64,000 bases of DNA from contig JBDRPX010000003.1 in the NCBI GenBank assembly GCA_043826565.1, forward strand, positions 81,293 to 145,292, given 5' to 3'. Under the pieces are notes generated by a model. That model did no database searches and was not told the DNA's origin. It saw only the letters and a list, made by a program, of their open reading frames with translations. The translations under genes and the position numbers were made by a program. Position 1 is the first letter of the stretch; each line of letters begins with the position of its first letter. This stretch comes from Candidatus Omnitrophota bacterium (lineage in GTDB: Bacteria; Omnitrophota; Gorgyraeia; B26-G9). This document shows positions 1 through 64,000 of this stretch, one piece after another.

Positions 1-1
1 T

Positions 2-3000
2 AAAAATAATGATTTACCGGGGATAATCTATGAGAACTTGCAGCAAGGCAGTCTTTTATTACAGAATTCTCCCAACAGTAATTTAATTCGGGCTTTGCGG
101 GTTGAGGTGAATAATTGTGAAGAGTTTTTTGATCCGAATCGCTACAAGATTTTTAATACCGCAATACACATATTTGAAGATAAACAGGAACAGGATGAAT
201 TTAGGGCTGAAAAGAATAAACAGCTGCTTTGCTTAAGACAATTAGAAGAAGGCAATTTACGTTTGTCTTTTGAAGACAATTCGGTGCATTTATTTTGGAA
301 AGGAGTTCAGCTTACGTCAAAGCAGGGTTTGCATACAGCGTTGATGTTAAATAATGAGTGGTTTGATTCTAGTAAATGTGAATGGAAAGTTGAGAGGATT
401 AACGATCAGTGTATATATATTAATATAGATTGGCGTCCTTTGCCGATAAAACAGACCTGGCAGGTGAATTTGATAAACGGCTATTCGTTTAGATGGCAGG
501 TTATTAATCATTTGAAAGATAACCGGGATGATCTGGTTAAGATTAAGACCTTGGGAGTGGTACTGCGTGCGGATTATCAAAAGTGGTTTGGCGGATATGA
601 GACTGGGGATTTCCCGAATAGTTTTGACCGCTGGCAGGAAATGATCAGTGATGTGCCGGATGGCGCGGTAGGAGTAAAACAATGTGCGGCATATCCGGCG
701 GTTATGCTTAAAAACGTTGCCGATAATCGCGCTGGGCTTATTGTTCAGAACGGCGATAATACTTCCGGATCCCGTCATTTGCAGGCTGTACAGGATGAGA
801 ATGATGGTAATTTCGCGCAGGAAATTTCAATTATCGAAGATGCTCAACAGGTAGATGACTATGTCCAGAAGCGAATGAATAATGAGATCATGCGTAATGG
901 TATCGGAATGGAACATTTGAAACTGCTTGCAGATAAGCAGAAGATCCGGGTCTTTTGGCAGGAGAAAGAACTAACTACGGATATCGGTTTGCATACGGCA
1001 ATACATTCTAGCGGATGCTGGTATGATTCCGGGAAAATGAAATGGCTGGTAAAAAAAATCACGGAAAAAAATCTGCAGATAACCGTGGATTTTAGTCCTT
1101 TTCCGGCGGTGCAGGTGTGGGATCTTTCGCTCGAGGGTAAAGATACTATAGATTGGGATGTTGAAATGGAGCTGAAAAATCCGGTGGAAATCGAAGAGCG
1201 TAAGGCCGGGATTATCCTGAATGGTGAATATACCCGCTGGTTTAATTCTTTCGAAGAGGGGATGTTTCCTGAAAAATTTGGTTTTTGGCACGATATCGTA
1301 CGTAATCGGGATGGGGAAACTTTCGGGACATATCCGCATAAAGATTTGCCGGGAGTTATGTTTTCCATCGATGCGAGCCATTTATCTCTTATCCAGAATG
1401 CTGATGAAAATATTAAAGGCAGAGTTTTGCAGGCGCAGATAGTCGAGGCAGAACAGACAAAGCAATATCCCGCCAAAAAGTTCTCTTGTTTTAAAGGGAA
1501 AATTAAGTTAGTAAAGGACGAAGGGGATATCGCGATATATAAACAAAACGCGCATCCGTTATTAGCCAAAGCAGAGGCTGTGTACATATATGGAGATTCT
1601 GCTGGTCTGCATGACCGGATTACCGGGGTTAAGGAATTTGATAAAAAGATTGAAATAATTGATGAGCTAAGAACTAAGGGGCAGGAGGTCCGGGTCGCGA
1701 TCGGCGTATCCCGCTACAATTTTTTTAAGCTTAACGAGATCGGACAGTTTGTGGCGGATAAGCTGGGGTATCCCCTAGATATGCGTTCGGTGCAGCTAAA
1801 TATATTTCCGTTAAAGAGACTGCGGAGAAATTTTATTGAATATTTAGATGAGTTAAAAAAATTACTTGGACAAATAGGGAATGTGGAATTGGTTCTTGCG
1901 GATAATGAACTGTTTGAATTGATCACTGCTGTTTGTTCTCAGGCGGATAGCGGGAATGAACGCCAATTACTGCGTTTGCTGGGGGTTATTAGTGAGCATG
2001 CGTTTATCGGCCCGCAGATTATTGTTATCGACCCCTTTCATCGCTGTAATGCCAACTGCGTGCATTGCTGGGTACATACTCCGGGAGTATTTCATCCGGA
2101 AGAGTTTTATGATATAAAACTAGATTTTGACCGGTTTAAATCAATTGCCGATGATCTGAGTGAGTTGCTGGTTGATCTGATCATCTTTCAAGGCGACGGA
2201 GAACCGTTATTGTATGATAAATTTTTTGATATGGTTCGATATGCCCGCAAAAAAGGCATCAAAGTGTCTTTTTTTACAAATGGGATTCTTCTGAATAAAG
2301 AGATTGCCAGGGAAGTTATTGATTTAGGGGTAGAGGAGATCTTTTGCAGTCTTCCGGCGGGAATTCCGGAGACGTTTGGAAAGATTAATACAAAACAAAA
2401 GCCGGAGATTTTAACGAAAATATTGGAAAATCTAAAATATCTTTCTGCTCTTAAGAAACAAGCCGGCAAAGAAAATCCCCGCTTGATCATGACTCATGTA
2501 ATTCATACGATGAATGCCCGAGAGCTTATGGCTATGGCTAAAAATGATATTGATATCGGGGCGGATATTGTTCGATTCTATCTTGTGCGCTTAGATGAAA
2601 ATATCGAATTCTTGAAATTAAAACCGGAAGATATAAAGGCAGTTCAGGATATTCTCCCTGAGATCAAAGAATTGTTTGAGAAAAATAATATTAAATTTCT
2701 TGATACAACCGAATTTCAATTGAATAATTTTGAGCAGGAAACCGGATCATGGTCTAAGAATGTATTTTTGGAAAATGGATGTACTTTGGGATGGAATTTC
2801 TGTTTAATCCCTGCTTCCGGAGAGGTTAGCTTTTGCTGTCACCTAAGAACGGTTGGTTTTTTGAATAAAAGTACATTTAAAGAGATATGGATTTCGCCGG
2901 AATATGACCGGTTTCGTTATCAGGCGAAGTTTTTAAATCAAAATAAAGATGCTAAGTTTCTTAACGGACATCCTTTGTTTGATGACTTCTGTGAGCATTG

Positions 3001-3079
3001 TGATACTCACCAGGTGATCAGGGATGTTTGGGATCAGTTTAAGCTTTATAATTTGGAAAGGTTTTTTCTTAAGAAATGA
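2..3079 (+). CDS. 5'-partial radical SAM/SPASM protein: two copies of a ~130-aa repeat domain N-terminal, rSAM core and C-terminal SPASM-like Cys cluster
   Basis: Frame is open to the window edge (ORF track starts at TTG 38, no upstream stop). CxxxCxxC motif 'HRCNANCVHC'. C-terminal 'CLIPASGEVSFCCH...DDFCEHCD' Cys cluster. Two internal repeats (~258-640 and ~940-1300) with conserved 'L(R)L.F....V.LFW...LT...GLHTA....W(Y/F)DS...W'. Confidence 0.7.
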   Translation, partial: KNNDLPGIIYENLQQGSLLLQNSPNSNLIRALRVEVNNCEEFFDPNRYKIFNTAIHIFEDKQEQDEFRAEKNKQLLCLRQLEEGNLRLSFEDNSVHLFWKGVQLTSKQGLHTALMLNNEWFDSSKCEWKVERINDQCIYINIDWRPLPIKQTWQVNLINGYSFRWQVINHLKDNRDDLVKIKTLGVVLRADYQKWFGGYETGDFPNSFDRWQEMISDVPDGAVGVKQCAAYPAVMLKNVADNRAGLIVQNGDNTSGSRHLQAVQDENDGNFAQEISIIEDAQQVDDYVQKRMNNEIMRNGIGMEHLKLLADKQKIRVFWQEKELTTDIGLHTAIHSSGCWYDSGKMKWLVKKITEKNLQITVDFSPFPAVQVWDLSLEGKDTIDWDVEMELKNPVEIEERKAGIILNGEYTRWFNSFEEGMFPEKFGFWHDIVRNRDGETFGTYPHKDLPGVMFSIDASHLSLIQNADENIKGRVLQAQIVEAEQTKQYPAKKFSCFKGKIKLVKDEGDIAIYKQNAHPLLAKAEAVYIYGDSAGLHDRITGVKEFDKKIEIIDELRTKGQEVRVAIGVSRYNFFKLNEIGQFVADKLGYPLDMRSVQLNIFPLKRLRRNFIEYLDELKKLLGQIGNVELVLADNELFELITAVCSQADSGNERQLLRLLGVISEHAFIGPQIIVIDPFHRCNANCVHCWVHTPGVFHPEEFYDIKLDFDRFKSIADDLSELLVDLIIFQGDGEPLLYDKFFDMVRYARKKGIKVSFFTNGILLNKEIAREVIDLGVEEIFCSLPAGIPETFGKINTKQKPEILTKILENLKYLSALKKQAGKENPRLIMTHVIHTMNARELMAMAKNDIDIGADIVRFYLVRLDENIEFLKLKPEDIKAVQDILPEIKELFEKNNIKFLDTTEFQLNNFEQETGSWSKNVFLENGCTLGWNFCLIPASGEVSFCCHLRTVGFLNKSTFKEIWISPEYDRFRYQAKFLNQNKDAKFLNGHPLFDDFCEHCDTHQVIRDVWDQFKLYNLERFFLKK
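258..640 (+). other. Copy 1 of unrecognised ~130-aa repeat domain (protein-level repeat)
   Basis: 'LRLSFEDNSVHLFWKGVQLTSKQGLHTALMLNNEWFDSSKCEWKVE...YQKWFGGYETGDFP' aligns with the three other copies at 940-1300, 5765-6130 and 7790-8160. Confidence 0.6.
940..1300 (+). other. Copy 2 of the repeat domain
   Basis: 'KIRVFWQEKELTTDIGLHTAIHSSGCWYDSGKMKWLVKK...YTRWFNSFEEGMFP'. Confidence 0.6.
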
Positions 3080-4062
3080 AGATTAAAATTGGCTGGCTAA
3101 AGAATAATACGAGATACAAACTTACTATAAAAGGAATCACACTGCTTTTTTTAAGCGGTGTTTTAGTCTCTTTTTTGATCGGTGAATTAATGGTGAGATT
3201 TTTTGTATCGTTTCCGATAAATAGAGAATATTTAAGGTTTGAATGTTTGGGGTATAAATTGATAAGTCAGAAGGCTAGAGATGCTCAGTTATTTTGGAAA
3301 CCGATTCCGGAATTTCGCGGCGAGTCATATCAGGAAAAAAAGGAAGACGGAGTTTTTCGGATCATTTGCATTGGAGATTCGGTAACGCAAAGTCATGGGA
3401 TAGACGGGTTCCCTCTGCCGAGGGAAAATACTTATGTTTTTTATTTGGAGAAGCTGTTAGAAAGTGGTTATGAAAATAAAAAATTTGAAGTGATTAATGC
3501 TGGGGTAGGAGGTTATAGCTCTTTACAGGGGGTGAGATATTTAGAAGGTAAATTGATCAAATATAACCCGGATTTAGTGATTAGCTGGTTTGGTATTAAT
3601 GACCGGGGACAGGCAGTATTTTATAATGATAAGCAACAGAAGCTGCCGCTTAAGGAAAGCTTAGAGAAAACAGGGGGAAGCAAATTATATAAATTTATAA
3701 AAAATTATTTTCTCATTATGCAGTATATGCCACGCGTATCTTACGGTGATTATTATGAAAATTGTGAGCAGATGCTGAAGTTATCTAAGAAAAATTATTT
3801 TGATATAGTATTTATTACTCCTTTTGAGGCTGATGTTCACGGCTCGTTAATATATTTAAATGATTATAAAGAAGCCTTGGAAAAACTAGCGGATAATTAT
3901 GATTCGACAGTATTAGATGTGCCCCCGTTTTTTAAATACAAGGCAAAGAATATGTTTATTGATTCTTGTCATCCGGACAAAGAAGGTAATACTGTTGTGG
4001 CCGAAACGATTTATACACTACTTAAAGAATCTGGTGTTTTTGATAAAATAAACTCCAATTGA
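3076..4062 (+). CDS. SGNH/GDSL-family hydrolase with N-terminal TM anchor
   Basis: Block I 'ICIGDSVTQS'. 'VINAGVGGYSS' (Gly block). C-terminal 'DSCHPDKEGNTVVAE' (DxxH catalytic block). ATGA overlap with upstream gene. Confidence 0.65.
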   Translation: MKIKIGWLKNNTRYKLTIKGITLLFLSGVLVSFLIGELMVRFFVSFPINREYLRFECLGYKLISQKARDAQLFWKPIPEFRGESYQEKKEDGVFRIICIGDSVTQSHGIDGFPLPRENTYVFYLEKLLESGYENKKFEVINAGVGGYSSLQGVRYLEGKLIKYNPDLVISWFGINDRGQAVFYNDKQQKLPLKESLEKTGGSKLYKFIKNYFLIMQYMPRVSYGDYYENCEQMLKLSKKNYFDIVFITPFEADVHGSLIYLNDYKEALEKLADNYDSTVLDVPPFFKYKAKNMFIDSCHPDKEGNTVVAETIYTLLKESGVFDKINSN

Positions 4063-4091
4063 TGCCCCAATGAACAAATAGGAAAATAAAG

Positions 4092-7000
4092 ATGAGAATA
4101 GTATTAGTAAATATACCGTGGAAAAAAGGAACCCGCTGGGGGGTCCGGGCCGGGTCCCGGTGGCCGCACATAAAGGACCGGACGGAAGATAATTATCTGG
4201 CTTTTCCGTTTTATTTGGCTTACGCCGCGGCTTTATTAAAGAAAAATAAATTTGAGGTGTTTATTATTGACGCAATTGCCGAACGGTTATCTTACAAAGA
4301 TTTTTTCCAAAAAGTAATTTCTTTAAAACCTGATTTACTTGTTGCCGAAACTTCGACTGTTTCTCTTAAGCATGACCTGAATTTTCTTTTGCGCTTAAAA
4401 GGCCTTGCCGAGGTTGCGATATGCGGGCCGGATGTGCACATCGCGGATCCCAAGTTTTTGCAGGAAACAAGTCAGGTTGACTATGTGCTTTTTGGCGAGT
4501 ATGAAGCTACCTTGCTGGAACTGGCGCAGACTTTAAGGGGGAACTATTGCAAAACGCCCATCTGCGGCGTTTCTTCCTCATTCGCTTGTGCGACGTCCGA
4601 CGAAAAGGACGCCTCCTCGCTCATTCGTCGAGGCCTTGCATCTGAACATTTTTCAATAGTCCCCGGAGACAGAAAATTGTTGGATAAAATTGACGGTCTG
4701 ATTTTTCGGGATAAAGGGAGGATTATTAAAAATAAGCCGCGTCCTTTAATTTCTGATCTTGATTGGCTTCCTTGGCCGATGCGCAAACAGCTTCCCATTA
4801 AACGTTATAATGATGCTCCGGGAGATATCCCGATTCCTTGTGCTTCGATGTGGGCCAGCCGGGGATGTCCGTTTAGGTGTTCTTTTTGCTTATGGCCGCA
4901 AGTAATGTATAACGGGAACAGCTATCGTACCAGAGATGTGAAGTCTGTTGTTGATGAGATGGAATATCTGATTAAGAAACTTGGCTTTAAATCAATTTAT
5001 TTTGATGATGATACGTGGAATATCGGAGAAGATCGGATTTACGCTTTTTGCGAAGAACTTAATAAAAGGGAATTGAATATCCCCTGGGCAATTATGGCCC
5101 GGGCCGAACTGATGGATGAAGCATTACTTGAAGCAATGCGTAAAGCAGGTTTATTTGCCGTTAAATACGGGATAGAGTCTTCTTCTCAGGAGATTTTGGA
5201 TAAGCTTGGCAAAGGTCTTGATCTGAAAAAAGCCGAAGAGGTAATTAAATACACAAAGTATTTAGGGATTAGAACGCATCTTACTTTTACATTCGGTTTG
5301 CCCGGAGAAACTCAACAATCAATACAAGATACAATCAATTATGCTCTTAAACTTAATCCTACATCAGTACAGTTTTCTATAGCCACTCCCTTTCCCGGAA
5401 CAAGGTTTTATGAAGAGATGGAAAAAAAAGGATACCTTTTAACCAAAGATCTGGAAAAATTTGACGGTAACCACAGCAGTGTGATCCGCACGGAGCATTT
5501 ATCAGGTAAACAGCTGCAAAAAGCTAAAAAAACAGCCTATGCCGAGTGGGATAAGCATTATCAATTGAAAAATAAAAAACTTTTTTTCAAGAATAAACCT
5601 TTAAAAGTAAAATTGATGAGTTCTTTAGTTGAACAGGGCGTGGTGCTTACGGCAATAAAAATTCTCAGATTTATAATCAGAAGAGTCTTTTTTTTTCCGT
5701 TACGGGTCAAACAGCTTTTTACCCGAAAGCTGTGGATTATTGAGGAGATTGTTGGGACAAGAGACTTAAGGCTTAAATTTGGAGAAGGCCGGGTTAAAGT
5801 TTTTTGGAAGGATAAAGAGATCAGTAAAGATGTCGGGTTGACGACTTCTTTACATTATGGGGATTGCTGGTTTGATTCAACCCAGGCGAATTGGAAGCTG
5901 GAAAAACAATCAGGGGATAAGATAAAAGTAAAATTAAAGTGGGACGAAGTCCCGGTCCGCCAGGAATGGGATATCGAGATTATTGAAGACCGGCAAATTA
6001 AGTGGGTAAGTACTCTGCAGGTGGAAAAAAGTGTGCAGTTACTTGAGTATAAGGCCGGGATAATGGTGTCGGATAGCTATACCAAGTGGAGAGATGATTT
6101 AGGAATTGGTAAATTCCCAAAGATTTCCGGGTGGGAGGAAATTGAATTATATAACTCCAATAGTGCGGTTTTAAGAGTAATCGCGGATGAAGGCAAAGGC
6201 GGAAAAACGGATCTTCCAGAACTGGAAATGCGCTCAGCTTGTGATTTAGAAAATAATACTTATCCGCAGATACAAAATACCGATTGTAAGATAAATGCCA
6301 GAATATTGCAGATGCGGAAATTGAAGATCGCCCAATTTACCCCGGGAGATTATAAGTATTTTGATTTGGAAATTGTAATAGAGAATAAGCAATTGGTTCC
6401 TCAGACCATAGATAAGTATAAGAAAAGAGTGCCGCTTCAATTTATAAAGGAACAGATATCGGCGGGCGGATTCTTCCCGGTTTTAATGAAAATATTAAAG
6501 CACTTACATCCCCGGCGATTAAGTGATTATTATTTGGATATTATCGGGGTTCTTGACGGCAGTTACGCGTATAAAGGCCCGTCTTTTGTTCAGATAGACC
6601 TTACCAATGATTGTAATAATGATTGCATCGGATGTTGGTGTAATTCGCCGCTTTTAGGTGATAAAAAAATCGACGATACGGTTAAACGCCAGACATTACC
6701 ATTTGAAACTGTAAAAAAGACTATTGATGAGCTAGCGGGAATGGGAACGAAGGAGATTTATTTTGCCGGAGGCGGAGAGCCGTTTATGCATCCAGAGATA
6801 TTGCCTATTCTCGAACATGTGAAAAAACGGAGATTGGGTTGTTATATAAATACAAATTTTACCCTGGTTAATGAGGATGTTGTAAAACGGTTAGCCGAAT
6901 TGAAAGTGGATAATCTGATTGTAAGTGTCTGGGCGGGTACTCCGGAAACTTATTGCTTGACCCATCCGAATAAATCCGAAGGCATGTTTTATCAGATTAA

Positions 7001-8423
7001 GGGCATGCTCAGGCTGCTGAGCACGCTTAAACAGGGCGTTCCGAATATTAATATTTATAATGTGATTTCCAATTTAAATTATCATGAGCTTGAGGAAATG
7101 GTTGAGTTTGCCGTAGATGCTCATGCTGATTCTTTGGAATTTACCGTAATTGATACTATCCCTAATGCTACAGACTCTCTTCTTTTAAGCGACCAACAGA
7201 GAAAAATAGTTTTAGAAAGTTGTCAAAGAATTCAGAAGAGATTGGAAGAGGATTTGAAAGGAAAAATAAAGGTTTTGCAATTTGAACAGTTTGTCCGCCG
7301 GATTGATACCCGGGATGCCCAAGAAGCAAAATACGATAAAAATATCCTGGAACAGATGCCGTGCTATATCGGATGGCTATTTGCCCGGATATTAGCTGAC
7401 GGAAATGTCAATTTTTGTCTTAAAAGCCATCGTATCCCGGTGGGGAATATTTACGCGCAGGATTTTTCTGATATATGGAACAGTCAGCGGCAGCAGGAAT
7501 TCCGAAAACGATCTTTATGCGCAGATAAGAATGACGTGTTTTTTTCTTTTATCGGAAATGATCCAAATGTAAAGGTGGGGTGCTTTAAAAGCTGTGATGA
7601 TTTAGCGCGTAATGTGAGGATGCATAAGAAGCTTCAGTCTCTTACGTTTTGGGAATTAAAATTTTTAAGCCGTGTTTTATTTTTCAAGAAGCTGCAGAAA
7701 GCTTTCCGCAATAAGAAATTAGGCCAGGTAATTCGCTCTCAGATAAAAAAACGTCAATTAACCGCGGGCAAACACTTATCCCGCGGAGATTTAAGGCTGG
7801 AGAGCCATAGCGATGGGATCAAACTATATTGGGCCGATAGACAATTAACCGAGAGTGTGGGGCTCAATAGTTCCGTATGTATATTTGGATTATGGTATGA
7901 CTCATCGAAGGCAGAATGGGAAATCAAGAAACACACCGATACTGAGATTATTATAAAAAACGTCTGGCATAAAATTCCTATCGCGCAAAACTGGGAATTG
8001 AAGGTAAAGCAAGGGAATGTGGTTAGCTGGAATATTAATTTGTCTGTTGAGTCTAAAATTGAGATAGAAGAGACTAAAACAAGTATAATGCTTTCATCGG
8101 ATTACCGTAAGTGGCAGACGCAGAAGGAACAGGGGAAGTTTCCTTTGCTTTCCTTTTGGAATGAAGCGGATATTAATGATTTATCAGTTAAGAATGTCGG
8201 GGTAGCCAGAAGTAAGGGGAAAGGGGGCTTTCGCCCGGGGATAGATCTTAATTTTTCAGATATGTCCGGGGATACGCGTCCTCAGATACAAAATGCGGAT
8301 AAAAGTATTAATGCCCGGATTATTTCCGCCCGGTGTGTTGAGAATAATGGTGGAAAAGTATTTTTGCCTGGGGAATATAAAATTTTTTCCGGGGAAATAG
8401 TGATAAGGTCTGACGATGTCTAA
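4092..8423 (+). CDS. 1443-aa multidomain fusion: B12-binding domain + rSAM, repeat domain, second rSAM with SPASM-like cluster, repeat domain
   Basis: N-terminal 'MRIVLVNIPW...GSRWP...FEVFIIDA' (B12/Rossmann-like). First CxxxCxxC 'CPFRCSFC'. Second CxxxCxxC 'NDCNNDCIGCW' with 'FAGGGEPF'. Downstream Cys cluster 'MPCYIGW...NFCLKSH'. Repeat copies at ~5765-6130 and ~7790-8160. Confidence 0.75.
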   Translation: MRIVLVNIPWKKGTRWGVRAGSRWPHIKDRTEDNYLAFPFYLAYAAALLKKNKFEVFIIDAIAERLSYKDFFQKVISLKPDLLVAETSTVSLKHDLNFLLRLKGLAEVAICGPDVHIADPKFLQETSQVDYVLFGEYEATLLELAQTLRGNYCKTPICGVSSSFACATSDEKDASSLIRRGLASEHFSIVPGDRKLLDKIDGLIFRDKGRIIKNKPRPLISDLDWLPWPMRKQLPIKRYNDAPGDIPIPCASMWASRGCPFRCSFCLWPQVMYNGNSYRTRDVKSVVDEMEYLIKKLGFKSIYFDDDTWNIGEDRIYAFCEELNKRELNIPWAIMARAELMDEALLEAMRKAGLFAVKYGIESSSQEILDKLGKGLDLKKAEEVIKYTKYLGIRTHLTFTFGLPGETQQSIQDTINYALKLNPTSVQFSIATPFPGTRFYEEMEKKGYLLTKDLEKFDGNHSSVIRTEHLSGKQLQKAKKTAYAEWDKHYQLKNKKLFFKNKPLKVKLMSSLVEQGVVLTAIKILRFIIRRVFFFPLRVKQLFTRKLWIIEEIVGTRDLRLKFGEGRVKVFWKDKEISKDVGLTTSLHYGDCWFDSTQANWKLEKQSGDKIKVKLKWDEVPVRQEWDIEIIEDRQIKWVSTLQVEKSVQLLEYKAGIMVSDSYTKWRDDLGIGKFPKISGWEEIELYNSNSAVLRVIADEGKGGKTDLPELEMRSACDLENNTYPQIQNTDCKINARILQMRKLKIAQFTPGDYKYFDLEIVIENKQLVPQTIDKYKKRVPLQFIKEQISAGGFFPVLMKILKHLHPRRLSDYYLDIIGVLDGSYAYKGPSFVQIDLTNDCNNDCIGCWCNSPLLGDKKIDDTVKRQTLPFETVKKTIDELAGMGTKEIYFAGGGEPFMHPEILPILEHVKKRRLGCYINTNFTLVNEDVVKRLAELKVDNLIVSVWAGTPETYCLTHPNKSEGMFYQIKGMLRLLSTLKQGVPNINIYNVISNLNYHELEEMVEFAVDAHADSLEFTVIDTIPNATDSLLLSDQQRKIVLESCQRIQKRLEEDLKGKIKVLQFEQFVRRIDTRDAQEAKYDKNILEQMPCYIGWLFARILADGNVNFCLKSHRIPVGNIYAQDFSDIWNSQRQQEFRKRSLCADKNDVFFSFIGNDPNVKVGCFKSCDDLARNVRMHKKLQSLTFWELKFLSRVLFFKKLQKAFRNKKLGQVIRSQIKKRQLTAGKHLSRGDLRLESHSDGIKLYWADRQLTESVGLNSSVCIFGLWYDSSKAEWEIKKHTDTEIIIKNVWHKIPIAQNWELKVKQGNVVSWNINLSVESKIEIEETKTSIMLSSDYRKWQTQKEQGKFPLLSFWNEADINDLSVKNVGVARSKGKGGFRPGIDLNFSDMSGDTRPQIQNADKSINARIISARCVENNGGKVFLPGEYKIFSGEIVIRSDDV
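4560..4660 (+). repeat. GC-rich ~100-bp in-frame insert within the B12-domain region, with internal inverted repeat (cgacgaa/ttcgtcg) and direct repeat (ctcattcg)
   Basis: Local GC is far above surroundings. Encodes 'CGVSSSFACATSDEKDASSLIRRGLASEHFS' between 'KTPI' and 'IVPGDRK...GLIFRDKGRII'. The equivalent loop in the other seven B12-rSAM paralogs here is short. Confidence 0.4.
5765..6130 (+). other. Copy 3 of the repeat domain
   Basis: 'LRLKFGEGRVKVFWKDKEISKDVGLTTSLHYGDCWFDSTQANWKLEK...YTKWRDDLGIGKFP'. Confidence 0.6.
7790..8160 (+). other. Copy 4 of the repeat domain
   Basis: 'LRLESHSDGIKLYWADRQLTESVGLNSSVCIFGLWYDSSKAEWEIKK...YRKWQTQKEQGKFP'. Confidence 0.6.
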
Positions 8424-10068
8424 AATAATAATTATTAGCAGTCCTCCCTGGGGAATTGTAATGCCGCCGTTAGGTATGGCTTATCTTGCCACTTATCTTA
8501 AATCTAAAGGGATTGTTCCGGAAATATATGATTTAAATTTGCAGTTGTATGAACAAGCGGATCAACAGCAAGAGCATTTTTGGGATTTGGATACGATCAA
8601 TAAATTTTTGCCTGTGGATATTGCTCATAATTTGTTTGCTGCTTTTGAAGATACTTTAGGGGATGTTGTAAAAAAGCTTGTTAATTATGATATTGTTGGT
8701 TTTTCCGCGAATAATCTTATTAGTACAACTTTTGCCGGTATTATGGGTACTCAAATAAAAAATATTTCGCCGAAGACTAAAATCATTTTAGGCGGTCCGG
8801 GATGTTTTCATAGTTGGGATCGGAAAGCTGTACCAAAAGATGCGGTTGATTTCTTTATTATCGGGGAAGGGGAAGAGGCCTTATATCGGCTGATTATGGC
8901 CATAGATGAAGGTGACGAACAGCGAGAAATTCCCGGGGTGATTTGTTGCGCGGCCGGAGATAGAAAAAGATTTTATCCGCCGGAGCCGGTAAAAAATCTG
9001 GATGTCATTCCGTTTCCGACATTCGAAGAATTTGATGTAAGTAAGTACAGTTATGGAAAAAAATACCGGCCGCTGCCGATGCTTACCAGCCGGGGCTGTA
9101 TTAATCAATGCGCGTATTGTATAGACTGTTATATGTCCGCACCTTTTCGGGCCCGGAGCCCGGAACAGGTAGTTTCTCAAATAAGCTATTATAAAAAACA
9201 TTACGGGATAACTCATGTTGAGTTTAATGATTTATTATGTAATGGTAATTTAATCCGGCTGGAAAAACTTTGTGATCAATTGATCGAGGCGGAACTTAAT
9301 ATAAATTGGATTAGTTATGCGGCAATAAGAAGAAAAATGAATTCTCAGTTGCTTGAGAAAATGAGAAAAGCCGGATGTACATCTTTATGTTTTGGGGTTG
9401 AAAGCGGTTCGGATAGTGTATTAGCGCGAATGAATAAGCATTATATAAGAGCCGAGGCTAGTGCCTTGCTTAAAAAAACCCATGAGGCAGGAATTACCGC
9501 ACGCCTTAATTTAATTGTCGGTTTCCCCGGGGAAACCGAAGAGAATTTTCAGCAGACACTTGATTTTATTAAGGATAATATGGCATCTATCAGTCAGGTA
9601 ACAAATGTCTCGTCTTTTGTGCTTATGCCCGGATCGGATATCGGGATTTATCCTTACCGGTTTGGGGTGAAGTTTTTAGATCCGCTTGATCCCGGAATTT
9701 GGACAGATGAATTCGGGCTTACTCAGCAGGAGCGCAATAACCGGGTGGCTCGGGCCTGCCGGTTACTGGAAGAATTAAATATTCCTAACCTGATTATCAA
9801 TTATCAAAGCAAGACTCAAGACGCAAGACTCAAGACGCAAGACTCAAGACTCAAGACGCAAGACTCAAGACCCAAGACTCAAGACGCAAGACCCAAGACG
9901 CAAGACGCAAAACTCAAGACTCAAGTTGTTGTCAGAACATTTAATCGTGATAGATTAGTAAGTAAGATAATAAAGCTTATTTTTCTGTTTGTTTTTAGCT
10001 TAATTATTGATATTTATCTATTTTTATTAAAAAAAATCAGAGGTTCGATCATATTTCCGGGAAACTGA
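8416..10068 (+). CDS. B12-binding-domain radical SAM protein with C-terminal heptad low-complexity tail and TM helix
   Basis: N-terminal 'IIISSPPWGIVMPPLGMAYLATYLKSKG' (B12 domain). 'LTSRGCINQCAYCIDC' CxxxCxxC. C-terminal 'KTQDARLKTQDSRLKTQDSRPKTQDARPKTQDAKLKTQ' then hydrophobic 'IIKLIFLFVFSLIIDIYLFLL'. Confidence 0.8.
   Translation: MSKIIIISSPPWGIVMPPLGMAYLATYLKSKGIVPEIYDLNLQLYEQADQQQEHFWDLDTINKFLPVDIAHNLFAAFEDTLGDVVKKLVNYDIVGFSANNLISTTFAGIMGTQIKNISPKTKIILGGPGCFHSWDRKAVPKDAVDFFIIGEGEEALYRLIMAIDEGDEQREIPGVICCAAGDRKRFYPPEPVKNLDVIPFPTFEEFDVSKYSYGKKYRPLPMLTSRGCINQCAYCIDCYMSAPFRARSPEQVVSQISYYKKHYGITHVEFNDLLCNGNLIRLEKLCDQLIEAELNINWISYAAIRRKMNSQLLEKMRKAGCTSLCFGVESGSDSVLARMNKHYIRAEASALLKKTHEAGITARLNLIVGFPGETEENFQQTLDFIKDNMASISQVTNVSSFVLMPGSDIGIYPYRFGVKFLDPLDPGIWTDEFGLTQQERNNRVARACRLLEELNIPNLIINYQSKTQDARLKTQDSRLKTQDSRPKTQDARPKTQDAKLKTQVVVRTFNRDRLVSKIIKLIFLFVFSLIIDIYLFLLKKIRGSIIFPGN
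9810..9925 (+). repeat. Tandem 7-bp repeat (caagacN) x ~16 inside the coding sequence
   Basis: Read directly: caagact caagacg caagact caagacg caagact caagact caagacg ... Unit length 7 is not a multiple of 3, giving a 7-aa protein periodicity. Confidence 0.9.
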
Positions 10069-10166
10069 ACAACAGAAGACAGAGGTCAGAATATGAAGAA
10101 TGAAATTTTTTATTATCTGTCATCTGTCATCTGTTTTCTGTCTTCAAACTTCTGTGGGGTACAGCA
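10069..10166 (+). repeat. Intergenic element: inverted repeat gaagacag...ctgtcttc flanking a 7-bp tandem repeat (tctgtNN x4); potential long RNA hairpin
   Basis: 'cagaagacagaggtcag...tctgtcatctgtcatctgttttctgtcttc'; gaagacag is the exact reverse complement of ctgtcttc. Confidence 0.6.
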
Positions 10167-10170
10167 ATGA
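10093..10170 (+). CDS. Candidate small ORF, 25 aa: MKNEIFYYLSSVICFLSSNFCGVQQ
   Basis: ATG preceded by GAGGT 6 nt upstream. Stop TGA overlaps the ATG of the next gene (ATGA coupling). 3 Cys, hydrophobic. Lies within the heptamer/hairpin element, so it may be non-coding. Confidence 0.3.
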   Translation: MKNEIFYYLSSVICFLSSNFCGVQQ

Positions 10171-11321
10171 ATATTCTAATGGTTCATCCGCATGATGTAT
10201 TCTCCCAAGAAGAGCCGTGGACGGTTCGGATCAAGAATATTGCCGCGGAATTTAAAAAAAAACATCATCAGGTAAAAATTGTTTACTTCCCTCTGAGATT
10301 TCCAGCACATCAACAGGAGTTTTCGGTAGAAGGAGTTGAGTATATTCCCTTGAGCCGCCGTTTAGGCATACGTTTGTATATTCGTAATATTAAGAAAATG
10401 ATCGAACTCTGCGGCTGGGCTGATATTGTGCACTTTCAGAAGTGTTTTTATTATGCGGCATTGCCGGCATTAATCGGTGCGTTTATAAAACATAAGCCGG
10501 TGCATTATGATTGGGATGATTGGGAAATTAAAATTTTCCATTACAGTTGCTCTCAGCCATGGCTTGTCGGTACATTTCTGGCGGCTTTGGAAAGGTTTAT
10601 GCCGGCAATTTGCGATAGCGTTTCTGTTTCCAGTTATCGTTTGCGGGAAGAATGTATCCGTTATGGAGTGGCTCCGGAGAGAATAGCCATGGCTCCGGTA
10701 GGAGCTGATTTAAAATTATTTCATCCGGAAGTTTCCGGGGTGCGCGTACGTGAACGGTTTAATATTGAAGGGCCATTGGTGATTTATCTCGGACAGCTTC
10801 ATGGAGGCCAGTATGTTGAGCAATTTATTAAAGCTTCCAAGATAGTTCTAAATAAATCATGGCCGGTTAAATTCATGATCGTCGGAGACGGATATAGACT
10901 AAAGGAGTTAAAGGATATGGCTGACAAACTGGACTTAACTGATAAATTAATATTTACCGGTCCGGTTCCGCATCGGGAGGCTCCGTTATATTTGGCTGCT
11001 GCGGATATCGCGGTAGCCTGTTTTGAGGATAATGATATTACCCGGTGTAAAAGTCCTCTGAAAATCGCCGAATATTTGGCCAGTGGAAAACCTATTGTGG
11101 CCAGTAATGTAGGAGAAGTTAAACGAATGCTTGGTGGCGCCGGGGTTGTAACTTTACCTGGCGATGTGCAAAATCTTGCCGAGGGAATTACAAAGCTTCT
11201 CGATGATGAGCTGTTACGGAAACGTTTGAGAGTAAAAGCCAGAGCAAGGGCGGAAGAAATTTATAATTGGGCGATTACTTCAGAAAATTTGCTTAATATT
11301 TATAGTAAGCATTTTATTTAA
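10167..11321 (+). CDS. GT4-family glycosyltransferase
   Basis: C-terminal 'KIAEYLASGKPIVASNVGEV' (GT4 E-x7-E region), 384 aa GT-B-like length. Confidence 0.65.
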   Translation: MNILMVHPHDVFSQEEPWTVRIKNIAAEFKKKHHQVKIVYFPLRFPAHQQEFSVEGVEYIPLSRRLGIRLYIRNIKKMIELCGWADIVHFQKCFYYAALPALIGAFIKHKPVHYDWDDWEIKIFHYSCSQPWLVGTFLAALERFMPAICDSVSVSSYRLREECIRYGVAPERIAMAPVGADLKLFHPEVSGVRVRERFNIEGPLVIYLGQLHGGQYVEQFIKASKIVLNKSWPVKFMIVGDGYRLKELKDMADKLDLTDKLIFTGPVPHREAPLYLAAADIAVACFEDNDITRCKSPLKIAEYLASGKPIVASNVGEVKRMLGGAGVVTLPGDVQNLAEGITKLLDDELLRKRLRVKARARAEEIYNWAITSENLLNIYSKHFI

Positions 11322-11346
11322 AAGATAAAGTATAAAATTAGCGATT

Positions 11347-12138
11347 ATGGAAAAAATTAAATTTGAGAATAAAAAATTTTTAAAAGTGATGTTTTTTTTA
11401 GGCAGTATTGCTTTATTTGTAATTTTTTGTTATTTCAAAGCAGAAGGGAGAAGCTCCTTTTTGTGTTCCTCAGCAATGGCGCATATGCAGGTGGATGGAT
11501 TGGATGCCAGCACTATTCTTAAAAAAGGAATAAATGATTTTTTTTCTGATGGGATTGCCTATAATCCAGATGTCGATAGACGAATAGAAGAAGATTATTT
11601 TGCTCAGAATAGGATTTATAACGGCGACTTTTCTGACGAATTAGCACACTGGAGCACCATAAATTCTAGTAATAGTTATCCAAAAAATAGAAATCTTTTT
11701 ATTGTTTCTCAGGAAGAATGTGTATCCGAGCCATATAGTATTAAAATATGTGCAAATGAACATCCCTGCTCATTGTTTTATGTTAAAAATGCCCGGGTTA
11801 ATATTATAAGTCCCCCGGGGAATTACAGAGCGGTACCGGAAGCCTGGCTAGGCGTAATTCCAGGAGAAATGATTGATTTTAGTTGTTACTATAAAGGGAT
11901 CGGGCCGACAATTTATATTAATATAACAACGCGAGCTGGATTTATGAGGAATTTAAAAAAAATTATAATTAAAGAAATTGCTAAGGATTGGCAGGAGTGC
12001 CGAATTAGTGTTCAAATCCCTAAAGACGGCAGGGCTATTTCATTTGAAATCCAAGTTGGTTCTATTTTGCCAAATTCTGTAATGTATTTAGATGATATTT
12101 TAATTTCGAGCCGGAGGCTTATTGATGATAAAAGATAA
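11347..12138 (+). CDS. Membrane-anchored protein with CBM4/9-like (carbohydrate-binding, beta-sandwich) domain; paralog of 15913..16668
   Basis: N-terminal TM 'FLGSIALFVIFCYF'. 'YNGDFSDELAHW' resembles the CBM_4_9 'NG(D/G)FE...W' start. 'SEPYSIKICA' and 'AWLGVIPGEMI' are conserved with the paralog ('SAPYSLKIES', 'NWLGVLPGAKI'). Confidence 0.45.
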   Translation: MEKIKFENKKFLKVMFFLGSIALFVIFCYFKAEGRSSFLCSSAMAHMQVDGLDASTILKKGINDFFSDGIAYNPDVDRRIEEDYFAQNRIYNGDFSDELAHWSTINSSNSYPKNRNLFIVSQEECVSEPYSIKICANEHPCSLFYVKNARVNIISPPGNYRAVPEAWLGVIPGEMIDFSCYYKGIGPTIYINITTRAGFMRNLKKIIIKEIAKDWQECRISVQIPKDGRAISFEIQVGSILPNSVMYLDDILISSRRLIDDKR

Positions 12139-13225
12139 ACGAATGTATGGGATTTGTTTGTTTTTACTAATTATTTTTCACTTGATAAATATTTCCTTGT
12201 GGTATAACAAAAAAATATGGCCTGCCGGCAAGGATTACTCTTATCACTTACAGAGAACATGTACATTTATGAAGGAAGTTGAAAGGCATAAAGACTGGAG
12301 ACAATTTGTTTTTATTGATAAAACGGATTATCCGCCATTTTATTATTGGACCGGGGCTGTTTTGGGGCTATCTTTTAGAACATATAATGTTTTGTTTTTT
12401 AATTCAGCATTCTATTTAGTTGTGCTTTTGGTTTCGGTTTATGGGATAGGAAGGGAGTTGATGAATATCGAGACAGGATGCTTTTCTGCGATAATTTGCT
12501 CTTTTTCCCCGTTTATTTATAATTCTTCTATACAATTTAATTTAGAACTTGCAACGGCGGCATTAGTCAGCCTGATCGTGTGCATGATTGTGTTAAGCCG
12601 AGGATTTAGTCGTGGTTTTTATACTTTTCTGATGGGAGTAGCCTTAGTGATGGGAGGATATACGCGGCAGATGGTTTTTATTTTTGTTGCGGGGCCTGTT
12701 TTGATGGGCATAATTAAGCTTTGTTGTAATAAAAATCTGGATATGTATTTAAAATTAAAGAGATTAGCTTGTCTGGGCATAGTGCTGGGGATATCTTTTG
12801 GCTGTTTGCTGCCGTATTATCATGTTGTTCGATGGACACATCCGATGATTCAAAAAATAAATTTGACTGGATGGGCTCAGGGGGGTAATGTATTTTCTTT
12901 TGAGCATTTGATTTATTACATCAGGGTCATTCCACAGCAAATAGGGTGGGTGTATACTATTGTTTTTGGGCTAAGCCTAGTGGTTTTTCTAAAGGCAGAT
13001 GTAAGTAAAAGACAAATTATTTTTTCATGGAGTATCCCATCGTTATTGATTTTTTCGCTTTTTTTGTTAAAATTCCCCGAATTAACAATAGCAAATATTC
13101 CAGCAATGGCTTTAATTATAGCTTATGCGGTGTGTCTGATAAAACCTTTGTTTTTAAAAAATGGAGTAGCAGTTTTAATTTTAATATTAAGTATGTGTAA
13201 TTATTTTAGGAGTTTCCCATGGTAA
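12122..13225 (+). CDS. Polytopic membrane protein, GT-C-like glycosyltransferase (short form)
   Basis: 367 aa, many hydrophobic segments. 'DYPPFYYW' loop motif is shared with 16670..18355 ('DYPPFFYF'). Overlaps and is coupled to the upstream CBM-like gene. Confidence 0.45.
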   Translation: MMIKDKRMYGICLFLLIIFHLINISLWYNKKIWPAGKDYSYHLQRTCTFMKEVERHKDWRQFVFIDKTDYPPFYYWTGAVLGLSFRTYNVLFFNSAFYLVVLLVSVYGIGRELMNIETGCFSAIICSFSPFIYNSSIQFNLELATAALVSLIVCMIVLSRGFSRGFYTFLMGVALVMGGYTRQMVFIFVAGPVLMGIIKLCCNKNLDMYLKLKRLACLGIVLGISFGCLLPYYHVVRWTHPMIQKINLTGWAQGGNVFSFEHLIYYIRVIPQQIGWVYTIVFGLSLVVFLKADVSKRQIIFSWSIPSLLIFSLFLLKFPELTIANIPAMALIIAYAVCLIKPLFLKNGVAVLILILSMCNYFRSFPW

Positions 13226-14166
13226 AAAAAATATCAATAATAGTACCTGTTTTTAATGAGAGGGATAACTTGGCGGAGTTGAATAAAAAACTAGTCAGTG
13301 TTTTATCGAGATTGGATATGGAGAATGAAATAATTTATGTGGATGATGGTAGTAATGACGGTAGTGCGGATATCTTGAATGAGATACCTGATAAGTATAA
13401 TAATGTTAGAGTTATAACTTTAGCGAAAAATTTCGGGCAGACCCAGGCGATTTCTGCAGGGGTGGACAATTCAGACGGCGATGTTATCATTACTATTGAT
13501 GCTGATCTTCAAAATGATCCGGAAGATATCCCGGCTTTATTAGCTAAACTTAAAGAGGGCTATGATATGGTCAGCGGCTGGAGAGTGAATCGTCAAGATA
13601 ATTTATTGTTTAAAAAGATACCCTCGGCTATTGCTAATCGCATAAGTTCTTTATTGACGAATGTTAATGTCCATGATTTGGGATGTACATTAAAAGTTTA
13701 TAAACGCACAGTATTAGAAGATATTGATTATTATGGTGAAATCCATAGATTTTTGCCGGTTTTTGCGGCTATGCACGGAGCGACGATTGCGGAAATTCCC
13801 GTAAAACATCATAAGAGAAAAAATGGGAAGTCAAAGTACGGGTTATCAAGAATTTATAAAGTAATTCTTGATATGTTTACGATCATGTTTATGTGGAAAT
13901 TTTTAACCAGGCCGGTATATCTTTTCGGAGGCCTGGGAATGATTTCTTTGGGGTTTGCTTCTTTTACGGCTTTGTTTGTTGTAATTAGAAAAATGTTTTT
14001 CGGCGGGGTTTGGGTAAGTCCGCTTTTATTTCTTTTTGTTGTATTTTCTACAATGGGAATTCAGTTTATTCTTATGGGGGTTCTCGGAGAACTTATTATC
14101 CGGCTCTATTATGGTGCGCGTGACCAAAAACGATATAAGATTAAAAGAGTAGAGAGTAGCAAGTAG
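13219..14166 (+). CDS. GT2 polyprenyl-phosphate sugar synthase (ArnC/GtrB/DPM1-like) with C-terminal TM helices
   Basis: 'ISIIVPVFNERDNL'. 'YVDDGSNDGS'. 'TIDADLQNDPEDIP'. 'VSGWR'. Two C-terminal hydrophobic helices. Confidence 0.8.
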   Translation: MVKKISIIVPVFNERDNLAELNKKLVSVLSRLDMENEIIYVDDGSNDGSADILNEIPDKYNNVRVITLAKNFGQTQAISAGVDNSDGDVIITIDADLQNDPEDIPALLAKLKEGYDMVSGWRVNRQDNLLFKKIPSAIANRISSLLTNVNVHDLGCTLKVYKRTVLEDIDYYGEIHRFLPVFAAMHGATIAEIPVKHHKRKNGKSKYGLSRIYKVILDMFTIMFMWKFLTRPVYLFGGLGMISLGFASFTALFVVIRKMFFGGVWVSPLLFLFVVFSTMGIQFILMGVLGELIIRLYYGARDQKRYKIKRVESSK

Positions 14167-14193
14167 AGAGAAGAAAAAATAAAAGATGTTTTA

Positions 14194-14227
14194 ACTTGGG
14201 ACTTGAGACTTGTGGCTTGAGACTGGA
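14194..14227 (+). repeat. Intergenic 7-bp tandem repeat (acttgNg x ~4.5)
   Basis: 'acttggg acttgag acttgtg gcttgag actgg' between the stop at 14166 and the start at 14233. Confidence 0.7.
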
Positions 14228-14232
14228 ATTAA

Positions 14233-15909
14233 ATGAATATATTGGGAATTTGTGATAGTCAGGATGCCGGAGCTGTGTTTATCTGTGACGGCGGTAAAGA
14301 TATTACTGCGGTTAATGAGGAACGTTTGTCGCGGATAAAATTATGCGGAGGATTTCCGGAAAAATCAATCAAGGAGATTTTGCGGATTAAAAAAATTGAT
14401 CCGCAGAAGATTGATCAGGTGGTTTTAGCTTCTAAGATGACGCCATCATTTTTATTAAGAAGTTTTCGTAATGTGCACGCTCGGTTGCGGGGAAATAATA
14501 AGCAATTCAGTTTTTTACTTTCCCTTTACATTCTCTACCAGATGATTGCCCGCAAAACTATAATTTTAGCTAAAATTGAGGAATATTTGTCACGGATTTA
14601 TTTAAAAGCGCGCTTAAAAAAACTGGGAATAAAAAGTAAAGTCAGTGTAATCGATCACCATACCGCGCATGCCTATGCAGCATATAGTACATCAGGATAT
14701 GAACAGGCACTGATTATTACTATCGATGGATTGGGAGATGGCCTTTCTTTTACTGTTAGTATCGGCAAACAAGGCCGGGTTACCAGGATTTTTGAGCAGA
14801 ACGCATTAAATGACATAACCTTGTACTATTCCAGATTAACGGACTTTCTGGGGTTTAAACCTATTCAGGATGAAGGAAAAGTAATGGGATTGGCCGGATA
14901 TTCGAGTAATTATTTCTATCTTCTTCAAGCTCAAAAACTCCTTAAAGTAAAGTCCGGACGATTTCGTTCGAAAAACATATTTTCTCAAGATAAAAAAATA
15001 TATAAGCAGTTAAAAGGTAAAAGCCCTCAGGATATCGCGGCTTCATTTCAAGTTCATGTTGAGCAAGTGCTGAGTGAAATTGTTGATTATTGGGTGGATA
15101 AAACAAAAATAAGCGATGTTGCCTTAGGCGGCGGATTTTTTGCTAATATTAAAGTCAACCAAAAGATCGCGGAATTAAAAAATGTGAACAGTGTTTACGT
15201 CTATCCTCATATGGGAGATGGAGGAATAGCTTTAGGAGCAATATTCGCGGTTATGCAAGTGAAGCCGTTTCGTTTAAAAAATGTTTTCTGGGGACCGTCA
15301 TATTCTCAGCAGGACATAGAGGATGTTCTTAAAAAAAATGGTGTTCGGTATGAAAGGGTAAACAATATAGAAAATCGCATAGCTGAGCTTATCAGCCAAG
15401 GAAAGATCGTGGCGCGTTTTTGCGGAGCAATGGAATATGGACCTCGCGCATTAGGAAATCGTTCTGTTTTAGCTCCGGCTACAGATAAGGATGTGGTGAT
15501 GAAGCTTAATCAAAAACTTGGGCGGGATATGTTTATGCCTTTTGCTCCGGTTGTTTTAGCAGATAAGATTCACGAGTGTTGTCTGAATGTAGAAAAAGCT
15601 ATTTATTCTGCCAATTTTATGAATGTGAGTTTTTCTTGCACGGAATACTTTAAAAAATTATGTCCGGCCGTGGTTCACACTGACGGAACAACTCGTCCCC
15701 AATGTGTTTTTGAGGAAAATAATTTTAAGTTGTTTAAAATTTTAAATAAATATCAGAAGATAACCAAGATTCCGGCAATGATTAATACCAGCTTTAATAC
15801 TCATGAGGAGCCAATTGTGTGTTCTCCGGAAGATGCTTTGAGATCATTTAAGATGGCGAAGCTTGAATATTTAGCGATGGAGAACTTTTTAATAAAAGGA
15901 GACTATTAA
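14233..15909 (+). CDS. Carbamoyltransferase (NodU/CmcH family)
   Basis: N-terminal 'MNILGICDSQDAGAVFICDGGKDITAVNEERLSRIK' matches the family's 'ILG...HD..A.L..DG.I.AA.EER..R.K' start. 558 aa. 'HH.AHA' motif 'DHHTAHAYAAY'. Confidence 0.7.
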   Translation: MNILGICDSQDAGAVFICDGGKDITAVNEERLSRIKLCGGFPEKSIKEILRIKKIDPQKIDQVVLASKMTPSFLLRSFRNVHARLRGNNKQFSFLLSLYILYQMIARKTIILAKIEEYLSRIYLKARLKKLGIKSKVSVIDHHTAHAYAAYSTSGYEQALIITIDGLGDGLSFTVSIGKQGRVTRIFEQNALNDITLYYSRLTDFLGFKPIQDEGKVMGLAGYSSNYFYLLQAQKLLKVKSGRFRSKNIFSQDKKIYKQLKGKSPQDIAASFQVHVEQVLSEIVDYWVDKTKISDVALGGGFFANIKVNQKIAELKNVNSVYVYPHMGDGGIALGAIFAVMQVKPFRLKNVFWGPSYSQQDIEDVLKKNGVRYERVNNIENRIAELISQGKIVARFCGAMEYGPRALGNRSVLAPATDKDVVMKLNQKLGRDMFMPFAPVVLADKIHECCLNVEKAIYSANFMNVSFSCTEYFKKLCPAVVHTDGTTRPQCVFEENNFKLFKILNKYQKITKIPAMINTSFNTHEEPIVCSPEDALRSFKMAKLEYLAMENFLIKGDY

Positions 15910-15912
15910 TAT

Positions 15913-16668
15913 ATGAATAAAAAATTACTTCAATGGTTTTTTACGGAAGAGAAGATAAAGGAACAGACAATTAATGCAAATGATGAATGCGTAGAATTAC
16001 ATCCCGTCCAGGTTATTTCTTTAATTATTGTTACTATAGTTTTTGTTTTTGGGGTTCTTTTATCGGAAAACAGATGGCCCATGAAAGTGGAAACATTGCC
16101 CTCGACTCCGCAGGAAAAGATTGAAACGAAAATAGAGAAAAATTATTTTGTGAATAGGGAGGACATTATAAACGGTGATTTTTCAAAAAAAATGGCATAT
16201 TGGGCAACCGCAGACGGCGGAACTATTTTTAGTGATTCAAAAAGCAGGATGGTTACTTGTGATAAGGATTATGTGTCTGCTCCGTATAGTTTAAAAATTG
16301 AATCCATTGTTCCGGCTAATCGGGTCTATTACATTAAAAAACCTCAGGAGAAAAAAATACAAAACCCTTATGGGTTTGAGGAATGTTCTAATTGGCTGGG
16401 GGTTTTACCTGGGGCAAAAATTAATGCTAGTCTTTGGTATAAGGGGAGCGTGATAACAGTTTATCTGCAATATATTAATAAGAATGGTAAATGGAAAACC
16501 CTGGATAAAATTGTCGGTCCGGTAACTGATGAATGGAAAAAACTTGAACTGGAAAAAATTGCGCCTGCAGATTGCCGGGCTATCTGCATAGAAATAACGT
16601 TAAATCAGGCCCAAGGAATGCCGTTACCGGCTGTCCTAATTGATGATGTTAGTTTAAAAGTTAAATAA
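15913..16668 (+). CDS. Membrane-anchored CBM4/9-like domain protein; paralog of 11347..12138
   Basis: TM 'VISLIIVTIVFVFGVLL'. 'INGDFSKKMAYW'. Confidence 0.45.
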   Translation: MNKKLLQWFFTEEKIKEQTINANDECVELHPVQVISLIIVTIVFVFGVLLSENRWPMKVETLPSTPQEKIETKIEKNYFVNREDIINGDFSKKMAYWATADGGTIFSDSKSRMVTCDKDYVSAPYSLKIESIVPANRVYYIKKPQEKKIQNPYGFEECSNWLGVLPGAKINASLWYKGSVITVYLQYINKNGKWKTLDKIVGPVTDEWKKLELEKIAPADCRAICIEITLNQAQGMPLPAVLIDDVSLKVK

Positions 16669-16669
16669 T

Positions 16670-18355
16670 ATGAGAAAAAAAGTTATTTTTATAATTCTTC
16701 TGATTATTATATTATTTCATGTGGGGAATAATATAAGGTATTTATCTTTATGTCCGTTAGCTGAGGGGAAAGACAGTTATGCTCATGTGTATATATTTAT
16801 GGGGTTTTTACACTTGATTTCAACAGGTCAAGATGAGTTATGCTCCATTACTAGGACGAACTGGATAAAAAGTATAAGCGATATTTCAGCGGATTATCCA
16901 CCATTTTTTTATTTTGTTGCTTTGTTAATGCAGCTAATGGGGAGCTTTATAATAAATAATGGTGCTTTGTTTACTTCGACACTGGCATTTGCTGTTTTAT
17001 TATTTAGTGTTTATAAATTAGGTTCTATTAGGGATGAACAAACGGGTGCTTTAGCCGCACTAATATGTTCTTTATACCCGATTATATTTGTGAGCTCTCG
17101 TCATTTTAATATTGAAATGACACTTGCGGCAATGGTTAGTCTTGGGGTATGGATTTTATATAAAACAGATTTTTTTGAAAACCGAATCTTTTCAATTTGT
17201 CTGGGGGTGATTGTTGGGCTAGGCATGCTTACAAAACAAACATTTTTTATGTATCTTTTAGGGCCGTTTTCTTTTATGTGTTTATTAAGTTTAAAAAAGG
17301 ATACAGAGAAGTGTGTTTCTTTGCGCAAGGAGAATATCCTGAGAGCACTTACTGTAGCTGCGGCTTTGGCAGCCCTTTTTTATCTTAATAAAAATATGTG
17401 GGTTAGTATGATTAACCGGTCACAGTTTTCCGGAGGAGCACTAGGAGATAATTTATTATCTTGGGGACACATTTTTTACTATATTCGCTCTCTAGAGACT
17501 CTTTTAGAACCAGTTTTCTTAGTTGTTTTTATACTATCTTTATTTATGATAAGAAAATCTAAAGAGTTTTTTTTACAGATATTGATGCTGTGGTTAATTG
17601 TTCCATTTTGCTTATTTATGTTTTTCAAACTAAAGTATGCGGAATATGCAATTGCTTATTTGCCCGCAATGGCTCTTATCTCAGCGCAGGGGATATTAAG
17701 TATTAATAATAAACTTTCGAGAAATTTAATAATAGTATTTATTGTAGTGGCGGGTTTATCTAATTTTTTTATGATTAGTAACGGCCGGAAAACGTTTTTC
17801 TATGCAAGATGCTACGCGGAGAATCCAATAGTCAACATAATAGATCATGAAAAATTTCAGGATACCAAAGATGCTGCTACTTTTGAAAAAGTAGCGAAAC
17901 AAATAGGTAATTCTAATGTGCTTGTTGGAGTTTTTTACGATGATGCCGGAGGTAAATTCCCCGCGTATTTAATTAGGAAAGTTTTCGCTCATAGTGCAAA
18001 AAAATCAAAGATTATTGACTTTTTTAATTGTGTGCCGGGATTCTTTGACTCTCTGGAATTGTTTGATATTATGATTTTTGTGACATGCTCTGAAAAGGAC
18101 TGGATAGATAAGGAGTCTTTTAGATATTTTATTGAAAAAGTTAATAAAGTGAATTTTAGTAAACTTTACTTATCTGAAGATAAAAATGTTTTCCAGCAGC
18201 AAATTGTAGGTATGAATAGGGTGCAGATTCCGGTAAAAGATTTAGAAAGATTAATTACTATGAAAGATGAGAATTTCACGAAACTGTATTCTATGGAATT
18301 TGATGATGGGATTGCTCAAAAAGTGTACATATATAAGAGGGTAGAGAGAAGATGA
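16670..18355 (+). CDS. Polytopic membrane protein, GT-C-like glycosyltransferase
   Basis: 561 aa, more than 10 hydrophobic segments, 'DYPPFFYF' loop, large C-terminal soluble domain. Immediately follows the CBM-like gene (2-nt gap). Confidence 0.5.
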   Translation: MRKKVIFIILLIIILFHVGNNIRYLSLCPLAEGKDSYAHVYIFMGFLHLISTGQDELCSITRTNWIKSISDISADYPPFFYFVALLMQLMGSFIINNGALFTSTLAFAVLLFSVYKLGSIRDEQTGALAALICSLYPIIFVSSRHFNIEMTLAAMVSLGVWILYKTDFFENRIFSICLGVIVGLGMLTKQTFFMYLLGPFSFMCLLSLKKDTEKCVSLRKENILRALTVAAALAALFYLNKNMWVSMINRSQFSGGALGDNLLSWGHIFYYIRSLETLLEPVFLVVFILSLFMIRKSKEFFLQILMLWLIVPFCLFMFFKLKYAEYAIAYLPAMALISAQGILSINNKLSRNLIIVFIVVAGLSNFFMISNGRKTFFYARCYAENPIVNIIDHEKFQDTKDAATFEKVAKQIGNSNVLVGVFYDDAGGKFPAYLIRKVFAHSAKKSKIIDFFNCVPGFFDSLELFDIMIFVTCSEKDWIDKESFRYFIEKVNKVNFSKLYLSEDKNVFQQQIVGMNRVQIPVKDLERLITMKDENFTKLYSMEFDDGIAQKVYIYKRVERR

Positions 18356-19407
18356 ACGCATTGCTTTCTCAGGCAAATAATCTATTTGTTTTTTCTAAAT
18401 TATTTTCTGCTTCACATATTATAAATAAAATGTTTAATATTCCGATCACCGTGAATATGCTGATCACTTCTAAGTGCAATCTGCATTGTGGGATTTGCTC
18501 GGCTCGGGATATGCTGGATACAGATACGGATCTTACCTATGAGCAGATAGGGGAATTTATTAATACGATATTCAAATGCTCCCCGGCAGTATTTATCGGC
18601 GGAGGTGAGCCTTTTTTAAGGAAAGATATCTTTGATATCCTTGAGTGCTTAAAAAAAAACCGGCTTAAGTATGGGATTGTTACTAATGGGACAGTGCTGA
18701 ATCAGAAGAAAATTGACCGCTTGTTTACGGTTACCCCCGAGGTTTTGATATTTTCGATATACGGCCCGAAAGTGCTTCATGAGTCAATGACCGGTATGCC
18801 CGATTCTTTTGATCGGATTTCGGATAATATAAAATATGCGGTAAAAAAGAATAAAACAAAGATAATTTTGAATTGTGTTATCAATGAAAGCAACTATGAA
18901 CATCTTGAGGAATGTATATTGCTGGGGCAGGAGTTTGGCGTTGCCCAGGTCCGTTTTGAACATCTTATTTTTGTAACGGAGAAAGAATATGAAGCGCATA
19001 TTTCTGTATGTAAGGATAAATTTTCTGAAGAAGAATGTAAGCTTACGACCAATGTGCAGAATATCGATAACCCGGAAATGGGACAGGTATTAAAAGATGA
19101 GATTTTTCGTTTGCAAAAGAAATTCAGAAAATTTGTTTTATTTAAACCATATCTTAATAAAAATGAATTGTCGGGGTGGTATAATGACGGTTTTAAATTT
19201 AATCGGAATTGTTCATTCATCAGGCACTCTGTTTTTATTAAACACAACGGAGATATTATCCCCTGTCAGTTTTTATCAAATTATGTTTTAGGAAATATAA
19301 AAAAAAATGATCTCATTGAAACCTGGCGGGGAAGAAAAAAGAAACAATTTGATGCGGTGCTTAAGAAAGGTATTTTGCCCGGATGTGTGCGGTGCTGTAA
19401 ACTTTAG
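18352..19407 (+). CDS. Radical SAM protein with SPASM/twitch C-terminal Cys cluster
   Basis: 'ITSKCNLHCGICS' CxxxCxxC. 'GGGEPFL'. C-terminal 'CSFIRH...GDIIPCQF...LPGCVRCC'. Confidence 0.8.
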   Translation: MNALLSQANNLFVFSKLFSASHIINKMFNIPITVNMLITSKCNLHCGICSARDMLDTDTDLTYEQIGEFINTIFKCSPAVFIGGGEPFLRKDIFDILECLKKNRLKYGIVTNGTVLNQKKIDRLFTVTPEVLIFSIYGPKVLHESMTGMPDSFDRISDNIKYAVKKNKTKIILNCVINESNYEHLEECILLGQEFGVAQVRFEHLIFVTEKEYEAHISVCKDKFSEEECKLTTNVQNIDNPEMGQVLKDEIFRLQKKFRKFVLFKPYLNKNELSGWYNDGFKFNRNCSFIRHSVFIKHNGDIIPCQFLSNYVLGNIKKNDLIETWRGRKKKQFDAVLKKGILPGCVRCCKL

Positions 19408-19432
19408 CTTTGTCTGCCGTAGGCAGACAAAG
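19408..19432 (+). terminator. Perfect 11-bp stem / 3-nt loop hairpin directly after the stop codon (no U-tract)
   Basis: ctttgtctgcc-gta-ggcagacaaag. Followed by 'gagtagagagtagc', which also occurs at 14147. Confidence 0.4.
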
Positions 19433-19472
19433 AGCAGCGAGTAGAGAGTAGCTAGAAAAGAGAAAAGCAGAG

Positions 19473-20021
19473 ATGTTATTAGACAAAAGTTATAAGAAAT
19501 TAAAAGAAATATTTCAGGCGCATATGCTGGTAAAAGCAGATACGAGAATTCTGGATATCGGCTGCGGACGGAGAGGGAATTTTGCTTGTCTTCCCCGAGA
19601 GGTATATACGGGAATAGATGTAGAGCTTAACAAAAAAAACAGAGATGACGGTAATTATTTTCTAATGGATGCAAAAAAGCTTGTTTTTGAAGATAAATAT
19701 TTCGATTATATGATCTCGACCAGCTTTTTTCATCATCTTTCCGACGCGGAATGCGCAGCTGTTTGTGAACAGATAAAAGCTAAGCTGAAAGCCGACGGGA
19801 CAGTGGTAATTGCTGATGGAATATATCCGGAATCAAAACTTAATATTCCCGGGTGGCTGATTCGTTCTCTTGACCGGGGAAGGTATGTTAGACGCAGAAA
19901 TTCGTTTAGGAATATGTTTTTAAAGGACTTTGTTATCGAAAAGGAATATTATTTTGTCGATAAGATTTTCGCTTATAGTGTATTGATATTAAAAAATAAA
20001 AGTATGGATAATGAAAATTAA
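19473..20021 (+). CDS. Class I SAM-dependent methyltransferase (small)
   Basis: Motif I 'ILDIGCGRRGN'. 182 aa. 'TVVIADG' (motif II/III-like). Confidence 0.6.
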   Translation: MLLDKSYKKLKEIFQAHMLVKADTRILDIGCGRRGNFACLPREVYTGIDVELNKKNRDDGNYFLMDAKKLVFEDKYFDYMISTSFFHHLSDAECAAVCEQIKAKLKADGTVVIADGIYPESKLNIPGWLIRSLDRGRYVRRRNSFRNMFLKDFVIEKEYYFVDKIFAYSVLILKNKSMDNEN

Positions 20022-21426
20022 CAGCAAAAATATTAAAAAGATAACCATTGCCGCCGTGATCGTCTGTGCGGTACTTATTCGGCTGCTATTTTTGATGTCT
20101 TCGGATAACTTTCATGGTATTGCCGCAGGGAAGGTTATTGAAGCACAAAGATTAATTAATAATCCTTTAGATGCGAGAAGATGGATTTCGCCAGCTCACG
20201 GTCCGGTACATATGTATCTGATTGCTATTGCTTTGAAATTATTTGGACATCCTTTACTGGTACCGCGTTTGCTTAGTTTGCTTCTGGGCTGTCTCTCAAT
20301 ATGGTTTTATTATGGTTTCTTAAGGATAGTATTTAATGATGAAGTAGCCATGACTTCTGCGGCAATCGCGGCTTTTTTCCCTTTGCATATTATCTATAGT
20401 GTTTTATCTACCGCGGAAACAGCATTTTTAGGATTTCTTTTTGCCGGTTTATTTGTTTTTTTTAAATATCGGCATTCAGATAATGACACCGGGATCTTTT
20501 GGGCAGCGATATTGTTGGGTATGGCGAGTATGTGCCGTTTTGAAGGCGGATTATTTATTATCCTAATCTCAGTATTCCTTTTTAAAAAATGGAAAAGGGC
20601 TCTTTTTTTCTTTGCCAGTGCTTCCATTTTCCCGCTGGTATGGATAATATCCAATTATGTTTTTTTTGGTGATTTTTTCTATTTTCTTAATGCCAGTGAT
20701 GCTGTGGTAGCCAGGGAGTTTGGCGGATTAAATCTTTTTGGGGGAGAGATTACTTTCATGAGAAAATTGCTTTACTGGCCCTTATTGCTCAATAGTTATT
20801 TTGGGATAGTGATATTTATTTTAGGTTTTTGCGGACTGATCTATTATGGCCATAGGAAAGGCTATCGCTGCATTACTTTTTTATTTGCTGTTGTGCTTGT
20901 GTTTTTTTCGTTTAAAACCGTGAAGGAGCAATTAGCCTTACAGCCGCGTTATGGTATGAGCCTGGGATTTTTATTTCTTCCGTTTTTCAGCCTTTTCTTT
21001 TTGGATATTTTTAAACGTTTTTCTTTTAAGAAGTTTTTTGCCGTTGTATTCTTTGTTTGTCTGATTTTTCGCGGTGCCTATGTAAGTTTTGTTAGTTTAC
21101 CGCACACTCCGGAGTGGGTTAAACAGGTCGCATTGTTTTTGCATGATAATATCGATCAGGAAAGTAATGATGCCGTGTATTTGGATATCGATAATAATGA
21201 TTTTAAAGAACCGATTAAAATCCTTTCGGATATCGGGGTGGAAAGATTTGTTGATTTTGAAGGATATGGAAGCCATGTAGAACTGCTTAGTCCTTCAGAT
21301 CAAGAAAAAGTACGGTATATAGTTCTTGTTGCCAAGGAAAAAGAACTCCTAAATCTTAAAGAGATCTTCCGGATAGAAGATTGTAAGGTGTATGAAATTA
21401 ATAAAACAGAAAGAAACGGTGCTTAA
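20011..21426 (+). CDS. GT-C fold membrane glycosyltransferase (ArnT/PMT-like, family 39/83-like)
   Basis: 471 aa polytopic. Periplasmic-loop 'PAHGPVHMYL'. Paralogous to 21392..22933 ('HGIAAG' near the N-terminus in both). Confidence 0.55.
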   Translation: MKINSKNIKKITIAAVIVCAVLIRLLFLMSSDNFHGIAAGKVIEAQRLINNPLDARRWISPAHGPVHMYLIAIALKLFGHPLLVPRLLSLLLGCLSIWFYYGFLRIVFNDEVAMTSAAIAAFFPLHIIYSVLSTAETAFLGFLFAGLFVFFKYRHSDNDTGIFWAAILLGMASMCRFEGGLFIILISVFLFKKWKRALFFFASASIFPLVWIISNYVFFGDFFYFLNASDAVVAREFGGLNLFGGEITFMRKLLYWPLLLNSYFGIVIFILGFCGLIYYGHRKGYRCITFLFAVVLVFFSFKTVKEQLALQPRYGMSLGFLFLPFFSLFFLDIFKRFSFKKFFAVVFFVCLIFRGAYVSFVSLPHTPEWVKQVALFLHDNIDQESNDAVYLDIDNNDFKEPIKILSDIGVERFVDFEGYGSHVELLSPSDQEKVRYIVLVAKEKELLNLKEIFRIEDCKVYEINKTERNGA

Positions 21427-22933
21427 AATAATGAAACTATGGATTAAGCAGAATAAAGATTTGCTGATTATGTTCTCACTATTTGCGCTGAGTTTTACTC
21501 TGAGAAGTCTACTGTTGATTAATACCGATGATTCTCATGGTATTGCTGCCGGCCGTGCTCTTATTGCCGATTGTTTTTTAAAAAATCCGTTAGACTGGAA
21601 AATTTTGTTTAATCCGGTACATCCTCCGCTGCATTTGCTTTCCTTGGTTTGCGGGCTGAGAATATACGATGATCCTTTATTAGTTCCTCGTGTCATTAGT
21701 CTGCTTTGGGGGAGTTTATTTGTTTTTCCGTTTTTTTATTTTGTTAAAGAATCGTTTAATCGGCGTATTGCCGCTTTTTCCGGTATTGCTGTTGCTTTAT
21801 ACTCGGAACATATTGTTTATAGTATTATCGGTACTTCGGAGACGATGTTTAATTTTTTATTGTTCTCCGGGTTAGCACTATATTGTTTGTTCAAAAAAAA
21901 ATCGAGTATAAAGATGCTGTTTTTTTCTGCGGTGTGCATCGGACTTTCTTGTTTATGCCGGTATGAAGGGATATTATTCATACCAATAATTGCTTTTTTT
22001 CTAAGGGATAAACCAAAGGATCTGGGTTTATTTTTGTTTATTTCAATTATTCCCGTAGGAGTGTGGTCTTTTATAAACTTAAATATTAGCGGTAATCCGA
22101 TCACTTTTCTTAGCACAAACGATATTACGGTGCCTTTGCAGTATAATTGGCTCAGGAGCGGAGGTTTAGATATTTCCTTGATATATAAGCTCTTATTCTG
22201 GCCGCGATGCTTGATTGATACGATGGGAATTCTTATGTTTGTATTTGGTATCGCCGGAGTCTGCTTGTGTGTGTGTGTGCGTAAAAAAGTTTTTCCTTCA
22301 GTGTTATTTTTACTATTGTTTCTAATTTTTGTAATTAGAACGGTCCAGGAACAATTATATCTCCAGCCAAGATATTCAATAATTTTGGGGCTTATGCTTA
22401 TTCCGTTTAGTTTGTTTGCTTTTTTTGCGGGAGTTCGATACTTAAAACAGGAGAAATTAGTAATATTGGTCTGGATTCTGCTGGGGGCGATGATTGCACC
22501 CATCGGAGAAAGGGTATTGGCGGAACCTCTTTATGTGCCGGAATTTGTAAAAGATATTGGTAAATATGTCGGAGATAATTTTTCGGGAAATGGTCATATT
22601 CTGGTAGATCATTGCGGAGATGAGAATTTCCGGGAACCGATAAAATTATGGAGTAAAATCAATCCTTGTTATTTTATTATTCCTCCTTATGAATATGCCA
22701 GTGATGGAAGCAGGGTAGTGGTAGATTCAAGACGTTTTTTTGAAGTATTGCATGATTATCGTGTTTCTATGCTTGTCTATTCATCTGGCGGAGGGCTGGG
22801 TAGACTGCTTAATTTTGAAAAGGACAAAAAGAATTATCTTAAAGAGGGGTTTTTGTTTAAATTAGATTTTGCGCGCGGGCCCTATGATGTATATACAGTT
22901 AAAGAGGTATCGGATAATGATCAGGATATGTAG
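21392..22933 (+). CDS. GT-C fold membrane glycosyltransferase (ArnT/PMT-like); the start may instead be ATG 21431
   Basis: 513 aa polytopic. 'DDSHGIAAGRAL'. 'NPVHPPLHLL'. Contains (TG)7 at 22266-22279. Confidence 0.55.
   Translation: MKLIKQKETVLKIMKLWIKQNKDLLIMFSLFALSFTLRSLLLINTDDSHGIAAGRALIADCFLKNPLDWKILFNPVHPPLHLLSLVCGLRIYDDPLLVPRVISLLWGSLFVFPFFYFVKESFNRRIAAFSGIAVALYSEHIVYSIIGTSETMFNFLLFSGLALYCLFKKKSSIKMLFFSAVCIGLSCLCRYEGILFIPIIAFFLRDKPKDLGLFLFISIIPVGVWSFINLNISGNPITFLSTNDITVPLQYNWLRSGGLDISLIYKLLFWPRCLIDTMGILMFVFGIAGVCLCVCVRKKVFPSVLFLLLFLIFVIRTVQEQLYLQPRYSIILGLMLIPFSLFAFFAGVRYLKQEKLVILVWILLGAMIAPIGERVLAEPLYVPEFVKDIGKYVGDNFSGNGHILVDHCGDENFREPIKLWSKINPCYFIIPPYEYASDGSRVVVDSRRFFEVLHDYRVSMLVYSSGGGLGRLLNFEKDKKNYLKEGFLFKLDFARGPYDVYTVKEVSDNDQDM
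22266..22279 (+). repeat. (TG)7 dinucleotide simple sequence repeat inside the coding sequence
   Basis: 'cttgtgtgtgtgtgtgcg' encodes 'CVCVCVR'. Confidence 0.9.
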
Positions 22934-24146
22934 AGCAAGAGTATTATTTTCCCGGAGTATGCTGGCTGCTTTCTTAACCGGTTCTTTTAAAGGTGAGAGA
23001 GCTAAAGTAAGGGTGATAAAACAGTTTGAAGATAACTTTGCCCTATATCTGGGGGTAAAATATGCTGTAGCTGTTTCTTCCGGGAAAATTGCCTTGTATA
23101 TCTGTTTAAAAATATTGAAAGCAAAAGACAAAGATGAGATTATTCTTCCCTCATATACAGTTCCGGAAGTCGTGGATGTTATTATTGCTTGCGGGTTACG
23201 TCCGGTATTTGTAGATATAAGTTTAGAGCACGGGACAATGAACGCTGAGTTAGTTGAAAAAATGATCGGAGAACGAACAAAGTTTATCTTAATGACGCAT
23301 ATGTATGGGAACCCTTGTAATATTGAGGCAATTTTGCAACTAAGCCAAAAGTATGACCTGACGGTTATTGAGGATGCGGCCCAGGCTTGCGGAACTGAGT
23401 ATCAGGGGAAGAAAGCCGGTACGTTTGGCAAATTGGGATATTTTAGTTTTGGTATTTTGAAAAATCTTAATACTCTTGGCGGCGGCATGATCGTTACCGA
23501 TGATGAAGTATTAGCCGGTTCCATAAGGACATATATAAGTGATTTTAAGCCAATCCGAAAATTTGAACTTATGAAACGGTTTGTTACGGCCTTAAGTTTA
23601 TCAATGGCAACTCATCCGATAGTTTTCTCTTTATTGGTTTATCCGGCCATGTATTTTTCCGGATATGGACGTAAAAATAATGCGGATAATTTTCTAAAAC
23701 AGCCTTTATTAACACCGGAGAAAGTCGAGGAACTGAAAATGCTTTATTCCGGGGAACAGGCCGCGATGGGATTAGTCCAGATATTATATCTGGATGCGCT
23801 CAATAGTAAGAAGATTGAGAATGCGGATATATTAAATCGCTATCTCTGCGGGCATGATAAAATTAGGATTTTTCAGGAAAATCAGGGCCGGAGGAATATA
23901 TATCTTAATTATGTAATAATGGTTAAAGGCAGAGATGAATTAATTAAGCATCTTTTTTGTAAAGGTATTGACCTCAGTCCGGGGTTTGTTGTCTCTTGTG
24001 CTCATTTGCAACGGTTTAGAGAGTTTTTCAATGATTGCCCAAACAGCAAAGCATTGGAAGATAACAACCTTTATATACCAATATATTCTCCGCTTAAAAA
24101 AAATCATATGTTACGTATTTCTGAGGGGATTAGAACGTGGGGATGA
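22917..24146 (+). CDS. DegT/DnrJ/EryC1/StrS-family PLP-dependent sugar aminotransferase
   Basis: 'YLGVKYAVAVSSGKIALYICL'. 'IEDAAQACG'. Lys in 'FSFGILKNLNTLGGGM' is at the PLP-lysine position. Start chosen at ATG 22917 (AAGAGG 9 nt upstream); the ORF track extends to TTG 22869. Confidence 0.7.
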   Translation: MIRICRARVLFSRSMLAAFLTGSFKGERAKVRVIKQFEDNFALYLGVKYAVAVSSGKIALYICLKILKAKDKDEIILPSYTVPEVVDVIIACGLRPVFVDISLEHGTMNAELVEKMIGERTKFILMTHMYGNPCNIEAILQLSQKYDLTVIEDAAQACGTEYQGKKAGTFGKLGYFSFGILKNLNTLGGGMIVTDDEVLAGSIRTYISDFKPIRKFELMKRFVTALSLSMATHPIVFSLLVYPAMYFSGYGRKNNADNFLKQPLLTPEKVEELKMLYSGEQAAMGLVQILYLDALNSKKIENADILNRYLCGHDKIRIFQENQGRRNIYLNYVIMVKGRDELIKHLFCKGIDLSPGFVVSCAHLQRFREFFNDCPNSKALEDNNLYIPIYSPLKKNHMLRISEGIRTWG

Positions 24147-25549
24147 GAAAGATTAAACAGGAAAATACATTGTATGAATTATTACTGCAGAATAATAATG
24201 CTGTTGCTGTGGGGATATTTTTGTCCGCGTTTTTTATCCGGCTAGGAGCAATACTGTTTCTTGATAATTTTCAAGGGCCGGAGCCGATGCTTAATCTGAT
24301 TACGTCACTCCATGTTTTTTATGATCCGTCGCTATCGGGTAATATTAATTTTTTACATTTACCGTTTTATCTCTACTCCCTGGCTTTGGCAGTTTCCTTA
24401 GGCGCAGAACAACTCGTTGTCGCGAGATTTATGAGCTTGTTGTTCGGATGTTTATCGGTGGTTTTCTTTTATTATTTAGTTAGATTGTTATTTGATAATA
24501 AACGGGCATTACTTTCGGCGGTATTCTTATGCTGTTTTCCGACGCATATTATTAAGAGTATTATCACGGTGCCTGATGTTATCGGATTGTGTTTGATTGC
24601 CGGGGGCTTGTGCTTTGCTTTAGAAAAGAAAATCATTTTCTCCGCGGGGTTATGCGGGCTGGCCTGCGGCTATTATTATCTGGCCTGGATTTGCTTTCCG
24701 GTTATTAGTGTGTTTATTTTGTTAAGGAAAAACTTGGCTAAGAGTATTAATATAAAAGACTTTTTATTGTTTTTGGCAATTACTGTTGTTGTCCCGCTTC
24801 TCTGGTTACTGCTTTTAAGAGGAGAGTATGGAAATGATTTTCTTTTTTTACATAACTTATTTACGGAAAAGTCAGTTTTAAAATATATATATGCGTTTAT
24901 GATTAATGCCCGCAAGATCAGCTGCCTTATAACAGAGAATTTAACGATTTTAGGAGTCGGCTTGGGGGTGATTGGAATGGGCTTTAATATCTTAAAGCGT
25001 AAACATTATGAATCGGTTTTGTTTCTGGGGATGATATTTTTGTGCCTATGTATCGGGATGTTTCATCCGGATATTCCGATTCTTAAGCCGGGAGCGTTTT
25101 TTCTGTCGATGTTTATGATCCCTTTTGTTATTGAGGGCGCGATTTGCTTGGTTGATCGGGTTAGAATTAAAAGCAAGGGGTTGAGAAGTTTATTGTTTAT
25201 CTGCTTATTATTGGTAATTTTTTTACAGGGAGCCCAGACAAAGACAATGATCCCAAAAGAGATTAAACAAGCTAGTAAGTGGTTAAAAGAGAATGTTAGT
25301 CAAAATGATATTATTTTTATCGAAAAAGACGATGTTGGTTATTACAGTACAGTGATTATGCTTAGTGGTTTGCCGCAGGGCAATTTTTATCATTTGGACA
25401 GGGACCACCACATAACCCCGGCGCATTATGGTTTTGATGAATGCGCGTATCTTGTTGTTTTTGATAACTTAAATTTCTGGAAAGTAAAAGGAGCAGTTAA
25501 TCGCGGAATGAGTTTTGGTATGTGTGTAATATTTGAGGTTAATAAATAA
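24137..25549 (+). CDS. Polytopic membrane protein, GT-C-like
   Basis: 470 aa with ~12 hydrophobic segments. N-terminal 'AVGIFLSAFFIRLGAILFL' is similar to the 20011/21392 architecture. Confidence 0.45.
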   Translation: MGMRKIKQENTLYELLLQNNNAVAVGIFLSAFFIRLGAILFLDNFQGPEPMLNLITSLHVFYDPSLSGNINFLHLPFYLYSLALAVSLGAEQLVVARFMSLLFGCLSVVFFYYLVRLLFDNKRALLSAVFLCCFPTHIIKSIITVPDVIGLCLIAGGLCFALEKKIIFSAGLCGLACGYYYLAWICFPVISVFILLRKNLAKSINIKDFLLFLAITVVVPLLWLLLLRGEYGNDFLFLHNLFTEKSVLKYIYAFMINARKISCLITENLTILGVGLGVIGMGFNILKRKHYESVLFLGMIFLCLCIGMFHPDIPILKPGAFFLSMFMIPFVIEGAICLVDRVRIKSKGLRSLLFICLLLVIFLQGAQTKTMIPKEIKQASKWLKENVSQNDIIFIEKDDVGYYSTVIMLSGLPQGNFYHLDRDHHITPAHYGFDECAYLVVFDNLNFWKVKGAVNRGMSFGMCVIFEVNK

Positions 25550-26652
25550 TGAAAAAGATTATTTTTATAACTCGTGAAAGTGCGGATATGCCGGCAGTGA
25601 GAATTCGCTGTTATGGATTTGCCGGTTATTTGCAAAAAGCGGGATTCCTGGCAGAAATTTTTTCTTATGCGGATGATCTGGGCGCAAAGACTGGTAAAGA
25701 GGAACATTTTCTTCGTGTGCGGGATAAAGTGAGATTGAATATTATGGCTTTTACCCGTCTTGTCCGGGAAGAGGAAGCAATTATTTTTTTGCAGCGGTTT
25801 AATTATCATTCGTTTGCTCCGCTTCTGATTAAATTCCTGAAAAAAACGCCATTGATTTTTGATTTAGATGATTGGGAAGCACGGGAAAAAACAAAATACT
25901 ACTTAGGCGATATCCCCAATTCTAAAGCCGAGCTGGGCATGCGCATTGTCGCTAAACATAGCCGGTTGTGTATCGGTGCGAGCAAATTTCTCGTTGATTT
26001 TTTGTCCGGATATAATGAGAATGTCAGCTATATTCCTACTGGAGTTGATACTGGTGTTTTTGTGCCTCAGGGCAATGGTTTGCCAAAAAATAAGATAATC
26101 TTATCCTGGCTGGGGACAATGCACCGGCTGGATAATGTGGAAAATATAAAATTTTTAGTTAAATGTTTTGAACAAGTAAGCCAAAGCCGGGATAATGTTC
26201 GGCTGGAAATTACCGGAGACGGGTTGTATAAAGAGCAGGTGCGGAAAATAGTAGAGTTATCCAATAATAAACATATTGTACTTAACTCCTGGATAAAACC
26301 CGGCAATATCCCGCAATATATGCAAAAGGTCGATATCGGAGTTATGCCGCTTATTCAAAATACAAAATTCAATAAAGCTAAGAGTCCGACGCGGCTTTTT
26401 GAATATATGGCAATGGGAAAACCGGTGGTTGTCAGTAATATCGGTGAATGTTCAAATATTATTAAAAATAACCATAATGGTATTGTAACTGATTCAAAAG
26501 ATGATTTTATCACCGGGATGAAAAGGCTTATAGAAAATAGAATTCTTTGCAAGACGATAGGTTCTAATGCCCGGAAAACGGTAGAGAAAGAATATTCTTG
26601 GGAAATTTTAGGTAAAAGATTAGTAGAAGCAATAAATAAGATAAACCTGTAG
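25549..26652 (+). CDS. GT4-family glycosyltransferase
   Basis: 'RLFEYMAMGKPVVVSNIGE' E-x7-E region. 367 aa. Confidence 0.65.
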   Translation: MKKIIFITRESADMPAVRIRCYGFAGYLQKAGFLAEIFSYADDLGAKTGKEEHFLRVRDKVRLNIMAFTRLVREEEAIIFLQRFNYHSFAPLLIKFLKKTPLIFDLDDWEAREKTKYYLGDIPNSKAELGMRIVAKHSRLCIGASKFLVDFLSGYNENVSYIPTGVDTGVFVPQGNGLPKNKIILSWLGTMHRLDNVENIKFLVKCFEQVSQSRDNVRLEITGDGLYKEQVRKIVELSNNKHIVLNSWIKPGNIPQYMQKVDIGVMPLIQNTKFNKAKSPTRLFEYMAMGKPVVVSNIGECSNIIKNNHNGIVTDSKDDFITGMKRLIENRILCKTIGSNARKTVEKEYSWEILGKRLVEAINKINL

Positions 26653-26673
26653 GGACAGGCCTTGTGCCTGTCC
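26653..26673 (+). terminator. Intergenic GC-rich hairpin (8-bp stem, 5-nt loop) directly after the stop
   Basis: ggacaggc-cttgt-gcctgtcc, flanked by a gggaca direct repeat. Confidence 0.35.
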
Positions 26674-26685
26674 GGGACAAAAATT

Positions 26686-28152
26686 ATGAAAATTGTTATT
26701 GCGAATTCCATAGGTGTAGATAAAAACGGATATTACATAATCCATTCTCCCAGTAGGTGGTCAGAAGGAGTGAAAAACAAGCATCATTGGTTTGCTTATT
26801 ATCCCTGGGAGCTGGCTTATCTATCCGGCTTACTTAAAAGAGAAACAAAGCATGATGTTCGTTTTTTGGACGGATGCCTGGAAAAATTGGATCTTAGAGA
26901 ATATTATAAGCGGATTACAGCTCAGAAACCGGATATTTTAGTAATGGAAAGCGCGACCAGAATGATTGATGAAAATATCCGCTTAGCTGTTGATATTAAG
27001 AAGGCTTTAGGCACAAAATTGATTTTTGTCGGGCAGCATGCAAGTGTATTTCCGGAACAGTTAATAGAAAAAGGAATAGATTATGTGTGTGTAGGTGAGT
27101 ATGAATATACAGTACTTGAAATCGTGCAGGGTAAACTAAAAAATAATATTCCGGGCCTTTATCCGAATGAGCGCAGGCCTTTGCTGGATATAAACGATTT
27201 GCCGTGGCCGGAAGACGAGGATGTTAGCCGGCTCGATTATGCTCGTCCGGGAGAACCAAGCTCGGAATTTATGGAAATCCAGATGTATGGTTCCCGGGGA
27301 TGTCCGATGACATGTAATTTTTGTGTCGCCCGGCATATTTACTATAATCAGCCTAATTGGCGTCCCCGTAAGGTTAAGGATATTATTGCTGAGATCAAGT
27401 ATCTTAAAACTAAATACCCGGCTATGGAAGGAGTATTTTTTGATGAAGAAGCCCATAATGGAAAGAAGGAATTTTTACTGGAATTATGTAGTGGGATACT
27501 TGCCGCGGGATTAGAAGGGTTGCATTATGAAGCAATGTGTGATGTCCGTTTTCTGGACCGGCAAGTTTTAGCGGCAATGCAAAAGGCCGGTTATTATAAG
27601 ATTCGAGTGGGAATTGAAACTGCGAGTGAAAATATAATGCGGGGAATTAATAAAATAATTGATATAAATATTCTTCGGCAGCGTTTGTCCGAAGCTAAGG
27701 AATTAGGGATTAAGACGTATGGAACATTTACCTTTGGGGCTTTAGGTTCAACGGAAAAAGAAGATACTAAGACTATTGTATTGATTAAAGATCTTATTGA
27801 AAATAATCTTTTAGATAATCTGCAGGTTTCTATTTGTACTCCTGCGCCGGGTACGCCATTTTTTGATATTGCTCAAAAAGAAAATTTCTTACGCCGGGAT
27901 TTAGGCTTTGCTGAATATGACGGCGGTAATTTTTCCGTAGTTAACTATCCGGGTTATGACTGCAAAAAAATTCAAGCTATGAAAAATAAGGCTGTGGCCA
28001 CCAGAGATCATTTCTTTTTAAAGTCAAAGATAAAGAACCGGAAATTTTCTGATTGGAGTATTGATATATACCAGCGCTATGGGATAATCGGATTTTTTGC
28101 TAAGGCCTGGCGCAGATTGCTTAGGGAATTGAGGTATCAGATATGGAGGTAA
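26686..28152 (+). CDS. B12-binding-domain radical SAM protein
   Basis: Start re-assigned to ATG 26686 ('MKIVIANSIG'), because the ORF-track start lies inside the hairpin. 'QMYGSRGCPMTCNFC' CxxxCxxC. Confidence 0.75.
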   Translation: MKIVIANSIGVDKNGYYIIHSPSRWSEGVKNKHHWFAYYPWELAYLSGLLKRETKHDVRFLDGCLEKLDLREYYKRITAQKPDILVMESATRMIDENIRLAVDIKKALGTKLIFVGQHASVFPEQLIEKGIDYVCVGEYEYTVLEIVQGKLKNNIPGLYPNERRPLLDINDLPWPEDEDVSRLDYARPGEPSSEFMEIQMYGSRGCPMTCNFCVARHIYYNQPNWRPRKVKDIIAEIKYLKTKYPAMEGVFFDEEAHNGKKEFLLELCSGILAAGLEGLHYEAMCDVRFLDRQVLAAMQKAGYYKIRVGIETASENIMRGINKIIDINILRQRLSEAKELGIKTYGTFTFGALGSTEKEDTKTIVLIKDLIENNLLDNLQVSICTPAPGTPFFDIAQKENFLRRDLGFAEYDGGNFSVVNYPGYDCKKIQAMKNKAVATRDHFFLKSKIKNRKFSDWSIDIYQRYGIIGFFAKAWRRLLRELRYQIWR

Positions 28153-29024
28153 GTGTAATTATCGTAACCTGGAATGCCGAGAAGTTTATCAAAGATTGTC
28201 TGGAATCTGTTTTTAGTCAAAGTGTTCGGGGTATTGAGATAATTGTTGTTGATAACGGATCATCTGACGGAACTCTGAGAATACTTAAAGGCTATTTGCC
28301 GCGGTTGCAGCTTATTGAAAACAAAGAGAATAAGGGGTTTTGCGAGGCTAATAATCAGGGGTTTAATAAGGCTGCCGGGCATTATATAATGACATTAAAC
28401 AGTGATATCGCACTTGATAAAGATTATATTAAGCACTTAATTGATTCTTTAAGATTACGCAAGGAAGTCGGCATGGTCCAGGGAAAATTTCTGCGTATGG
28501 ATAAGACAACAATTGACAGCTTAGGCTTGAGTCTTTCTCCGGCAATCCGATTATATAATATTGCCGAAGGCCGGCCGGATGGGCCTCAATTTAAGAAAGA
28601 AAAAGAAATATTCGGGCCTTGTGCGGCGGCGGCATTATATAAAAGAGAACTTGTCGAGGATGTCAGTTATGCCGGGGAATTTTTTGACAATAATTTTTTC
28701 TATCTTGTCGAGGATTTTGATGTTGCCTGGCGGGCAAGAAGAAAAGGATGGAAAGCAATGTATGTTCCCCAGGCTATATGTTATCATTATCGTAGTAGTG
28801 CCGCGCATCCTTCGGTTTTTAAGCAATATCTTTCCTTTCGCAATAGATATTTTTTGCTTATAAAGAATGCGGGCATAAAAACATTACTTATGGGGATCCC
28901 TTACTTTTTAGTTTATGATTTACCTCGAGTGTTGTTTTTGCTTTTTAAAAATCCTTATACAATAAAGGCGTTAGCGGAAATCAAGGGGCTTTGGCCGGAA
29001 TTATTAAAGCGGCGCCGTCAATAA
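28143..29024 (+). CDS. GT2-family glycosyltransferase
   Basis: 'VSVIIVTWNAEKFIKDCLESV'. 'VVDNGSSDGT'. 'MTLNSDIAL' (DxD-like region). Confidence 0.7.
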   Translation: MEVSVIIVTWNAEKFIKDCLESVFSQSVRGIEIIVVDNGSSDGTLRILKGYLPRLQLIENKENKGFCEANNQGFNKAAGHYIMTLNSDIALDKDYIKHLIDSLRLRKEVGMVQGKFLRMDKTTIDSLGLSLSPAIRLYNIAEGRPDGPQFKKEKEIFGPCAAAALYKRELVEDVSYAGEFFDNNFFYLVEDFDVAWRARRKGWKAMYVPQAICYHYRSSAAHPSVFKQYLSFRNRYFLLIKNAGIKTLLMGIPYFLVYDLPRVLFLLFKNPYTIKALAEIKGLWPELLKRRRQ

Positions 29025-29036
29025 CGGAAATTAAAA

Positions 29037-30137
29037 ATGAAAAATATTACGAGAAGAGAATTTTTAAAAAATACCATAGGCTGGGGAGCAACATTAGCAT
29101 ATGCGCAGGCTTTACCGTCTTTTTTATATGCTGATAGCGATCCCAGTACGGTAGCGATTGCCAAAGGTGGGGATGTGACCAAAGTTACGGAACAGGCTTT
29201 AATGAATATCGGCGGAATGTCTGCAGTGGTAAATCCGGGGCAAAGAGTATTTATAAAACCGAATTATATTGCCGGTGGTTTTATGGGGCATGATCCGGTA
29301 TTATCCGGAGAGATCCCGCATCCGGAAGTAGTCGCAGCTTGTGCCAGAGAATGTGTGAAAGCCGGGGCGAAACAGGTTATTATCGGGGAATGGTTTGAGC
29401 GCCCGTTAACTATTGAATGGGGAGGTAAACCGGGAAAATCCGGGGCTCAGATAGAAAAGCTTATAGAAAAAATTAATAAAAAATTTGGGCAAAAGGTAGC
29501 GCTTGTTGATCTTAGAAAGCATACTGGTTCATTTTTATATGTTCCTTCGCAGACTAAGCTTGGTTGGCTGGCTATTCCTAATCTGGTTGCGGAAGCTGAT
29601 GTGATTATTTCCGTAGCGGTACTAAAGACACATCATTATCCCATACCGGTTACTTTTGGTATGAAAAATTTTGTGGGGATCATGCCGTCTATATTATACG
29701 GAGAACCACGCATGAAACTTCATGAAGCCGGGATAAGCGAGGTTGTCGTGGATATAACTAAAGGGATTAGGCCCAAACTTACGGTACTTAGCGGAGTTTA
29801 TGGCATGGAGGGAGAAGGTGTGGTGGTCTCATTTGGCGGGGAGCCGGTTGATATTGCTCAACGGATCGGCGGGTGCTTAGTGATTGCCGGGTGTGATCCC
29901 ATAGCTACAGATGCTACGGCAACGCGTCTTATTACAAAGAACTGGCATCCTCGGCCGAAAGATGAAGATCTGGGGGTCCCCTGGTATGTGAAACATCTGC
30001 GGTTAGGGCATCAGCAGGGACTCGGACAGATAAGAAAGTCGAAAATTATTGTTAAAGGTCAAAGTCTTGATCAAGTAGCTATGGATTGGAAGATGCCTAA
30101 GAATAATACTTATCCGGAATTGCCCGGGTTTGTTTGA
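29037..30137 (+). CDS. DUF362-like domain protein with Tat signal peptide
   Basis: 'MKNITRREFLKNTIGWGATLAYAQA' (twin-arginine RREFLK). The rest resembles DUF362 (recalled from memory; not verified). Confidence 0.45.
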   Translation: MKNITRREFLKNTIGWGATLAYAQALPSFLYADSDPSTVAIAKGGDVTKVTEQALMNIGGMSAVVNPGQRVFIKPNYIAGGFMGHDPVLSGEIPHPEVVAACARECVKAGAKQVIIGEWFERPLTIEWGGKPGKSGAQIEKLIEKINKKFGQKVALVDLRKHTGSFLYVPSQTKLGWLAIPNLVAEADVIISVAVLKTHHYPIPVTFGMKNFVGIMPSILYGEPRMKLHEAGISEVVVDITKGIRPKLTVLSGVYGMEGEGVVVSFGGEPVDIAQRIGGCLVIAGCDPIATDATATRLITKNWHPRPKDEDLGVPWYVKHLRLGHQQGLGQIRKSKIIVKGQSLDQVAMDWKMPKNNTYPELPGFV

Positions 30138-30219
30138 AATATTAAAAGCTTTTCAGTTCGCAAACTGCTGTGCTAATATAATTGTTTGCAATGTGTTAAT
30201 AAAGAAGTGAGTATTTTAT

Positions 30220-30771
30220 ATGAAAATTTTTAGGGCAAGTATTATTGCATTGTTTTTGGTTTTGCTGGCAGTTTCCGGGACTTTAGCCGAGCCGCAAAGC
30301 TATTCCTTTGCGGCAATCAAGGCTAATGGGGCTTGGGATAAAGCGAAGATAGATGATCGGGAAGCTATTATTACAGATAAAGCCAAAGCAAATGCATATA
30401 TTAAAATTGAAGTTCCCCAAGACGGTATTTATCAATTGTATATAGGTTTGTATCATAACTGGAGGAAGTTTTGCCCTTATTTATATGTTGAGGCTGTAGA
30501 TAGTAATCGTAAAAAGTTTTCCGGATATGTCTACTCAGAGCCGCGTTGGTATATGGAAAAAGGTCAGGGCAGATGGGAATTCCGTTCGCCCAGCGCGACC
30601 CCTTTTTGGCGGCTGACAAAAGGGGAAATGAAGATAAAATTTTGGCTGGTAGCGATGAATTCATGTTGGGAGCATAAAGAAGTGGAAGTTGAAGATCTCG
30701 TGGCTGTGGATGAATTTGTCTTAATACCGTTTAACGAAAATACAAGAATACAATATAATATAATAAGATAG
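30220..30771 (+). CDS. Secreted hypothetical protein (183 aa)
   Basis: Signal peptide 'MKIFRASIIALFLVLLAVSGTLAEP'. No recognisable motifs. Confidence 0.4.
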   Translation: MKIFRASIIALFLVLLAVSGTLAEPQSYSFAAIKANGAWDKAKIDDREAIITDKAKANAYIKIEVPQDGIYQLYIGLYHNWRKFCPYLYVEAVDSNRKKFSGYVYSEPRWYMEKGQGRWEFRSPSATPFWRLTKGEMKIKFWLVAMNSCWEHKEVEVEDLVAVDEFVLIPFNENTRIQYNIIR

Positions 30772-30782
30772 GTTACTGATTT

Positions 30783-32183
30783 ATGCGTATTGCACTGGTA
30801 TTTCCAAATTACGGACATAAAGTATTCTCTGAAAATCTTAAATTTGTGGATGAGGAATTTTGTCTTGCCCCGCCAATAATATTAGCCTATATCGCGGCTA
30901 TTCTCGAGAGGCATGGGCACGAAGTAATGCTTCTGGATATTCGTGCGCTTGCTTTAACTAAAGAAGAAGCGTTGAAGAAAATCAGAGAGTTTAACCCGGA
31001 AATGCTTGGGTTCAGGGCCGAAACATATCATTTTTACGATGCCCTGGCCTTGATAAAATATCTGAAAGCTAATCTTAAAATACCTGTTTTTACCGGAGGA
31101 GTCAATATGACATTGTATCCCCGGGAGACCATAGAACATGAGGAGATAGATTATGGGATAATCGGGGAAGCAATTGAATCTTTGCCCAAAATGATCAGAG
31201 CTCTGGGAAGAAGAGAACAATTAAAGGGGATTCCGGGAGTTGTCTATAAAAGTAAAACCGGAGGGATTATTATTAATCCGGCATCTAATGAATTGGCGGA
31301 TTTTAATGAATATCCTTTTCCGGCAAGGCATCTTCTTCCTAATGAAAAATACTATTCTTTTATATCTCAGAGAAAAAACTTTACTTTGATGCTTAAGAGT
31401 ACCGGATGTCCTTTTAAGTGCAGTTTTTGTGCTATCCCGAATGCCTACAGATTTCGTTCGCCGCAGAGTGTAATTAAAGAAATAGAAGTTTGCTATAATG
31501 ATTTTAACATAAGAGAGATAGATTTTTTTGACGCGGTATTTTTTATGCCTCGGGAAAGCGTGCGGGAGTTATTTAGCCTTCTTAAAGAACGCAAACTAGA
31601 CTTGGAATGGTCTTGCCGTTCGCGGGTAGACATTGTTGATGAGGTAATTTTGAAAGAGGCCGCGGAAGCCGGGTGCCGGCAGATTTATTTTGGGATTGAA
31701 TCGGTAGATCAGAATGTTCTTAATAGCATAAATAAGAATGTCAGCCCGGATATGGTCAAACGTACGATTAACTTATCCCGGGATTATGGGATAAAAACTA
31801 TGGGGTTTTTCATGGTCGGGAATGAAAAAGATACTGCTGAGAGCGTAAGGAAAAGCATAAAATTCGCTAAAGACCTCAAACTTGATTTTGTCCAGGTTTG
31901 TAAGACAATCGCTAAGCCGGGAACGGAATTGCATAAACAGGTTAATGCCGCGACCGGTATAGATTTTTGGCAGAGACATCTACAGCAAGCTCCCCTTACC
32001 GAACGCCTGCCGGCGCCGTGGAGCAGTTTGACGGAAGAAAAAAAGACTTCTTTGACTAAAGAGTTTTATTTTAGGTTTTATTTCCGTCCGATAATTATTT
32101 GGAAAATTCTTTTAAGGTTAAAGTCATTTAGCGAGTTTAAAAGGTATTGTCGGGCGGCACTTAAATTTTTGAGGTTTTTATGA
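30783..32183 (+). CDS. B12-binding-domain radical SAM protein
   Basis: 'MRIALVFPNYGH...APPIILAYIAAILERHGHEVMLLD'. 'LKSTGCPFKCSFCAIP'. Confidence 0.8.
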   Translation: MRIALVFPNYGHKVFSENLKFVDEEFCLAPPIILAYIAAILERHGHEVMLLDIRALALTKEEALKKIREFNPEMLGFRAETYHFYDALALIKYLKANLKIPVFTGGVNMTLYPRETIEHEEIDYGIIGEAIESLPKMIRALGRREQLKGIPGVVYKSKTGGIIINPASNELADFNEYPFPARHLLPNEKYYSFISQRKNFTLMLKSTGCPFKCSFCAIPNAYRFRSPQSVIKEIEVCYNDFNIREIDFFDAVFFMPRESVRELFSLLKERKLDLEWSCRSRVDIVDEVILKEAAEAGCRQIYFGIESVDQNVLNSINKNVSPDMVKRTINLSRDYGIKTMGFFMVGNEKDTAESVRKSIKFAKDLKLDFVQVCKTIAKPGTELHKQVNAATGIDFWQRHLQQAPLTERLPAPWSSLTEEKKTSLTKEFYFRFYFRPIIIWKILLRLKSFSEFKRYCRAALKFLRFL

Positions 32184-33163
32184 AGGTAAAAGACAAATTT
32201 TTGTGTTTAGCCGCAATTGTTAAATGCCGGGTATTTGGTAAAGCCATACCTTTAGCTGTGCGTTTGCAGCTTACGAACCGATGTACTCTGCAGTGCAAAT
32301 ATTGCAAACTATGGCAGACGGAATCAAAAGAGTTGAATACGGCGGAAGTTTTTTCTTTATTAGATGAATTAGCAAAATTAGGCACGAAGAGAATATCTTT
32401 TAGCGGAGGAGAGCCTTTATTGAGAGAGGATATTGCCGAGATTTTTCGCTATGCGGGAACTAAGGGGATGTATTCGGAAATGAACTGTAATGGAACTTTG
32501 GTTAGCCGGAATATCGAAAAACTCACAGATCTGGATTTTCTTAAACTTAGCTTAGATGGGCCCCCGGAAGTTCATGATTTTTTAAGGGGGAAGGGCTCTT
32601 ATGAAAAAGTTATCGAGGCTGCGGATATCTGTAAAAAAAAGGGGATTAGGTTTGGGTTTGCGACAACATTGACAAAATATAATATTGATAAATTAGATGA
32701 GATTTTAGCAATAGCTAAAAAATATGAGACGATTGCTGCGTTTCAGCCGATTAAAAAGCTCTATAGAGGAATATCGGATATTTCGGAACTCTCCCCGGGG
32801 GAAAAAGAATTTAAAATAGCGATAGAGAGATTAATTATTACAAAACGTTCGGGAAACAAAAATATTAGAAACTCTTTGCGCGGTTTGCAGCATATATATG
32901 ATTGGCCAAGATATGAAAAACTAAGATGCTGGGCCGGCAAGATATTCTGCATAATTGAAGCTAATGGAGATGTGATGCCCTGTGACCGGATAAGTTACAA
33001 TAGTAAACTGCCGAATTGCTTGGAACCCGATATGAAGCAGGCTTGGGCAATACTTCCTGCGGTGGTTTGTTCCGGCTGCGGTTTTTGCGGTTCTCTGGAA
33101 TTGAATTACTTAATGTCTTTTAAACCGGGGATATTAGGATCAATAAGAAAGATCTTGGGTTAA
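32180..33163 (+). CDS. Radical SAM/SPASM protein
   Basis: 'LQLTNRCTLQCKYCKLW'. 'SFSGGEPLL'. C-terminal 'CWAGKIFC...MPCDR...CSGCGFCG'. Confidence 0.8.
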   Translation: MKVKDKFLCLAAIVKCRVFGKAIPLAVRLQLTNRCTLQCKYCKLWQTESKELNTAEVFSLLDELAKLGTKRISFSGGEPLLREDIAEIFRYAGTKGMYSEMNCNGTLVSRNIEKLTDLDFLKLSLDGPPEVHDFLRGKGSYEKVIEAADICKKKGIRFGFATTLTKYNIDKLDEILAIAKKYETIAAFQPIKKLYRGISDISELSPGEKEFKIAIERLIITKRSGNKNIRNSLRGLQHIYDWPRYEKLRCWAGKIFCIIEANGDVMPCDRISYNSKLPNCLEPDMKQAWAILPAVVCSGCGFCGSLELNYLMSFKPGILGSIRKILG

Positions 33164-33177
33164 ATATTCCGGCAAGA

Positions 33178-34215
33178 TTGAGAATAAAAAAGATGAACAT
33201 GATGTTATTGAATAAGCTGTCTTTGGGACTGAAAACAGTTAAAGCCAGACTAACCAATGAGAGAATTCCTCTAGTAGTAAGTTTTGCCGTTACTTACCGA
33301 TGTAATCGGCATTGTCAGTATTGTAATTGGCCTACTGCAGATTGTGAGGAACTTAGTTTTCATCAGGCAAAGGAAGTTCTGGATAAGCTGGTTATTTTGG
33401 GGGTTAAGAGGCTGCAATTTACCGGGGGAGAACCGTTTTTAAGAAAGGACATGGCTGAGCTAATAAGTCACGCTAAAAATAAAAATATAAATATATTTGT
33501 TTGCGTGAATTCCAACGGTAAGGGGGTTCCTGAAGCATTAGAGAGAATCAAAGCTGTTGATATGGTGTGCTTAAGTATCGAAGGCCCGGAGGAAGTTCAT
33601 GATGCTATCCGGGGTAAGGGGTCTTATCAGGAAGTAATCTGTGCGGCGCAGGCGGTGCGTAAGAACAAGATCAGGCTCAAATTTACGTCTACGTTGAATA
33701 AGTTAAATATAAGTAGTGTTGAATATCTGCTTGGTTTTGCGCGGCGTTTTGATACTAAGGTTAGTTTTCAGATACTGGATACTTACTGCTTGGGGAGTAA
33801 GCAGGAAAATCCTTTATTGCCTAATTCCCTGGAAGTGAAACGTGTTTTGCAGGATTTGCTGAGATTTAAAGGTGATCCTGACTATGGCCGGTTCATTGGT
33901 AATTCCCGGATTGGTTTATTGAATTTGCAGGGCAGAAAGGCACAGTCATTTTCTCGCTGCGCGTCAGGACGAGTGCTTTTTCGGGTTACCCCTAACGGTT
34001 ATATGTATCCTTGTGCGGCGGCAACATTTAAAGGCAGTGGATTGGAAAATTACGCTATTGATCTTGCGCATACCGATGTTAAAGAAGTGAAAGATAAATT
34101 GCGGGCTTTTCACTATACTGATTTATCGTGCCGGTGTGCTTGTACGAACAGAATCGAGGTTAATTTACTCTGGAATTTTAATATCGGTTCATTGATCGAT
34201 ATCATTGGTTTGTAG
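33178..34215 (+). CDS. Radical SAM/SPASM protein
   Basis: 'VTYRCNRHCQYCNWP'. 'FTGGEPFL'. C-terminal 'CASGRV...YPCAAA...LSCRCACT'. Confidence 0.8.
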   Translation: MRIKKMNMMLLNKLSLGLKTVKARLTNERIPLVVSFAVTYRCNRHCQYCNWPTADCEELSFHQAKEVLDKLVILGVKRLQFTGGEPFLRKDMAELISHAKNKNINIFVCVNSNGKGVPEALERIKAVDMVCLSIEGPEEVHDAIRGKGSYQEVICAAQAVRKNKIRLKFTSTLNKLNISSVEYLLGFARRFDTKVSFQILDTYCLGSKQENPLLPNSLEVKRVLQDLLRFKGDPDYGRFIGNSRIGLLNLQGRKAQSFSRCASGRVLFRVTPNGYMYPCAAATFKGSGLENYAIDLAHTDVKEVKDKLRAFHYTDLSCRCACTNRIEVNLLWNFNIGSLIDIIGL

Positions 34216-34221
34216 GCCGAA

Positions 34222-35790
34222 TTGTTGTTTTTTAAAATGGGGAAAAATATATCTATGCCTAAAAAACAGATAAATGTCGTATTATTAAGCATTCTTCTAC
34301 TTGCTTTTGTTGTCCGGGTATTCAAGCTTGATATTACAGGTTTTTGGCTAGTAGAAGCAAAAATTGTAAGTTTTGCCAAACACAGCTGGAGTGAGTTGTT
34401 TGGATTTACTTTGATGTATCGTCCGGTTTATTTGCTGCTGGCAAAGCTATGGATAGGAGTAGTTGGCACAAAAGAGGTGATGGTCCGTTTACTGCCGGTT
34501 ATTTTAGGGACTGGTACTGTGGCGGCTATTTATTTATTAGCTAAGGAACTGTGGAACAAGAATGCCGGGGTTTTTGCGGCGTTTATTATGGCGGTATCTT
34601 GCGTACACGTTGTTTTTGCCCGGGAAGCAAGAGCCGATTTTATCTTAATGACTTTACTGGTTATGTTTTCTCAGTTAATGATGCTTCGTATTTTTAAAAA
34701 AGACAGGTTAAACGAGTACTTTTATCTTTTTTTTATTAATGTGCTTATTTTGTTCACTAATCCTTACGGTGTTTTTTGGATCATAACCCAGCAGGTTTGC
34801 TATTTTGTTTATTCTAAAAAAAATGATAATAAACGATGGCTGCTTACTACAACTATAATATCTTTTGTTATTATATTATGGTATTTTTTTGTGCTTTCAT
34901 ATTCTCCGGAGATAGGTATTAGCTGGTTTAAATCTCCGGCGGTTAAAGACATTTTTAATACGTATGAGGCTTTTTCTTGCGGCGGAGCAAAATTAAAAGG
35001 CACCGGTTTTGCTTCATTGCCCGGGGCATTTAATATGGTTATCCCGCGAATCTTAATGTTGGTGTATACATTATGTTTTGTTGGGGAAGTGTTCTTTTCT
35101 TCTGTAAATTATAAAAAAAATATGCTGATTTGCTGGCTTGTCATACCCATAGTTTTGGCTTATGGGTATTCTCGGATTTTTACACCTATATATATGTACA
35201 GATATCTTCTTTTTGCTTCCCCGGCGTATTATTTGCTGGTAGCCAGATTTTTAACCACCTTAAGATTAAAATTACGTTCTGTTTTTATAATAATAATTGT
35301 ACTTCTTTCTTTTTTTACATTAAGTAACATTTATAAGATTGACAAAGAACAAGCAAAAGGATTTAGGGAAGGGATTGCCTTTCTGAAGGAAAATATCAAA
35401 GAAGGAGATACTATTATTATTTGTCCGGCTGAGATGTTGACTGTTTTTATGTACTATTACGATTATGATAATCCGAAAATTTTAGGTCGCATTGATGACG
35501 AGCTTGGATTGAAAACTAAGGAAGAATGGGTTCTTGATTTTTTCTATAAAGGGAATCGTATCATTGGTATTCCGTTTAGTTTGCTGGAGGATTTTTCGCA
35601 AGATTATGATTTTGAATCGCTCTCATTCGCTCAGGAGAGCAATATTTGGTTTGTAAATAGCCCGGATTGGCCATTGAATGAAAATGCTGTTTTCTTAGCA
35701 CAGTTTTTTAAGAATAGATATATAACAAAGGAAGACCGGTTTTTTGATTATCATGGTTTTTATATAAAACATTTAACTTTAGATGAGTAA
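34222..35790 (+). CDS. Polytopic membrane protein, GT-C-like (family 39-like)
   Basis: 522 aa with ~12 hydrophobic segments plus a C-terminal soluble domain. Confidence 0.45.
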   Translation: MLFFKMGKNISMPKKQINVVLLSILLLAFVVRVFKLDITGFWLVEAKIVSFAKHSWSELFGFTLMYRPVYLLLAKLWIGVVGTKEVMVRLLPVILGTGTVAAIYLLAKELWNKNAGVFAAFIMAVSCVHVVFAREARADFILMTLLVMFSQLMMLRIFKKDRLNEYFYLFFINVLILFTNPYGVFWIITQQVCYFVYSKKNDNKRWLLTTTIISFVIILWYFFVLSYSPEIGISWFKSPAVKDIFNTYEAFSCGGAKLKGTGFASLPGAFNMVIPRILMLVYTLCFVGEVFFSSVNYKKNMLICWLVIPIVLAYGYSRIFTPIYMYRYLLFASPAYYLLVARFLTTLRLKLRSVFIIIIVLLSFFTLSNIYKIDKEQAKGFREGIAFLKENIKEGDTIIICPAEMLTVFMYYYDYDNPKILGRIDDELGLKTKEEWVLDFFYKGNRIIGIPFSLLEDFSQDYDFESLSFAQESNIWFVNSPDWPLNENAVFLAQFFKNRYITKEDRFFDYHGFYIKHLTLDE

Positions 35791-35812
35791 AATAAAGGGA
35801 TATTAAGTTTCT

Positions 35813-37717
35813 ATGTGTGGAATTTGTGGTAAATATTATTTTGACCCATCGCGCCGGGTTGAGCAGGGTTTATTATTAAAAATGATGAAGAAACTATACC
35901 GCCGCGGGCCGGATGAGCAGGGGGTTATTATAGAGGCGAATGCCGGGCTTGCTTGTCAGAGATTAAGGATTATCGATAGGCTGAATGGACAGCAGGCAGT
36001 TTTGAATGAAGATAAAACAGTCTGGGCTGTATTTAACGGAGAAATATATAATTATCAGGAATTAAGAAATGATCTTTTGAATAAAGGGCATGTTTTAAAA
36101 ACAAAATGTGATTCGGAAATTATCCCGCATATGTTTGAGGAATACGGCCCGGCTTTTGTGGAAAAGCTCAATGGAATGTTTGCTATTGCGGTTTATGACC
36201 GTAACCAGAATACAATTATTCTGGCCCGGGATAGAACAGGGATAAAACCTTTATATTATGCGCTTATCGGCAATGCTCTTGTTTTTGCTTCCAGCCTTAA
36301 AACTTTATTGGTTGATAAAGATATCCCCAAGGAACTTGATGCGGTGGGATTGGATTATTATTTTTCGCATAATTTTTTCCCGGGTGAGTATACTCCGGTA
36401 GCGAAAATCAAAAAATTACTTCCCGGCCATTTTTTGGTTTGTAATTCTAAAGAGATAAAAATAAAAAAGTATTGGGAACTTAATTATAAACAAAAATCGA
36501 AAAAGCTTAAGGATATTGATTATATTAAAGAATTTAATTCAGTATTTAATGCCGTGGTAAAAAGTCAGCTTGAAGCCGAGGTTCCGGTGGGGTTATTTCT
36601 TAGCGGCGGAATTGATTCCGGAGGATTGGCGGAATATGTTTCTCGGCTTAAGACTTCTTTAAAAACATTTAGTGTGGGCTTTCAGGAAGGTACGTTTGAT
36701 GAACGAAAATATGCCGGGATCATTGCGTCTCAGATGGAGACAGAGCATGAGCATACGGTAATTCCTGACTCATTGCCGGTACTGATGGAAAGAATTAGTG
36801 ATGCTTTGGATATCCCTTTGGGGGAAGGGGCATTTGTCCCGTTGTTTGTTTTGTCTGAATTTGCGAAAAAAAAAGTTGGAGTAGTTCTTTCCGGAGAAGG
36901 CGCAGATGAACTTTTTGGCGGCTATGATACATATATAGCTGATATCCTGGCGGAGTATTTTAGAAAGTTGCCTCCGGTAATCAGGCAAAAGTGGCTTAAA
37001 TCATTGGTGCGGCGTTTGCCCCTGGATTATCGCTGGATGAGTGTTCGTTTTAAACTGGATTTGTTTAGCCAGGGGGTACAGGATAGAGTTCAGCCGGCGC
37101 ATTATTATTGGCGTTTATTATGGACACCAGATGAAAAATCTTCTTTGTATTCTGATATTTTTAGCCAAAAACTTCGGGAAACCGGCGCTTTAGCGGCAGC
37201 CGATTTTTTTTGCCGGACATATGATTATTTAGGGAATAGGCACTATCTGGAAAAAGCAATGTTTTATGATACAAAGATTGTTTTACCGGATGATATGCTG
37301 CAGAAAGTTGATCTGGCAAGTATGTATCATTCATTAGAGGTGCGTGTTCCTTATCTGGACAACCGGATAATTGATTTTTCTTTAGGCTTGCCGCTGAGTA
37401 TGAAAATAAGCAAATTAAAGAAAAAAGTTTTTCTTAAAGAAGCTTTTAAAGAATATTTACCAAAACAAATTATACAACGGCCTAAGCATGGTTTAAGTGT
37501 TCCGGTGGAAAAATGGCTGCGGTTTGATTTGCACGATTTCACCGGCGATGTCTTGAGTACTGCCAATGCTGGAGATGAAAATGTTATAAATAAGAAATAT
37601 TTATTGAAAATTTTCAGGGAACATGTGCAGGGAGCCGCGGATCATGGTAGAAAGCTTTGGAATATATTAATGTTTCGTTTGTGGTTAGATAGTTGTAGGA
37701 AAGAGAACTTATTGTAA
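35813..37717 (+). CDS. asnB: Asparagine synthase (glutamine-hydrolysing) family amidotransferase
   Basis: N-terminal 'MCGICG' (Cys2 nucleophile, Ntn glutaminase domain). PP-loop 'FLSGGIDSGG'. 634 aa. Confidence 0.85.
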   Translation: MCGICGKYYFDPSRRVEQGLLLKMMKKLYRRGPDEQGVIIEANAGLACQRLRIIDRLNGQQAVLNEDKTVWAVFNGEIYNYQELRNDLLNKGHVLKTKCDSEIIPHMFEEYGPAFVEKLNGMFAIAVYDRNQNTIILARDRTGIKPLYYALIGNALVFASSLKTLLVDKDIPKELDAVGLDYYFSHNFFPGEYTPVAKIKKLLPGHFLVCNSKEIKIKKYWELNYKQKSKKLKDIDYIKEFNSVFNAVVKSQLEAEVPVGLFLSGGIDSGGLAEYVSRLKTSLKTFSVGFQEGTFDERKYAGIIASQMETEHEHTVIPDSLPVLMERISDALDIPLGEGAFVPLFVLSEFAKKKVGVVLSGEGADELFGGYDTYIADILAEYFRKLPPVIRQKWLKSLVRRLPLDYRWMSVRFKLDLFSQGVQDRVQPAHYYWRLLWTPDEKSSLYSDIFSQKLRETGALAAADFFCRTYDYLGNRHYLEKAMFYDTKIVLPDDMLQKVDLASMYHSLEVRVPYLDNRIIDFSLGLPLSMKISKLKKKVFLKEAFKEYLPKQIIQRPKHGLSVPVEKWLRFDLHDFTGDVLSTANAGDENVINKKYLLKIFREHVQGAADHGRKLWNILMFRLWLDSCRKENLL

Positions 37718-37733
37718 TAGATGAAAGTATATT

Positions 37734-38741
37734 ATGCAAAATTTTGCGATTAAGTTTTTATATGAGTTGTTAAAAGTTAAAATTACCGGTAAAGCTAAGC
37801 CTTTACTGGCAACTTTTTCCTTAACTGCAAGGTGTAATTGCAGTTGTGAATATTGCGATTTGCTTAGCAAAGGGACTTCCCAGGAGCTTAGTACCGCAGA
37901 GATTATGGATATTATTGCTGAATTAAGGCAATCCGGAACAATGTATATCCATTTTAGCGGAGGAGAGCCTTTATTGCGTACTGATTTTGAGGAAATTACC
38001 GGATATGCTAAATCTTTGGGAATGATTGTTTCCTGTTCAACTAATGCTGTAATGCTGGCAGAACGTGTTCCTGAACTTAAAAAAAATATTGATAAGATAA
38101 ATATTAATTTTGACGGGACAGAGCAGGTATGTGAAAGAATCAAGGGTAAGGGAGCATACAAAAAAATCATTTTTGCTTTAGAAGCTTTACGTAATTCCGG
38201 AATTAAAACGGTTTTGTCAGTTGTCTTGACTAAGTTTAATACTAATAATACATGTTTAGAACATATTTTAAATATCGCCGAAGAATATAGCACAAATGTT
38301 ATTTTTCAGCCGGCAATCAATTTTTCGGATGGTACGCCTTCAGCGATCGCTCCGGAGCCTAAAGATTATCAGGAATTTTTAAAAGAGGTTCTAAGAAAAA
38401 AAATGTCCGGTCAAAAACAGCGCATATTGAATTCTGTTGTTGGGCTGAAGTATCTGCAATTCTGGCCGTCGGAAGATGTGAAATTAAATTGTCCGGCCGG
38501 AAAAATATACTGCCGGATCCGTTCTGACGGAGCATTAAGTTTGTGTGGATTAAAGTCGGGGAAATTTTTTCTTAAAAAAAATATTTCAAAAGACGAAATG
38601 CCTGATGATTTAAAAAAATTACAGATATTTAAAGAGTTTTGCCCGTTTTGTTGGTGTGCGGTCCGGGTGGAATTGTCACAGATATGGGGATTGAGTTTAG
38701 GATCAATGATAAATACTTATCAATGTCAAAGTAAAAAGTAA
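37734..38741 (+). CDS. Radical SAM/SPASM protein
   Basis: 'LTARCNCSCEYCDL'. 'HFSGGEPLL'. C-terminal 'CPAGKIYC...LSLCGL...FCPFCWCAV'. Confidence 0.8.
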   Translation: MQNFAIKFLYELLKVKITGKAKPLLATFSLTARCNCSCEYCDLLSKGTSQELSTAEIMDIIAELRQSGTMYIHFSGGEPLLRTDFEEITGYAKSLGMIVSCSTNAVMLAERVPELKKNIDKININFDGTEQVCERIKGKGAYKKIIFALEALRNSGIKTVLSVVLTKFNTNNTCLEHILNIAEEYSTNVIFQPAINFSDGTPSAIAPEPKDYQEFLKEVLRKKMSGQKQRILNSVVGLKYLQFWPSEDVKLNCPAGKIYCRIRSDGALSLCGLKSGKFFLKKNISKDEMPDDLKKLQIFKEFCPFCWCAVRVELSQIWGLSLGSMINTYQCQSKK

Positions 38742-38794
38742 ACTGAGTCTTGTCCTATCGGGGGTTTATAACTGCGGGGTATTGATGAAAAACG

Positions 38795-39643
38795 GTGAAA
38801 ATATTCATGATCAGGCTTAAAAATATACTATGCTGTATTATCTGCTTTATTTTTTGCGGGGCAGTTTATCTGCTTGCCGGGGAAACATCACAATCCTTGG
38901 AAGCATTTCGTCTTTGTGATTGGAAGATCGGCCAATTTGCGGAATATCAGATATTAAGTATGGAAAATGAAGGAGTAGAAAATCGATATCGTATTTATAT
39001 TGTGGGGGAAGAGGAACACGAGAGTAAGAAATTCTTTTGGTTAATGCTTGAAATATTTAATGTTGATAAAAGAGAGGTTGCCTTTAAGGTTTTAACCGAA
39101 CCCTATGATTCAGAATCATTTTTGAAAAATACCGCATCATATATTTCCCAAGGGTTTCTCTATTTATTGCGTAATTCACGAAGGGTTATTATTGTTTTAG
39201 AAAATAATTCAGAGTATGAAATTTCCCCGCTTAAATTTTTTGAACAGCCGGATATCCTGGATAAGACTGTTTATGAAAGATCGCCGTGTGAGATAGGTAA
39301 TGTTGATTATTCAAACATGTTGATCGGCAGTGAAAAAGAAGAAATTAAACTCCCGGCCGGGATATTTGATTGTTATCGTTTTTCGATTGAGACTGATCGG
39401 GAAAAATCCTATGCGGATGAGGGGTTTGATCTGTGGCGGTCTTCAAAAGTGCCGTTTTTAGGTATTGTTAAGATGGAGTTTTCCAAAACAAAATTCAATG
39501 AAAAAAGAAGAAATGAATATAGTTTACAAGTGCAGGAGGGGAATTGGCTGAAACGTTTATCTAAAATATTTTTGAAAAGAAATGTTCCGGGAGGGGATCG
39601 GGAAGATGTGCATACAATCCGATTAATAAATTATCAGAATTAA
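38795..39643 (+). CDS. Secreted/anchored hypothetical protein; paralog of 44865..45734
   Basis: Signal/anchor 'ILCCIICFIFCGAVYLLAG'. 'CDWKIGQFAEYQI...FFWLMLEIF' matches 'CPWKVGQSVEYQI...FFWIRFDIF'. 'DLWRS.KVPFLGIVKMEFSKTK' is conserved in both. Confidence 0.5.
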   Translation: MKIFMIRLKNILCCIICFIFCGAVYLLAGETSQSLEAFRLCDWKIGQFAEYQILSMENEGVENRYRIYIVGEEEHESKKFFWLMLEIFNVDKREVAFKVLTEPYDSESFLKNTASYISQGFLYLLRNSRRVIIVLENNSEYEISPLKFFEQPDILDKTVYERSPCEIGNVDYSNMLIGSEKEEIKLPAGIFDCYRFSIETDREKSYADEGFDLWRSSKVPFLGIVKMEFSKTKFNEKRRNEYSLQVQEGNWLKRLSKIFLKRNVPGGDREDVHTIRLINYQN

Positions 39644-39681
39644 TGGATGGAAAGAACGGCTGATTTTAAAAGGGGCATAAA

Positions 39682-41511
39682 TTGATAAGAGGATGTTTGA
39701 ATAGAATTAAACGTATAAGTAAACAGGAACTAATTGCGCTAATAGTAATTTTCTGCGCTATCGCGGTCTATACATTGCCATTGTTTTTGCGGCTGGATAA
39801 GGCTTTGACTTTAACGAATAAAAACTGTATTACGGCGTGGTATCGTACATATAATCTTAGTTTTTTTACATATACGAGTATTCTTACGGAAAAAAATTTT
39901 CCTTTTTGGTGCCCTTTTCGGGAGGGTGGATTTTACTGGACCATCTATCCTTCAGAATTATCCTGCAATTTTTTCTCACCATTGATGTTGTTTTTTGGCC
40001 TTGTCAAAGGCTTAAATCTCAGCTGGTACCTGCTGTATTTTGCCGGTGCTTTTTCAATGTTCTACTTGACGAGAAAGGTCTTGAAATATAGTTTATTCGG
40101 GGCTATTTATTCGGCGATTGTTTTTTCTATGTGCGGCTATTTTGCTTTTATGCAGGGGCTGGGTTTCTGGACAAAAGAGACGATGCTTCTGCCGCTGTTG
40201 GTGGCTTTTTCCTTGAAGTCAAAATTTGATAATAGATATATTTTTTTTACGGCAATAATGCTGGCATTGCTCGTGCCTAGTCTTTTGTTTTTTCCAATAA
40301 TTATTCTGTTTCTTTTGATGATCGCATGTTCAGATTCGGTAATAATAGAAAATAAAAAAGTTTTGTTTAAAAAAAGAAGTCTTGTTTGTCTCGGAGCGAG
40401 TTTGGTTTTAGCCGTATGTTTTTCGGCTTTTAAAATTTTACCGGTAGCGGAATTACTTAAAAAAGATATGTTGATTAGCGGGCCGGTTTACGAATTAGCT
40501 ATTGAACAGGCAAATACCTGGAAATTGTTTTTCCGGCATATGTTTATTCCGGAAAATTCAAATGTGGGAACCATGTATATTGGATATTTACCTGTTTTTT
40601 TAATGATGCTGGCTTTTATTCTTGAATTTAAGCGCAACCGAAAATGGATATTAATTTTAATTTTATTCATTATTTTATCATTTGGACCTAATTCATGGAT
40701 AGACCTGAATTATTTTTTATGGAAGGTGCCTTTTTTTAAATCAATACGTGAGGTCTCAAAATACTATACTCTGCTCATTGTTTTTTTAATCAGCTTAACC
40801 AGCGGAAGTTTTTTTTGTTATTTTAAAAATAAAAAAACAGGAAAATACGCAAATAGTTTATTTGGGTTTTTAATTTTATTGACTTTTTTAGACCTGTTTT
40901 GGGCAAATTTCGGTTATTTTAATATTTATAACGACAGTTTAAAGCTGGAAAAGCATAAAGATTTTATAGCTCATGTAAAGGCGATCAATATTCATAAAGG
41001 GGACGAGGGGCCGATTGAGCCATTAAGGCTTGCGCTATTCCAAAATGGATATGGATTAGTTAATGCGCAGTACGACCGGTTTACCAACTACTTTAAAGAA
41101 TCTTTTACTAAGCCTAAGTATTTAATAATGCCTGAATATGTGTTCATGATGCCCAGTACAAAAATGTTTATCCTGAGGAATCCGGATTATGCCGGAGAAG
41201 CTTATTTTCTTAATAAAAGGGGGCAGGTAAGGAATTTACATATAAATTCAAGGGGAATTAATGCTGAGGTAGAAGTTTTAGAACCGGATATTCTGTTAAT
41301 AAATCAGAAATTTGCCGACGGATGGAAAACTAATTTCGGTAAAATTAAAAGTTACCAGGGGATCATTGCTGTAGAGTTTAAAGAAAGTGGCAATTATAGT
41401 CTGCGGCTGCAGTTTGTGCCAATTTCTTTTTTTGCGGGATTTGCGATCAGCATAATTTCTTTAGCCATAGCATTATTTGTCTTTTGGCGCTGGCGTTTTA
41501 ACTTGTTTTAA
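39682..41511 (+). CDS. Large polytopic membrane protein (609 aa), possibly GT-C/YfhO-like; paralog of 45727..47583
   Basis: TTG start. More than 12 hydrophobic segments. 'FPFWCPFREGG', 'YSAIVFSMCGYF' and 'YFTKPKYLIMPEYVFMMPS' are conserved with the paralog. Confidence 0.4.
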   Translation: MIRGCLNRIKRISKQELIALIVIFCAIAVYTLPLFLRLDKALTLTNKNCITAWYRTYNLSFFTYTSILTEKNFPFWCPFREGGFYWTIYPSELSCNFFSPLMLFFGLVKGLNLSWYLLYFAGAFSMFYLTRKVLKYSLFGAIYSAIVFSMCGYFAFMQGLGFWTKETMLLPLLVAFSLKSKFDNRYIFFTAIMLALLVPSLLFFPIIILFLLMIACSDSVIIENKKVLFKKRSLVCLGASLVLAVCFSAFKILPVAELLKKDMLISGPVYELAIEQANTWKLFFRHMFIPENSNVGTMYIGYLPVFLMMLAFILEFKRNRKWILILILFIILSFGPNSWIDLNYFLWKVPFFKSIREVSKYYTLLIVFLISLTSGSFFCYFKNKKTGKYANSLFGFLILLTFLDLFWANFGYFNIYNDSLKLEKHKDFIAHVKAINIHKGDEGPIEPLRLALFQNGYGLVNAQYDRFTNYFKESFTKPKYLIMPEYVFMMPSTKMFILRNPDYAGEAYFLNKRGQVRNLHINSRGINAEVEVLEPDILLINQKFADGWKTNFGKIKSYQGIIAVEFKESGNYSLRLQFVPISFFAGFAISIISLAIALFVFWRWRFNLF

Positions 41512-41541
41512 AGCGGCAGATACGATAGGCTAATCATTTTG

Positions 41542-42558
41542 TTATGTAAATAATGATTTTAAATAGAATGAGAAGCCTTCAATGCTGCATTTTTCGCAAA
41601 GAGGGGATAATTGCCGGTTTTCTTTAAGTTTTTGTCTGAATTCTATGTATTGGGGGCTGTTCCAAATCACAGAAATTTTTTGATCATTGATATTTCCCAA
41701 AGCATATTCACCTTCCATATCAAAGCAGCATGGCGCAACTGTCCCATCCCAGAAAATCACACTGGATATCCAAGGATGCATACAGGATGGTTTAGTGAAA
41801 TTATTTTTATAATAGGAGCGGATATATTTTTTATTTTTCGGCAAGTAGTTTTCCCGGGGCGGCATATGCAGGGAGTTTATACGGACTTTTTTTAGTAATA
41901 TTTTATCTACTTTTAAATCCTTAGCGATTTTTTTAAAATGACTGATCTCATTTTCTGTTTCGCGCATCAGTAAAAGCTGTAATACAATATGCGGCTTGCG
42001 CAATCTATCGCGGGAAGTGGTCAATATCCTGATATTTTCCAGAACTTTTTTAAAGTCACCGGATCTTTTATAATTCGCATAAGAGGCGGGTGTTGCGCAA
42101 TCAAGAGAAATGAGTATCTCATCAGCACCGCTATCTATGATGTTTTTGATTGTTTCCGGACTTGGGAAATTGCCATTGGTGCTCAATTTTACGAATATGT
42201 TTTTGCTTTTAGCATAGGAGATCATTTTGAAGATTTCCGGGTTTAAGAAAGGCTCCCCCAGATTATATAAAGCTAAATAGAATATTGTTTTTTCTAATTC
42301 ATCGAGAATAAGCTTAAATGTATTAAAATCCATATTACCGGGTGTTCTTTTTAATTCGCCTTGTCCAATAGCACATAATGAACATTTTAGATTGCAATGA
42401 TTAGTGGGTTCGATTTGTACTAATATCGGGAGGCTTTTAAGTTCTGGGCTTTTTTGCAGATAAGAAAAAAGTGCTTTTAAAATAAACTTAAATCTTTGTT
42501 TATGAAATACTGCTTCGAGAAGTGTTGTATACTTAGATAATTTTATCAGCAATTTCAT
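41542..42558 (-). CDS. Radical SAM/SPASM protein (minus strand)
   Basis: 'IEPTNHCNLKCSLCAIG'. 'LYNLGEPFL'. C-terminal 'CMHPWISS...GTVAPCCFD...CEKCS'. Confidence 0.8.
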   Translation of the reverse strand: MKLLIKLSKYTTLLEAVFHKQRFKFILKALFSYLQKSPELKSLPILVQIEPTNHCNLKCSLCAIGQGELKRTPGNMDFNTFKLILDELEKTIFYLALYNLGEPFLNPEIFKMISYAKSKNIFVKLSTNGNFPSPETIKNIIDSGADEILISLDCATPASYANYKRSGDFKKVLENIRILTTSRDRLRKPHIVLQLLLMRETENEISHFKKIAKDLKVDKILLKKVRINSLHMPPRENYLPKNKKYIRSYYKNNFTKPSCMHPWISSVIFWDGTVAPCCFDMEGEYALGNINDQKISVIWNSPQYIEFRQKLKENRQLSPLCEKCSIEGFSFYLKSLFT

Positions 42559-42756
42559 TTTGTCGGCCTATTTTAAAAATCACGCGAAAGGTTTTATAAT
42601 TAGAATTATAGCAGAATAAGCGAACTAAACAAGAAAAATGCGAGGTTTATATTTAACTGCAGACATGTAATATTATTTTATCGCAGGTCGGCGTATATGT
42701 TATAATAAAAGCATAAAAATTGTCCGGTTAACCAGATTTTGAAAGTTAAAGGTTGA
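42559..42756. promoter_or_regulatory. Divergent intergenic region (198 bp), probably bidirectional promoters for 41542(-) and 42757(+)
   Basis: AT-rich. 'gtatatgttataataaaag' contains a TATAAT-like -10 for the + strand. Head-to-head gene arrangement. Confidence 0.35.
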
Positions 42757-43464
42757 ATGAATAGTAAAAAGATTGCGATTATGCAGCCGGGGTATTTGCC
42801 CTGGCTGGGGTTTTTTGAATTAATGCTTCGTTGTGATCTGTTTGTTTTTCTTGACGATGTCCAGTATACGGTAAGAGACTGGCGTAATCGGAATAAGATC
42901 AGAACAAAACAGGGGTGGCAGTGGCTTAGTGTTCCGGTGCTGCATAAGGGCCGGAGGCAGCAATTAATAAAAGATGTGCAGATAAATGACGCGTTGCCCT
43001 GGAAAAATAAGCATTTAAAGGCGATGGAGATTAATTATCGTAAATCCCGTTTTTTTCCTGATTATTTTCCCGGGATTGAAAAGATATTTGCGATGGATTT
43101 GCCCGGATTATGTGATCTAAACATAGAGTTAATTGTTTTTCTAAAGGAATGCTTAAAAATAGATACTCCGGGAATACGTTCATCATCGTTGACTCTTAAG
43201 GCCGGAAAAAATGAGCGGATTATTGATATTTGCCAGCAGCTTAATGCCGGTGAATTATATGACAGCCAGGCGGCATCTGAGTTTCTTGAAGGTGCATTAT
43301 TTGCTAAAAAAGGTATCAAAATAGAATTTCAGAAGTATAACCATCCTGAATATAAGCAGTTATACCCCCCGTTTATACCCTACTTATCAGTTATAGACCT
43401 ACTGTTTAATTATGGCCCGCAGAGCCGGAAAATTATTAGTTTCGGCGGCAAAAATCAAAATTAA
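42757..43464 (+). CDS. WbqC-like family protein (glycan-cluster associated, function unknown)
   Basis: 'KIAIMQPGYLPWLGFFELM...FLDDVQY...RNRNKIRT' matches the characteristic WbqC N-terminus (from memory). Confidence 0.6.
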   Translation: MNSKKIAIMQPGYLPWLGFFELMLRCDLFVFLDDVQYTVRDWRNRNKIRTKQGWQWLSVPVLHKGRRQQLIKDVQINDALPWKNKHLKAMEINYRKSRFFPDYFPGIEKIFAMDLPGLCDLNIELIVFLKECLKIDTPGIRSSSLTLKAGKNERIIDICQQLNAGELYDSQAASEFLEGALFAKKGIKIEFQKYNHPEYKQLYPPFIPYLSVIDLLFNYGPQSRKIISFGGKNQN

Positions 43465-43471
43465 ACCATTT

Positions 43472-44584
43472 TTATTGGGGCTTATCTGTAAAGTAAAATT
43501 CCTTAGAGTTATTAAAGAAATTAAATAGTATAGTAGCCTTCATTTTTTCACCCTGCTCATTAAGATGGCAATGATCGGAAAACCACGAATCATCAAAAAG
43601 TGACGGCTCCGGTATTATAAAAGGAATTTCATGTAGTTCGGAGAGCTCCTTCATAATTTGATAGTTTTTCTTAAGCGCTAAAGCACCCGGTTTCGCTAGA
43701 CCTTTCAGAACTTCGTTATTTTGCAATAAAAAATCTTCCTTAGCACTTAAAAAACCGAAGAGAACAACTTTTGTGCCATTGCTTTTAGCCAGTTTGATTA
43801 TCGTATCTAAATTGCGCCTAAATCCTTCGCAATTGTTTTGGTTTACCCGCTCTAGAGCTTTTTTACTGTCAATTAACTTTAAATCATAGGGTTGTGATTG
43901 GTATACCGTTGGGGTTGAGTTAAGCCAGTTGGCGTAGATTAATTTAATAAAGCTGCTTACGGAAAGTAATGTCCGTTCAAATCGACGCGGGATAATACCG
44001 CTTCCGTGAGCACGAAAGTGGGTATATTCAGGGGAGTAATTTTCAAAGAATAACGGAATGATATCATTTCCGCCGGTATGAATAATAAGAATATCCAGGT
44101 TGAGATATTGATGCCGAAAGACGTATGATGCGAGTAATTCAGCTGTTGTTGCATAGTTTAGTCCGGCATTTATAGTTTCAATATTCGGGTTTATTTTTTC
44201 TCTTAACATATCTCCGAGTTGGGAAATCCAAGTGTCATTGGGATTTTTTATGTAAGGGTACATGTCTGTTGTGGAGCCGCCAAGTGCAAGTATCCGTATT
44301 GACGAATCTGATTTTTTTTGATCAAATTCTTTGCCTCGATATCCTTGAGAATTGTTTTGCTGGAAGCCATCGGCATAATAATTTCTAGTATTTTGATAAA
44401 GAAGATATGGATGCGGTTCAATTGAGTATGGGCTGCTGGGGGCGTTTCCCAAATAAATATCGACCAGGTTTTTCCCATTGTTTAAAGAGGGAGGTAAGTG
44501 CGCATAGATATATCCAGATACCAGTTCAAGCAGTAAGAGGGAAACAAGGATTAATCCAACGTTTTTAATTTTTTTATTTATCAA
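43472..44584 (-). CDS. SGNH-hydrolase-like protein with N-terminal TM anchor (minus strand)
   Basis: 'RILALGGSTTDMYP' (block I variant). 'IIHTGGNDI'. 'DHCHLNEQGEKMKA' (DxxH). Same architecture as 3076..4062. Confidence 0.55.
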   Translation of the reverse strand: MINKKIKNVGLILVSLLLLELVSGYIYAHLPPSLNNGKNLVDIYLGNAPSSPYSIEPHPYLLYQNTRNYYADGFQQNNSQGYRGKEFDQKKSDSSIRILALGGSTTDMYPYIKNPNDTWISQLGDMLREKINPNIETINAGLNYATTAELLASYVFRHQYLNLDILIIHTGGNDIIPLFFENYSPEYTHFRAHGSGIIPRRFERTLLSVSSFIKLIYANWLNSTPTVYQSQPYDLKLIDSKKALERVNQNNCEGFRRNLDTIIKLAKSNGTKVVLFGFLSAKEDFLLQNNEVLKGLAKPGALALKKNYQIMKELSELHEIPFIIPEPSLFDDSWFSDHCHLNEQGEKMKATILFNFFNNSKEFYFTDKPQ

Positions 44585-44741
44585 TTCAGAGCCATCTTTT
44601 TCTAATGCGAATGAGTTTTTAAAGATAATGTTTAATTTGTTACTAAAGTAGCATTAATTGAGGCAATTATCAAGAGAAAATTTTGTTTAGTGTGGGAAAC
44701 TGTCTATTGATCTTTCCGGAGAGTCTTAAAAATCATAAGTC

Positions 44742-44770
44742 TTGACTTTTATTGATCTTGCATATAAAAT
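44742..44770 (+). promoter_or_regulatory. Sigma70-like promoter candidate for the downstream + strand block
   Basis: TTGACT (44742-44747), 17-nt spacer, TAAAAT (44765-44770). Lies in the 280-bp AT-rich divergent region upstream of 44865. Confidence 0.4.
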
Positions 44771-44864
44771 AAACATTAATATTGCCGCAGAGTTTTAGGT
44801 GAGTTTTAGTAAATCATTACTTATCTTAACATAAGATGGGTATTATCCTTAGGCTAGCCTTTTA

Positions 44865-45734
44865 ATGAAAAAAAAGTCTATAAATAAATCACTATTCCTC
44901 TTATCGTTTGCCGCATTTTTTCTTCTTTTTACTTCCCCCAACTGTTTTTCTGAGGAAAGTGAAGGGTCTTTTTCTCTTTGTCCCTGGAAAGTGGGGCAAT
45001 CTGTTGAATATCAGATTATGGGATATGATGATTCCGGCAGAGAGAATAGTTATAGATTGGCTATTGTAGGAAAAGAAATAGTTGATAATAAAGATTTTTT
45101 TTGGATAAGGTTTGATATATTTAGTTTTCAGAGTAGAAAAATAAGTTTTATGGCCTTAGTGCCGCCATATGACCGCGCGGATTTTTCCGAGCATTATAAC
45201 TTGTATATCCGGGAGGGGCTGTTTTTTTTGCTTAAACGGGCGGAGAAGATCATGGTCATACTGGATGATGATTCCTGCTACGAATTATCTGCTTCTGAAA
45301 TTTCTCAAGAAATACCTTTTTTAAACGATTCTTTTTATAATACGCTGCCGGGGATAAATAACGAAGTTGACTATTCAAAGTTAAAAATTTTTGATAAAAA
45401 GGAAAAAGTTGCTACTCCGGAAGGTGAGTTCTATTGCTATCGATTTAGCAGTCAAACTAATAAATATGAATCTGCTTCAAAAGAAGGGATGGATTTATGG
45501 CGGTCTCCGGATGTCCCCTTTTTAGGGATAGTAAAAATGGAGTTTTCCAAAACTAAAAATATTGCGAAAATAGATCAGGTTTTTCAATGTGAATCATCCG
45601 AAGGCAGCTGGTTAAGAAAGCTGTATCTCAGATTTTTTTTGAAAAAAGTTCCCCGCGAGCGGATTTTTGAAGATACGTTCTTTATGCAATTAATTGATTA
45701 TCAGAGAGAAGAGAGATTAATCGCTGATGAGTGA
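44865..45734 (+). CDS. Secreted hypothetical protein; paralog of 38795..39643
   Basis: Signal peptide 'LFLLSFAAFFLLFTSPNCFS'. See paralog alignment at 38795..39643. Confidence 0.5.
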   Translation: MKKKSINKSLFLLSFAAFFLLFTSPNCFSEESEGSFSLCPWKVGQSVEYQIMGYDDSGRENSYRLAIVGKEIVDNKDFFWIRFDIFSFQSRKISFMALVPPYDRADFSEHYNLYIREGLFFLLKRAEKIMVILDDDSCYELSASEISQEIPFLNDSFYNTLPGINNEVDYSKLKIFDKKEKVATPEGEFYCYRFSSQTNKYESASKEGMDLWRSPDVPFLGIVKMEFSKTKNIAKIDQVFQCESSEGSWLRKLYLRFFLKKVPRERIFEDTFFMQLIDYQREERLIADE

Positions 45735-47583
45735 AGGCCAAAGAAAGCATTTTTTTCATAAGTTAAATAAAGATCATTGGGCAATTCTAGCTATTATTAT
45801 TGCTATTGGGATATATACTTTTCCTCTTCTTTTGAAGCTTAATAAATCATTTGTGTTTTATCAGAAAAATTGCATAAATTCTTGGTACGACTTATATTGG
45901 AACGGATTTTTTTACAGGAATTCAATATTGACGAATCATGAATTTCCTCTTTGGAGTGCTTTTCGGGAAGGAGGATGTTTTGGGGCCGGAATGCCGGCGG
46001 AGATTTCGCTTAATCCTTTTTCTCTATTTATCTTATTGGGAGGTGTAGTTAAGGGACTCAATTTTAGCTGGTATATTTTATATTTTGGAGGGGCATTGTC
46101 AATGTACTATCTGACAAGATGCGTTCTTAAATATAATGTTTTTGGGGCTGCTTATTCAGCTATAGTTTTTTCCATGAATGGTTTTTTTCCCGAAAAGCAG
46201 CTGGATGCTTTTATATATGCGAGAGAAACTATATTATTGCCGCTGATTATGGTTTTTTTTCTAAAAGCGATAAATGATAATCGGTATATAGTTTTTACGG
46301 GTTTAATGCTGGCATTGTTTTTTATCCAAACAGCCTTATATTTCTGCGTAATTGTATTATTTCTATTTGTGTTTGCCATATTGAATTCTTTTCGAATAAG
46401 TGATGGTAAAATCAGGCTAACTAAAAGGCATCTTATCGTGTTTTTTGCCAGTCTTTTTTTTGCTCTACTGATTTCCGCCGGTAAATTATTCCCGCTTTTG
46501 GAAGTAATGAATTTTAATGTCGGTTTAAATGATTTTAAAGAAGCAGCGATAGTTTCTCAGGCCAATACAATCCCGATATTAATGCAACGTCTTTTTGCCC
46601 CCGGAAACTCCGGGCCTGCGGAGATGTATATAGGGTATTGGCCTGTTGGATTATGTCTAATTACGGGAATAGTTGCGTATAAGCGGCTATGGAGCTGGTT
46701 TTTTGTGCTTTTCGTGTTTATTCTGCTATCTTTTGGGAATAATGCAGTTTTTAATCTGCACAAATTAGTTAGTCATGTGCCGGGATTTAAAGCGATTATC
46801 GAAGTCGCGAAATACTACGGACTTATAATTGTTTTTACTATCAGTGTCATTAGCGGAGCTTTTTTCGGGCTGATAAAAAAGCCTCTTTTGAGAACGCTTA
46901 AGGTGCTTATTATAATTATTCCGTTATTATTTACTTATGGAGATCTATTGTGGGCTAATAGCGGTTATTTTAATTATTATACCGGGCAGCTTCCGGAAAT
47001 AATTGATCAGGGAGATTTCTTTCAAGTTAGATCAGTAGGTGTGCCGCAAGATGATGAGGGAACACAATCGGCGATATTGCCGGCATTATATTCTAAAGGT
47101 ATTGGATTAATCAACGCTGGGTACTTTTCTAAAGAACGTGTCGAGAAGGATAAAATATTGAAATTTTTTGATGAGAAGAAAATAATCCCGAAATATTTCA
47201 TATTGCCAAAGTATGTATTTCTAATGCCGAGTACAGATATGTTTGCTCTCCCGAATAAAAATTATATGGGTGAGGCCTGGTTTATGTCCGGATATAACAC
47301 GGTTACTGATTTTTCCATAAAGACTAATTCTATAAGAATAAAAGTGAATATTAAAAGTGCCGATCGATTAATAATTAATCAAAATTATTCAAGATGGTGG
47401 AAGTCAGCAGGGTATAAAGTTACTGACTATAATGGGAAACTTAGTGTATTTTTGGATAAGCCGGGGGAGTCTGATGTGGATTTGCGTTTTATTCCCTGGA
47501 ATTTTTATATCGGCTTGGTTGTTTCCCTGGGCACTGTATTATGTTCTGTAGGGTGGCTGAAAAAATATCGGGTAAATAGATGA
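45727..47583 (+). CDS. Large polytopic membrane protein (618 aa), paralog of 39682..41511
   Basis: 'IGIYTFPLLLKL...NCINSWYDLY...FPLWSAFREGG...YSAIVFSMNGFF'. Confidence 0.4.
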   Translation: MSEGQRKHFFHKLNKDHWAILAIIIAIGIYTFPLLLKLNKSFVFYQKNCINSWYDLYWNGFFYRNSILTNHEFPLWSAFREGGCFGAGMPAEISLNPFSLFILLGGVVKGLNFSWYILYFGGALSMYYLTRCVLKYNVFGAAYSAIVFSMNGFFPEKQLDAFIYARETILLPLIMVFFLKAINDNRYIVFTGLMLALFFIQTALYFCVIVLFLFVFAILNSFRISDGKIRLTKRHLIVFFASLFFALLISAGKLFPLLEVMNFNVGLNDFKEAAIVSQANTIPILMQRLFAPGNSGPAEMYIGYWPVGLCLITGIVAYKRLWSWFFVLFVFILLSFGNNAVFNLHKLVSHVPGFKAIIEVAKYYGLIIVFTISVISGAFFGLIKKPLLRTLKVLIIIIPLLFTYGDLLWANSGYFNYYTGQLPEIIDQGDFFQVRSVGVPQDDEGTQSAILPALYSKGIGLINAGYFSKERVEKDKILKFFDEKKIIPKYFILPKYVFLMPSTDMFALPNKNYMGEAWFMSGYNTVTDFSIKTNSIRIKVNIKSADRLIINQNYSRWWKSAGYKVTDYNGKLSVFLDKPGESDVDLRFIPWNFYIGLVVSLGTVLCSVGWLKKYRVNR

Positions 47584-49109
47584 ATATAAAATTCATACAT
47601 TCAGAGTTACAGGCATTGGGCATAGAATATGTTGCCGCAGTATTGAAGAAACATGGCCATTCTGTAGAGCTTATCGTTGACCCATATTTTCCTTTTTTAT
47701 CTAAAGCGGGAAAGTTTCTTAAAAGAATCAGCGGTTGGCAGCAAAAACTCATTCGCAAAGTAATTGACGGGAATCCGGATCTAATAGCTTTTTCTGTGAC
47801 AAGTTATAACCTGGAATGGGCTTATCATATTGCCGCGGAATTGAAGAAGAATTCCTCTGTGCCGATTGTCTTTGGCGGGGTACAGGCTACACTTGTTCCC
47901 GAGGTAATTTTAACTCAGTCGGCGGCGGATTTTGTTATCTTGGGCGAGGGTGAATATGCGATGCTGGAACTCCTCCAGAGTTTTAAGACAGGGCAAGAGT
48001 ATTCAAATATCGCTAATCTATGCTATCTTAATGAGGGCAAAATCGAGACCAATTCATTGCGGCCTTTGATTGAGAATCTTGATACTTTACCTTTTCCCGA
48101 TAAAGACCTTGTTCCTTTATGGCTAAACAGAGGTTTGTATAGAATCGTAACGGGACGGGGATGCCCGGGGAGATGTACTTATTGCTGTGCTCCGATACAA
48201 GCAGATATCTATAAAGACAAAGGTGATTTTATCCGACGGCGTTCCCCGGAAAATGTAATTGCCGAGCTTAAACAGGCAAAAGTAAAATATCAGATTAAAC
48301 GCGTTCTTTTTGAGGATGATCTATTTACTTATGATAAGAATTGGCTGAGGATTTTTTCTCGACAATATAAAAAAGAAATCAATATCCCTTGTTTTATCCA
48401 TGCTACGCCTAAAAGTATTGATGATGATATTGTGAGCTTTTTAAAAAATATGTCCTGTTATTCTGTGGAGCTGGGAGTGCAAAGCCTTAAGCGGGATATA
48501 AGAGAAAAATTTCTAAAACGATACTATACCAATGACCAGATTGAAAAGACAATAATTTTGCTTAAGGGTAAAGGGATTAATTGTATTTGCGATAATATCG
48601 TGGGATTGCCGGAGGAACAAGAAGCTGATTTAGCAAGTATGGTTGAGTATTATAATAAATTGCGTCCGGGAAAAATTGAATTATTGCGGTTAGAATATTA
48701 TCCCAAAGCAGAAATTATTGAATTCTCAAGCTTAAGTAAAGATGAACTTGATAGAATAAATTTAGGAGAATTGGTGGTTTCTTCAAGGTGGCATACCCCC
48801 AAGATAAATAAAATGATGCTTCTTATCGGCTTAAGTTATATATTACCCAAGAAGATTATTTCGTATATGCTTCATAATCAAGTGTATAATCTTTTTTACC
48901 CATTTAATGATTATAATCACATTAATGAAACAATTTTTTACCTGGGTGCTTTATTAAAACGGAATAGAAAAAAAGTTTTTATTTCTTTTCGGGCAGATGT
49001 GTTTTATAAACTAAAATACATTTTTACGAAGTCTTTTAATTATAAACATTCTAAGGTTGGCGTTCGAGAGGAAAAACAAATGCTCGAATCAAACTATGTT
49101 AAGGTGTGA
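47580..49109 (+). CDS. B12-binding-domain radical SAM protein
   Basis: 'ALGIEYVAAVLKKHGHSVELIVDP'. 'IVTGRGCPGRCTYCCAP'. Confidence 0.8.
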   Translation: MNIKFIHSELQALGIEYVAAVLKKHGHSVELIVDPYFPFLSKAGKFLKRISGWQQKLIRKVIDGNPDLIAFSVTSYNLEWAYHIAAELKKNSSVPIVFGGVQATLVPEVILTQSAADFVILGEGEYAMLELLQSFKTGQEYSNIANLCYLNEGKIETNSLRPLIENLDTLPFPDKDLVPLWLNRGLYRIVTGRGCPGRCTYCCAPIQADIYKDKGDFIRRRSPENVIAELKQAKVKYQIKRVLFEDDLFTYDKNWLRIFSRQYKKEINIPCFIHATPKSIDDDIVSFLKNMSCYSVELGVQSLKRDIREKFLKRYYTNDQIEKTIILLKGKGINCICDNIVGLPEEQEADLASMVEYYNKLRPGKIELLRLEYYPKAEIIEFSSLSKDELDRINLGELVVSSRWHTPKINKMMLLIGLSYILPKKIISYMLHNQVYNLFYPFNDYNHINETIFYLGALLKRNRKKVFISFRADVFYKLKYIFTKSFNYKHSKVGVREEKQMLESNYVKV

Positions 49110-49113
49110 AAAT

Positions 49114-50178
49114 ATGCGGATAAAGTCATTCAATAATATAATTTCAAATATTGGAAAAGTTGCTTCCGCAAAATTCTTCGGGAGGATTAGGCCGTTATCA
49201 GTTGTATTTTTTCTGACTTACCGCTGCAATTTAAATTGTAAATATTGCGGACAAAGCCATGACTTAGGCAATAGCTATTCAGAGAGCAGTGAGTTGTCTG
49301 TAAAGGAAATTGAGCGTGTTTTTATTGCCTTAAAAACGGCAAAAGTAGACAAAATAAATCTTTCCGGAGGGGAGCCCTTAATAAGAAGTGATTTGGCCCA
49401 GATAATCAGTGCGGCACGTTCTCAAGGGCTTAGTATCAGTCTATCGACAAATGGTATTCTGCTGCCGGAAAGAGTTGATTTGTTAAAGGATTTAAATTTA
49501 ATCGTGTTGAGTTTAGATGGAAAAGCACAAGCCCACGATTTTATGCGTGGAGATAGTTCTCATAAGACAGCGTTGAAGGCGATTGAGGTCTCTTCCGCCA
49601 AGAACATACCGATTCTTTTATCGTGTGTGATCAGTAACAAAACAACTGCGCAGGATATTGATTTCGTGCTTGATATCTGTAATCACTATAATGCCAGGTG
49701 TGTTTTTCAGCCGGTATTGGATCGGGGGTTTTTTCGCGAAAGCTGGCAGATATGTCCGGAAATAAGCAAAAATAAGCCAAAAGTTGAGAGGGCCAGAGAA
49801 ATAATCGATTATATTAGAAAGCACAAATACTTTGGTAAAGTAATTGGGAATATGTATTGGTATAATTCAATTTGCGAATTTTATAAAAGACAACTCGATC
49901 CTAAACAGAAAAAATATCCCTGTATGGGCGGCCGGCTTTTTCTGGCAATTTCTCCCGATGGGAGTGTTATTTCTTGCGGCCCTCGAGCTCAGAAAATTTT
50001 TGATTGCAAGGCCCATCAGGAAGGTTTCAATAAAAGCTTAAAAGGAAAGATTCCGCAGATCAATTGTGAAGGCTGTTTTTGCTATTCTTATATATTAATG
50101 AATTCATTAGCAAAGTTTAATTTTGAAACGATAAAAGCATATCTTGCGCATAAACACATTGATTTTTTAAAAAATTGA
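49114..50178 (+). CDS. Radical SAM/SPASM protein
   Basis: Start placed at ATG 49114 (AAGGTG 8 nt upstream); the ORF track begins earlier, overlapping by 53 nt. 'LTYRCNLNCKYCGQS'. 'NLSGGEPLI'. C-terminal 'CMGGRLF...VISCGP...CEGCFC'. Confidence 0.75.
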   Translation: MRIKSFNNIISNIGKVASAKFFGRIRPLSVVFFLTYRCNLNCKYCGQSHDLGNSYSESSELSVKEIERVFIALKTAKVDKINLSGGEPLIRSDLAQIISAARSQGLSISLSTNGILLPERVDLLKDLNLIVLSLDGKAQAHDFMRGDSSHKTALKAIEVSSAKNIPILLSCVISNKTTAQDIDFVLDICNHYNARCVFQPVLDRGFFRESWQICPEISKNKPKVERAREIIDYIRKHKYFGKVIGNMYWYNSICEFYKRQLDPKQKKYPCMGGRLFLAISPDGSVISCGPRAQKIFDCKAHQEGFNKSLKGKIPQINCEGCFCYSYILMNSLAKFNFETIKAYLAHKHIDFLKN

Positions 50179-50196
50179 AATTTAAAGAGGCAGTTA

Positions 50197-51534
50197 ATGT
50201 TATTGGATAATGATAGAATCATAAGAAAAACTAAAAGTATTTGTCCGGAATGTCACAAGCAGCTGGAAGCGTATATTATCGAAAGAACCAATGAAATACT
50301 ATTAATTAAAAGTTGTCCGGTCCACGGTGATTATAAAGCTGTTTACTCGCGTTCCCCGGGTTCTTATAGGTCATTTCAAGAAGCATACATTCCGCTGATG
50401 TGCCGGAAGCAGGCTGATTCAGAAATAGAGGTAGTTTTGACCTACAAGTGTAATATGACTTGCCCGATATGTTATTGGGGAAAACATAAAGATATGTTCA
50501 TAGATATCGAACCAACATTTGATGAATTGGCACAATTGGTAAAAACTGATAGTAAAAGGATATGGCGCTTTACATTTACCGGAGGAGAACCGACATTAAG
50601 AAGTGATTTACCGCAGATTATTAGAATGTTCAAAAAACACGGCCGGGGAATAAGTATTAATACTAATGGGATCAAATTAGCTGATCCTGTTTATGCGCAG
50701 CAGTTGAAAGATACGGGGATCGACAGAGTAAATATCCAATTAGACGGGTTTGATCAAGAAATGGAAATTGAGTTCCGAGGAGAGAATTATTTACCTTTAA
50801 AATTTAAAGCCTTGGACAATTTAAAGAAGCTTCAAATTCCTACGGGAATTAATGCGGTTATTTCCCGGGACATGGGCGAAACACAGATTAATAATTTGCT
50901 GAATTTCGCAATTGAAAATAAATCTGTAAAATCACTCACCTGGTTAACCTTAGTTTGTCCGGGGAAAGAGAAGAAAGATTCATTGCCTAAGTATATTATG
51001 GCCGATGAAGTGCTTGATCTTATTGAAAAGCAAACCGCGGGAAAACTGTCCAAGCAAAATTTTTTAATTTTAAGAAAATTTTATTTGATCACGTCTTTAT
51101 TTTTTAATCGAGGAAGCTGCCGTTATAGTCATATGTATATTTTGTTTAGAAAAAATAATAGTTATGAAGGAATAGACCACTATCTTAATCTGGCATCAAT
51201 AAATTGTCATTTGGATACATGCTATGAGTTACATAAAAAAAATAAAATTTTGGGCTGGTTATTTTTTGTTTTTTGTTTGCCGTTTATTTGTTTGTATAAT
51301 TCGAACTCATTTGGTTTGTTAAAAGAATTTTTTGCGAGCGGGATCTCCTTTTTTATGGGGAATAATAGCTATCTAAAACCGGCTAATTTATTATACTTAA
51401 GAGTAATCACAATTTGCGATGTCCATAACTTTGATGAGGTAGGGGGGCAATGTGCGTTTGGGATTGCGTTAAAGGATAAGGACAAATTGTATAAAGATAA
51501 AATAAGGAATGTAAATATTAAAATTTCCAAATAA
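50197..51534 (+). CDS. Zinc-ribbon/rubredoxin-like N-terminus + radical SAM protein, paralog 1 of 5
   Basis: 'RKTKSICPECHK...IKSCPVHG' (CxxC...CPxH). 'LTYKCNMTCPICYWG' CxxxCxxC. 'FTGGEPTLRSDL'. Three conserved C-terminal Cys ('GSCRY','TICD','GQC'). Confidence 0.6.
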   Translation: MLLDNDRIIRKTKSICPECHKQLEAYIIERTNEILLIKSCPVHGDYKAVYSRSPGSYRSFQEAYIPLMCRKQADSEIEVVLTYKCNMTCPICYWGKHKDMFIDIEPTFDELAQLVKTDSKRIWRFTFTGGEPTLRSDLPQIIRMFKKHGRGISINTNGIKLADPVYAQQLKDTGIDRVNIQLDGFDQEMEIEFRGENYLPLKFKALDNLKKLQIPTGINAVISRDMGETQINNLLNFAIENKSVKSLTWLTLVCPGKEKKDSLPKYIMADEVLDLIEKQTAGKLSKQNFLILRKFYLITSLFFNRGSCRYSHMYILFRKNNSYEGIDHYLNLASINCHLDTCYELHKKNKILGWLFFVFCLPFICLYNSNSFGLLKEFFASGISFFMGNNSYLKPANLLYLRVITICDVHNFDEVGGQCAFGIALKDKDKLYKDKIRNVNIKISK

Positions 51535-51583
51535 TCGAGGAATATCTTTGTGATTGAAAATATGACGAAAACGAGGAGTTTTC

Positions 51584-52951
51584 ATGATAAATATTAATGA
51601 GAATGCCAGCACAAAAATTACCCGAAAAACAATGGGAGTGTGTGATGTTTGCGGGGAAAAAGTGCAAGCTTATATAACGGAGACGGACAAGGACATTTTT
51701 TTCTGCAAATCGTGCGTGAATCATGGCGATAAACAGGTGCGGATATCCAGAAAAAAATATTATAATGATCTCGAACAATTTTATTTCCCATTGATAGAAA
51801 AAAAACCGCAGTGCAGCGTGGAAATGGTAGAATTAGTGGTTACGTTCAAGTGTAATATTAGTTGCCCTATTTGCTACCTGGGAGATTTTAAAAAAAAGTT
51901 AAATGATTTTGATCCGACGCTTGAGGAAATTAATGATTTCGCGAAAGGATGTTCTTATCCGGCATTAGTCATCTCCGGAGGAGAAGCTACTTGCCGGGAA
52001 GATCTCCCGGAGATTATCGCGATATTAAAACGTTATGGAAAAACAGTTAGTCTTAATACTAACGGCATTAAATTAGCAGATTTCAACTATGCCCTTAAAT
52101 TGAAAACAGCCGGTATTGACAGGATCAATATCCAATTCACCGGATTTGACCGTGAGGCGGAAAAGGCGTTAAGAGGGGCTGATTATAATCCCGCTAAGCT
52201 GAAGGCGATTAAGAACTTAGAAAAGTTGAAAATATCGACAGGTTTAAATGCGCTGATCGTCGGGGAGGTAAATGAGGAGCAGATCGGTGGAATAATTGAT
52301 TTTGGGGTAAAAAGTGAATTTGTGAAAATGGTGAATCTAAGTGTGCTGATTTTCGTGGGGTATACTAAGAATTACCCGCAATCAAATTATTTAATGCCGG
52401 ATGACATTATTCAGCTGGCAGAAAAACAGACTAAAGGAATGATTGTTACTCAAAATGTCTATATTTTTAAAAAACTGGAAATAGTTGTATCTTCTTTTTT
52501 AAATAAAAATACTTGTTTGTACCATCAAGGATACTTGTTGGTGGTAAAAGGGGGGGCGGCGGAACCGATCGATGCGTATATAAACTTAAGAAAAATCGAA
52601 CCCTATTTAAATATGTATCAAAAAATTTATTTGCAGAATATTTTATTTGCAAAATTATACCTGTTGCTTGTTTTTCCGATCGCGTTATTGATTAATGCAA
52701 AATTTTTTAAAATATGCGGAAATTTATTTAATTATGTGTTTTCTTATTTTTTTAACAGAAAATATTTTTTAGAATCATCTTTATTGAAAACAATTGTATT
52801 TTCTGTCGAATGTGATAATTACCGCAAAGATTATGCTATGTACGGTAAAAATTGTCCCTGCAAGGCTGTTTTTTTTGTAAAACGCAATGGAACAAATTTT
52901 GAAAAACATGCGCAGCCAGTAGAGGATACTTACTGGTTTTTATGGCGCTGA
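51584..52951 (+). CDS. Zinc-ribbon + radical SAM protein, paralog 2 of 5
   Basis: 'RKTMGVCDVCGEK...CKSCVNHG'. 'VTFKCNISCPICYLG'. 'ISGGEATCREDL'. Confidence 0.6.
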   Translation: MININENASTKITRKTMGVCDVCGEKVQAYITETDKDIFFCKSCVNHGDKQVRISRKKYYNDLEQFYFPLIEKKPQCSVEMVELVVTFKCNISCPICYLGDFKKKLNDFDPTLEEINDFAKGCSYPALVISGGEATCREDLPEIIAILKRYGKTVSLNTNGIKLADFNYALKLKTAGIDRINIQFTGFDREAEKALRGADYNPAKLKAIKNLEKLKISTGLNALIVGEVNEEQIGGIIDFGVKSEFVKMVNLSVLIFVGYTKNYPQSNYLMPDDIIQLAEKQTKGMIVTQNVYIFKKLEIVVSSFLNKNTCLYHQGYLLVVKGGAAEPIDAYINLRKIEPYLNMYQKIYLQNILFAKLYLLLVFPIALLINAKFFKICGNLFNYVFSYFFNRKYFLESSLLKTIVFSVECDNYRKDYAMYGKNCPCKAVFFVKRNGTNFEKHAQPVEDTYWFLWR

Positions 52952-52981
52952 TTAAAAAATTATAATTACGGAGGGTGATGC

Positions 52982-54562
52982 GTGAAAAAGATCTTATTTG
53001 TACGATGTCCGAAGCATATGTGGCCATGGGTTAATGAGTCAGATAATTTTCTATTACCTTTAGGCCTGCCGATTTTAGCCGCGGCGATCAGAGAGAAGAT
53101 TAAAAACAGAGTTGAAGTGAAAATTATTGATTGCCCTCCGCTTAAAATCGGCTGGAAAAGTCTGGCGGATTTGATTAAAAAGGAAAATCCTGATTTTGTC
53201 GGAGCCGGAGAGGAAGCTCTTTATCAGCATGAAGCGATCAGATTATTTGAGCTTACCAAGCAAATCAACCCCAGGATAATAAATATCGCCGGAGGACACT
53301 ATTTTTCCTGGATGGTTGAGGATAGTTTAAAGAACTACCCAATTGATATTATCGTTAAATTTGAAGCAGAAGAGACGATCGTGGAACTTTTGGAAGCTTT
53401 GCTGGAAAAAAAGGATTTAGCGGCGGTTAAAGGTATTGCCTTTAAAAAAGACGGCCGGGTAATTACAACCCCGCCGCGGCCGATTATCTGCAACCTTGAT
53501 TTAATTCCGATTCCCGCATATGATTTAATGCCCATGCGTAAGTATGGTGATAAAGCTATTTTTTGGCCGGAAAGCGCGACTATTGAAGGCAGCCGCGGAT
53601 GTATAGATACATGCAGTTATTGTTCTTTATGGACTTTTTGGGGGAAGCATAATGATACGGATAATAAGCAGGATAAGATCGGCGCGACTCCTTTTTATCG
53701 GCAAAAGAGCGTGGGGCGGGTAATGCAGGAGATAGAGATTTTGTATGAGAAATATAACCGCAGACTGCTGCTATGGGCAGACCCTACTTTTAATGTGAAC
53801 CCTGCGTGGACAGAGGAACTTTGCGATGAGATCCTGAAGCGAAATTATAAATTAGAACATTGGGTTTTTTTGCGTACTGACTTTGCTTTGCGTGATGCAA
53901 AATCCGGATTACTGGATAAAATGGTTAGGGCCGGGATTGTGCATCCTCTCTTTGGCGTAGAGAGAGCTACGGCTGATGAATGGGAAAAGTTATCTAAACA
54001 TGGACAAAAAAGTGATGAAATAAAAGAATTGTTTCATTTAATGCGGGATAAATACCCTCAGGTTTTTCGTCAGGCGACATTTGTTACCTGCCTGCCTTTT
54101 GATAATGAAAAGACAATGATGGATTTAGCCAAATATGCTGTAGAAATAGACTGTGATTTTCCTGTGTTTCATCCGGTAACTCCGGTTCCCGGAACATATC
54201 TTTATGAGGAAGTCATCGCTAAAGAATACCTGGAAGAAAAAGATCTAAAAGAGGCCTATTGGGAATATCCATTGTTAAAAAATATCCATGGGCTCTCCCG
54301 AACCGATTTAGCGCGATTGAACAGGAAAGCCCAGTTATATTGTATATTAGGAAATTTTAAGACGATGTTAAAAGGTGTTTTTTCTAAATATCCGAGTAAA
54401 AGATTCCGGTATCGGGAAGTCTTAAGAGTCCTTTTTCTGAAATCATTTCAAATGCTGTCTCTGAAGATAAAAGAGATATTTTTTAAACCGACGGATCTGG
54501 AAAAGAAGATTCCCCAGTCTCTGTTTTTTATAATGGAAAAACCTAAATGGTATGATAAGTAA
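52982..54562 (+). CDS. B12-binding-domain radical SAM protein
   Basis: 'LPLGLPILAAAIREKIKNRVEVKIIDC'. 'TIEGSRGCIDTCSYCSLW'. Confidence 0.75.
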   Translation: MKKILFVRCPKHMWPWVNESDNFLLPLGLPILAAAIREKIKNRVEVKIIDCPPLKIGWKSLADLIKKENPDFVGAGEEALYQHEAIRLFELTKQINPRIINIAGGHYFSWMVEDSLKNYPIDIIVKFEAEETIVELLEALLEKKDLAAVKGIAFKKDGRVITTPPRPIICNLDLIPIPAYDLMPMRKYGDKAIFWPESATIEGSRGCIDTCSYCSLWTFWGKHNDTDNKQDKIGATPFYRQKSVGRVMQEIEILYEKYNRRLLLWADPTFNVNPAWTEELCDEILKRNYKLEHWVFLRTDFALRDAKSGLLDKMVRAGIVHPLFGVERATADEWEKLSKHGQKSDEIKELFHLMRDKYPQVFRQATFVTCLPFDNEKTMMDLAKYAVEIDCDFPVFHPVTPVPGTYLYEEVIAKEYLEEKDLKEAYWEYPLLKNIHGLSRTDLARLNRKAQLYCILGNFKTMLKGVFSKYPSKRFRYREVLRVLFLKSFQMLSLKIKEIFFKPTDLEKKIPQSLFFIMEKPKWYDK

Positions 54563-54587
54563 TTAAACATGGAAAGTAAGGAGATTT

Positions 54588-55949
54588 GTGTCAACAATAA
54601 TCCGTAAGACTAAGAGTAGATGTCTTAAATGCGGTTCGATTGTCCCGGCAGCGGTGATTAAAAAAGAAGGAAAAGTTTTTCTCGAAAAAAACTGTCCGGA
54701 GCATAATTTTACCAGTTTGCTTATTTCTGATAATGCGAGTTCCTATGAAGACTTAGAAAGATATTATTTTACGGTAATGCCGGATAACGCTCGACAGGAG
54801 TCTATTGAAATTGCCGTGACTTTTCGTTGTAATATGGATTGTCCGATATGCGCTTGGGGTACTAATTATCGGGCTAGTATGAATAATGCCGGAGACCCTT
54901 CTCTATTAGAAATAAGAGAGTTTTTAAAAACAAATGATACGCCTGTTGTAAGATTGTCCGGAGGGGAAGCTACTTGCCGTGAGGATTTAACTGAGGTTAT
55001 CCGCATGGTTAAAAAGATGGGGAAAGCCGTAGGAATATCTACCAATGGCTTGAAGATTGCTGATTTTGATTATCTTAAGCAATTAAAAGAAGCCGGGTTA
55101 GATGAAATCTATCTTACCCTTGATGGATTTGATCCTGACGTTGAAAAATTTATGCGCGCTAAGGATTATTTGCCGTTTAAAATGCGTGCGTTAGACAATT
55201 TAAAAAAACTTAATATTATAACCGGTTTAAACATGCGGATATTAAAGGGGATCAATGAGGCGGAAATTCCTAAAATTATCGATTATGTGGCAAAAAATAG
55301 TTTTATTAAATTACTAAATATCGGAACTGTTAATTGGGCGGGAAATGCATCGTCTTGGTCATTGGATAAGTACTTGATGCCGGATCAGCTTATCGATATA
55401 GTTGTTGATACCTCATCGGGAAAGCTAAATAGAAATGCTATTCGGACATTTCAAAAATTATTGCTTGCCGTAAATTCTTTTTTTTCGAAAAGATGGTGTT
55501 TTTATGATGCCGGAAATTTTTTGATTATACGTCAAAATGGTCAATATGAATCATTGGAAAAGCATTTAGATCTACAGGCTCTTGAGAAAGTTCTTAATCG
55601 GTATGCTGTTTTTTATGAACGTAATGTTTTATTGGCAAAATTATACCTTATTTTTGCGGGAATAGGCAGTATTCGTTTTATAAAGTCCAAACTGTTTTTT
55701 AAGGAGATATTGGTTAAGGGGTTAGGATTTATTTCGGGAAACCGGGACTTTTTAAAAACTGACTCATTTTTGTTTTTACTTATGCATACTGCTTGTGACA
55801 GCTATAAGATTGATTATGGGGTATCAAAAAATTGCATGACTACATTTGCTTTTAAAGGAACAGATGGAATACTGCGTGTGCAGGGAAATGCAGCACAAGT
55901 CTGTGAAAGTCTTTCTGATATGGGGCATTGTTCTCGGAATGATAAGTAA
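54588..55949 (+). CDS. Zinc-ribbon + radical SAM protein, paralog 3 of 5
   Basis: 'RKTKSRCLKCGSIVPAAVIKKEGKVFLEKNCPEHNF'. 'VTFRCNMDCPICAWG'. 'LSGGEATCREDL'. Confidence 0.6.
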   Translation: MSTIIRKTKSRCLKCGSIVPAAVIKKEGKVFLEKNCPEHNFTSLLISDNASSYEDLERYYFTVMPDNARQESIEIAVTFRCNMDCPICAWGTNYRASMNNAGDPSLLEIREFLKTNDTPVVRLSGGEATCREDLTEVIRMVKKMGKAVGISTNGLKIADFDYLKQLKEAGLDEIYLTLDGFDPDVEKFMRAKDYLPFKMRALDNLKKLNIITGLNMRILKGINEAEIPKIIDYVAKNSFIKLLNIGTVNWAGNASSWSLDKYLMPDQLIDIVVDTSSGKLNRNAIRTFQKLLLAVNSFFSKRWCFYDAGNFLIIRQNGQYESLEKHLDLQALEKVLNRYAVFYERNVLLAKLYLIFAGIGSIRFIKSKLFFKEILVKGLGFISGNRDFLKTDSFLFLLMHTACDSYKIDYGVSKNCMTTFAFKGTDGILRVQGNAAQVCESLSDMGHCSRNDK

Positions 55950-55972
55950 TTGAATAAGGGAAGTTAGCTTTT

Positions 55973-57325
55973 ATGGAGAAAAAAATAATTCGTAAGACGA
56001 AAAGCCGGTGTCTTAAGTGCGGTTCGATTGTCCCGGCAGCGGTGATTGAAAAAGAAGGGAAAGTCTATCTTGAAAAAAAATGTCCGGAGCATAATTTTAC
56101 CAGTTTGCTTATTTCCGATAACTCCGATTTATATAGAGACCTGGAGAACTTTTATTTTTCAGTTATGCCTGATAACTTGAAATCATGGGCCAGAGAGATA
56201 GATCTTACTTTTCGCTGCAATATGAATTGCCCGATATGTGCTTGTGATCGTAAGTTTAGAGCTGCCAAGGCTTGTTTTGAACCAACAATAGAGGAAATTA
56301 AATATTTTTTAGAAAAAAGTAAAATCCCGGTATTTAAATTATCCGGAGGGGAACCTACTTGCCGGGAGGATTTGCTGGAAATTATCAGGTTAGTGAAAAG
56401 TTTCAAGAAAACCATTGTGATTAATACTAATGGTTTGAAGTTATCCGATCTTGAGTATGTGCGAAATTTAAAGCAAGCGGGTGTTGATAGTATCAATATG
56501 TCCTTCGATGGGTTTGATGAAAAAGTCGAGAAGTACTTTCGCGGGAAAAATTATCTGCCGGATAAAATAAGAGCTTTAAATAATTTAAGGCAACTGGATA
56601 TTCCGACTGGGTTGAATATTACGATTGCTAAAGGTATTAATGAAACAGAAATTCCTAAAATTATCGACTATGCCGCAAAAAATAAAAATATAAAAATGCT
56701 GAGTTTTGGAACATTCAGTTTTATGGGAAATGCCCGGAATTGGGATTTTAGCTGCTATCTTATGCCGGATCAGCTTAAAAATTTAATTGTTGAGAAGACA
56801 AATGGAAAAATTAGTCAGAATAGTATAAGGATATTTCAGAAGTTATTTATTGGAATGAATTCATTTTTTTTCCAGAAATTCTGCTTGTATGATTCCGGAT
56901 CAACGATAATATTTCGTGAAAAAGGTGATTATACGTCGTTAGATAGACATATAAACCTTAAACCGATAGAAAAACATCTTGATAAATATGCTCTAATTTT
57001 TAAATACAGTCCAATTTTAGCAAGAGCATTTTTGACTATCGTTGGAATTTTCAGCTTAAGGGAAATTAGGTCAGGGCTGCTGGCCAGGGAACTATTTTCA
57101 CGCGGAATAAGTTTTTTTAATAAAAACAGTAAGTATTTAAGGACAAAATCTCTTATATATATAAATATTAATACAATTTGTGATAATTATAAAATTGATT
57201 ACAAAATTGCGAAAAACTGTATGTATGGATTAGTGTTTAAGAGCAGCGACAATATATTGAAACTGAGAGGCACCGGCTCGGAGATTTGTGAAAAAATTTT
57301 AAATTCAGAAATTAGTGAATTTTAA
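55973..57325 (+). CDS. Zinc-ribbon + radical SAM protein, paralog 4 of 5
   Basis: First 45 aa nearly identical to paralog 3 ('RKTKSRCLKCGSIVPAAVIEKEGKVYLEKKCPEHNFTSLLISDN'). 'LTFRCNMNCPICAC'. Confidence 0.6.
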   Translation: MEKKIIRKTKSRCLKCGSIVPAAVIEKEGKVYLEKKCPEHNFTSLLISDNSDLYRDLENFYFSVMPDNLKSWAREIDLTFRCNMNCPICACDRKFRAAKACFEPTIEEIKYFLEKSKIPVFKLSGGEPTCREDLLEIIRLVKSFKKTIVINTNGLKLSDLEYVRNLKQAGVDSINMSFDGFDEKVEKYFRGKNYLPDKIRALNNLRQLDIPTGLNITIAKGINETEIPKIIDYAAKNKNIKMLSFGTFSFMGNARNWDFSCYLMPDQLKNLIVEKTNGKISQNSIRIFQKLFIGMNSFFFQKFCLYDSGSTIIFREKGDYTSLDRHINLKPIEKHLDKYALIFKYSPILARAFLTIVGIFSLREIRSGLLARELFSRGISFFNKNSKYLRTKSLIYININTICDNYKIDYKIAKNCMYGLVFKSSDNILKLRGTGSEICEKILNSEISEF

Positions 57326-57359
57326 ATTAGTTCTTATGCGGCTATAAAAGGAAAGAAAA

Positions 57360-58430
57360 ATGAAATCTCAAAAAAATAGGATTGAACATTCATTTCCGTG
57401 CATTGGAAAAGCAGAGCAATCGGGTATTCTTGCGGTAATTAAAAGCAGTTTTTTAGCAGAAGGTGCTCAGGTCGAGTGTTTTGAAAAGGAGATGTGTCGG
57501 TATATAGGGTGTGATTATGCTATCGCGGCCAGTACCGGGACTTCGGCCTTGCATCTGGCTCTTTTAGCTTTAGAAGTTGGCAAAGGGGATGAGGTGATTC
57601 TTCCTAATTATGTTTGCCGTTCGGTACTAAATGCTGTGCAGTATTGCCAAGCTACGCCGGTATTGTGTGATGTTCAAACGAAAACATACAATATTTCCCT
57701 GGATGAGGTTAAGGAAAAAGTCAATGGCCGGACAAAGGCAATTATTGTCGCGCATATGTTTGGTTGTCCTGTTCCGGTGGACAAATTGAGAATAAAAGGT
57801 ATTCCGATAATAGAAGATTGTGCGCAAAGCATTGGAGCGCAATACAAGGGGAAGAAGGTTGGCAGCTTAGGAGATATTGCAGTTTTTTCTTTTGAGGGAA
57901 CAAAAACTATTACTACCGGAGAGGGTGGAATGGTAGCGACAAGCTCTAAAAAACTTTGCAAAAAATTAAAATCCTTAAAAGAACCGTATGCGAATGATTG
58001 TATGCCCAAGTATACTTATCGGATGAGCAGTCTGCAAGCGGCGGTTGGCCGAATTCAATTAAAGAGGCTGCCGGGATTTATCAAAAAACGCCGCCAGATT
58101 GCGCGGCAATATGCTAAGGCATTTGCTTTAGATGGGGTAGAGCTTCCGGTTGCCCCTCAGGATATGATGCCTACTTTTCACCGGTTTATGCTGGATGTTA
58201 GAGAAATTAATATTGATTGTTTTTTACCGGCATGCTGGAAGAAGAAGGTTATGGTTAAGCGTCCGATAAAACCGTACCTGCTTAATCAGTATTTAGGTAT
58301 TTCAAGTAAATTATTTCCGAACTCAGAATATATTATGAAGCATTGCGTTTCTGTGCCGATATATCCGTCTTTAAAGAAAAATGAGGTTACAAGAATAATT
58401 AAAGTTGTTTGCGGAGAACTAAAAAAATAG
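57360..58430 (+). CDS. DegT/DnrJ/EryC1-family PLP-dependent aminotransferase
   Basis: 'DYAIAASTGTSALHLALLAL'. 'IIEDCAQSIGAQYKGKKVGSLGD'. 'FSFEGTKTITTGEGGMV' (PLP Lys). Confidence 0.75.
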   Translation: MKSQKNRIEHSFPCIGKAEQSGILAVIKSSFLAEGAQVECFEKEMCRYIGCDYAIAASTGTSALHLALLALEVGKGDEVILPNYVCRSVLNAVQYCQATPVLCDVQTKTYNISLDEVKEKVNGRTKAIIVAHMFGCPVPVDKLRIKGIPIIEDCAQSIGAQYKGKKVGSLGDIAVFSFEGTKTITTGEGGMVATSSKKLCKKLKSLKEPYANDCMPKYTYRMSSLQAAVGRIQLKRLPGFIKKRRQIARQYAKAFALDGVELPVAPQDMMPTFHRFMLDVREINIDCFLPACWKKKVMVKRPIKPYLLNQYLGISSKLFPNSEYIMKHCVSVPIYPSLKKNEVTRIIKVVCGELKK

Positions 58431-58431
58431 A

Positions 58432-59379
58432 ATGATGAAATACGGATTTCGTAATAAAAGAGAAGAATTATTTCCGCTGATGCTGGTGTTGGAAATAACC
58501 AATGTCTGCAATTACCGGTGTATACATTGTCCTTATCCGGAGATTTCGAAGCATAAGGACTATAAACCAAAATTCATGGATTGGACTGTTTACCAAAAGA
58601 TTGTTGATGAAACTGCCGGGTTTAAAGATACAATTTTCCGGTTTGTTTGTGATGGAGAGCCGATGATGCATCCTGATTTCTTGCGAATGGTAGAATATGT
58701 CAAAGTAAAAAATATTTCACCGGTATGTGTTACGACAAACGGTTATTTTCTTTCCGAATATGCGGCTAAGAAATTAATCGACTGCGGTTGTGATATTATT
58801 GAAGTGAGTCTTGATGCTCTATATAGAGAATCTTATGATCGGGTGAGGGCCGGTGGTGATTTTGATCGGGTTGTGGCCCAGACAAAACAATTAATCAAGA
58901 TAAGAGATACTTCTGCTAAGGATTTGAAAATTATGGTAAGTGCCATAGATCAGCCTTTAGCAGATGGTGAATTGGAAGCGTTTAAACAGTATTGGCAGGA
59001 AAAGGCAGACAAGGTAATTATCAGAAAGTTTACCAGCATTGGGGGGCTTGTGGATAGCAATGTGGAGAATGAACAAAGTTCCCAGGACGGGAAGAGATGG
59101 CCTTGTCCTTTGCTCTGGCGCAGGCTTTTCGTTAATGTTGACGGCTATGCAGAATTTTGTGTTGACGATTGGCTGGATGAGTCAATTATCGGGGATCTTA
59201 GGAGAGATGATATTTCCAGTATTTGGAAAAGTGACTTTTATCAAAATTTAAGAAATTTACATAACTCCGGATGCTTTGAAGAGGTAAAAAAATGTGCGGA
59301 ATGCTGTGACTGGACAGCACGGACTTGGGATTACGATTATTTTCACGCAATTAAAGAAATTTTTACGCCGAGTATTTAG
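58432..59379 (+). CDS. Radical SAM/SPASM protein
   Basis: 'LEITNVCNYRCIHCPYP'. 'CDGEPMMH'. C-terminal 'WPCPLLW...FCVDDW...CAECCD'. Confidence 0.8.
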   Translation: MMKYGFRNKREELFPLMLVLEITNVCNYRCIHCPYPEISKHKDYKPKFMDWTVYQKIVDETAGFKDTIFRFVCDGEPMMHPDFLRMVEYVKVKNISPVCVTTNGYFLSEYAAKKLIDCGCDIIEVSLDALYRESYDRVRAGGDFDRVVAQTKQLIKIRDTSAKDLKIMVSAIDQPLADGELEAFKQYWQEKADKVIIRKFTSIGGLVDSNVENEQSSQDGKRWPCPLLWRRLFVNVDGYAEFCVDDWLDESIIGDLRRDDISSIWKSDFYQNLRNLHNSGCFEEVKKCAECCDWTARTWDYDYFHAIKEIFTPSI

Positions 59380-59393
59380 GGAAGAAGTTTAAA

Positions 59394-60743
59394 ATGAAAA
59401 TTATAGATAGAACACTGGGGATGTGCCCGAAATGTATGGTTTGGGTAAAAAGTCAGGTTATTGATCGCGATGGGGAAGTTTTTTTGCAGAAAATTTGTCC
59501 GGAACACGGGATGACAGAAATGCTTTTGTGCAAAGACGCGGCACACTTTAGCAGCTTAAGGGATTTTTATTTTAAAACTCATAACAAAATATTTTCTCAA
59601 ACACGGTATCTTTGTTTTTTGACTCCCCAGTGCAATCTTTCCTGTCCGATATGTTTCCTTGATCCTCATTCCGGGCATAGACAAGATGTTAATATTGAAG
59701 ATCTGAGAGTGAAGTTAAAAGACAATAAGCAGGAGTTGATTTTATTTGGCGCTGAACCTGCTTGCCGGGATGATTTATTTGAAGTGATTGCTTATTTGCG
59801 AGAAAGGCAACACTCGGTCAGTTTTTATACAAACGGGATAAGATTAGCGGATTATCGTTACTGTGAAAAAATCAAGGAGGCAAAAATAGACAAGGTTTAT
59901 CTGCAGTTTGACGGATTTGATGATAAAGTATATGAGATTCTGCGGGGCAAGAAGCTTGTGGATATAAAATCAAAGGTTTTGGATAATTTAAAACAATTAA
60001 ACCTTCCGGTTGTTTTGGATGTTACTGTGGTCAAGGGACTGAATGATGATGAGGTAGGTAAAGTGTTTGATTTTTCTATGGCTAATGATTTTATTCGGGC
60101 GGTTAATCTTATCGCTTATGTGCGTTCCGGGGGCGGAGGCGATTATCTAAGTGAGTGTTCAACAATGCCTGATGATATTATTGAGTATATGTCTAAATAT
60201 ACGGGGGGGAGGATTTCCCGGGAAAAGATCAGGGTTTTTCAGAAGCTTTTATATGTTTATATGGCATTTTTAAAAAGAAGAACATGCTTTTATATTCAGT
60301 ATTTCTGGGTTTATCGATGCGCTGATGGTAAATATATAACTCTTAATGAGATCCTGGATTTTACTGTTTTGGAAAAAGTGTTAGACAGATATCTGTCAAT
60401 AGACATAAGGATGGGTAGACTGCTGGCGATATTGTACTTAAGTTTATCATTACCTCGCCTGATTTTTGCAGTGAAAAATATTCGTCTTTTTTTTGAATTG
60501 ATTAAGATGGCGTTTGCGCATAGCTTTAATAAAGGTGAGTACGCCAGTAAAAGCAGTAAATTTTTACAGTTAATTTTTACTACTGCCTGTGATCCGCATA
60601 AATCGGATATGAAAATTGTCGAACGCTGTCACGTCGGGATTATCTATAAAAATGGGCAGGGGAACCTTAATGTTGATGATGAGAACGGCAGATATTTATT
60701 AAATCAGGAAATACTTAGCAAGCAGAAAGCGGGAATAGTATAA
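59394..60743 (+). CDS. Zinc-ribbon + radical SAM protein, paralog 5 of 5
   Basis: 'RTLGMCPKCMVWV...QKICPEHG'. 'LTPQCNLSCPICFLD'. C-terminal conserved Cys 'RTCFY','TACDPH','ERCH'. Confidence 0.6.
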   Translation: MKIIDRTLGMCPKCMVWVKSQVIDRDGEVFLQKICPEHGMTEMLLCKDAAHFSSLRDFYFKTHNKIFSQTRYLCFLTPQCNLSCPICFLDPHSGHRQDVNIEDLRVKLKDNKQELILFGAEPACRDDLFEVIAYLRERQHSVSFYTNGIRLADYRYCEKIKEAKIDKVYLQFDGFDDKVYEILRGKKLVDIKSKVLDNLKQLNLPVVLDVTVVKGLNDDEVGKVFDFSMANDFIRAVNLIAYVRSGGGGDYLSECSTMPDDIIEYMSKYTGGRISREKIRVFQKLLYVYMAFLKRRTCFYIQYFWVYRCADGKYITLNEILDFTVLEKVLDRYLSIDIRMGRLLAILYLSLSLPRLIFAVKNIRLFFELIKMAFAHSFNKGEYASKSSKFLQLIFTTACDPHKSDMKIVERCHVGIIYKNGQGNLNVDDENGRYLLNQEILSKQKAGIV

Positions 60744-62323
60744 TGCGCGTTGGTTTTGTTTATTCCGAAATGGAAACTTTAGGGATCGAGCATTTGTCGA
60801 GTTTTCTTAAAAAGCAGGGGCATCAAACCCGGCTCTTTTTTGATCCGCAATTATTTATGGATACTATTTCCAGCCGTCCGGTACTTAATAAGATATTAGG
60901 ATATCGGGATCATTTACTTAAACAGATTGATGAATTCAAACCGGATATCCTCGCGTTTTCTGTGCTGAGTACTAATAATCATTGGGCAAAATTATTTGCT
61001 AAAGAGATAAAAATACATACGGATATTCCCATAGTATTCGGGGGGATACATCCTACTTTGGCTCCGGAGGAAGTTATTAAGCTTGGTTTTGTTGACCATG
61101 TTATTGTTGGCGAAGGGGAAGAAGCCTTATGCGAGCTTGTGGAAAATCTTAATAATCTCAAAAATCTTAGCGAGATTAAGAATGTCTGGACAAAAATCAA
61201 TGGCAAAATCGTCCGTAATCCGGTACGGCCGCTGATTGAAGATCTTGATTCGCTACCTTTCCCGGATAAGGAAATGTTTTATCAGGTCATGCCTTATTTA
61301 AGTAAACATTATACGATAGTTACCGGACGGGGGTGTCCGTATTCATGTACTTTTTGTTCAAACCACGCTTTACGGAATATAAGCAATAGTGATAAACATT
61401 TTTTAAGAAGAAGGTCTCCGGAGAATGTTATTGCCGAATTGAACCAAGCAAAAAGTAAGTACCAGGTAAAAGATATTTTCTTTGATGATAGTACTTTTAC
61501 CTATGATAAAAAATGGTTAAAACGTTTTTCGGACCTTTACCGCGGACATATTAATCTGAATTGTTTCTGCTGGGTGCATCCTTCAGAGATAGATGAGGAA
61601 ACAGTCGGATATCTTAAGAACATGAATTGCCGGGCCGTGGAAATGGGGGTGGAGAGCACGAACCCTCAAATCCGGGAAAAATGGCTGCATCGATATTACT
61701 CTAATGAGCAGGTTGCCCGGGCGCTGAGGTTATTTAAAAAACATAAGATTTTTTGCGTAGTTGATAATATTATCGGGTTGCCGGAAGAGAAAATATCCGA
61801 TTTAGAAGACATGGTAAGCTTTTACAATGAGATCAGGCCGGAAAAGGTTTATGTGTTTGAATTGCGTCCATTTCCTAATACTCAGATGTATGAGATGAGT
61901 AAAGAATATGCAGCTATTCATAATAATGACCGGGATGACCTTAGGCCGTTTACTTTGTCGGTATACCGGAACAAAGTTTTTAAACAAATTATAATGCTGA
62001 CGCTGATGATTGAGTTCCTGCCCAAAAAAGCCATAAGTTTTTTATTACGCAAAAAGCTGTACAGATTTTTGCCGGCATTTGACGTTTATAATTTTCTGGA
62101 AATAGTGCCTTTTTTTCTTAATTTTTTAAAAAGAGAAAAACGTTGGTTTCCTATTCGCGGAACAAGACACCGGTACATATTCTTCGGATTGAAAATTCTT
62201 AAAAACTATTTTTCTGGCAATTCCCCGGGGGAAGACTGTAAAAACAGTATTCCTTTAAAAGAAAATAGCGTTGATATTGTGTTGCCGGAGAAAACAAAAG
62301 AAGAGGTTCTGATTAATAACTGA
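60743..62323 (+). CDS. B12-binding-domain radical SAM protein
   Basis: 'LGIEHLSSFLKKQGHQTRLFFDPQLF'. 'IVTGRGCPYSCTFCSNH'. Confidence 0.8.
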   Translation: MRVGFVYSEMETLGIEHLSSFLKKQGHQTRLFFDPQLFMDTISSRPVLNKILGYRDHLLKQIDEFKPDILAFSVLSTNNHWAKLFAKEIKIHTDIPIVFGGIHPTLAPEEVIKLGFVDHVIVGEGEEALCELVENLNNLKNLSEIKNVWTKINGKIVRNPVRPLIEDLDSLPFPDKEMFYQVMPYLSKHYTIVTGRGCPYSCTFCSNHALRNISNSDKHFLRRRSPENVIAELNQAKSKYQVKDIFFDDSTFTYDKKWLKRFSDLYRGHINLNCFCWVHPSEIDEETVGYLKNMNCRAVEMGVESTNPQIREKWLHRYYSNEQVARALRLFKKHKIFCVVDNIIGLPEEKISDLEDMVSFYNEIRPEKVYVFELRPFPNTQMYEMSKEYAAIHNNDRDDLRPFTLSVYRNKVFKQIIMLTLMIEFLPKKAISFLLRKKLYRFLPAFDVYNFLEIVPFFLNFLKREKRWFPIRGTRHRYIFFGLKILKNYFSGNSPGEDCKNSIPLKENSVDIVLPEKTKEEVLINN

Positions 62324-63882
62324 TGAAGATTGCTTTTATAAATAATGCAAATGAAAGTTTGGGGATTGAATATCTCTCAGCTGCTTTAAAACAGCAGGGA
62401 CATCAGGTGAGAGTATTCATTGATCCGCAATTATTTAATGATGAAAATATAAGGTTTTCTGTGTTAGAAAAGATTTTTGACTATCGTTGGGAATTAGTCA
62501 AAGACGTGGTTGATTTTGCTCCGGATCTGATTGGATTTTCCGTGGTAAGTGATTTTTATAAATGGGCCTGCTCAGTAGCCGCTCAAATAAAATTCTGTTA
62601 TGAAAAACCAATTATATTCGGCGGTATCCATCCGACATCTTTACCGGAACAAGTGCTCAGAAATAATTTTGTGGACATGGTATGTGTCGGAGAAGGCGAA
62701 GCTGCCCTGGTAGAAGTTGTTGCGTGTCTAGAGCGGGGAGAATGGCCGGAAAAAATCGAAAATATCTGGACCAAAAAAAACGGTGCGATAATTAAAAATA
62801 AGGTAAGACCGTTAGTAAGTGACCTGAACTTGCTTCCGTATCCGGATAAGGAATTGTTTTATAAAGAGAGCCGGCATTATGAGAAAGGGTATTTTACAAT
62901 GGCGGCGCGCGGGTGTCTTTATGCCTGTTCATATTGTCACCATTCATATTTAAAAAAGATGTATAATGGCGCTTCGTACTATCGCTGCCGAAGCGTGGAA
63001 AATGTGATCAAAGAACTGGAAAGAAATTTTATCAGGCATAAACATAAAATTATTCGTTTTTCAGATGATATTTTTCCGTTTGAAAAGCAATGGCTGAGAG
63101 AGTTTGCTGCAAAATTCCCGAAACGGATCAATGCTCCGTATATCTGTTATCTGCATCCGCATACAACAGATCAAGAGACGGTGTCTTTGCTTAAAAAAAG
63201 CGGTTGTCGGGAAGTACAGCTGGGAGTACAGACGCTTTACGCGAATACCCAAAAAGAAATACTAAATCGCCATGTTGCCCAAAAAAGGTGGGAAGAACTT
63301 ATTTTGCTTTTAAGAAAATCAAAGATAAGGATCACTGCGGAAAATATTATTGGGATTCCGCATCAGAGTGAGGAGGAAATAAAAGATCTGGTCCGGTTTT
63401 ACTGTAAGAATAAAGTAGATAGAATACATGTTTTTTGGCTGAGATATTATCCCCGGACGAAAATCACCGAGCAGTTTAAACCGGAGCAGTTTGACGGACA
63501 GGGGCTGCAGACAAATACTTTTACGCAAGGAGGCGATGTTTATAGCAAGCAGTTAAGTAAATTGCGGGTATTATTCGTTTTGCTTAATTTTCTTCCGCCC
63601 GGAGTGATATATTTTATCCTTGAAAAGAAAATTTATAAATACACTTGGCCGGTTTCATTATTTCTGCTGGATTTAATATCGAATATTTTCAGCGGTTCTT
63701 ATGCGGATAAGATAACAAGACAAAGAGAATTTCAGCGTTATTTAATTTATATAAAAAGAAGTTTAGGAGCATATAATGAAAGAGTTTGGGGTTTCCTTAG
63801 TGATGCCTGTTTTAAACGAACAGGAGATCATTGCCGAGACCATCAGAATATTTTTAAAAGACTTATCCGGTCTTTTCGATAA
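62323..63882 (+). CDS. B12-binding-domain radical SAM protein (close paralog of 60743..62323)
   Basis: 'LGIEYLSAALKQQGHQVRVFIDPQLF'. 'TMAARGCLYACSYCHHS'. Confidence 0.8.
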   Translation: MKIAFINNANESLGIEYLSAALKQQGHQVRVFIDPQLFNDENIRFSVLEKIFDYRWELVKDVVDFAPDLIGFSVVSDFYKWACSVAAQIKFCYEKPIIFGGIHPTSLPEQVLRNNFVDMVCVGEGEAALVEVVACLERGEWPEKIENIWTKKNGAIIKNKVRPLVSDLNLLPYPDKELFYKESRHYEKGYFTMAARGCLYACSYCHHSYLKKMYNGASYYRCRSVENVIKELERNFIRHKHKIIRFSDDIFPFEKQWLREFAAKFPKRINAPYICYLHPHTTDQETVSLLKKSGCREVQLGVQTLYANTQKEILNRHVAQKRWEELILLLRKSKIRITAENIIGIPHQSEEEIKDLVRFYCKNKVDRIHVFWLRYYPRTKITEQFKPEQFDGQGLQTNTFTQGGDVYSKQLSKLRVLFVLLNFLPPGVIYFILEKKIYKYTWPVSLFLLDLISNIFSGSYADKITRQREFQRYLIYIKRSLGAYNERVWGFLSDACFKRTGDHCRDHQNIFKRLIRSFR

Positions 63883-64000
63883 ATATGAATTAATTATCGT
63901 AAATGACGCAAGTACGGATAAAACACAGTCTATTGTTGAGCAATTGGTCTCAGAATGCCCGGATAAGCTAAAACTGATAAATAACAGCCGGAATCTGGGA
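63776..64000 (+). CDS. 3'-partial GT2 polyprenyl-phosphate sugar synthase-like glycosyltransferase (runs off window end)
   Basis: Not in the ORF track (no stop within the window). My translation from ATG 63776: 'MKEFGVSLVMPVLNEQEII...YELIIVNDASTDKT...INNSRNLG', the classic DPM1/ArnC-type N-terminus. Confidence 0.6.
   Translation, partial: MKEFGVSLVMPVLNEQEIIAETIRIFLKDLSGLFDKYELIIVNDASTDKTQSIVEQLVSECPDKLKLINNSRNLG

Follow-up and report, generated by a model that had tools for sequence, protein, structure and literature searches.

Gene context and composition of the spacer

In the 64-kb stretch of DNA analysed here (the window), a gene encoding a 550-aa B12-binding radical SAM protein (rSAM; 8416-10068, plus strand) is followed by a GT4 glycosyltransferase gene with a Met-Asn start (10167-11321, plus strand). 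This setting, proposed in the first-pass annotation, was borne out by Pfam matches to the B12-binding and Radical_SAM domains in the first protein and to Glycos_transf_1 and Glyco_transf_4 in the second. The rSAM ends in a variable linker, a transmembrane (TM) helix and the terminal sequence ...LKKIRGSIIFPGN*, and this C-terminal tail is conserved in more than 20 orthologs. The possibility that the 3' extension of the rSAM gene through a repeat is an artefact was dismissed, given the conservation of the TM tail and of the KKIRGSIIFPG motif. Both genes belong to a long same-strand run of glycan-biosynthesis genes. Radical SAM genes are numerous in this region, and the cluster otherwise includes glycosyltransferases, PMT_2, a carbamoyltransferase and an aminotransferase, which points to glycan rather than peptide chemistry.

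The intercistronic spacer (10069-10166) is 98 nt long and consists of exactly 14 heptamers, as delineated by lag-7 self-matching and comparison with the orthologous gaps. It is composed of a CAGARNN array followed by its inverted complement, a TCTGTNN array. The purine-rich left arm (10073-10093, plus strand) reads CAGAAGA CAGAGGT CAGAATA and includes GAGGT at 10082-10086; the right arm (10116-10157, plus strand), identified by Tandem Repeats Finder (TRF) and arm matching, reads TCTGTCA TCTGTCA TCTGTTT TCTGTCT (TCAAACT) TCTGTGG. The previously noted inverted repeat, gaagacag (10075-10082) and ctgtcttc (10138-10145), was verified. The fourfold TCTGTNN tandem repeat described along with it is also present (TRF period 7, 4.0 copies, 85% matches, 10115-10142), but the unit so described was too small, the entire 98-nt spacer being involved. 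The lag-7 self-match of the spacer is 0.56, compared with 0.264±0.047 in dinucleotide-preserving shuffles, and exceeds the values for all 3000 of these (maximum 0.418). Between the left arm and the minus strand of the right-arm array, there are 3 mismatches in 19 positions, with 0.01 matches expected by chance, and the arms can pair in two registers. The spacer is thus a run of head-to-tail 7-nt copies longer than expected by chance, as in heptanucleotide simple-sequence repeats. A search of the 64-kb window for the 19-nt arm pattern, allowing up to 3 mismatches, yielded no copy besides the element itself, and a dispersed repeat of the MITE or REP type was dropped from consideration on this ground.

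Across 23 distinct syntenic junctions in Omnitrophota, the rSAM stop and the GT4 start are separated by 1 to 857 nt, and in 11-12 of these, close relatives among them, by no more than 19 nt. The close relatives have gaps of 3 nt (L082, L083), 1-19 nt (L165-L167) or 42 nt (L002), none of which holds the peptide. The spacer is lineage-specific and missing from the closest relatives, so that the orthologous regions keep neither the hairpin nor the reading frame described below. Unrelated heptamer arrays occupy the junctions L003 (also two-armed), L004, L005, L011 and L014. All relatives are metagenome-assembled genomes of Omnitrophota or the PVC group, and the cyanobacterial origin that the repeats had at first suggested was discarded for this reason. 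Genome contigs, metagenome contigs and an index of 5.8 billion proteins contained nothing closer than 73% GT4 identity, and exact sequence look-ups returned a single public sample, SRR26275510, with an identical sequence. Because the nearest relative shares only 73% GT4 identity, a species-specific small protein or an open reading frame (ORF) acting as a translational relay would be compatible with the conservation data.

The predicted hairpin and the embedded reading frame

RNA folding, one of the checks proposed in the first-pass annotation, predicts a 72-nt stem-loop on the plus strand (10067-10138; dG -27.1 kcal/mol, z = -4.22), which none of 200 shuffled sequences matched in stability. 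The antisense strand is less stable (-20.5 kcal/mol, z = -2.1), a difference to be expected if G-U pairing contributes in RNA. The rSAM stop codon (10066-10068) directly abuts the hairpin, 1 nt before the stem, and the GT4 start lies 28 nt after the stem.

The position of a stable hairpin directly after a stop codon would suit an intrinsic terminator or an attenuator between rSAM and GT4. The stem, however, is AU/GU-rich, and the tail that follows it, CUUCAAACUUCUGUGGGG (given also as CUUCAAACUU), has no U-run, so the GC-rich stem and downstream U-tract of intrinsic terminators are both missing. Scanning the plus strand of the spacer for terminators and promoters, and 10067-10150 for consensus terminators, gave no match. 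Folding yielded one dominant hairpin and no alternative antiterminator fold, that is, not the mutually exclusive hairpins of a leader-peptide attenuator; moreover, the GT4 gene begins only 28 nt further on, in a long co-directional run. We therefore consider termination or attenuation at this site exceedingly improbable. Neither the window nor eight related loci matched any Rfam family at gathering thresholds, and a permissive Rfam scan of 9700-10400 (E <= 10) returned only sub-threshold eukaryotic miRNA and snoRNA models and one tmRNA model (best score 30 bits against 94). Among the three explanations originally put forward for this region, an RNA structural element is the best supported, in the form of a stem-loop made from two inverted heptamer arrays; the suggestion that it is a terminator fails.

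The ATG at 10093-10095 opens a 25-codon ORF (10093-10170, plus strand) encoding MKNEIFYYLSSVICFLSSNFCGVQQ. As reported earlier, GAGGT at 10082-10086 lies 6 nt upstream of this ATG, and the TGA of the ORF (10168-10170) shares letters with the ATG of GT4 at 10167, forming an ATGA overlap. In both the centroid and the minimum-free-energy fold, the Shine-Dalgarno (SD)-like motif and the AUG are base-paired. Of the 3000 shuffled spacers, 25% contain an ATG ORF of 20 aa or more in any frame, 6.2% one in the ATGA frame, and 0.6% one in that frame with an SD-like motif in addition; the shuffling breaks up the stop-free, purine-rich repeat. The ORF by itself is weak evidence.

The features of the ORF can be accounted for by the repeat and by the downstream gene. 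The frame is open and preceded by an SD-like word because the repeat, which is free of stop codons in all sense frames, is also purine-rich, and these are properties that shuffling destroys; a second frame is likewise open over the repeat (10100-10195, 31 aa). The stop falls at ATGA because GT4 has a conserved Met-Asn/Lys start that supplies the TGA: the GT4 orthologs align from residue 1, and 23 of 24 loci have NTGA where GT4 begins. The ORF is graded incidental here and most likely represents a frame that happens to be open across a repeat spacer rather than a new peptide. What weighs against this assessment is the low frequency (0.6%) of the complete combination among the shuffles; the SD duplex energy of -6.5 kcal/mol, which surpasses the median of real genes in the window (-5.3 kcal/mol) and lies within the best 8% of all ATGs; and the long heptamer spacer of L005, which also carries an ATG ORF (28 aa) ending at ATGA, with an unrelated peptide sequence.

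The same observations would fit a relay, or bridging, ORF, for which translation of 10093-10170 rather than the resulting peptide matters; an unrelated sequence in L005 is what would be expected in this case. Ribosomes stopping at the rSAM UGA, 1 nt before a stem that contains the SD and AUG, would open the hairpin at its base, freeing GAGGT and the AUG; translation of the short ORF would then unwind the remainder and stop at AUGA, where its stop overlaps the GT4 start, leading to re-initiation on GT4. Such a relay would restore the tight coupling that gaps of 1-19 nt give the relatives. Yet a bridging ATG ORF is missing at 5 of the 7 expanded junctions (L002, L003, L004, L011, L014), L005 being the only other heptamer-bearing junction that has one, and the other heptamer spacers in the window (~65 nt) contain no comparable ORF. 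One in three frames ends at the conserved NTGA in any case, and the ORF features come automatically with a stop-free, purine-rich repeat. GT4 has anti-SD complementarity of its own (-6.0 kcal/mol, near the -6.5 of the ORF); the argument that GT4 has no SD and hence needs a relay was accordingly dropped. On balance, a relay function appears unlikely.

Translationally coupled short ORFs and leader peptides, such as those of the erm and trp type and those acting by ATGA termination-reinitiation, resemble this locus in that a short SD-preceded ORF starts within a hairpin and has a stop overlapping the next start. They differ in that, here, the ORF is not conserved, there are neither terminator/antiterminator alternatives nor a regulatory codon pattern, and the ATGA is part of the conserved N-terminus of GT4. 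The earlier proposal that the ORF is a leader coupling translation into GT4 thus retains its overlap geometry but is graded weak, with L005 the only similar junction and no terminator/antiterminator pair.

The ORF was also proposed to encode a Cys-containing peptide, possibly a substrate of the surrounding radical SAM enzymes. RiPP precursors of radical SAM/SPASM maturases include sactipeptides, ranthipeptides and SCIFF peptides, and the likeness consists in a short, SD-preceded ORF with two Cys residues next to radical SAM genes. In addition, the best NCBIfam match of the adjacent rSAM is the RiPP C-methyltransferase model TIGR03975, although its score of 148 bits is far under the cut-off of 281.85 and all other models are also below their cut-offs. 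A functional small peptide, either such a precursor or a small membrane protein, is nevertheless highly improbable. The rSAM-GT4 pair is kept in more than 20 loci without a peptide ORF, for which the space is often too small, and no counterpart of the peptide was found at the 23 syntenic Omnitrophota junctions, including by tblastn. The NCBIfam scan of the 25-aa peptide produced no match at E <= 0.01. Its Leu/Ser/Val/Ile/Cys core (LSSVICFLSS) is the three-frame translation of (TCTGTCA)n, so the composition is dictated by the DNA repeat, and the predicted hairpin occludes the SD and AUG. Pfam matches to SPASM or RRE domains are lacking in the adjacent rSAM, nor was a PqqD/RRE domain detected by Pfam in the neighboring enzymes, and the context is that of glycan biosynthesis. 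Co-conservation with a maturase, a match to an RRE or maturase family, and a precursor family or motif, the three marks of a RiPP precursor, are all lacking. On the evidence of synteny, the small-peptide reading is for the most part refuted.

Heptamer arrays elsewhere in the window and in the clade

The window contains four heptamer arrays (9810, 10115, 14146/14194 and 19429), three intergenic and one in frame in a linker, a mainly non-coding distribution of several arrays per genome that is typical of heptanucleotide simple-sequence repeats. The in-frame array, a sister of the spacer repeats, comprises 16.6 copies of CAAGACT in the rSAM linker (9810-9925, plus strand; TRF) and encodes 7-aa repeats of the KTQDARL type; its RNA is unstructured (z = +4.3). 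In the next operon spacer (lag-7 self-match 0.58), a sister element (14146-14224, plus strand; TRF) consists of four copies of AGAGTAG followed by 4.4 copies of ACTTGAG and is weakly hairpin-forming (z = -2.2). In another sister element, at 19408-19472 (plus strand; TRF, fold z = -3.5), a perfect 11-bp hairpin precedes AGCAGCG AGTAGAG AGTAGCT AGAAAAG AGAAAAG.

With arrays defined by at least 66% self-match over 35 nt, we counted 3 period-7 arrays in the 64 kb of the window, 7 in 162 kb of the close clade and 3 in 936 kb of distant relatives, so that the density in the window and close clade is ~13 times that in distant relatives. Lags of 5-11 gave 0-3 arrays each, with no excess comparable to that at lag 7. 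The intergenic self-match at lags 7, 14 and 21 is 0.329 in the window and 0.312 in the close clade, against a background of ~0.27, and this excess is absent in distant loci. The enrichment in period 7 is thus lineage-specific. The units themselves vary by array (CAAGACT, CAGAAGA, AGAGTAG and ACTTGAG in the window; GCAAGCT, AGCTCAT and AGCGATT in relatives).

Units of a purine-rich, AGNAGNN-like type occur repeatedly, in three of the window's spacers and also in L005, and the spacer array lies upstream of a start codon. The heptamers might be bound by a regulator that recognizes specific RNA or DNA sequences (S1, Csp or CsrA-like). Similar roles, themselves speculative, have been put forward for the TAACTGA repeats that precede start codons in Beggiatoaceae (PMC4679880) and for heptamers in Nostoc (bioRxiv 10.1101/2022.06.06.494920). 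The difference in unit between arrays, with no single motif of the TAACTGA kind and no candidate binding protein identified, makes a binding array very unlikely.

The location of arrays with 4 to 16.6 units within or next to glycan-cluster genes also raises the possibility of a contingency (phase-variation) locus, in which 7-nt slippage would alter the length and register of the hairpin and the frame of the short ORF and, at 9810-9925, the frame of the rSAM, resulting in stochastic switching of surface-glycan modification genes. Glycosyltransferases and other surface genes are controlled by simple-sequence-repeat contingency loci in Haemophilus, Neisseria, Campylobacter and Moraxella, and such switching of surface and glycosylation genes is established in pathogens (PMC12721329; PMC4679880). 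The likeness extends to a unit that is not a multiple of 3, to a location in or just 5' of surface-glycan genes and to a frame shift upon a one-unit change: in simulations of the 9810-9925 array, adding or removing 1 or 2 units truncated the rSAM at 504-518 aa with loss of the conserved TM tail, which a change of 3 units kept. Furthermore, an independent Logan contig ends inside this array, but short k-mer assemblies break in repeats with or without polymorphism. Unlike in pathogen loci, the units here are imperfect (85-87% matches), which implies lower slippage rates, and the host is environmental and uncultured rather than a host-adapted pathogen; the organism is present in a single public sample. 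Phase variation is accordingly quite unlikely. The extended version of this proposal, that a unit change in the spacer would throw out of frame a relay ORF linking GT4 translation to the rSAM gene and one at 9810-9925 would deprive the rSAM of its membrane anchor, providing stochastic, reversible surface-glycan variation in an uncultured, possibly host-associated nanobacterium, strikes us as a distinctly long shot.

Probable origin and significance of the repeat hairpin

The 98-nt spacer is probably a lineage-specific heptanucleotide simple-sequence-repeat hairpin with an incidental ORF. Most plausibly, the CAGARNN array and the inverted TCTGTNN array grew by replication slippage at a junction between a membrane-anchored B12-radical-SAM gene and a GT4 gene that, in relatives, is tightly coupled through 1-19 nt. 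The spacer would be transcribed along with the glycan-biosynthesis gene run and, once transcribed, its two arms would pair into a stem-loop of ~72 nt. The ORF would be a by-product, with the open frame contributed by the stop-free repeat, the SD-like word and ATG by the purine-rich arm, and the TGA by the Met-Asn start of GT4. The stem-loop would separate the two cistrons, and the spacer is likely to be prone to length change in 7-nt steps.

Long simple-sequence repeats with heptanucleotide units are known from cyanobacteria as STRR-type arrays. The arrays described here share with these and with TAACTGA arrays the tandem 7-nt units in 3 to more than 16 copies, the presence of several arrays per genome, the mostly intergenic location, often just 5' of start codons, the patchy, lineage-specific spread and the presumed origin by slippage. 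They differ in occurring in Omnitrophota, in having a different unit at each site with no dominant heptamer, and in that several are inverted, hairpin-forming pairs (10069-10166, 14146-14224 and L003). TAACTGA repeats are reported from Beggiatoaceae, Cyanobacteria and Bacteroidetes, MacGregor counts 169 direct sets against a single indirect repeat, and heptanucleotide repeats are described as the commonest class of long simple-sequence repeats in many prokaryotes, attributed to slippage (Mrazek 2007, via PMC4679880). No description of heptanucleotide repeats in Omnitrophota was found in the literature searched.

With respect to structure, the spacer calls to mind another type of element, in that an imperfect palindrome resides in an operon spacer, is apparently transcribed with the operon, is present or absent between orthologous junctions and could plausibly stabilize the upstream mRNA segment. 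These are the REP/BIME elements, intercistronic palindromes of enterobacteria that form a dispersed family with a consensus and were reportedly studied by Higgins, Newbury and colleagues in the 1980s. Unlike REP/BIME, the spacer is built from 7-nt tandem units and does not belong to a dispersed consensus family, no dispersed copies being present in the 64 kb of the genome covered by the window. By analogy with REP hairpins, the stem-loop may give the upstream message some modest protection or weaken translational coupling.

Near radical SAM genes, a stop-free heptamer repeat can pass for an SD-preceded, Cys-containing, "RiPP-like" mini-ORF, and the ORF at 10093-10170 should not be annotated as a gene. 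In practical terms, the arrays also cause assemblies to break, as in the case of the Logan contig. More broadly, one sub-lineage of Omnitrophota has STRR-like arrays at operon junctions as well as within the linker of a gene; if these arrays slip, they would offer a simple route to variable surface glycans in this uncultured group.

Inverted heptamer arrays and fold of the spacer

The spacer between the stop codon of the B12-binding radical SAM gene (rSAM; 8416..10068, + strand; B12-binding and Radical_SAM domains) and the start of the glycosyltransferase gene GT4 (10167..11321, + strand; Pfam Glycos_transf_1 and Glyco_transf_4) occupies positions 10069-10166. Its 98 nt are exactly 14 heptamers, in the order acaacag, aagacag, aggtcag, aatatga, agaatga, aattttt, tattatc, tgtcatc, tgtcatc, tgttttc, tgtcttc, aaacttc, tgtgggg, tacagca. 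The fraction of bases identical 7 nt apart (lag-7 self-match) is 0.56, compared with a mean of 0.264 (sd 0.047, maximum 0.418) in 3000 dinucleotide-preserving shuffles, and the lag-14 value is raised as well (0.45). A purine-rich left arm, CAGAAGA CAGAGGT CAGAATA (10073-10093), matches the pattern of the right arm, TCTGTCA TCTGTCA TCTGTTT TCTGTCT ... TCTGTGG (10116-10157), on the opposite strand with 3 mismatches in 19 positions (0.01 matches expected by chance), and the right-arm pattern has no further copy within the 64-kb window. The element is therefore a pair of inverted heptamer arrays, not a member of a dispersed family. The inverted repeat gaagacag (10075-10082)/ctgtcttc (10138-10145) and the fourfold tctgtNN tandem repeat recorded in the first-pass annotation were both recovered, the latter with period 7 and 4.0 copies at 10115-10142. 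It is very unlikely that the spacer is a binding array for a heptamer-specific regulator, given that the unit differs at every site.

RNA of the + strand is predicted to form a 72-nt stem-loop (10067-10138; dG -27.1 kcal/mol, z = -4.22), and none of 200 shuffles yielded an equally good fold. The antisense strand folds more weakly (-20.5, z = -2.1), the pattern expected of G-U pairs in a sense-strand RNA. Significance falls to z = -1.6 in a 161-nt context, so the signal is local. The 7-nt period of both arms allows them to pair in at least two registers. The earlier proposal of an RNA structural element stands as far as a stem-loop of inverted arrays is concerned, but not with respect to termination: an intrinsic terminator is exceedingly improbable, as no U-run lies 3' of the stem and a scan of the + strand of the spacer called no terminator-like or promoter-like site. 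Rfam gave no match at gathering thresholds, and a permissive scan returned sub-threshold noise only, mostly eukaryotic miRNA and snoRNA models.

The gene context (GT4, GT2, PMT_2, carbamoyltransferase, DegT aminotransferase) is one of glycan biosynthesis. The neighbouring genes are all on the + strand with short gaps, and the spacer would therefore be transcribed as part of a long co-directional glycan operon. REP hairpins are intercistronic structures that may protect the upstream message; by analogy, the stem-loop, if it acts at all, would uncouple the rSAM and GT4 cistrons and may also shield the transcript upstream.

The rSAM-GT4 junction in related loci

The window belongs to a Candidatus Omnitrophota MAG. 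Its relatives are all Omnitrophota or PVC MAGs, and no GT4 relative above 73% identity was found in the genome collection, the metagenome collection or the 5.8-billion-protein index. The sole other assembly of the organism, Logan SRR26275510, shows no difference in this region. GT4 directly follows the rSAM gene in 23 distinct loci (window included). In every one of these, a variable linker in the rSAM ORF leads on to a conserved transmembrane helix, and the C-terminus reads ...LKKIRGSIIFPG[SNT]; because of this conservation, the long 3' end of ORF 8416..10068 is real. The tail with its stop follows a hypervariable linker at 9926-10068 of the window and in the related loci L002-L016, L030, L082-L091 and L165-L167. 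In L038 and L041, the tail is carried by an ORF of its own (~95 aa) lying between rSAM and GT4, and the rSAM gene is thus split in these two loci.

The gaps from the stop of rSAM to the start of GT4 form a short group (1, 2, 2, 2, 3, 3, 3, 8, 13, 13 and 19 nt) and a long group (42, 56, 78, 98 (window), 99, 110, 134, 169, 431, 443, 606 and 857 nt). Among the relatives at 68-73% identity, the gap is 42 nt in L002, 3 nt in L082 and L083, 19 nt in L165, 1 nt in L167 and, with the called start corrected, 2 nt in L166. A tblastn search with the 25-aa peptide encoded in the spacer gave no match at the syntenic position. The spacer is an insertion specific to this lineage, at a junction that was ancestrally tight, and the rSAM-GT4 pair plainly does not need the peptide.

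The junction is a hot spot of insertions, with conserved blocks of 100-200 nt common to different loci: 'ggagggcaggaataattatttaggcgggtttgaagcctgattttgatagg...ccggaccgccttcgata' in L006 (4557-5001) and L008 (4143-5001), 'aactttgtgaaagatg...cacaaatttaggtaaat' in L007 and L010 (L007/L085 and L010 group), and 'aaaaacacNtcttttNgctaagcc...' in L084 and L008 (L084/L163 group). The L084 block has a very stable fold (antisense z = -6.0). These blocks, which matched no Rfam family, may be MITEs or unknown ncRNAs.

The small ORF

The ORF at 10093..10170 (product MKNEIFYYLSSVICFLSSNFCGVQQ) is present as annotated, with GAGGT at 10082-10086, 6 nt 5' of its ATG, and a TGA (10168-10170) that overlaps the GT4 ATG at 10167. 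The repeat and the start of GT4 account for these features. The LSSVICFLSS core is what (TCTGTCA)n gives when its three frames are read in succession (TCT-GTC-ATC-TGT-CAT-CTG-TCA giving S-V-I-C-H-L-S), so that the DNA repeat dictates the Cys-/Ser-rich hydrophobic character. No stop codon interrupts this repeat in any sense frame, and another frame is also open across it (ORF 10100..10195, 31 aa). Of the 24 orthologous loci, 23 have NTGA at the GT4 start codon, resulting from the conserved Met-Asn/Lys N-terminus, so that any ORF in the ATGA frame stops there; the overlap is a property of GT4's conserved start.

The duplex of the small ORF's SD with the anti-SD (-6.5 kcal/mol) ranks among the strongest 8% for all ATGs and is stronger than the median over the 45 genes of the window (-5.3); that of GT4 itself is -6.0. 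In both the minimum-free-energy and the centroid structure, the SD and the AUG (10093-10095) of the small ORF are base-paired. An ATG ORF of 20 aa or more arises in 25% of shuffled spacers in any frame, in 6.2% in the ATGA frame, and in 0.6% in the ATGA frame with an SD-like motif. The last figure, the sole statistic favouring the small ORF, is post hoc, and its null destroys the stop-free, purine-rich repeat.

The act of translation could restore rSAM-to-GT4 coupling, with the small ORF as a relay, but this is unlikely: the geometry fits, and the related locus L005 likewise has a bridging ATG ORF (28 aa, unrelated hydrophilic sequence), whereas five other expanded junctions have none and the conserved NTGA ends one frame in three. 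The suggestion that the peptide is a functional Cys-containing product or RiPP precursor fared worse and has hardly any probability. Synteny contradicts it, as does the lack of RRE domains among the Pfam hits of the neighbouring enzymes; the gene context is one of glycan biosynthesis, and rSAM scores 148 bits against the 282-bit cut-off of the RiPP C-methyltransferase model, with phosphonate, hopanoid and lipid B12-rSAM models scoring lower and likewise below threshold. Most likely, the small ORF does not constitute a gene, and the 25-aa peptide is very probably not a functional product.

Upstream, window positions 38-8423 encode fused radical SAM proteins of very large size, among them one of 1443 aa (B12-binding and rSAM, plus a second rSAM and a SPASM module) and one of 1013 aa (rSAM and SPASM), with NCBIfam matches all far under family cut-offs. 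They head a co-directional glycosyltransferase/PMT_2/rSAM gene run that spans at least the first 29 kb examined.

Heptamer arrays as a lineage habit

Several expanded rSAM-GT4 junctions hold other, unrelated heptamer arrays: GCAAGCT-type units followed by their inverted complement in L003 (hairpin dG -32, z about -1.9), AGCGATT units in L004, ~17 purine-rich units forming a long, one-armed, unstructured array in L005, AGCTCAT units in L011 and TAGCGNN units in L014. Three further arrays lie in the window itself. At 14146-14224, AGAGTAG x4 and then ACTTGAG x4.4 run from the end of the GT2 gene into the spacer that separates it from the carbamoyltransferase gene; the hairpin here is weak (z = -2.2). 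At 19408-19472 (fold z = -3.5), a perfect 11-bp hairpin, ctttgtctgcc-gta-ggcagacaaag, lies directly 3' of the stop of a radical SAM/SPASM gene and is followed by five AG-rich heptamers that reach the next start codon. The third array, CAAGACT x16.6 (CAAGACT/G/C; 9810-9925), of which ACTTGAG 4 kb downstream is a near reverse complement (6/7 bases), is in frame within the variable linker of rSAM and encodes KTQDARL-type 7-aa repeats.

Intergenic autocorrelation peaks at lags 7, 14 and 21 in the window (0.33) and the close clade of related loci (0.31), compared with about 0.27; the peaks are missing from coding DNA and from the distant loci. Lag-7 segments (at least 66% self-match over 35 nt) number 3 in the 64 kb of the window, 7 in 162 kb of the close clade and 3 in 936 kb of the distant set, and the same count for lags 5-11 gives 0-3 per set. 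Period-9 counts in repeat censuses are raised by ATGATTGGG x2 (10507-10525 in the window, and the same site in ~160 loci), called a tandem repeat by TRF; it reflects the conserved D-W-D-D-W motif that GT4 encodes and is no repeat element at the DNA level.

The window arrays match the known class of heptanucleotide long simple-sequence repeats. Mrazek et al. 2007, as summarised in PMC4679880, described such repeats as the most abundant long-SSR class in the majority of genomes rich in 5-11-nt repeats and put their origin down to slippage, by which the window arrays, too, would have arisen. The TAACTGA arrays that precede start codons in Beggiatoaceae, Cyanobacteria and Bacteroidetes (MacGregor 2015, PMC4679880) are likewise heptamer repeats of this class, and for Nostoc, heptamer repeats close to start codons have been discussed in terms of their regulatory effects (bioRxiv 10.1101/2022.06.06.494920). 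Compared with heptanucleotide SSRs in general, the inverted, hairpin-making arrays of the spacer are a less usual form. Our literature search found no description of such repeats in Omnitrophota; the spacer is a known kind of element in a new phylum. Overall, it is probably a lineage-specific heptamer-repeat spacer with a sense-strand stem-loop and an incidental, unconserved ORF.

Phase variation through 7-nt slippage is a decidedly unlikely explanation, the array units being imperfect; the in-frame array at 9810-9925 is nevertheless a candidate site and gives the idea its appeal. When 1-2 units were added or removed in simulation, rSAM was truncated (504-518 aa) before its conserved transmembrane tail, whereas a change of 3 units kept this membrane anchor, and the independent Logan contig ends inside the array. 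The parts worth pursuing are this in-frame rSAM array and possible slippage-driven switching in a surface-glycan cluster.

What the first reader, a model, noticed from the sequence alone, without database searches (positions are those of the whole stretch)
11347..18355. Two copies of a split 'CBM-like periplasmic protein + GT-C membrane glycosyltransferase' gene pair
- **Arrangement.** 11347/12122 and 15913/16670 are each a TM-anchored protein with a CBM4/9-like 'NGDF..W' beta-sandwich signature, immediately followed (overlapping or 2-nt gap) by a polytopic GT-C-like protein sharing a 'DYPPF(Y/F)Y' loop.
- **Parallel.** In mycobacterial Emb/Aft-type GT-C transferases the carbohydrate-binding module is fused to the transferase. 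Here it appears as a separate, translationally coupled gene.
- **Context.** A GT2 polyprenyl-P-sugar synthase and a carbamoyltransferase sit between the two pairs.
- **Interpretation.** This suggests modular periplasmic glycan-elongation units with detachable lectin subunits.
Basis: partly seen in the sequence, partly recalled or inferred. Interest (0 to 1): 0.55.

Follow-up and report, generated by a model that had tools for sequence, protein, structure and literature searches.

The report
Split sugar-binding partner for membrane glycosyltransferases
In an uncultivated Omnitrophota bacterium, two related membrane sugar-transferases of the ArnT/PMT type each sit next to a small membrane-anchored protein folded like a carbohydrate-binding module, a module that known relatives carry fused to the enzyme; the pairing is conserved, but whether the two proteins touch or bind sugar is untested.

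Summary

The pairing is conserved:
- Nine distinct Omnitrophota/PVC loci carry the long pair; one locus lacks the GT-C.
- Six loci carry the short pair, several in unrelated gene contexts.
- One lineage has the gene order reversed.
- Four other PMT_2 GT-Cs in the same window have no such partner.
- I found no fused version among 125 relatives of the domain or 12 relatives of the GT-C.

Best reading: the pairs belong to an Arn/Gtr-like periplasmic glycan-modification system in which the carbohydrate-binding module is supplied as a separate protein.

Three things remain untested: physical association, sugar binding, and the side of the membrane the domain faces. I rate it a new variant of a known kind, of moderate interest.

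The parts
11347..12138 (+). Small protein A (263 aa): K-rich N-tail, one TM helix (about residues 11-29), long linker, then a CBM4/22-like beta-sandwich ('NGDFS', 'WLGV', 'YYKG', 'LDD').
   Evidence: ORF. Paralogue of 15913. Profile hits. A-type relatives are aligned. No Pfam or NCBIfam hit.
12122..13225 (+). Short GT-C A (367 aa from the TTG at 12122; probably starts at the ATG at 12125). It is TM-only and has no C-terminal soluble domain. Motifs 'GKDYSYH' and 'TDYPPFYY'.
   Evidence: PMT_2 25.1 bits, just under the 26.1 cutoff. 32% identical to 16670. Nine hydrophobic segments, and the protein ends right after the last one.
13219..14166 (+). GT2 of the ArnC/GtrB/PgfS type, a predicted polyprenyl-phosphate sugar synthase, with C-terminal TM helices.
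   Evidence: Glycos_transf_2 at 120.8 bits. Full-length alignment to ArnC NF007986 (236 bits, below the equivalog cutoff) and to PgfS (155 bits). TM segments at 238, 259 and 278.
14233..15909 (+). NodU/CmcH-type carbamoyltransferase. In every B-type locus it lies immediately upstream of small protein B.
   Evidence: Carbam_trans_N and Carbam_trans_C. NodU 121 bits. Synteny.
15913..16668 (+). Small protein B (251 aa): N-tail with the 'WFFxEE' motif, TM helix 31-52 with conserved Gln33 and Thr41, a poorly conserved linker, helix 66-73, then a CBM4/22-like beta-sandwich at 84-250.
16670..18355 (+). Long GT-C B (561 aa): ArnT/PMT-like membrane domain (about 1-371) with 'EGKDSYAH' and 'ADYPPFFY', plus a C-terminal alpha/beta domain at 385-561.

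Best explanation
The region holds two paralogous two-gene modules. Each encodes an ArnT/PMT-like GT-C glycosyltransferase that uses a polyprenyl-phosphate sugar, plus a single-pass membrane protein whose extracytoplasmic part is a CBM4/22-like beta-sandwich.

Proposed mechanism, with each step marked:
1. The ArnC-like GT2 loads a sugar onto undecaprenyl phosphate at the cytoplasmic face. This is inferred from family membership.
2. The carbamoyltransferase may modify that sugar or its precursor. This is inferred from conserved linkage only.
3. An unidentified flippase moves the lipid-linked sugar outward. No candidate was found.
4. Each GT-C transfers the sugar to a surface glycan, or possibly a glycoprotein, on the periplasmic side. 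The fold is shown; the activity is inferred.
5. The small protein, held beside its GT-C by its TM helix, binds the acceptor glycan and presents or selects it. It would do in trans what the fused CBMs of EmbC, AftD and GT136 ORF12 do in cis. The fold and the gene coupling are shown; binding and complex formation are inferred.

For the short GT-C, which has no soluble domain of its own, the partner would be its only periplasmic domain.
For: **Folds**
- Small protein: CBM4/22/16-like. There is also a weak sequence link to CBM4 (1gui, E 6e-4) and to CBM_4_9-containing proteins among remote hits.
- Membrane protein: GT-C, with a sequence match to ArnT in which 'DYPPF' aligns to ArnT 'EKPPF'.

**Gene coupling** (gaps as derived from the listed ORF coordinates of the window and loci)
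- B pair: present in 9 distinct loci with the GT-C immediately downstream, gaps -17 to +12 nt.
- A pair: present in 6 loci (window, L002/L003, L017, L018, L019, L020), gaps -26 to +37 nt. L017, L019 and L020 lie in unrelated contexts.
- L022+L027: the same families in the order small, rSAM, carbamoyltransferase, GT-C, small. There a small gene overlaps the end of the GT-C gene, so the linkage survives a change of gene order.

**Specificity**
- Six PMT_2-like GT-Cs lie in the window. Only the two of this subfamily have a partner.

**Co-decay**
- In L002/L003 the A-type small gene carries an in-frame TAG and its GT-C a frameshift, while the B pair stays intact.

**More than a passive anchor**
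- Gln33 and Thr41 in the TM helix and a 'WFFEEE' tail are conserved, whereas the linker is not.

**Location**
- Relatives of the domain in other architectures are secreted, with signal peptides or a T9SS-type C-terminus, or follow a signal-less pentapeptide-repeat domain and one TM.

**Precedents**
- Fused CBMs in GT-Cs bind the acceptor (PMC11127046, PMC3044687).
- Gpi14-Pbn1 shows that a GT-C can use a single-pass beta-rich partner (PMC12653191).
Against:
- Lys/Arg counts on the two sides of the TM helix do not decide the orientation. B-type proteins have an acidic stretch just before the helix and a basic flank after it.
- L007 keeps the small gene but has a radical SAM gene, not a GT-C, downstream.
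- A distant family member, P0056 in L026, has no GT-C in the roughly 6 kb of downstream sequence held.
- Partner identities are discordant between L010 and L012: small proteins 74% identical, GT-Cs 43%.
- B-type small genes are just as tightly coupled to the upstream carbamoyltransferase.
- In some A-type GT-Cs (L018-L020) the first-loop Asp of 'GKD' is Ala.
- ArnT Lys85, which contacts the lipid phosphate (PMC7801869), is Tyr here.
- No Pfam CBM model is matched, even at E 0.1.
- No flippase candidate lies in the window.
Confidence: 0.55

Rival explanations
1. The small protein is a structural or stabilising subunit of the GT-C, like PIG-X/Pbn1 for PIG-M/Gpi14. It would be needed for folding, stability or shaping the active site, with no lectin function of its own. 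The CBM-like fold would then be only a scaffold.
For: Gene coupling and conserved TM residues fit this reading as well. Gpi14-Pbn1 is a solved example in which a single TM helix packs on the GT-C and a two-sheet luminal lobe contacts it (PMC12653191). The short GT-Cs have no soluble domain of their own. No Pfam CBM model is matched.
Confidence: 0.2
2. The small protein works independently of the GT-C. It could be a surface-glycan-binding anchor that is merely co-expressed with the pathway. Alternatively it could be the acceptor glycoprotein that the PMT-like enzyme glycosylates on the Pro/Ser/Thr-containing linker after the TM helix.
For: L007 keeps the small gene without an adjacent GT-C. Distant members are not always next to a GT-C. 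Partner identities are discordant in L010 versus L012. The linker between TM helix and domain contains P/S/T, for example 'LPSTPQ'. The top structural match of the GT-C is a protein O-mannosyltransferase.
Against: The linker is the least conserved part. The pairing holds in 15 of 16 informative close loci and across unrelated contexts. Both genes decay together in L002/L003.
Confidence: 0.15
3. The beta-sandwich faces the cytoplasm (N-out, C-in). It would act with the carbamoyltransferase or radical SAM enzymes on a cytoplasmic sugar intermediate, and the GT-C adjacency would reflect only pathway co-expression.
For: B-type proteins have an acidic segment just before the TM helix and 1-4 Lys/Arg just after it. 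The carbamoyltransferase gene overlaps or abuts the B-type small gene in every B locus. Carbamoyltransferase and radical SAM genes also accompany the P0028-type member.
Against: A-type pairs have no carbamoyltransferase nearby. The whole N-tail carries 4-8 Lys/Arg. The pentapeptide-repeat fusions and the secreted relatives place the domain outside the cell. CBM4/22-type modules are extracellular, which I state from general knowledge of these families.
Confidence: 0.07

Closest known systems
GT136 ORF12 of Citrobacter youngae O1 and the 'three-component' periplasmic glycosylation systems (PMC11127046)
   Same: Both combine a polyprenyl-phosphate sugar synthase with a GT-C that decorates a surface glycan outside the cytoplasm, plus a beta-rich CBM. 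In ORF12 the CBM binds the unmodified acceptor polysaccharide.
   Different: [quoted passage not shown] Here it is a separate single-pass protein encoded upstream. The GT-C is of the PMT_2/ArnT type, not GT136. No flippase was found in the window.
Mycobacterial EmbA/B/C and AftD arabinofuranosyltransferases with fused CBMs (PMC3044687; 10.1101/2019.12.22.885152)
   Same: A GT-C catalytic membrane domain works with lectin-like beta-sandwich modules that bind the acceptor glycan.
ArnC-ArnT lipid A aminoarabinose pathway (ArnT structure 5ezm/5f15)
   Different: Scores are far below the equivalog cutoffs. ArnT Lys85 is Tyr here. ArnA, ArnD and ArnE/F equivalents were not seen. ArnT has no separate CBM partner, as far as I know. 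The acceptor here is unknown.
GPI mannosyltransferase I: Gpi14/PIG-M with Pbn1/PIG-X (PMC12653191; 9wno)
   Different: That system is eukaryotic. Pbn1 is anchored by a C-terminal TM helix, whereas the anchor here is N-terminal. Pbn1 is not described as a CBM. Homology between the partners was not shown here.
CBM4, CBM22 and CBM16 modules of glycoside hydrolases (4bj0, 1h6x, 2zew, 1gui)
   Different: Identity is 13-20%. There is no hit to Pfam CBM_4_9. The domain is attached to a membrane anchor and linked to a biosynthetic enzyme rather than a hydrolase.

Membership tests
CBM4/9/22-type carbohydrate-binding module (Pfam CBM_4_9, PF02018) | Jelly-roll beta-sandwich fold superimposable on solved CBM4/CBM22 modules | tested here: met
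   [not shown]
CBM4/9/22-type carbohydrate-binding module (Pfam CBM_4_9, PF02018) | Sequence match to the family model at its curated threshold | tested here: not met
   Neither small protein hits any Pfam family at E <= 0.1, nor any NCBIfam model. Only weak links exist: the family profile against PDB sequences hits CBM4 1gui at E 6e-4, and remote profile hits include CBM_4_9-containing proteins.
CBM4/9/22-type carbohydrate-binding module (Pfam CBM_4_9, PF02018) | Binds a carbohydrate | not testable with these tools
   This needs purified domain and glycans.
GT-C glycosyltransferases of the ArnT/PMT type (Pfam PMT_2, CAZy GT39/GT83) | Polytopic membrane protein with the GT-C fold | tested here: met
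   [not shown]
GT-C glycosyltransferases of the ArnT/PMT type (Pfam PMT_2, CAZy GT39/GT83) | Match to PMT_2 at the gathering score | tested here: inconclusive
   16670 scores 38.8 bits against a cutoff of 26.1, so it passes. 12122 scores 25.1 bits, just below the cutoff.
GT-C glycosyltransferases of the ArnT/PMT type (Pfam PMT_2, CAZy GT39/GT83) | Acidic residue at the start of the first extracytoplasmic loop (ArnT D55, Pmt1 D77; PMC7801869) | tested here: inconclusive
   An Asp in 'GKD(S/Y)' follows TM1 in both window proteins and in all B-type orthologues. No tool alignment places it on ArnT D55, because the HMM match starts at ArnT residue 85. In the A-type GT-Cs of L018-L020 it is Ala.
GT-C glycosyltransferases of the ArnT/PMT type (Pfam PMT_2, CAZy GT39/GT83) | ArnT E84/K85 'EKPP' motif, whose Lys contacts the lipid phosphate (PMC7801869) | tested here: inconclusive
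   'DYPPF' aligns to ArnT 'EKPPF'. The acidic residue and the Pro-Pro are kept, but the Lys is Tyr.
Three-component periplasmic glycosylation system (GtrA/B/C, ArnC/EF/T type) | GT2 polyprenyl-phosphate sugar synthase with C-terminal TM helices | tested here: met
   The 13219-14166 protein aligns over its full length to ArnC and PgfS models. TM segments lie at 238-296.
Three-component periplasmic glycosylation system (GtrA/B/C, ArnC/EF/T type) | Small flippase (GtrA-like or ArnE/F-like) | tested here: not met
   A hydropathy scan of all + strand ORFs of at least 60 aa found no free-standing small multi-TM protein in the window. One could lie elsewhere in the genome.
GT-C with fused CBM (EmbC, AftD, GT136 ORF12) | CBM covalently joined to the GT-C chain | tested here: not met
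   The genes are separate and in different frames in every locus. None of the 125 representative relatives of the domain matches the window's GT-Cs. None of the 12 GT-C relatives matches the domain profile.
Heteromeric GT-C with a single-pass partner (Gpi14-Pbn1 type) | Stable physical complex between the GT-C and the single-pass protein | not testable with these tools
Only indirect evidence exists: gene coupling, conserved TM residues and co-decay.

The most novel reading that the evidence does not exclude
These are the first bacterial heteromeric GT-C enzymes. In this reading a minimal, membrane-only ArnT/PMT-like transferase obligatorily pairs with a single-pass protein that supplies, in trans, the carbohydrate-binding periplasmic domain. 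The partner's conserved cytoplasmic 'WFFEEE' tail would link the complex to cytoplasmic steps such as carbamoylation. Acceptor specificity could then be changed by swapping the small subunit, which might explain the discordant partner identities seen between L010 and L012.
Probability: 0.3. Interest if true: 0.65.

Novelty: new variant of a known kind. Interest (0 to 1): 0.45.

Why it matters
GT-C enzymes build or decorate many bacterial surface glycans, and how they choose their acceptors is poorly understood. In the known cases the acceptor-binding CBM is part of the enzyme chain.

A conserved family in which that module is a separate, membrane-anchored protein would show that acceptor recognition can be modular. 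It would also give a simple two-protein system for studying it, and a possible handle for glycoengineering by swapping the lectin subunit.

It also puts a first structural and functional label on an unannotated protein family. That family has about 45 cluster representatives of 220-270 aa and matches no Pfam or NCBIfam model. It lies within a large, conserved, radical-SAM-rich glycan cluster of the uncultivated phylum Omnitrophota.

Tried and rejected
**Attempts that gave nothing**
- Co-folding the pair as one chain with a Gly/Ser linker and 12 paired rows.
- AFDB50 fold search. The library was not available.
- Metagenome scan with a broad A-type alignment. A narrower alignment returned only 4 loci.
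- Single-sequence searches of the PDB with either protein gave only noise, such as antibody chains and protein G. Profile searches were needed.
- Deciding topology from Lys/Arg counts. The result was ambiguous.
- Literature searches for a described bacterial GT-C with a separately encoded CBM or auxiliary subunit found none in the held library. That does not prove absence.

**Ideas considered and rejected**
- One gene split by a sequencing frameshift. The two genes are separate in all loci, with different junctions. A direct fusion would also put the GT-C N-terminus on the wrong side of the membrane.
- A lipoprotein. The conserved Cys at the end of the A-type TM helix has no lipobox.
- Strict co-evolution of the partners. 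Pairwise identities correlate (r 0.85 over all pairs), but this mostly reflects the A/B split and shared phylogeny. Within B it is only r 0.49, with clear discordance.
Full report
**Source and setting.** The window comes from a Candidatus Omnitrophota metagenome-assembled genome. The 15913 product is 100% identical to NCBI 'ABII88_00380', and the 11347 product matches 'ABII88_00360', both on a 206-kb contig. All large ORFs but three lie on the + strand, and GC skew is positive throughout. The window is one very large glycan-type cluster. It holds at least 17 radical SAM genes, six PMT_2-type GT-C genes, a YfhO-like protein, GT4 and GT2 transferases, a DegT aminotransferase, an asparagine synthase, WbqC and GDSL lipases.

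**Check of the observation.** The six ORFs are as described. The two small proteins are paralogues (29% identity over 179 aa, E 2e-26), and so are the two membrane proteins (32% over 307 aa, E 3e-38). The junctions are tight. In pair 1 the GT-C start overlaps the upstream stop by 14 nt (ATG 12125) or 17 nt (TTG 12122). In pair 2 the spacer is 1 nt rather than the 2 nt stated. Between the pairs lie a GT2 and a NodU/CmcH-type carbamoyltransferase. The GT2 has C-terminal TM helices and aligns end to end with the ArnC and PgfS models. Profile searches of every window ORF find only these two small-protein genes.

**The small proteins.** They match no Pfam or NCBIfam model, even at E 0.1. The AlphaFold2 model of the 15913 product was built from a 10-sequence alignment and has mean pLDDT 81.5. 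It shows a disordered N-tail, a TM helix (31-52), a short helix (66-73) and a confident beta-sandwich (84-250).
- Foldseek agrees (CBM22 E 2e-8; CBM16 TM-score 0.76).
- At sequence level, the family profile hits the CBM4 of laminarinase 16A at E 6e-4.
- Remote hits of an exhaustive profile search include proteins with genuine CBM_4_9 domains.
It is not membership of the curated family.

**The family.** The word-indexed search found only 10 clusters, all from Omnitrophota or PVC. The exhaustive search found 125 representatives, of three kinds:
- About 45 proteins of 220-270 aa with the same 'tail, one TM, sandwich' plan.
- About 13 proteins of roughly 420 aa in which a signal-less pentapeptide-repeat domain and one TM precede the sandwich.
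- Large secreted proteins with beta-helix and Big domains, with signal peptides and in one case a T9SS-type C-terminus.
These architectures place the domain outside the cytoplasm. For the small proteins themselves, Lys/Arg counts do not settle the orientation. B-type proteins have 4-8 Lys/Arg in the whole N-tail, but an acidic run just before the helix and a basic flank after it. I take 'domain outside' as likely, about 0.8, but not shown.

- An Asp in a conserved 'EGKDSYAH' motif follows TM1 in all B-type orthologues and in the window's A copy. Its equivalence to D55 was not established by an alignment.
- The Lys of 'EKPP' is Tyr here.
- Some A-type GT-Cs in other genomes have Ala in place of the 'GKD' Asp.

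**Is the pairing real?** I mapped the window's proteins onto every related locus fetched.
- *B type.* Nine distinct loci (window, L001=L015, L002/L003, L005=L013, L010, L011, L012, L014, L016) show the same order. That order is GT4, GT2, carbamoyltransferase, small B, a GT-C of about 550 aa, radical SAM/SPASM, methyltransferase, then two more GT-Cs. Small-to-GT-C junctions, derived from the ORF coordinates, range from -17 to +12 nt. One locus, L007, has the small gene followed by the radical SAM gene and no GT-C.
- *A type.* The pair (small protein of 230-263 aa plus a TM-only GT-C of 349-381 aa) is absent from L001 and L005. It is present in the window, L002/L003, L017, L018, L019 and L020. 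L017 is surrounded by housekeeping genes and L020 sits next to prepilin-like genes. The pair therefore travels as a two-gene unit.
- *A more distant lineage.* Two adjoining contigs (L022 and L027) give small, B12 radical SAM, carbamoyltransferase, GT-C of the same subfamily, small. The second small gene overlaps the end of the GT-C gene. The linkage thus survives a change of order.
- *Co-decay.* In L002/L003 the A-type small gene has a single in-frame TAG and its GT-C a frameshift, while the B pair is intact. The two partners have decayed together.
- *Specificity.* Of the six PMT_2 GT-Cs in the window, only the two of this subfamily have a partner.
- *Conservation pattern.* Within B-type small proteins the N-tail motif 'W-F-F-E-E-E' and TM residues Gln33 and Thr41 are conserved, while the linker is not. 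This suggests the helix does more than anchor.
- *Against strict partnership.* The L010 and L012 small proteins are 74% identical but their GT-Cs only 43%. A distant member, P0056, has no GT-C in the sequence available.

**Fused forms.** None was found. No relative of the domain matches the GT-Cs, and no GT-C relative matches the domain profile. P0076 joins the domain to a seven-TM C-terminal region, but that region shows no similarity to the window's GT-Cs. A direct fusion in the order seen here would also be topologically awkward. The small protein would end outside the cell, whereas GT-Cs start inside.

**Mechanism proposed.** *Shown:* two folds, two paralogous pairs, conserved and context-independent gene coupling, and an ArnC-like GT2 between them. 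*Inferred from family knowledge:*
- The GT2 makes an undecaprenyl-phosphate sugar.
- The GT-Cs transfer that sugar on the periplasmic side.
- The carbamoyltransferase modifies the sugar or its precursor. It is always upstream of small B, and it is again linked in L022.
*Inferred by analogy with EmbC, AftD and GT136 ORF12 (PMC3044687, PMC11127046):* the beta-sandwich binds the acceptor glycan. *Inferred by analogy with Gpi14-Pbn1 (PMC12653191):* a single-pass partner can dock on a GT-C through its TM helix and a beta-sheet lobe. The acceptor is unknown, and no flippase was found in the window. 'Elongation' is not supported over decoration.

**Rivals.**
- A purely stabilising subunit (0.2).
- An independent glycan-binding protein, or the acceptor glycoprotein itself (0.15).
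- A cytoplasm-facing domain working with the carbamoyltransferase (0.07).
Each is set out with its evidence and its refuting result in the structured fields.

**Novelty and verdict.** GT-Cs with fused CBMs are known, and so are eukaryotic GT-Cs with single-pass partners. I found no description of a bacterial GT-C with a separately encoded CBM-type partner in the held literature. This is best rated a new variant of a known kind. The case rests on structure prediction and comparative genomics in an uncultivated phylum. Physical association, sugar binding and topology are all untested, so interest is moderate at 0.45.

Noticed in passing
window 38-63882, + strand: The whole window is one cluster with at least 17 radical SAM genes (B12-binding, SPASM and HMPTM zinc-ribbon types). 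It also holds six PMT_2 GT-Cs, a YfhO-like protein, a DegT aminotransferase, an asparagine synthase, WbqC and GDSL lipases. The first 20 kb keeps its gene order in other Omnitrophota/PVC genomes. The product is unknown.
   Followed up: partly
window 4092-8423: A 1443-aa protein fuses a B12-binding radical SAM module (HpnJ-like, 259 bits) to a second radical SAM/SPASM module. Each module is followed by a similar beta-rich segment of about 200 aa ('LRLKFGEGRVKVFWKDKEISKDVGLTTS...' and 'LRLESHSDGIKLYWADRQLTESVGLNSS...').
   Followed up: no
window 8416-10068 (C-terminal part of the product): The B12/radical SAM protein ends with tandem 7-residue repeats, KTQD(A/S)R(L/P), ahead of a hydrophobic tail.
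   Followed up: no
L002 5562-7367 (same in L003): The A-type small gene has one in-frame TAG ('WLGVNP*DEV') in an otherwise well-conserved reading frame. Its GT-C partner has a frameshift near 6936-6958. This could be recent pseudogenes, read-through or an assembly error. The same state appears in a JGI and an ENA assembly.
   Followed up: partly
L020 5923-12568: An A-type small-protein/short-GT-C pair lies about 700 nt upstream of five genes with prepilin-like N-termini ('GFTLVE', 'AFTLLE', 'VTLIEV'). This hints that pilins or pseudopilins could be acceptors in that genome.
   Followed up: no
proteins P0048, P0058, P0063, P0064, P0066, P0067 and others: A family of about 420-aa proteins joins N-terminal pentapeptide repeats, one TM helix and the same CBM-like beta-sandwich. 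The contigs were too short to see neighbouring genes.
   Followed up: partly
protein P0076 (967 aa): The domain (132-284) is joined to a Big_6 domain and a seven-TM C-terminal region that shows no similarity to the window's GT-Cs. It may be another membrane enzyme with a fused copy of this module.
   Followed up: no
window 15913-16010 (N-tail of small protein B) and orthologues: The conserved N-terminal motif 'W-F-F-E-E-E' is followed by an acidic run and 'IE(I/L)' just before the TM helix. Its function is unknown.
   Followed up: partly
[not shown]
   Followed up: no
L022 and L027 (sample SRR25013523): The two contigs overlap end to end. Together they give small (P0028), B12 radical SAM, carbamoyltransferase, GT-C, small (P0035). 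This is a rearranged version of the same gene set, with a small gene on each side of the GT-C region.
   Followed up: yes
L007 2865-4482: One Omnitrophota MAG has small protein B followed directly by the radical SAM/SPASM gene, with no GT-C between them.
   Followed up: partly

Follow-up and report, generated by a model that had tools for sequence, protein, structure and literature searches.

The mycobacterial arabinogalactan pathway comprises WecA, Glf, GlfT1/2, the Wzm/Wzt pair Rv3781/Rv3783, decaprenyl-P-arabinose and the GT-C enzymes Emb/Aft. Its outline is described in part in PMC11127046, which also gives precedent for glycans that an ABC transporter exports and GT-C enzymes then decorate with polyprenyl-P-sugars as donors. 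Two further sources (PMC11754754; 10.1101/180810) are cited for the same precedent. Carbohydrate-binding domains of Wzt have published precedent as well (PMC9445017).

The window analysed here, a stretch of 64,000 nucleotides from a Candidatus Omnitrophota genome, covers the middle of a cluster that spans at least 79 kb. Overlapping contigs from the same genome match it without mismatch over 5.4-9.9 kb, and 39 co-directional genes run from a priming transferase to window position 41511 with gaps of at most 175 bp. Window ORFs of at least 100 aa were screened by Pfam and NCBIfam profile searches, and sequence past the window end was read as far as 2.7 kb. Judged from its genes, the cluster most likely makes an ABC-transporter-dependent, polyprenol-linked surface glycan.

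A first-pass annotation of this DNA reported no Wzx/Wzy/Wzz, ABC exporter or priming enzyme. This is correct for the window, where no ORF of at least 100 aa has a domain typical of Wzx, Wzy, Wzz, an ABC transporter or a phosphoglycosyltransferase, and the intergenic gaps are too short to conceal such a gene. It does not extend to the upstream contigs, which carry the head of the cluster on the same strand, again with gaps of at most 175 bp:

Window -12946 (about 13 kb upstream), same strand as the window genes: WecA-like priming transferase (Glycos_transf_4)
Upstream of the window, same strand: UDP-galactopyranose-mutase homologue (PDB match)
Upstream of the window, same strand: Wzm (ABC2_membrane)
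Upstream, ending at window -5592, same strand: Wzt, 1337 aa (ABC_tran)

The head genes span window -12946 to -5592 and are followed by five radical SAM (rSAM) genes and then the first window gene. The NCBIfam WecA model covers the whole priming transferase (88.6 bits), and PDB 4dsg aligns with almost all of the mutase homologue (1.8e-40). Galactan Wzm and KpsM are the best NCBIfam matches of Wzm; TagH and galactan Wzt are those of the Wzt nucleotide-binding domain. From the missing exporter and priming enzyme it had been argued that the acceptor may not be a polysaccharide but a protein or lipid, with a canonical ABC-transporter set next to the window named beforehand as contrary evidence. Because the overlapping contigs show a priming transferase, Wzm and Wzt there, upstream and on the same strand, that argument is not supported.

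The window itself contains the following genes:

38-3079, +: C-terminal 1013 aa of a 1183-aa protein, repeats then rSAM/SPASM (Pfam, repeat mapping)
3076-4062, +: N-anchored SGNH/GDSL hydrolase (Pfam; transmembrane helix 21-39)
4092-8423, +: 1443-aa fusion of HpnJ-like B12-type rSAM, repeat, rSAM/SPASM and repeat
8416-10068, +: B12-binding rSAM
10167-11321, +: cytoplasmic GT4 (Pfam; 73% identical in the PVC-group genome L002)
11347-12138, +: N-anchored 263-aa protein, no Pfam match, paralogue of 15913; opens an "anchor + GT-C" module
12122-13225, +: short GT-C candidate, 367 aa, paralogue of 16670 (PMT_2 just sub-threshold)
13219-14166, +: ArnC/GtrB-type polyprenyl-phosphate GT2 (Glycos_transf_2 7.5e-35; C-terminal transmembrane helices)
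14233-15909, +: NodU/CmcH-type carbamoyltransferase (Carbam_trans_N 1.9e-37, Carbam_trans_C 1.3e-52)
15913-16668, +: N-anchored 251-aa protein, paralogue of 11347 (transmembrane and paralogue comparison)
16670-18355, +: GT-C (PMT_2; Pfam)
18352-19407, +: rSAM/SPASM
19473-20021, +: small SAM methyltransferase (Methyltransf_11)
20011-21426, +: GT-C (PMT_2; Pfam)
21392-22933, +: GT-C (PMT_2), 32% identical to 20011 (Pfam, paralogue comparison)
22869-24146, +: DegT-family aminotransferase (Pfam 8.7e-70)
24137-25549, +: GT-C (PMT_2; Pfam)
25549-26652, +: cytoplasmic GT4 (Pfam)
26662-28152, +: HpnJ-like B12-type rSAM
28143-29024, +: soluble GT2 (Pfam)
29037-30137, +: DUF362 protein (Pfam)
30220-30771, +: N-anchored 183-aa protein, no family match
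30783-32183, +: B12-type rSAM, best solved relative AprD4 (sugar diol dehydratase)
32180-34215, +: two paralogous small rSAM (32180-33163, with SPASM; 33178-34215)
34222-35790, +: GT-C (PMT_2; Pfam, NCBIfam)
35813-37717, +: AsnB-type glutamine amidotransferase (Asn_synthase 3.8e-84)
37734-38741, +: small rSAM, paralogue of 32180
38795-41511, +: module of a secreted 282-aa protein (faint DUF3108-like match) and a YfhO-type GT-C (39682-41511)
41542-42558, -: rSAM/SPASM
42757-43464, +: WbqC-like protein (Pfam 3.4e-78)
43472-44584, -: N-anchored SGNH/GDSL hydrolase (Pfam; one N-terminal transmembrane helix)
44865-47583, +: duplicate module of a secreted 289-aa DUF3108-like protein and a YfhO-type GT-C (45727-47583)
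47580-57325, +: rSAM block (B12-type 47580, 52982; small 49057; four Zn-ribbon Tes/GDGT-MAS-like paralogues 50197, 51584, 54588, 55973)
57360-58430, +: DegT aminotransferase (Pfam 1.1e-84; rSAM 58432 starts 1 bp later)
58432-59379, +: rSAM/SPASM, best solved relative BtrN
59394-63882, +: fifth Tes-like rSAM (59394) and two B12-type rSAM (60743, 62323)
63776-64000, +: GT2, 5' end only, cut by the window end (Pfam; overlapping contig)

Every enzyme named in the first-pass annotation is present where it had been placed, on Pfam and NCBIfam matches for those outside the GT-C group. Its list for 13219-37717 holds real entries but omits GT4 25549, soluble GT2 28143, DUF362 29037 and the rSAM genes 18352, 26662, 30783, 32180 and 33178. 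The GT4 at 10167 is likewise absent from it.

All eight of the GT-C candidates it counted, which are polytopic proteins, hold up. Five pass the PMT_2 gathering score (16670, 20011, 21392, 24137, 34222), 39682 passes that of YfhO, and the other two are assigned by paralogy: 12122 (PMT_2 25.1 bits against a cut-off of 26.1; 30-32% identity to 16670) and 45727 (no Pfam match; 41% identical to 39682). The pair 44865/45727 is 40-41% identical to the pair 38795/39682. PDB matches of a profile from six PMT_2-type paralogues are ArnT (5ezm) and AglB/STT3. After GT2 63776, just past the window end, lies a ninth candidate (hhalign against the GT-C profile 93%, E 2.6e-7), named by NCBI as a GT39 family protein.

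Two ArnC/GtrB-like GT2 enzymes had also been proposed. The description suits 13219, which can be aligned over its whole length with the solved structures of ArnC (9hwj; 3e-63, residues 2-311 against 7-313) and GtrB (5ekp; 1.9e-36) and has C-terminal hydrophobic helices at residues 238-288. Its score is under the ArnC equivalog cut-off (236 versus 529 bits, NCBIfam), and its second-best NCBIfam match is PgfS, from a protein glycosylation system. The description suits 63776 less well: in full, on the overlapping contig, this enzyme has 235 aa, lacks a transmembrane helix and is less ArnC-like. Homology supports the pairing of a polyprenyl-phosphate sugar synthase with many GT-C enzymes, and it also supports the tailoring set for amination, amidation, carbamoylation, methylation and ester handling.

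Some proposed substrates fare less well. AsnB 35813 is over the NCBIfam asparagine synthase cut-off (411 > 267), but the cluster has no sugar dehydrogenase or nonulosonate genes that would fit a uronic or nonulosonic substrate. Both membrane-anchored SGNH hydrolases are present, 3076 having only generic esterases as PDB matches, but the cluster has no AT3 or MBOAT acyltransferase that would fit an O-acyl substrate. The mutase homologue is its only nucleotide-sugar gene. No candidate polyprenyl-P-sugar flippase (GtrA/SMR or MATE) was found across about 80 kb, and no WaaL/Wzy_C or LCP ligase was seen in the cluster. The Pfam match of DegT 22869 falls into two separate stretches, consistent with a candidate internal insertion; a full-length homologue is present in L002. 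The AF2 model of protein 15913 is too poor in quality for use.

The cluster contains 27 rSAM genes. Past the window end, a B12-type rSAM gene follows GT2 63776. HpnJ is the best NCBIfam match for three B12-type rSAM domains. No rSAM of the cluster reaches a curated NCBIfam cut-off, and therefore none has an assigned reaction. A literature search found no described precedent for rSAM tailoring of a polysaccharide.

Wzt and two of the rSAM enzymes share a repeat of about 210 aa with a predicted beta-supersandwich fold. The cluster has ten copies, of which Wzt carries five, the 1183-aa rSAM three (two inside the window, nt 230-847 and 890-1525) and the 1443-aa rSAM two (nt 5739-6395 and 7764-8420). 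The repeat matches no Pfam model, Wzt_C included. Among 1.84 billion proteins the family has 596 representatives. In the best 150 of these, 82 proteins begin with a Wzt-type ATPase and continue with 2-7 copies, about 19 have rSAM domains, eight are PMT-type GT-C enzymes with copies after the membrane part, and two join ATPase, repeats and rSAM/SPASM in one polypeptide. The structural model is moderate (mean pLDDT 66; residues 115-170 poor), and the predicted fold is also found in proteins that have nothing to do with carbohydrates, for example the YidC periplasmic domain and a virus capsid protein. The five tandem Wzt repeats occupy the position of the known Wzt glycan-binding domain and, by analogy, have a putative glycan role.

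The same architecture is found again in Omnitrophota genomes and in contigs from metagenomes. L002 shares the gene order of the cluster from Wzt up to and including the GT-C/DegT block, with identities of 34-73%; it has a 64% identical homologue of carbamoyltransferase 14233 and a 62% identical homologue of the 1443-aa double-rSAM protein. In L006, an Omnitrophota genome, the same head is present. Homologues of the double-rSAM protein occur in 40 metagenome loci. The full head, consisting of priming transferase, mutase homologue, Wzm and Wzt, is found in five metagenome loci, directly 5' either of this homologue (L020, L028, L033, L043) or of rSAM genes preceding it; in other loci GT4, ArnC, carbamoyltransferase and GT-C genes lie downstream.

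Like the arabinogalactan pathway, the cluster has WecA-type priming, a mutase homologue and many GT-C enzymes that would use polyprenyl-P-sugars after export, and "galactan export" models are among the best NCBIfam matches of its Wzm/Wzt pair. It belongs to another phylum, however, and its scores are far under the equivalog cut-offs. Its donor synthase is of ArnC/GtrB type, whereas mycobacteria depend on the PRPP-based DPPR route. The cluster showed no Lcp ligase, and the 27 rSAM genes and repeat-bearing Wzt have no mycobacterial counterpart.

The ABC O-antigens of Klebsiella and Citrobacter with GtrA/GtrB/Gtr* (PMC11127046) share the priming transferase, cytoplasmic glycosyltransferases, Wzm/Wzt, polyprenyl-P-sugar synthase and GT-C. 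These systems of three-component periplasmic glycosylation have one GT-C against nine in the cluster, where neither a flippase gene nor WaaL was found, and a Wzt_C domain stands where the cluster has five copies of the new repeat. The streptococcal rhamnose polysaccharides GAC and SCC, with GacI/GacL-type side chains (10.1101/180810; PMC11754754), also combine an ABC-exported polyprenol-linked backbone with several GT-C enzymes that decorate it outside the cytoplasm using Und-P-sugars from a GtrB-like GT2; they differ in being Gram-positive wall polymers with a rhamnan backbone and no rSAM tailoring. ArnC/ArnT lipid A modification resembles the cluster in the ArnC alignment of 13219 and the ArnT match of the GT-C profile. 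The cluster lacks ArnA, ArnB, ArnD, ArnE and ArnF, however, and has a polymer-export context and an ArnC score under the equivalog cut-off. The Wzt C-terminal domain of E. coli O9a and Aquifex (PMC9445017) is likewise an all-beta extension at the C-terminus of an ABC ATPase for glycan export. The new repeat differs in its length, supersandwich fold, tandem copies (2-7), lack of a Pfam match and fusion to rSAM and GT-C enzymes.

Taken as a whole, the locus is probably best explained by an ABC-exported, polyprenol-linked glycan that GT-C enzymes elaborate in the periplasm with polyprenyl-P-sugars as donors; each step is proposed from homology, the order of the genes and shared domains. The WecA-like phospho-N-acetylhexosamine transferase would prime polyprenyl phosphate, the mutase homologue would provide a furanose donor, and two GT4 enzymes and one soluble GT2 would extend the chain in the cytoplasm. 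Tailoring at the cytoplasmic membrane face may involve the carbamoyltransferase, methyltransferase, AsnB, DegT aminotransferases and rSAM battery; the BtrN-like rSAM paired with one DegT could make a keto intermediate anaerobically. Wzm and Wzt would export the polymer. The ArnC-like GT2, and probably also the short GT2 63776, would make polyprenyl-P-monosaccharides, which the eight window GT-C enzymes and the one just beyond would transfer onto the exported glycan, perhaps assisted by the membrane-anchored accessory proteins and SGNH hydrolases. By analogy, the overall logic would be that of mycobacterial arabinogalactan or periplasmically decorated O-antigens. Points counted against this explanation are the missing flippase and ligase, the sub-cut-off rSAM scores, the moderate repeat model, the five Tes/GDGT-MAS-like rSAM enzymes and the single nucleotide-sugar gene.

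The Tes-like enzymes bear on another reading, in which an ordinary exported glycan locus is interleaved with an unrelated rSAM set for lipid remodelling (tail-to-tail coupling, methylation, hopanoid- or ladderane-like chemistry). The five Zn-ribbon paralogues are closest to tetraether synthase Tes/GDGT-MAS, which couples lipid tails (138-176 bits; PDB 7tol, 9e-42), the B12-type genes match "lipid biosynthesis B12-binding/radical SAM" and HpnJ/HpnR models, and several have a hydrophobic segment. All these scores are far under curated cut-offs, though, and the cluster has no lipid-synthesis genes. The rSAM genes lie scattered among glycosyltransferase genes, with which they often overlap, and in relatives stand directly 3' of Wzt; with the Wzt repeat on two rSAM enzymes and Wzt-rSAM fusion proteins in existence, separate systems are unlikely. 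It is also quite improbable that the polyprenyl-P-sugars and GT-C enzymes serve the direct glycosylation of a protein or membrane lipid (compare PMT/Pgf, ArnT, YfhO) with no carrier-linked polymer: a WecA-like enzyme, Wzm and Wzt stand in the same gene string, an arrangement kept in relatives, three cytoplasmic glycosyltransferases are present, and GT-C enzymes of other genomes carry the Wzt repeat. Protein and lipid glycosyltransferases do exist within the PMT_2 and YfhO families, and the PgfS match of 13219 points the same way. Since no ligase was found, the acceptors of some GT-C enzymes could be molecules other than glycans.

Peptides and small molecules fit the gene content still less. 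Many SPASM-type rSAM enzymes weakly match PqqE, SkfB and sactipeptide maturase models, and lasso-peptide cyclases are among the AsnB homologues, as might be expected if rSAM/SPASM maturases modified a RiPP that is then glycosylated and exported by an ABC transporter. This is very doubtful, as asparagine synthase and EPS amidotransferase models give AsnB far higher scores, the Wzm/Wzt (ABC2) type of exporter adjoins a polyprenyl-phosphate priming enzyme, and neither a leader peptidase nor a RiPP recognition element was detected. No ORF resembling a precursor was found in the cluster, whose intergenic gaps are tiny, and the 47-aa ORF of L007 does not resemble one either. Hardly credible is an aminoglycoside- or aminocyclitol-like product of BtrN-, AprD4- and TobZ-like enzymes with DegT and GT4: BtrN and AprD4 are the best solved relatives of two rSAM enzymes, and the cluster has a carbamoyltransferase and DegT enzymes, but the likeness is confined to the rSAM core, there is no inosose synthase, and a pathway of this kind has no use for nine GT-C enzymes, a priming transferase and Wzm/Wzt.

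Even read as an ABC-exported, periplasmically elaborated glycan, the locus is not a conventional one, because of its rSAM load and the novel extension of its Wzt. New here are the 27 rSAM genes in a surface-glycan cluster, the repeat of about 210 aa common to Wzt and rSAM enzymes, its presence on GT-C enzymes of other genomes, and the Wzt-rSAM fusions found elsewhere.

The gene cluster extends upstream of the window start, where it was read from overlapping contigs of the same genome (run SRR26275510) that show 0 mismatches to the window across 5.4-16 kb. The first-pass annotation had seen neither a Wzx, Wzy or Wzz gene nor an ABC exporter or a priming enzyme. This is correct within the window, but the upstream contig (L005) carries a priming gene, a Wzm and a Wzt. 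The following features lie there (negative coordinates are upstream of the window start).

-12946 to -11930, same strand as the window genes: WecA-like priming transferase (Glycos_transf_4), aligned over its full length to the NCBIfam WecA model
Upstream, same strand: UDP-galactopyranose mutase homologue (PDB 4dsg, 1.8e-40)
-10462 to -5592, same strand: Wzm and Wzt pair (ABC2_membrane, 259 aa; ABC_tran, 1337 aa)
L005 10001-15126, same strand: five paralogous radical SAM (rSAM) genes, between Wzt and the 1183-aa rSAM protein, of which the C-terminal part opens the window

The priming transferase scores 88.6 bits against the WecA model, which is under the equivalog cut-off. The best NCBIfam matches of the Wzm permease are galactan Wzm and KpsM, and those of the N-terminal ATPase of Wzt are TagH and galactan Wzt. 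The priming gene and the genes after it up to window position 41511, 39 in all, run in the same direction, with at most 175 bp between neighbours and common overlaps. The plus strand carries nearly all ORFs of the window, its G+C content is about 37%, and its GC skew is positive throughout. rSAM genes account for 21 of the 47 window ORFs; with five more upstream and one downstream, they number 27. Scanned for promoters and terminators, the stretch at 41-45 kb gave sites no more numerous than in shuffled sequence.

Directly upstream of the priming transferase, L005 1917-2588 (window about -13669 to -12998) has a weak match to Y1_Tnp (tyrosine transposase-like); still further upstream there is a pilin-like gene. 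These two genes probably mark the 5' edge of the cluster.

An ABC-transporter pathway requires a priming phosphoglycosyltransferase, which is present outside the window but in the same gene string, and a Wzm/Wzt pair, which is also present. It further requires cytoplasmic glycosyltransferases, for which the candidates by sequence are GT4 10167, GT4 25549 and the soluble GT2 28143 (genes are named by their start in the window). These three had been left out of the first-pass list, as had a DUF362 gene and five rSAM genes inside 13219-37717. In a subset of such systems, Wzt also has a C-terminal glycan-binding domain that goes with a chain-terminating modification. No Wzt_C domain was found by Pfam in the extension of Wzt here; in its place are five novel repeats, whose fold resembles that of carbohydrate enzymes. 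By conjecture, methyltransferase 19473 or the carbamoyltransferase could serve as chain terminator. Neither a Wzy_C nor a LytR_cpsA_psr domain, as would mark a WaaL or LCP ligase, occurs in the roughly 80 kb read, which reach at most 2.7 kb past the window end. Ligase genes of both kinds are frequently encoded away from such clusters. Wzx, Wzy and Wzz had no Pfam match in the window or the flanks read.

The earlier suggestion that the acceptor may be a protein or lipid rather than a polysaccharide was to be given up if an ABC-transporter set flanked the window. It is now unlikely: such a set lies upstream on the same strand, with gaps no larger than 175 bp. Most likely the acceptor is a polymer linked to a carrier. 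In practical terms, the lesson is that priming and export genes thought to be missing were merely beyond the window.

Several proteins of the cluster have a repeat in common. In an all-against-all comparison, the extension of Wzt showed homology to the 1183-aa rSAM protein, in its N-terminal part, and to the 1443-aa double rSAM protein (4092-8423), in two segments. Profile iteration defined a unit of about 210 aa, of which Wzt has five copies, the 1183-aa protein three and the 1443-aa protein two, ten altogether. The copies lie at the following positions.

Window 230-847: repeat copy
Window 890-1525: repeat copy
Window 5739-6395: repeat copy
Window 7764-8420: repeat copy
L005 6722-9991: repeat copies
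L005 15147-15773: repeat copy

Even at E <= 1, Pfam gives no match to the repeat, and we found no description of it in the literature. An AF2 model built from the four window copies is an all-beta supersandwich (mean pLDDT 66, pTM 0.69) that is poor at residues 115-170. Because this fold is also seen in the periplasmic domain of YidC and in a virus capsid protein, the model makes carbohydrate binding likely rather than certain.

Searched with a profile, a set of 1.84 billion representatives gave 596 members of the repeat family. Among the best 150 of these, 82 begin with a Wzt-type ATPase and continue with 2-7 repeat copies, about 19 have rSAM domains, and one is a sulfatase. Eight more of the 150 are PMT-type GT-C proteins (polytopic glycosyltransferase candidates), in which the membrane region is followed, on the periplasmic side, by 2-4 copies. 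In two of the 150, an ATPase, repeats and an rSAM/SPASM domain are predicted in a single polypeptide.

P0031, 1856 aa: predicted protein with ATPase, repeats and rSAM/SPASM, from the repeat profile search
P0144, 1217 aa: predicted protein of the same composition, from the same search

These two could be true fusions or merged metagenome gene calls. The C-terminal 443 aa of Wzt had given zero matches in a word-indexed homologue search and nothing in a metagenome scan; the empty word-indexed result reflects a limit of the tool, since the exhaustive profile search found the 596 relatives. The common repeat is the main evidence that exporter, rSAM enzymes and GT-C enzymes all deal with one kind of molecule.

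Searches of Pfam, NCBIfam and PDB sequences bore out every enzyme that the first-pass annotation had listed. The predicted amination, amidation, carbamoylation and methylation are likewise upheld, as putative capacities for transamination, amidation, carbamoylation and methylation assigned by homology. Absent from the cluster are sugar dehydrogenases and dehydratases, nonulosonate genes, AT3 and MBOAT acyltransferases and, besides the mutase homologue, nucleotide-sugar genes.

The rSAM proteins can be placed by their closest relatives, and none of them reaches a curated NCBIfam cut-off. DegT 57360 is followed, 1 bp on, by an rSAM/SPASM gene (58432; the pair spans 57360-59379). Among solved structures, the best relative of this rSAM protein is BtrN (2e-10). 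In butirosin synthesis, BtrN is an rSAM alcohol dehydrogenase whose product goes on to a DegT-type transaminase. The pair thus recalls the BtrN/BtrS couple of oxidation and transamination, and it is a reasonable conjecture that it provides an anaerobic route for both steps. The B12-type rSAM protein 30783 is closest to AprD4, and HpnJ is the closest match for three B12-type domains. Five further paralogues combine rSAM with a zinc ribbon.

50197-51534: rSAM protein with N-terminal zinc ribbon
51584-52951: rSAM protein with N-terminal zinc ribbon
54588-55949: rSAM protein with N-terminal zinc ribbon
55973-57325: rSAM protein with N-terminal zinc ribbon
59394-60743: rSAM protein with N-terminal zinc ribbon

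These five are 26-53% identical to one another. Their best matches are the tetraether lipid synthase Tes/GDGT-MAS and TrsS, far under the cut-offs (138-176 bits against 450 bits for the NCBIfam Tes equivalog), and the alignment to PDB 7tol covers mainly the rSAM core. Most of them have a hydrophobic segment near residue 350. A single hydrophobic segment also stands just after the rSAM domain in the B12-type rSAM proteins 4092-8423 (residues 517-535) and 8416-10068 (residues 518-536). This segment is unlikely to be a real transmembrane pass, because Fe-S domains come after it, and it may be a membrane-association helix.

The 425-aa DegT 22869-24146 may contain an internal insertion, as its match to the family profile falls into two separate stretches. 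Since the same architecture is found at 50% identity in L002, a PVC-group genome, the gene is not a pseudogene.

Of two GT2 enzymes described as ArnC/GtrB-like, 13219 deserves the name: it is full length with membrane helices at its C-terminus, and it matches ArnC (9hwj, 3e-63) and GtrB (5ekp, 1.9e-36) end to end, and also DPMS (5mlz, 5e-20). The other, 63776, is truncated by the window end; the complete protein of 235 aa has the fold but no membrane anchor. All eight GT-C candidates previously counted are retained, five above the PMT_2 cut-off, one above that of YfhO, and two by paralogy (12122 at 30-32% identity and 45727 at 41%). Among solved structures, the profile of the PMT_2-type paralogues matches ArnT and AglB/STT3. 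A ninth candidate, assigned by hhalign, lies downstream of GT2 63776 together with another B12-type rSAM gene.

Three-component glycosylation requires a membrane-anchored GT2 synthase (here 13219) and a GT-C transferase, both of which are present, and a flippase. No GtrA/SMR or MATE domain was found by Pfam in the window or the flanks read, and there are no small polytopic ORFs on the cluster strand in either. In a related metagenome cluster, the head contains a 134-aa protein with three hydrophobic segments (L028 4403-4807, L029 1640-2044), as well as a carbamoyltransferase homologue and Wzm. This protein could be a small flippase-like protein; it has no counterpart within the window.

Two-gene modules occur in duplicate: 11347-13225 resembles 15913-18355, and 38795-41511 resembles 44865-47583. 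Each consists of an N-anchored or secreted protein without known family, followed by a GT-C gene. The 11347 and 15913 proteins have in common the pattern 'NGDFS...W...DDV/I', which may resemble that of CBM4_9-type modules. The anchored protein 15913 has no Pfam match at E <= 1, and its AF2 model from two sequences (mean pLDDT 47) is too poor for a fold search.

Omnitrophota belong to the PVC group, and the cluster recurs in related genomes. L002 is collinear with it from Wzt onward at 34-73% identity, in the order Wzt, double rSAM, B12-type rSAM, GT4, ArnC-like GT2, carbamoyltransferase, anchored protein, GT-C, rSAM, methyltransferase, two GT-C, DegT, GT-C and GT4. The Omnitrophota genome L006 has an identical head arrangement, and another, L007 (769-17149), has 17 consecutive rSAM genes ahead of GT4. 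When metagenomes were scanned with the double rSAM protein, 40 loci came up. Five of them have the complete head, from priming transferase and mutase homologue to Wzm and Wzt, and others have GT4, ArnC, carbamoyltransferase and GT-C genes downstream. The arrays of rSAM(/SPASM) paralogues of about 330 aa vary from none in L002 to five here and nine or more in L007 and L016, with further arrays in L017 and L019 and up to a dozen or more copies among relatives. This variation suggests rapid diversification.

The best-supported product, judged from sequence, is an ABC-transporter-dependent, polyprenol-linked glycan. Each step of the model is drawn from homology, gene order and domain sharing. A WecA-like enzyme would prime the glycan, GT4 and GT2 enzymes would assemble it in the cytoplasm, and conventional and rSAM enzymes would tailor it there. 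Wzm and Wzt would then export the glycan, and up to nine GT-C enzymes could elaborate it in the periplasm with donors from the ArnC-like GT2.

Other products fit less well. Direct glycosylation of a protein or lipid is weakened by the head genes and the common repeat. The same repeat, together with the fusion proteins, counts against an interleaved set of rSAM enzymes for lipid remodelling, which would also be a set without a lipid core. An aminoglycoside-like pathway has lost ground to the head genes, the repeat and the fusion proteins alike. The same evidence weakens a RiPP pathway; in addition, no plausible small precursor ORF was found in the cluster, and no rSAM protein attains a peptide-maturase cut-off.

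The proposed glycan has its closest analogues in mycobacterial arabinogalactan, in streptococcal rhamnose polysaccharides and in ABC-dependent O-antigens with three-component periplasmic glycosylation (PMC11127046). What sets the cluster apart from all three is its load of rSAM genes, its repeat-bearing Wzt, how many GT-C enzymes it has, and that neither flippase nor ligase was found in the sequence read.

A broader reading, which we offer tentatively and hold to be somewhat more doubtful than probable, is that this is a surface polysaccharide of Omnitrophota and related uncultured bacteria, in which lipid-linked sugars are rewritten by dozens of rSAM enzymes and the undescribed repeat is a common glycan-recognition module of Wzt, rSAM and GT-C proteins. 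The rSAM reactions could then include C-methylation, deoxygenation, C-C coupling, and oxidation with subsequent transamination. The chemistry of rSAM enzymes is familiar for peptides, cofactors, lipids and small sugars. In the literature we found no description of large-scale rSAM tailoring of an exported polysaccharide, nor of rSAM-rich Wzm/Wzt clusters. If the reading is true, the glycans encoded by these clusters would have a chemistry without precedent, in a phylum that is widespread and for the most part uncultured, and the clusters would provide a large candidate set of anaerobic sugar-modifying enzymes. A new substrate-recognition domain would link exporter, tailoring enzymes and periplasmic glycosyltransferases, and the whole would be a glycan counterpart of the post-assembly tailoring seen in RiPPs.
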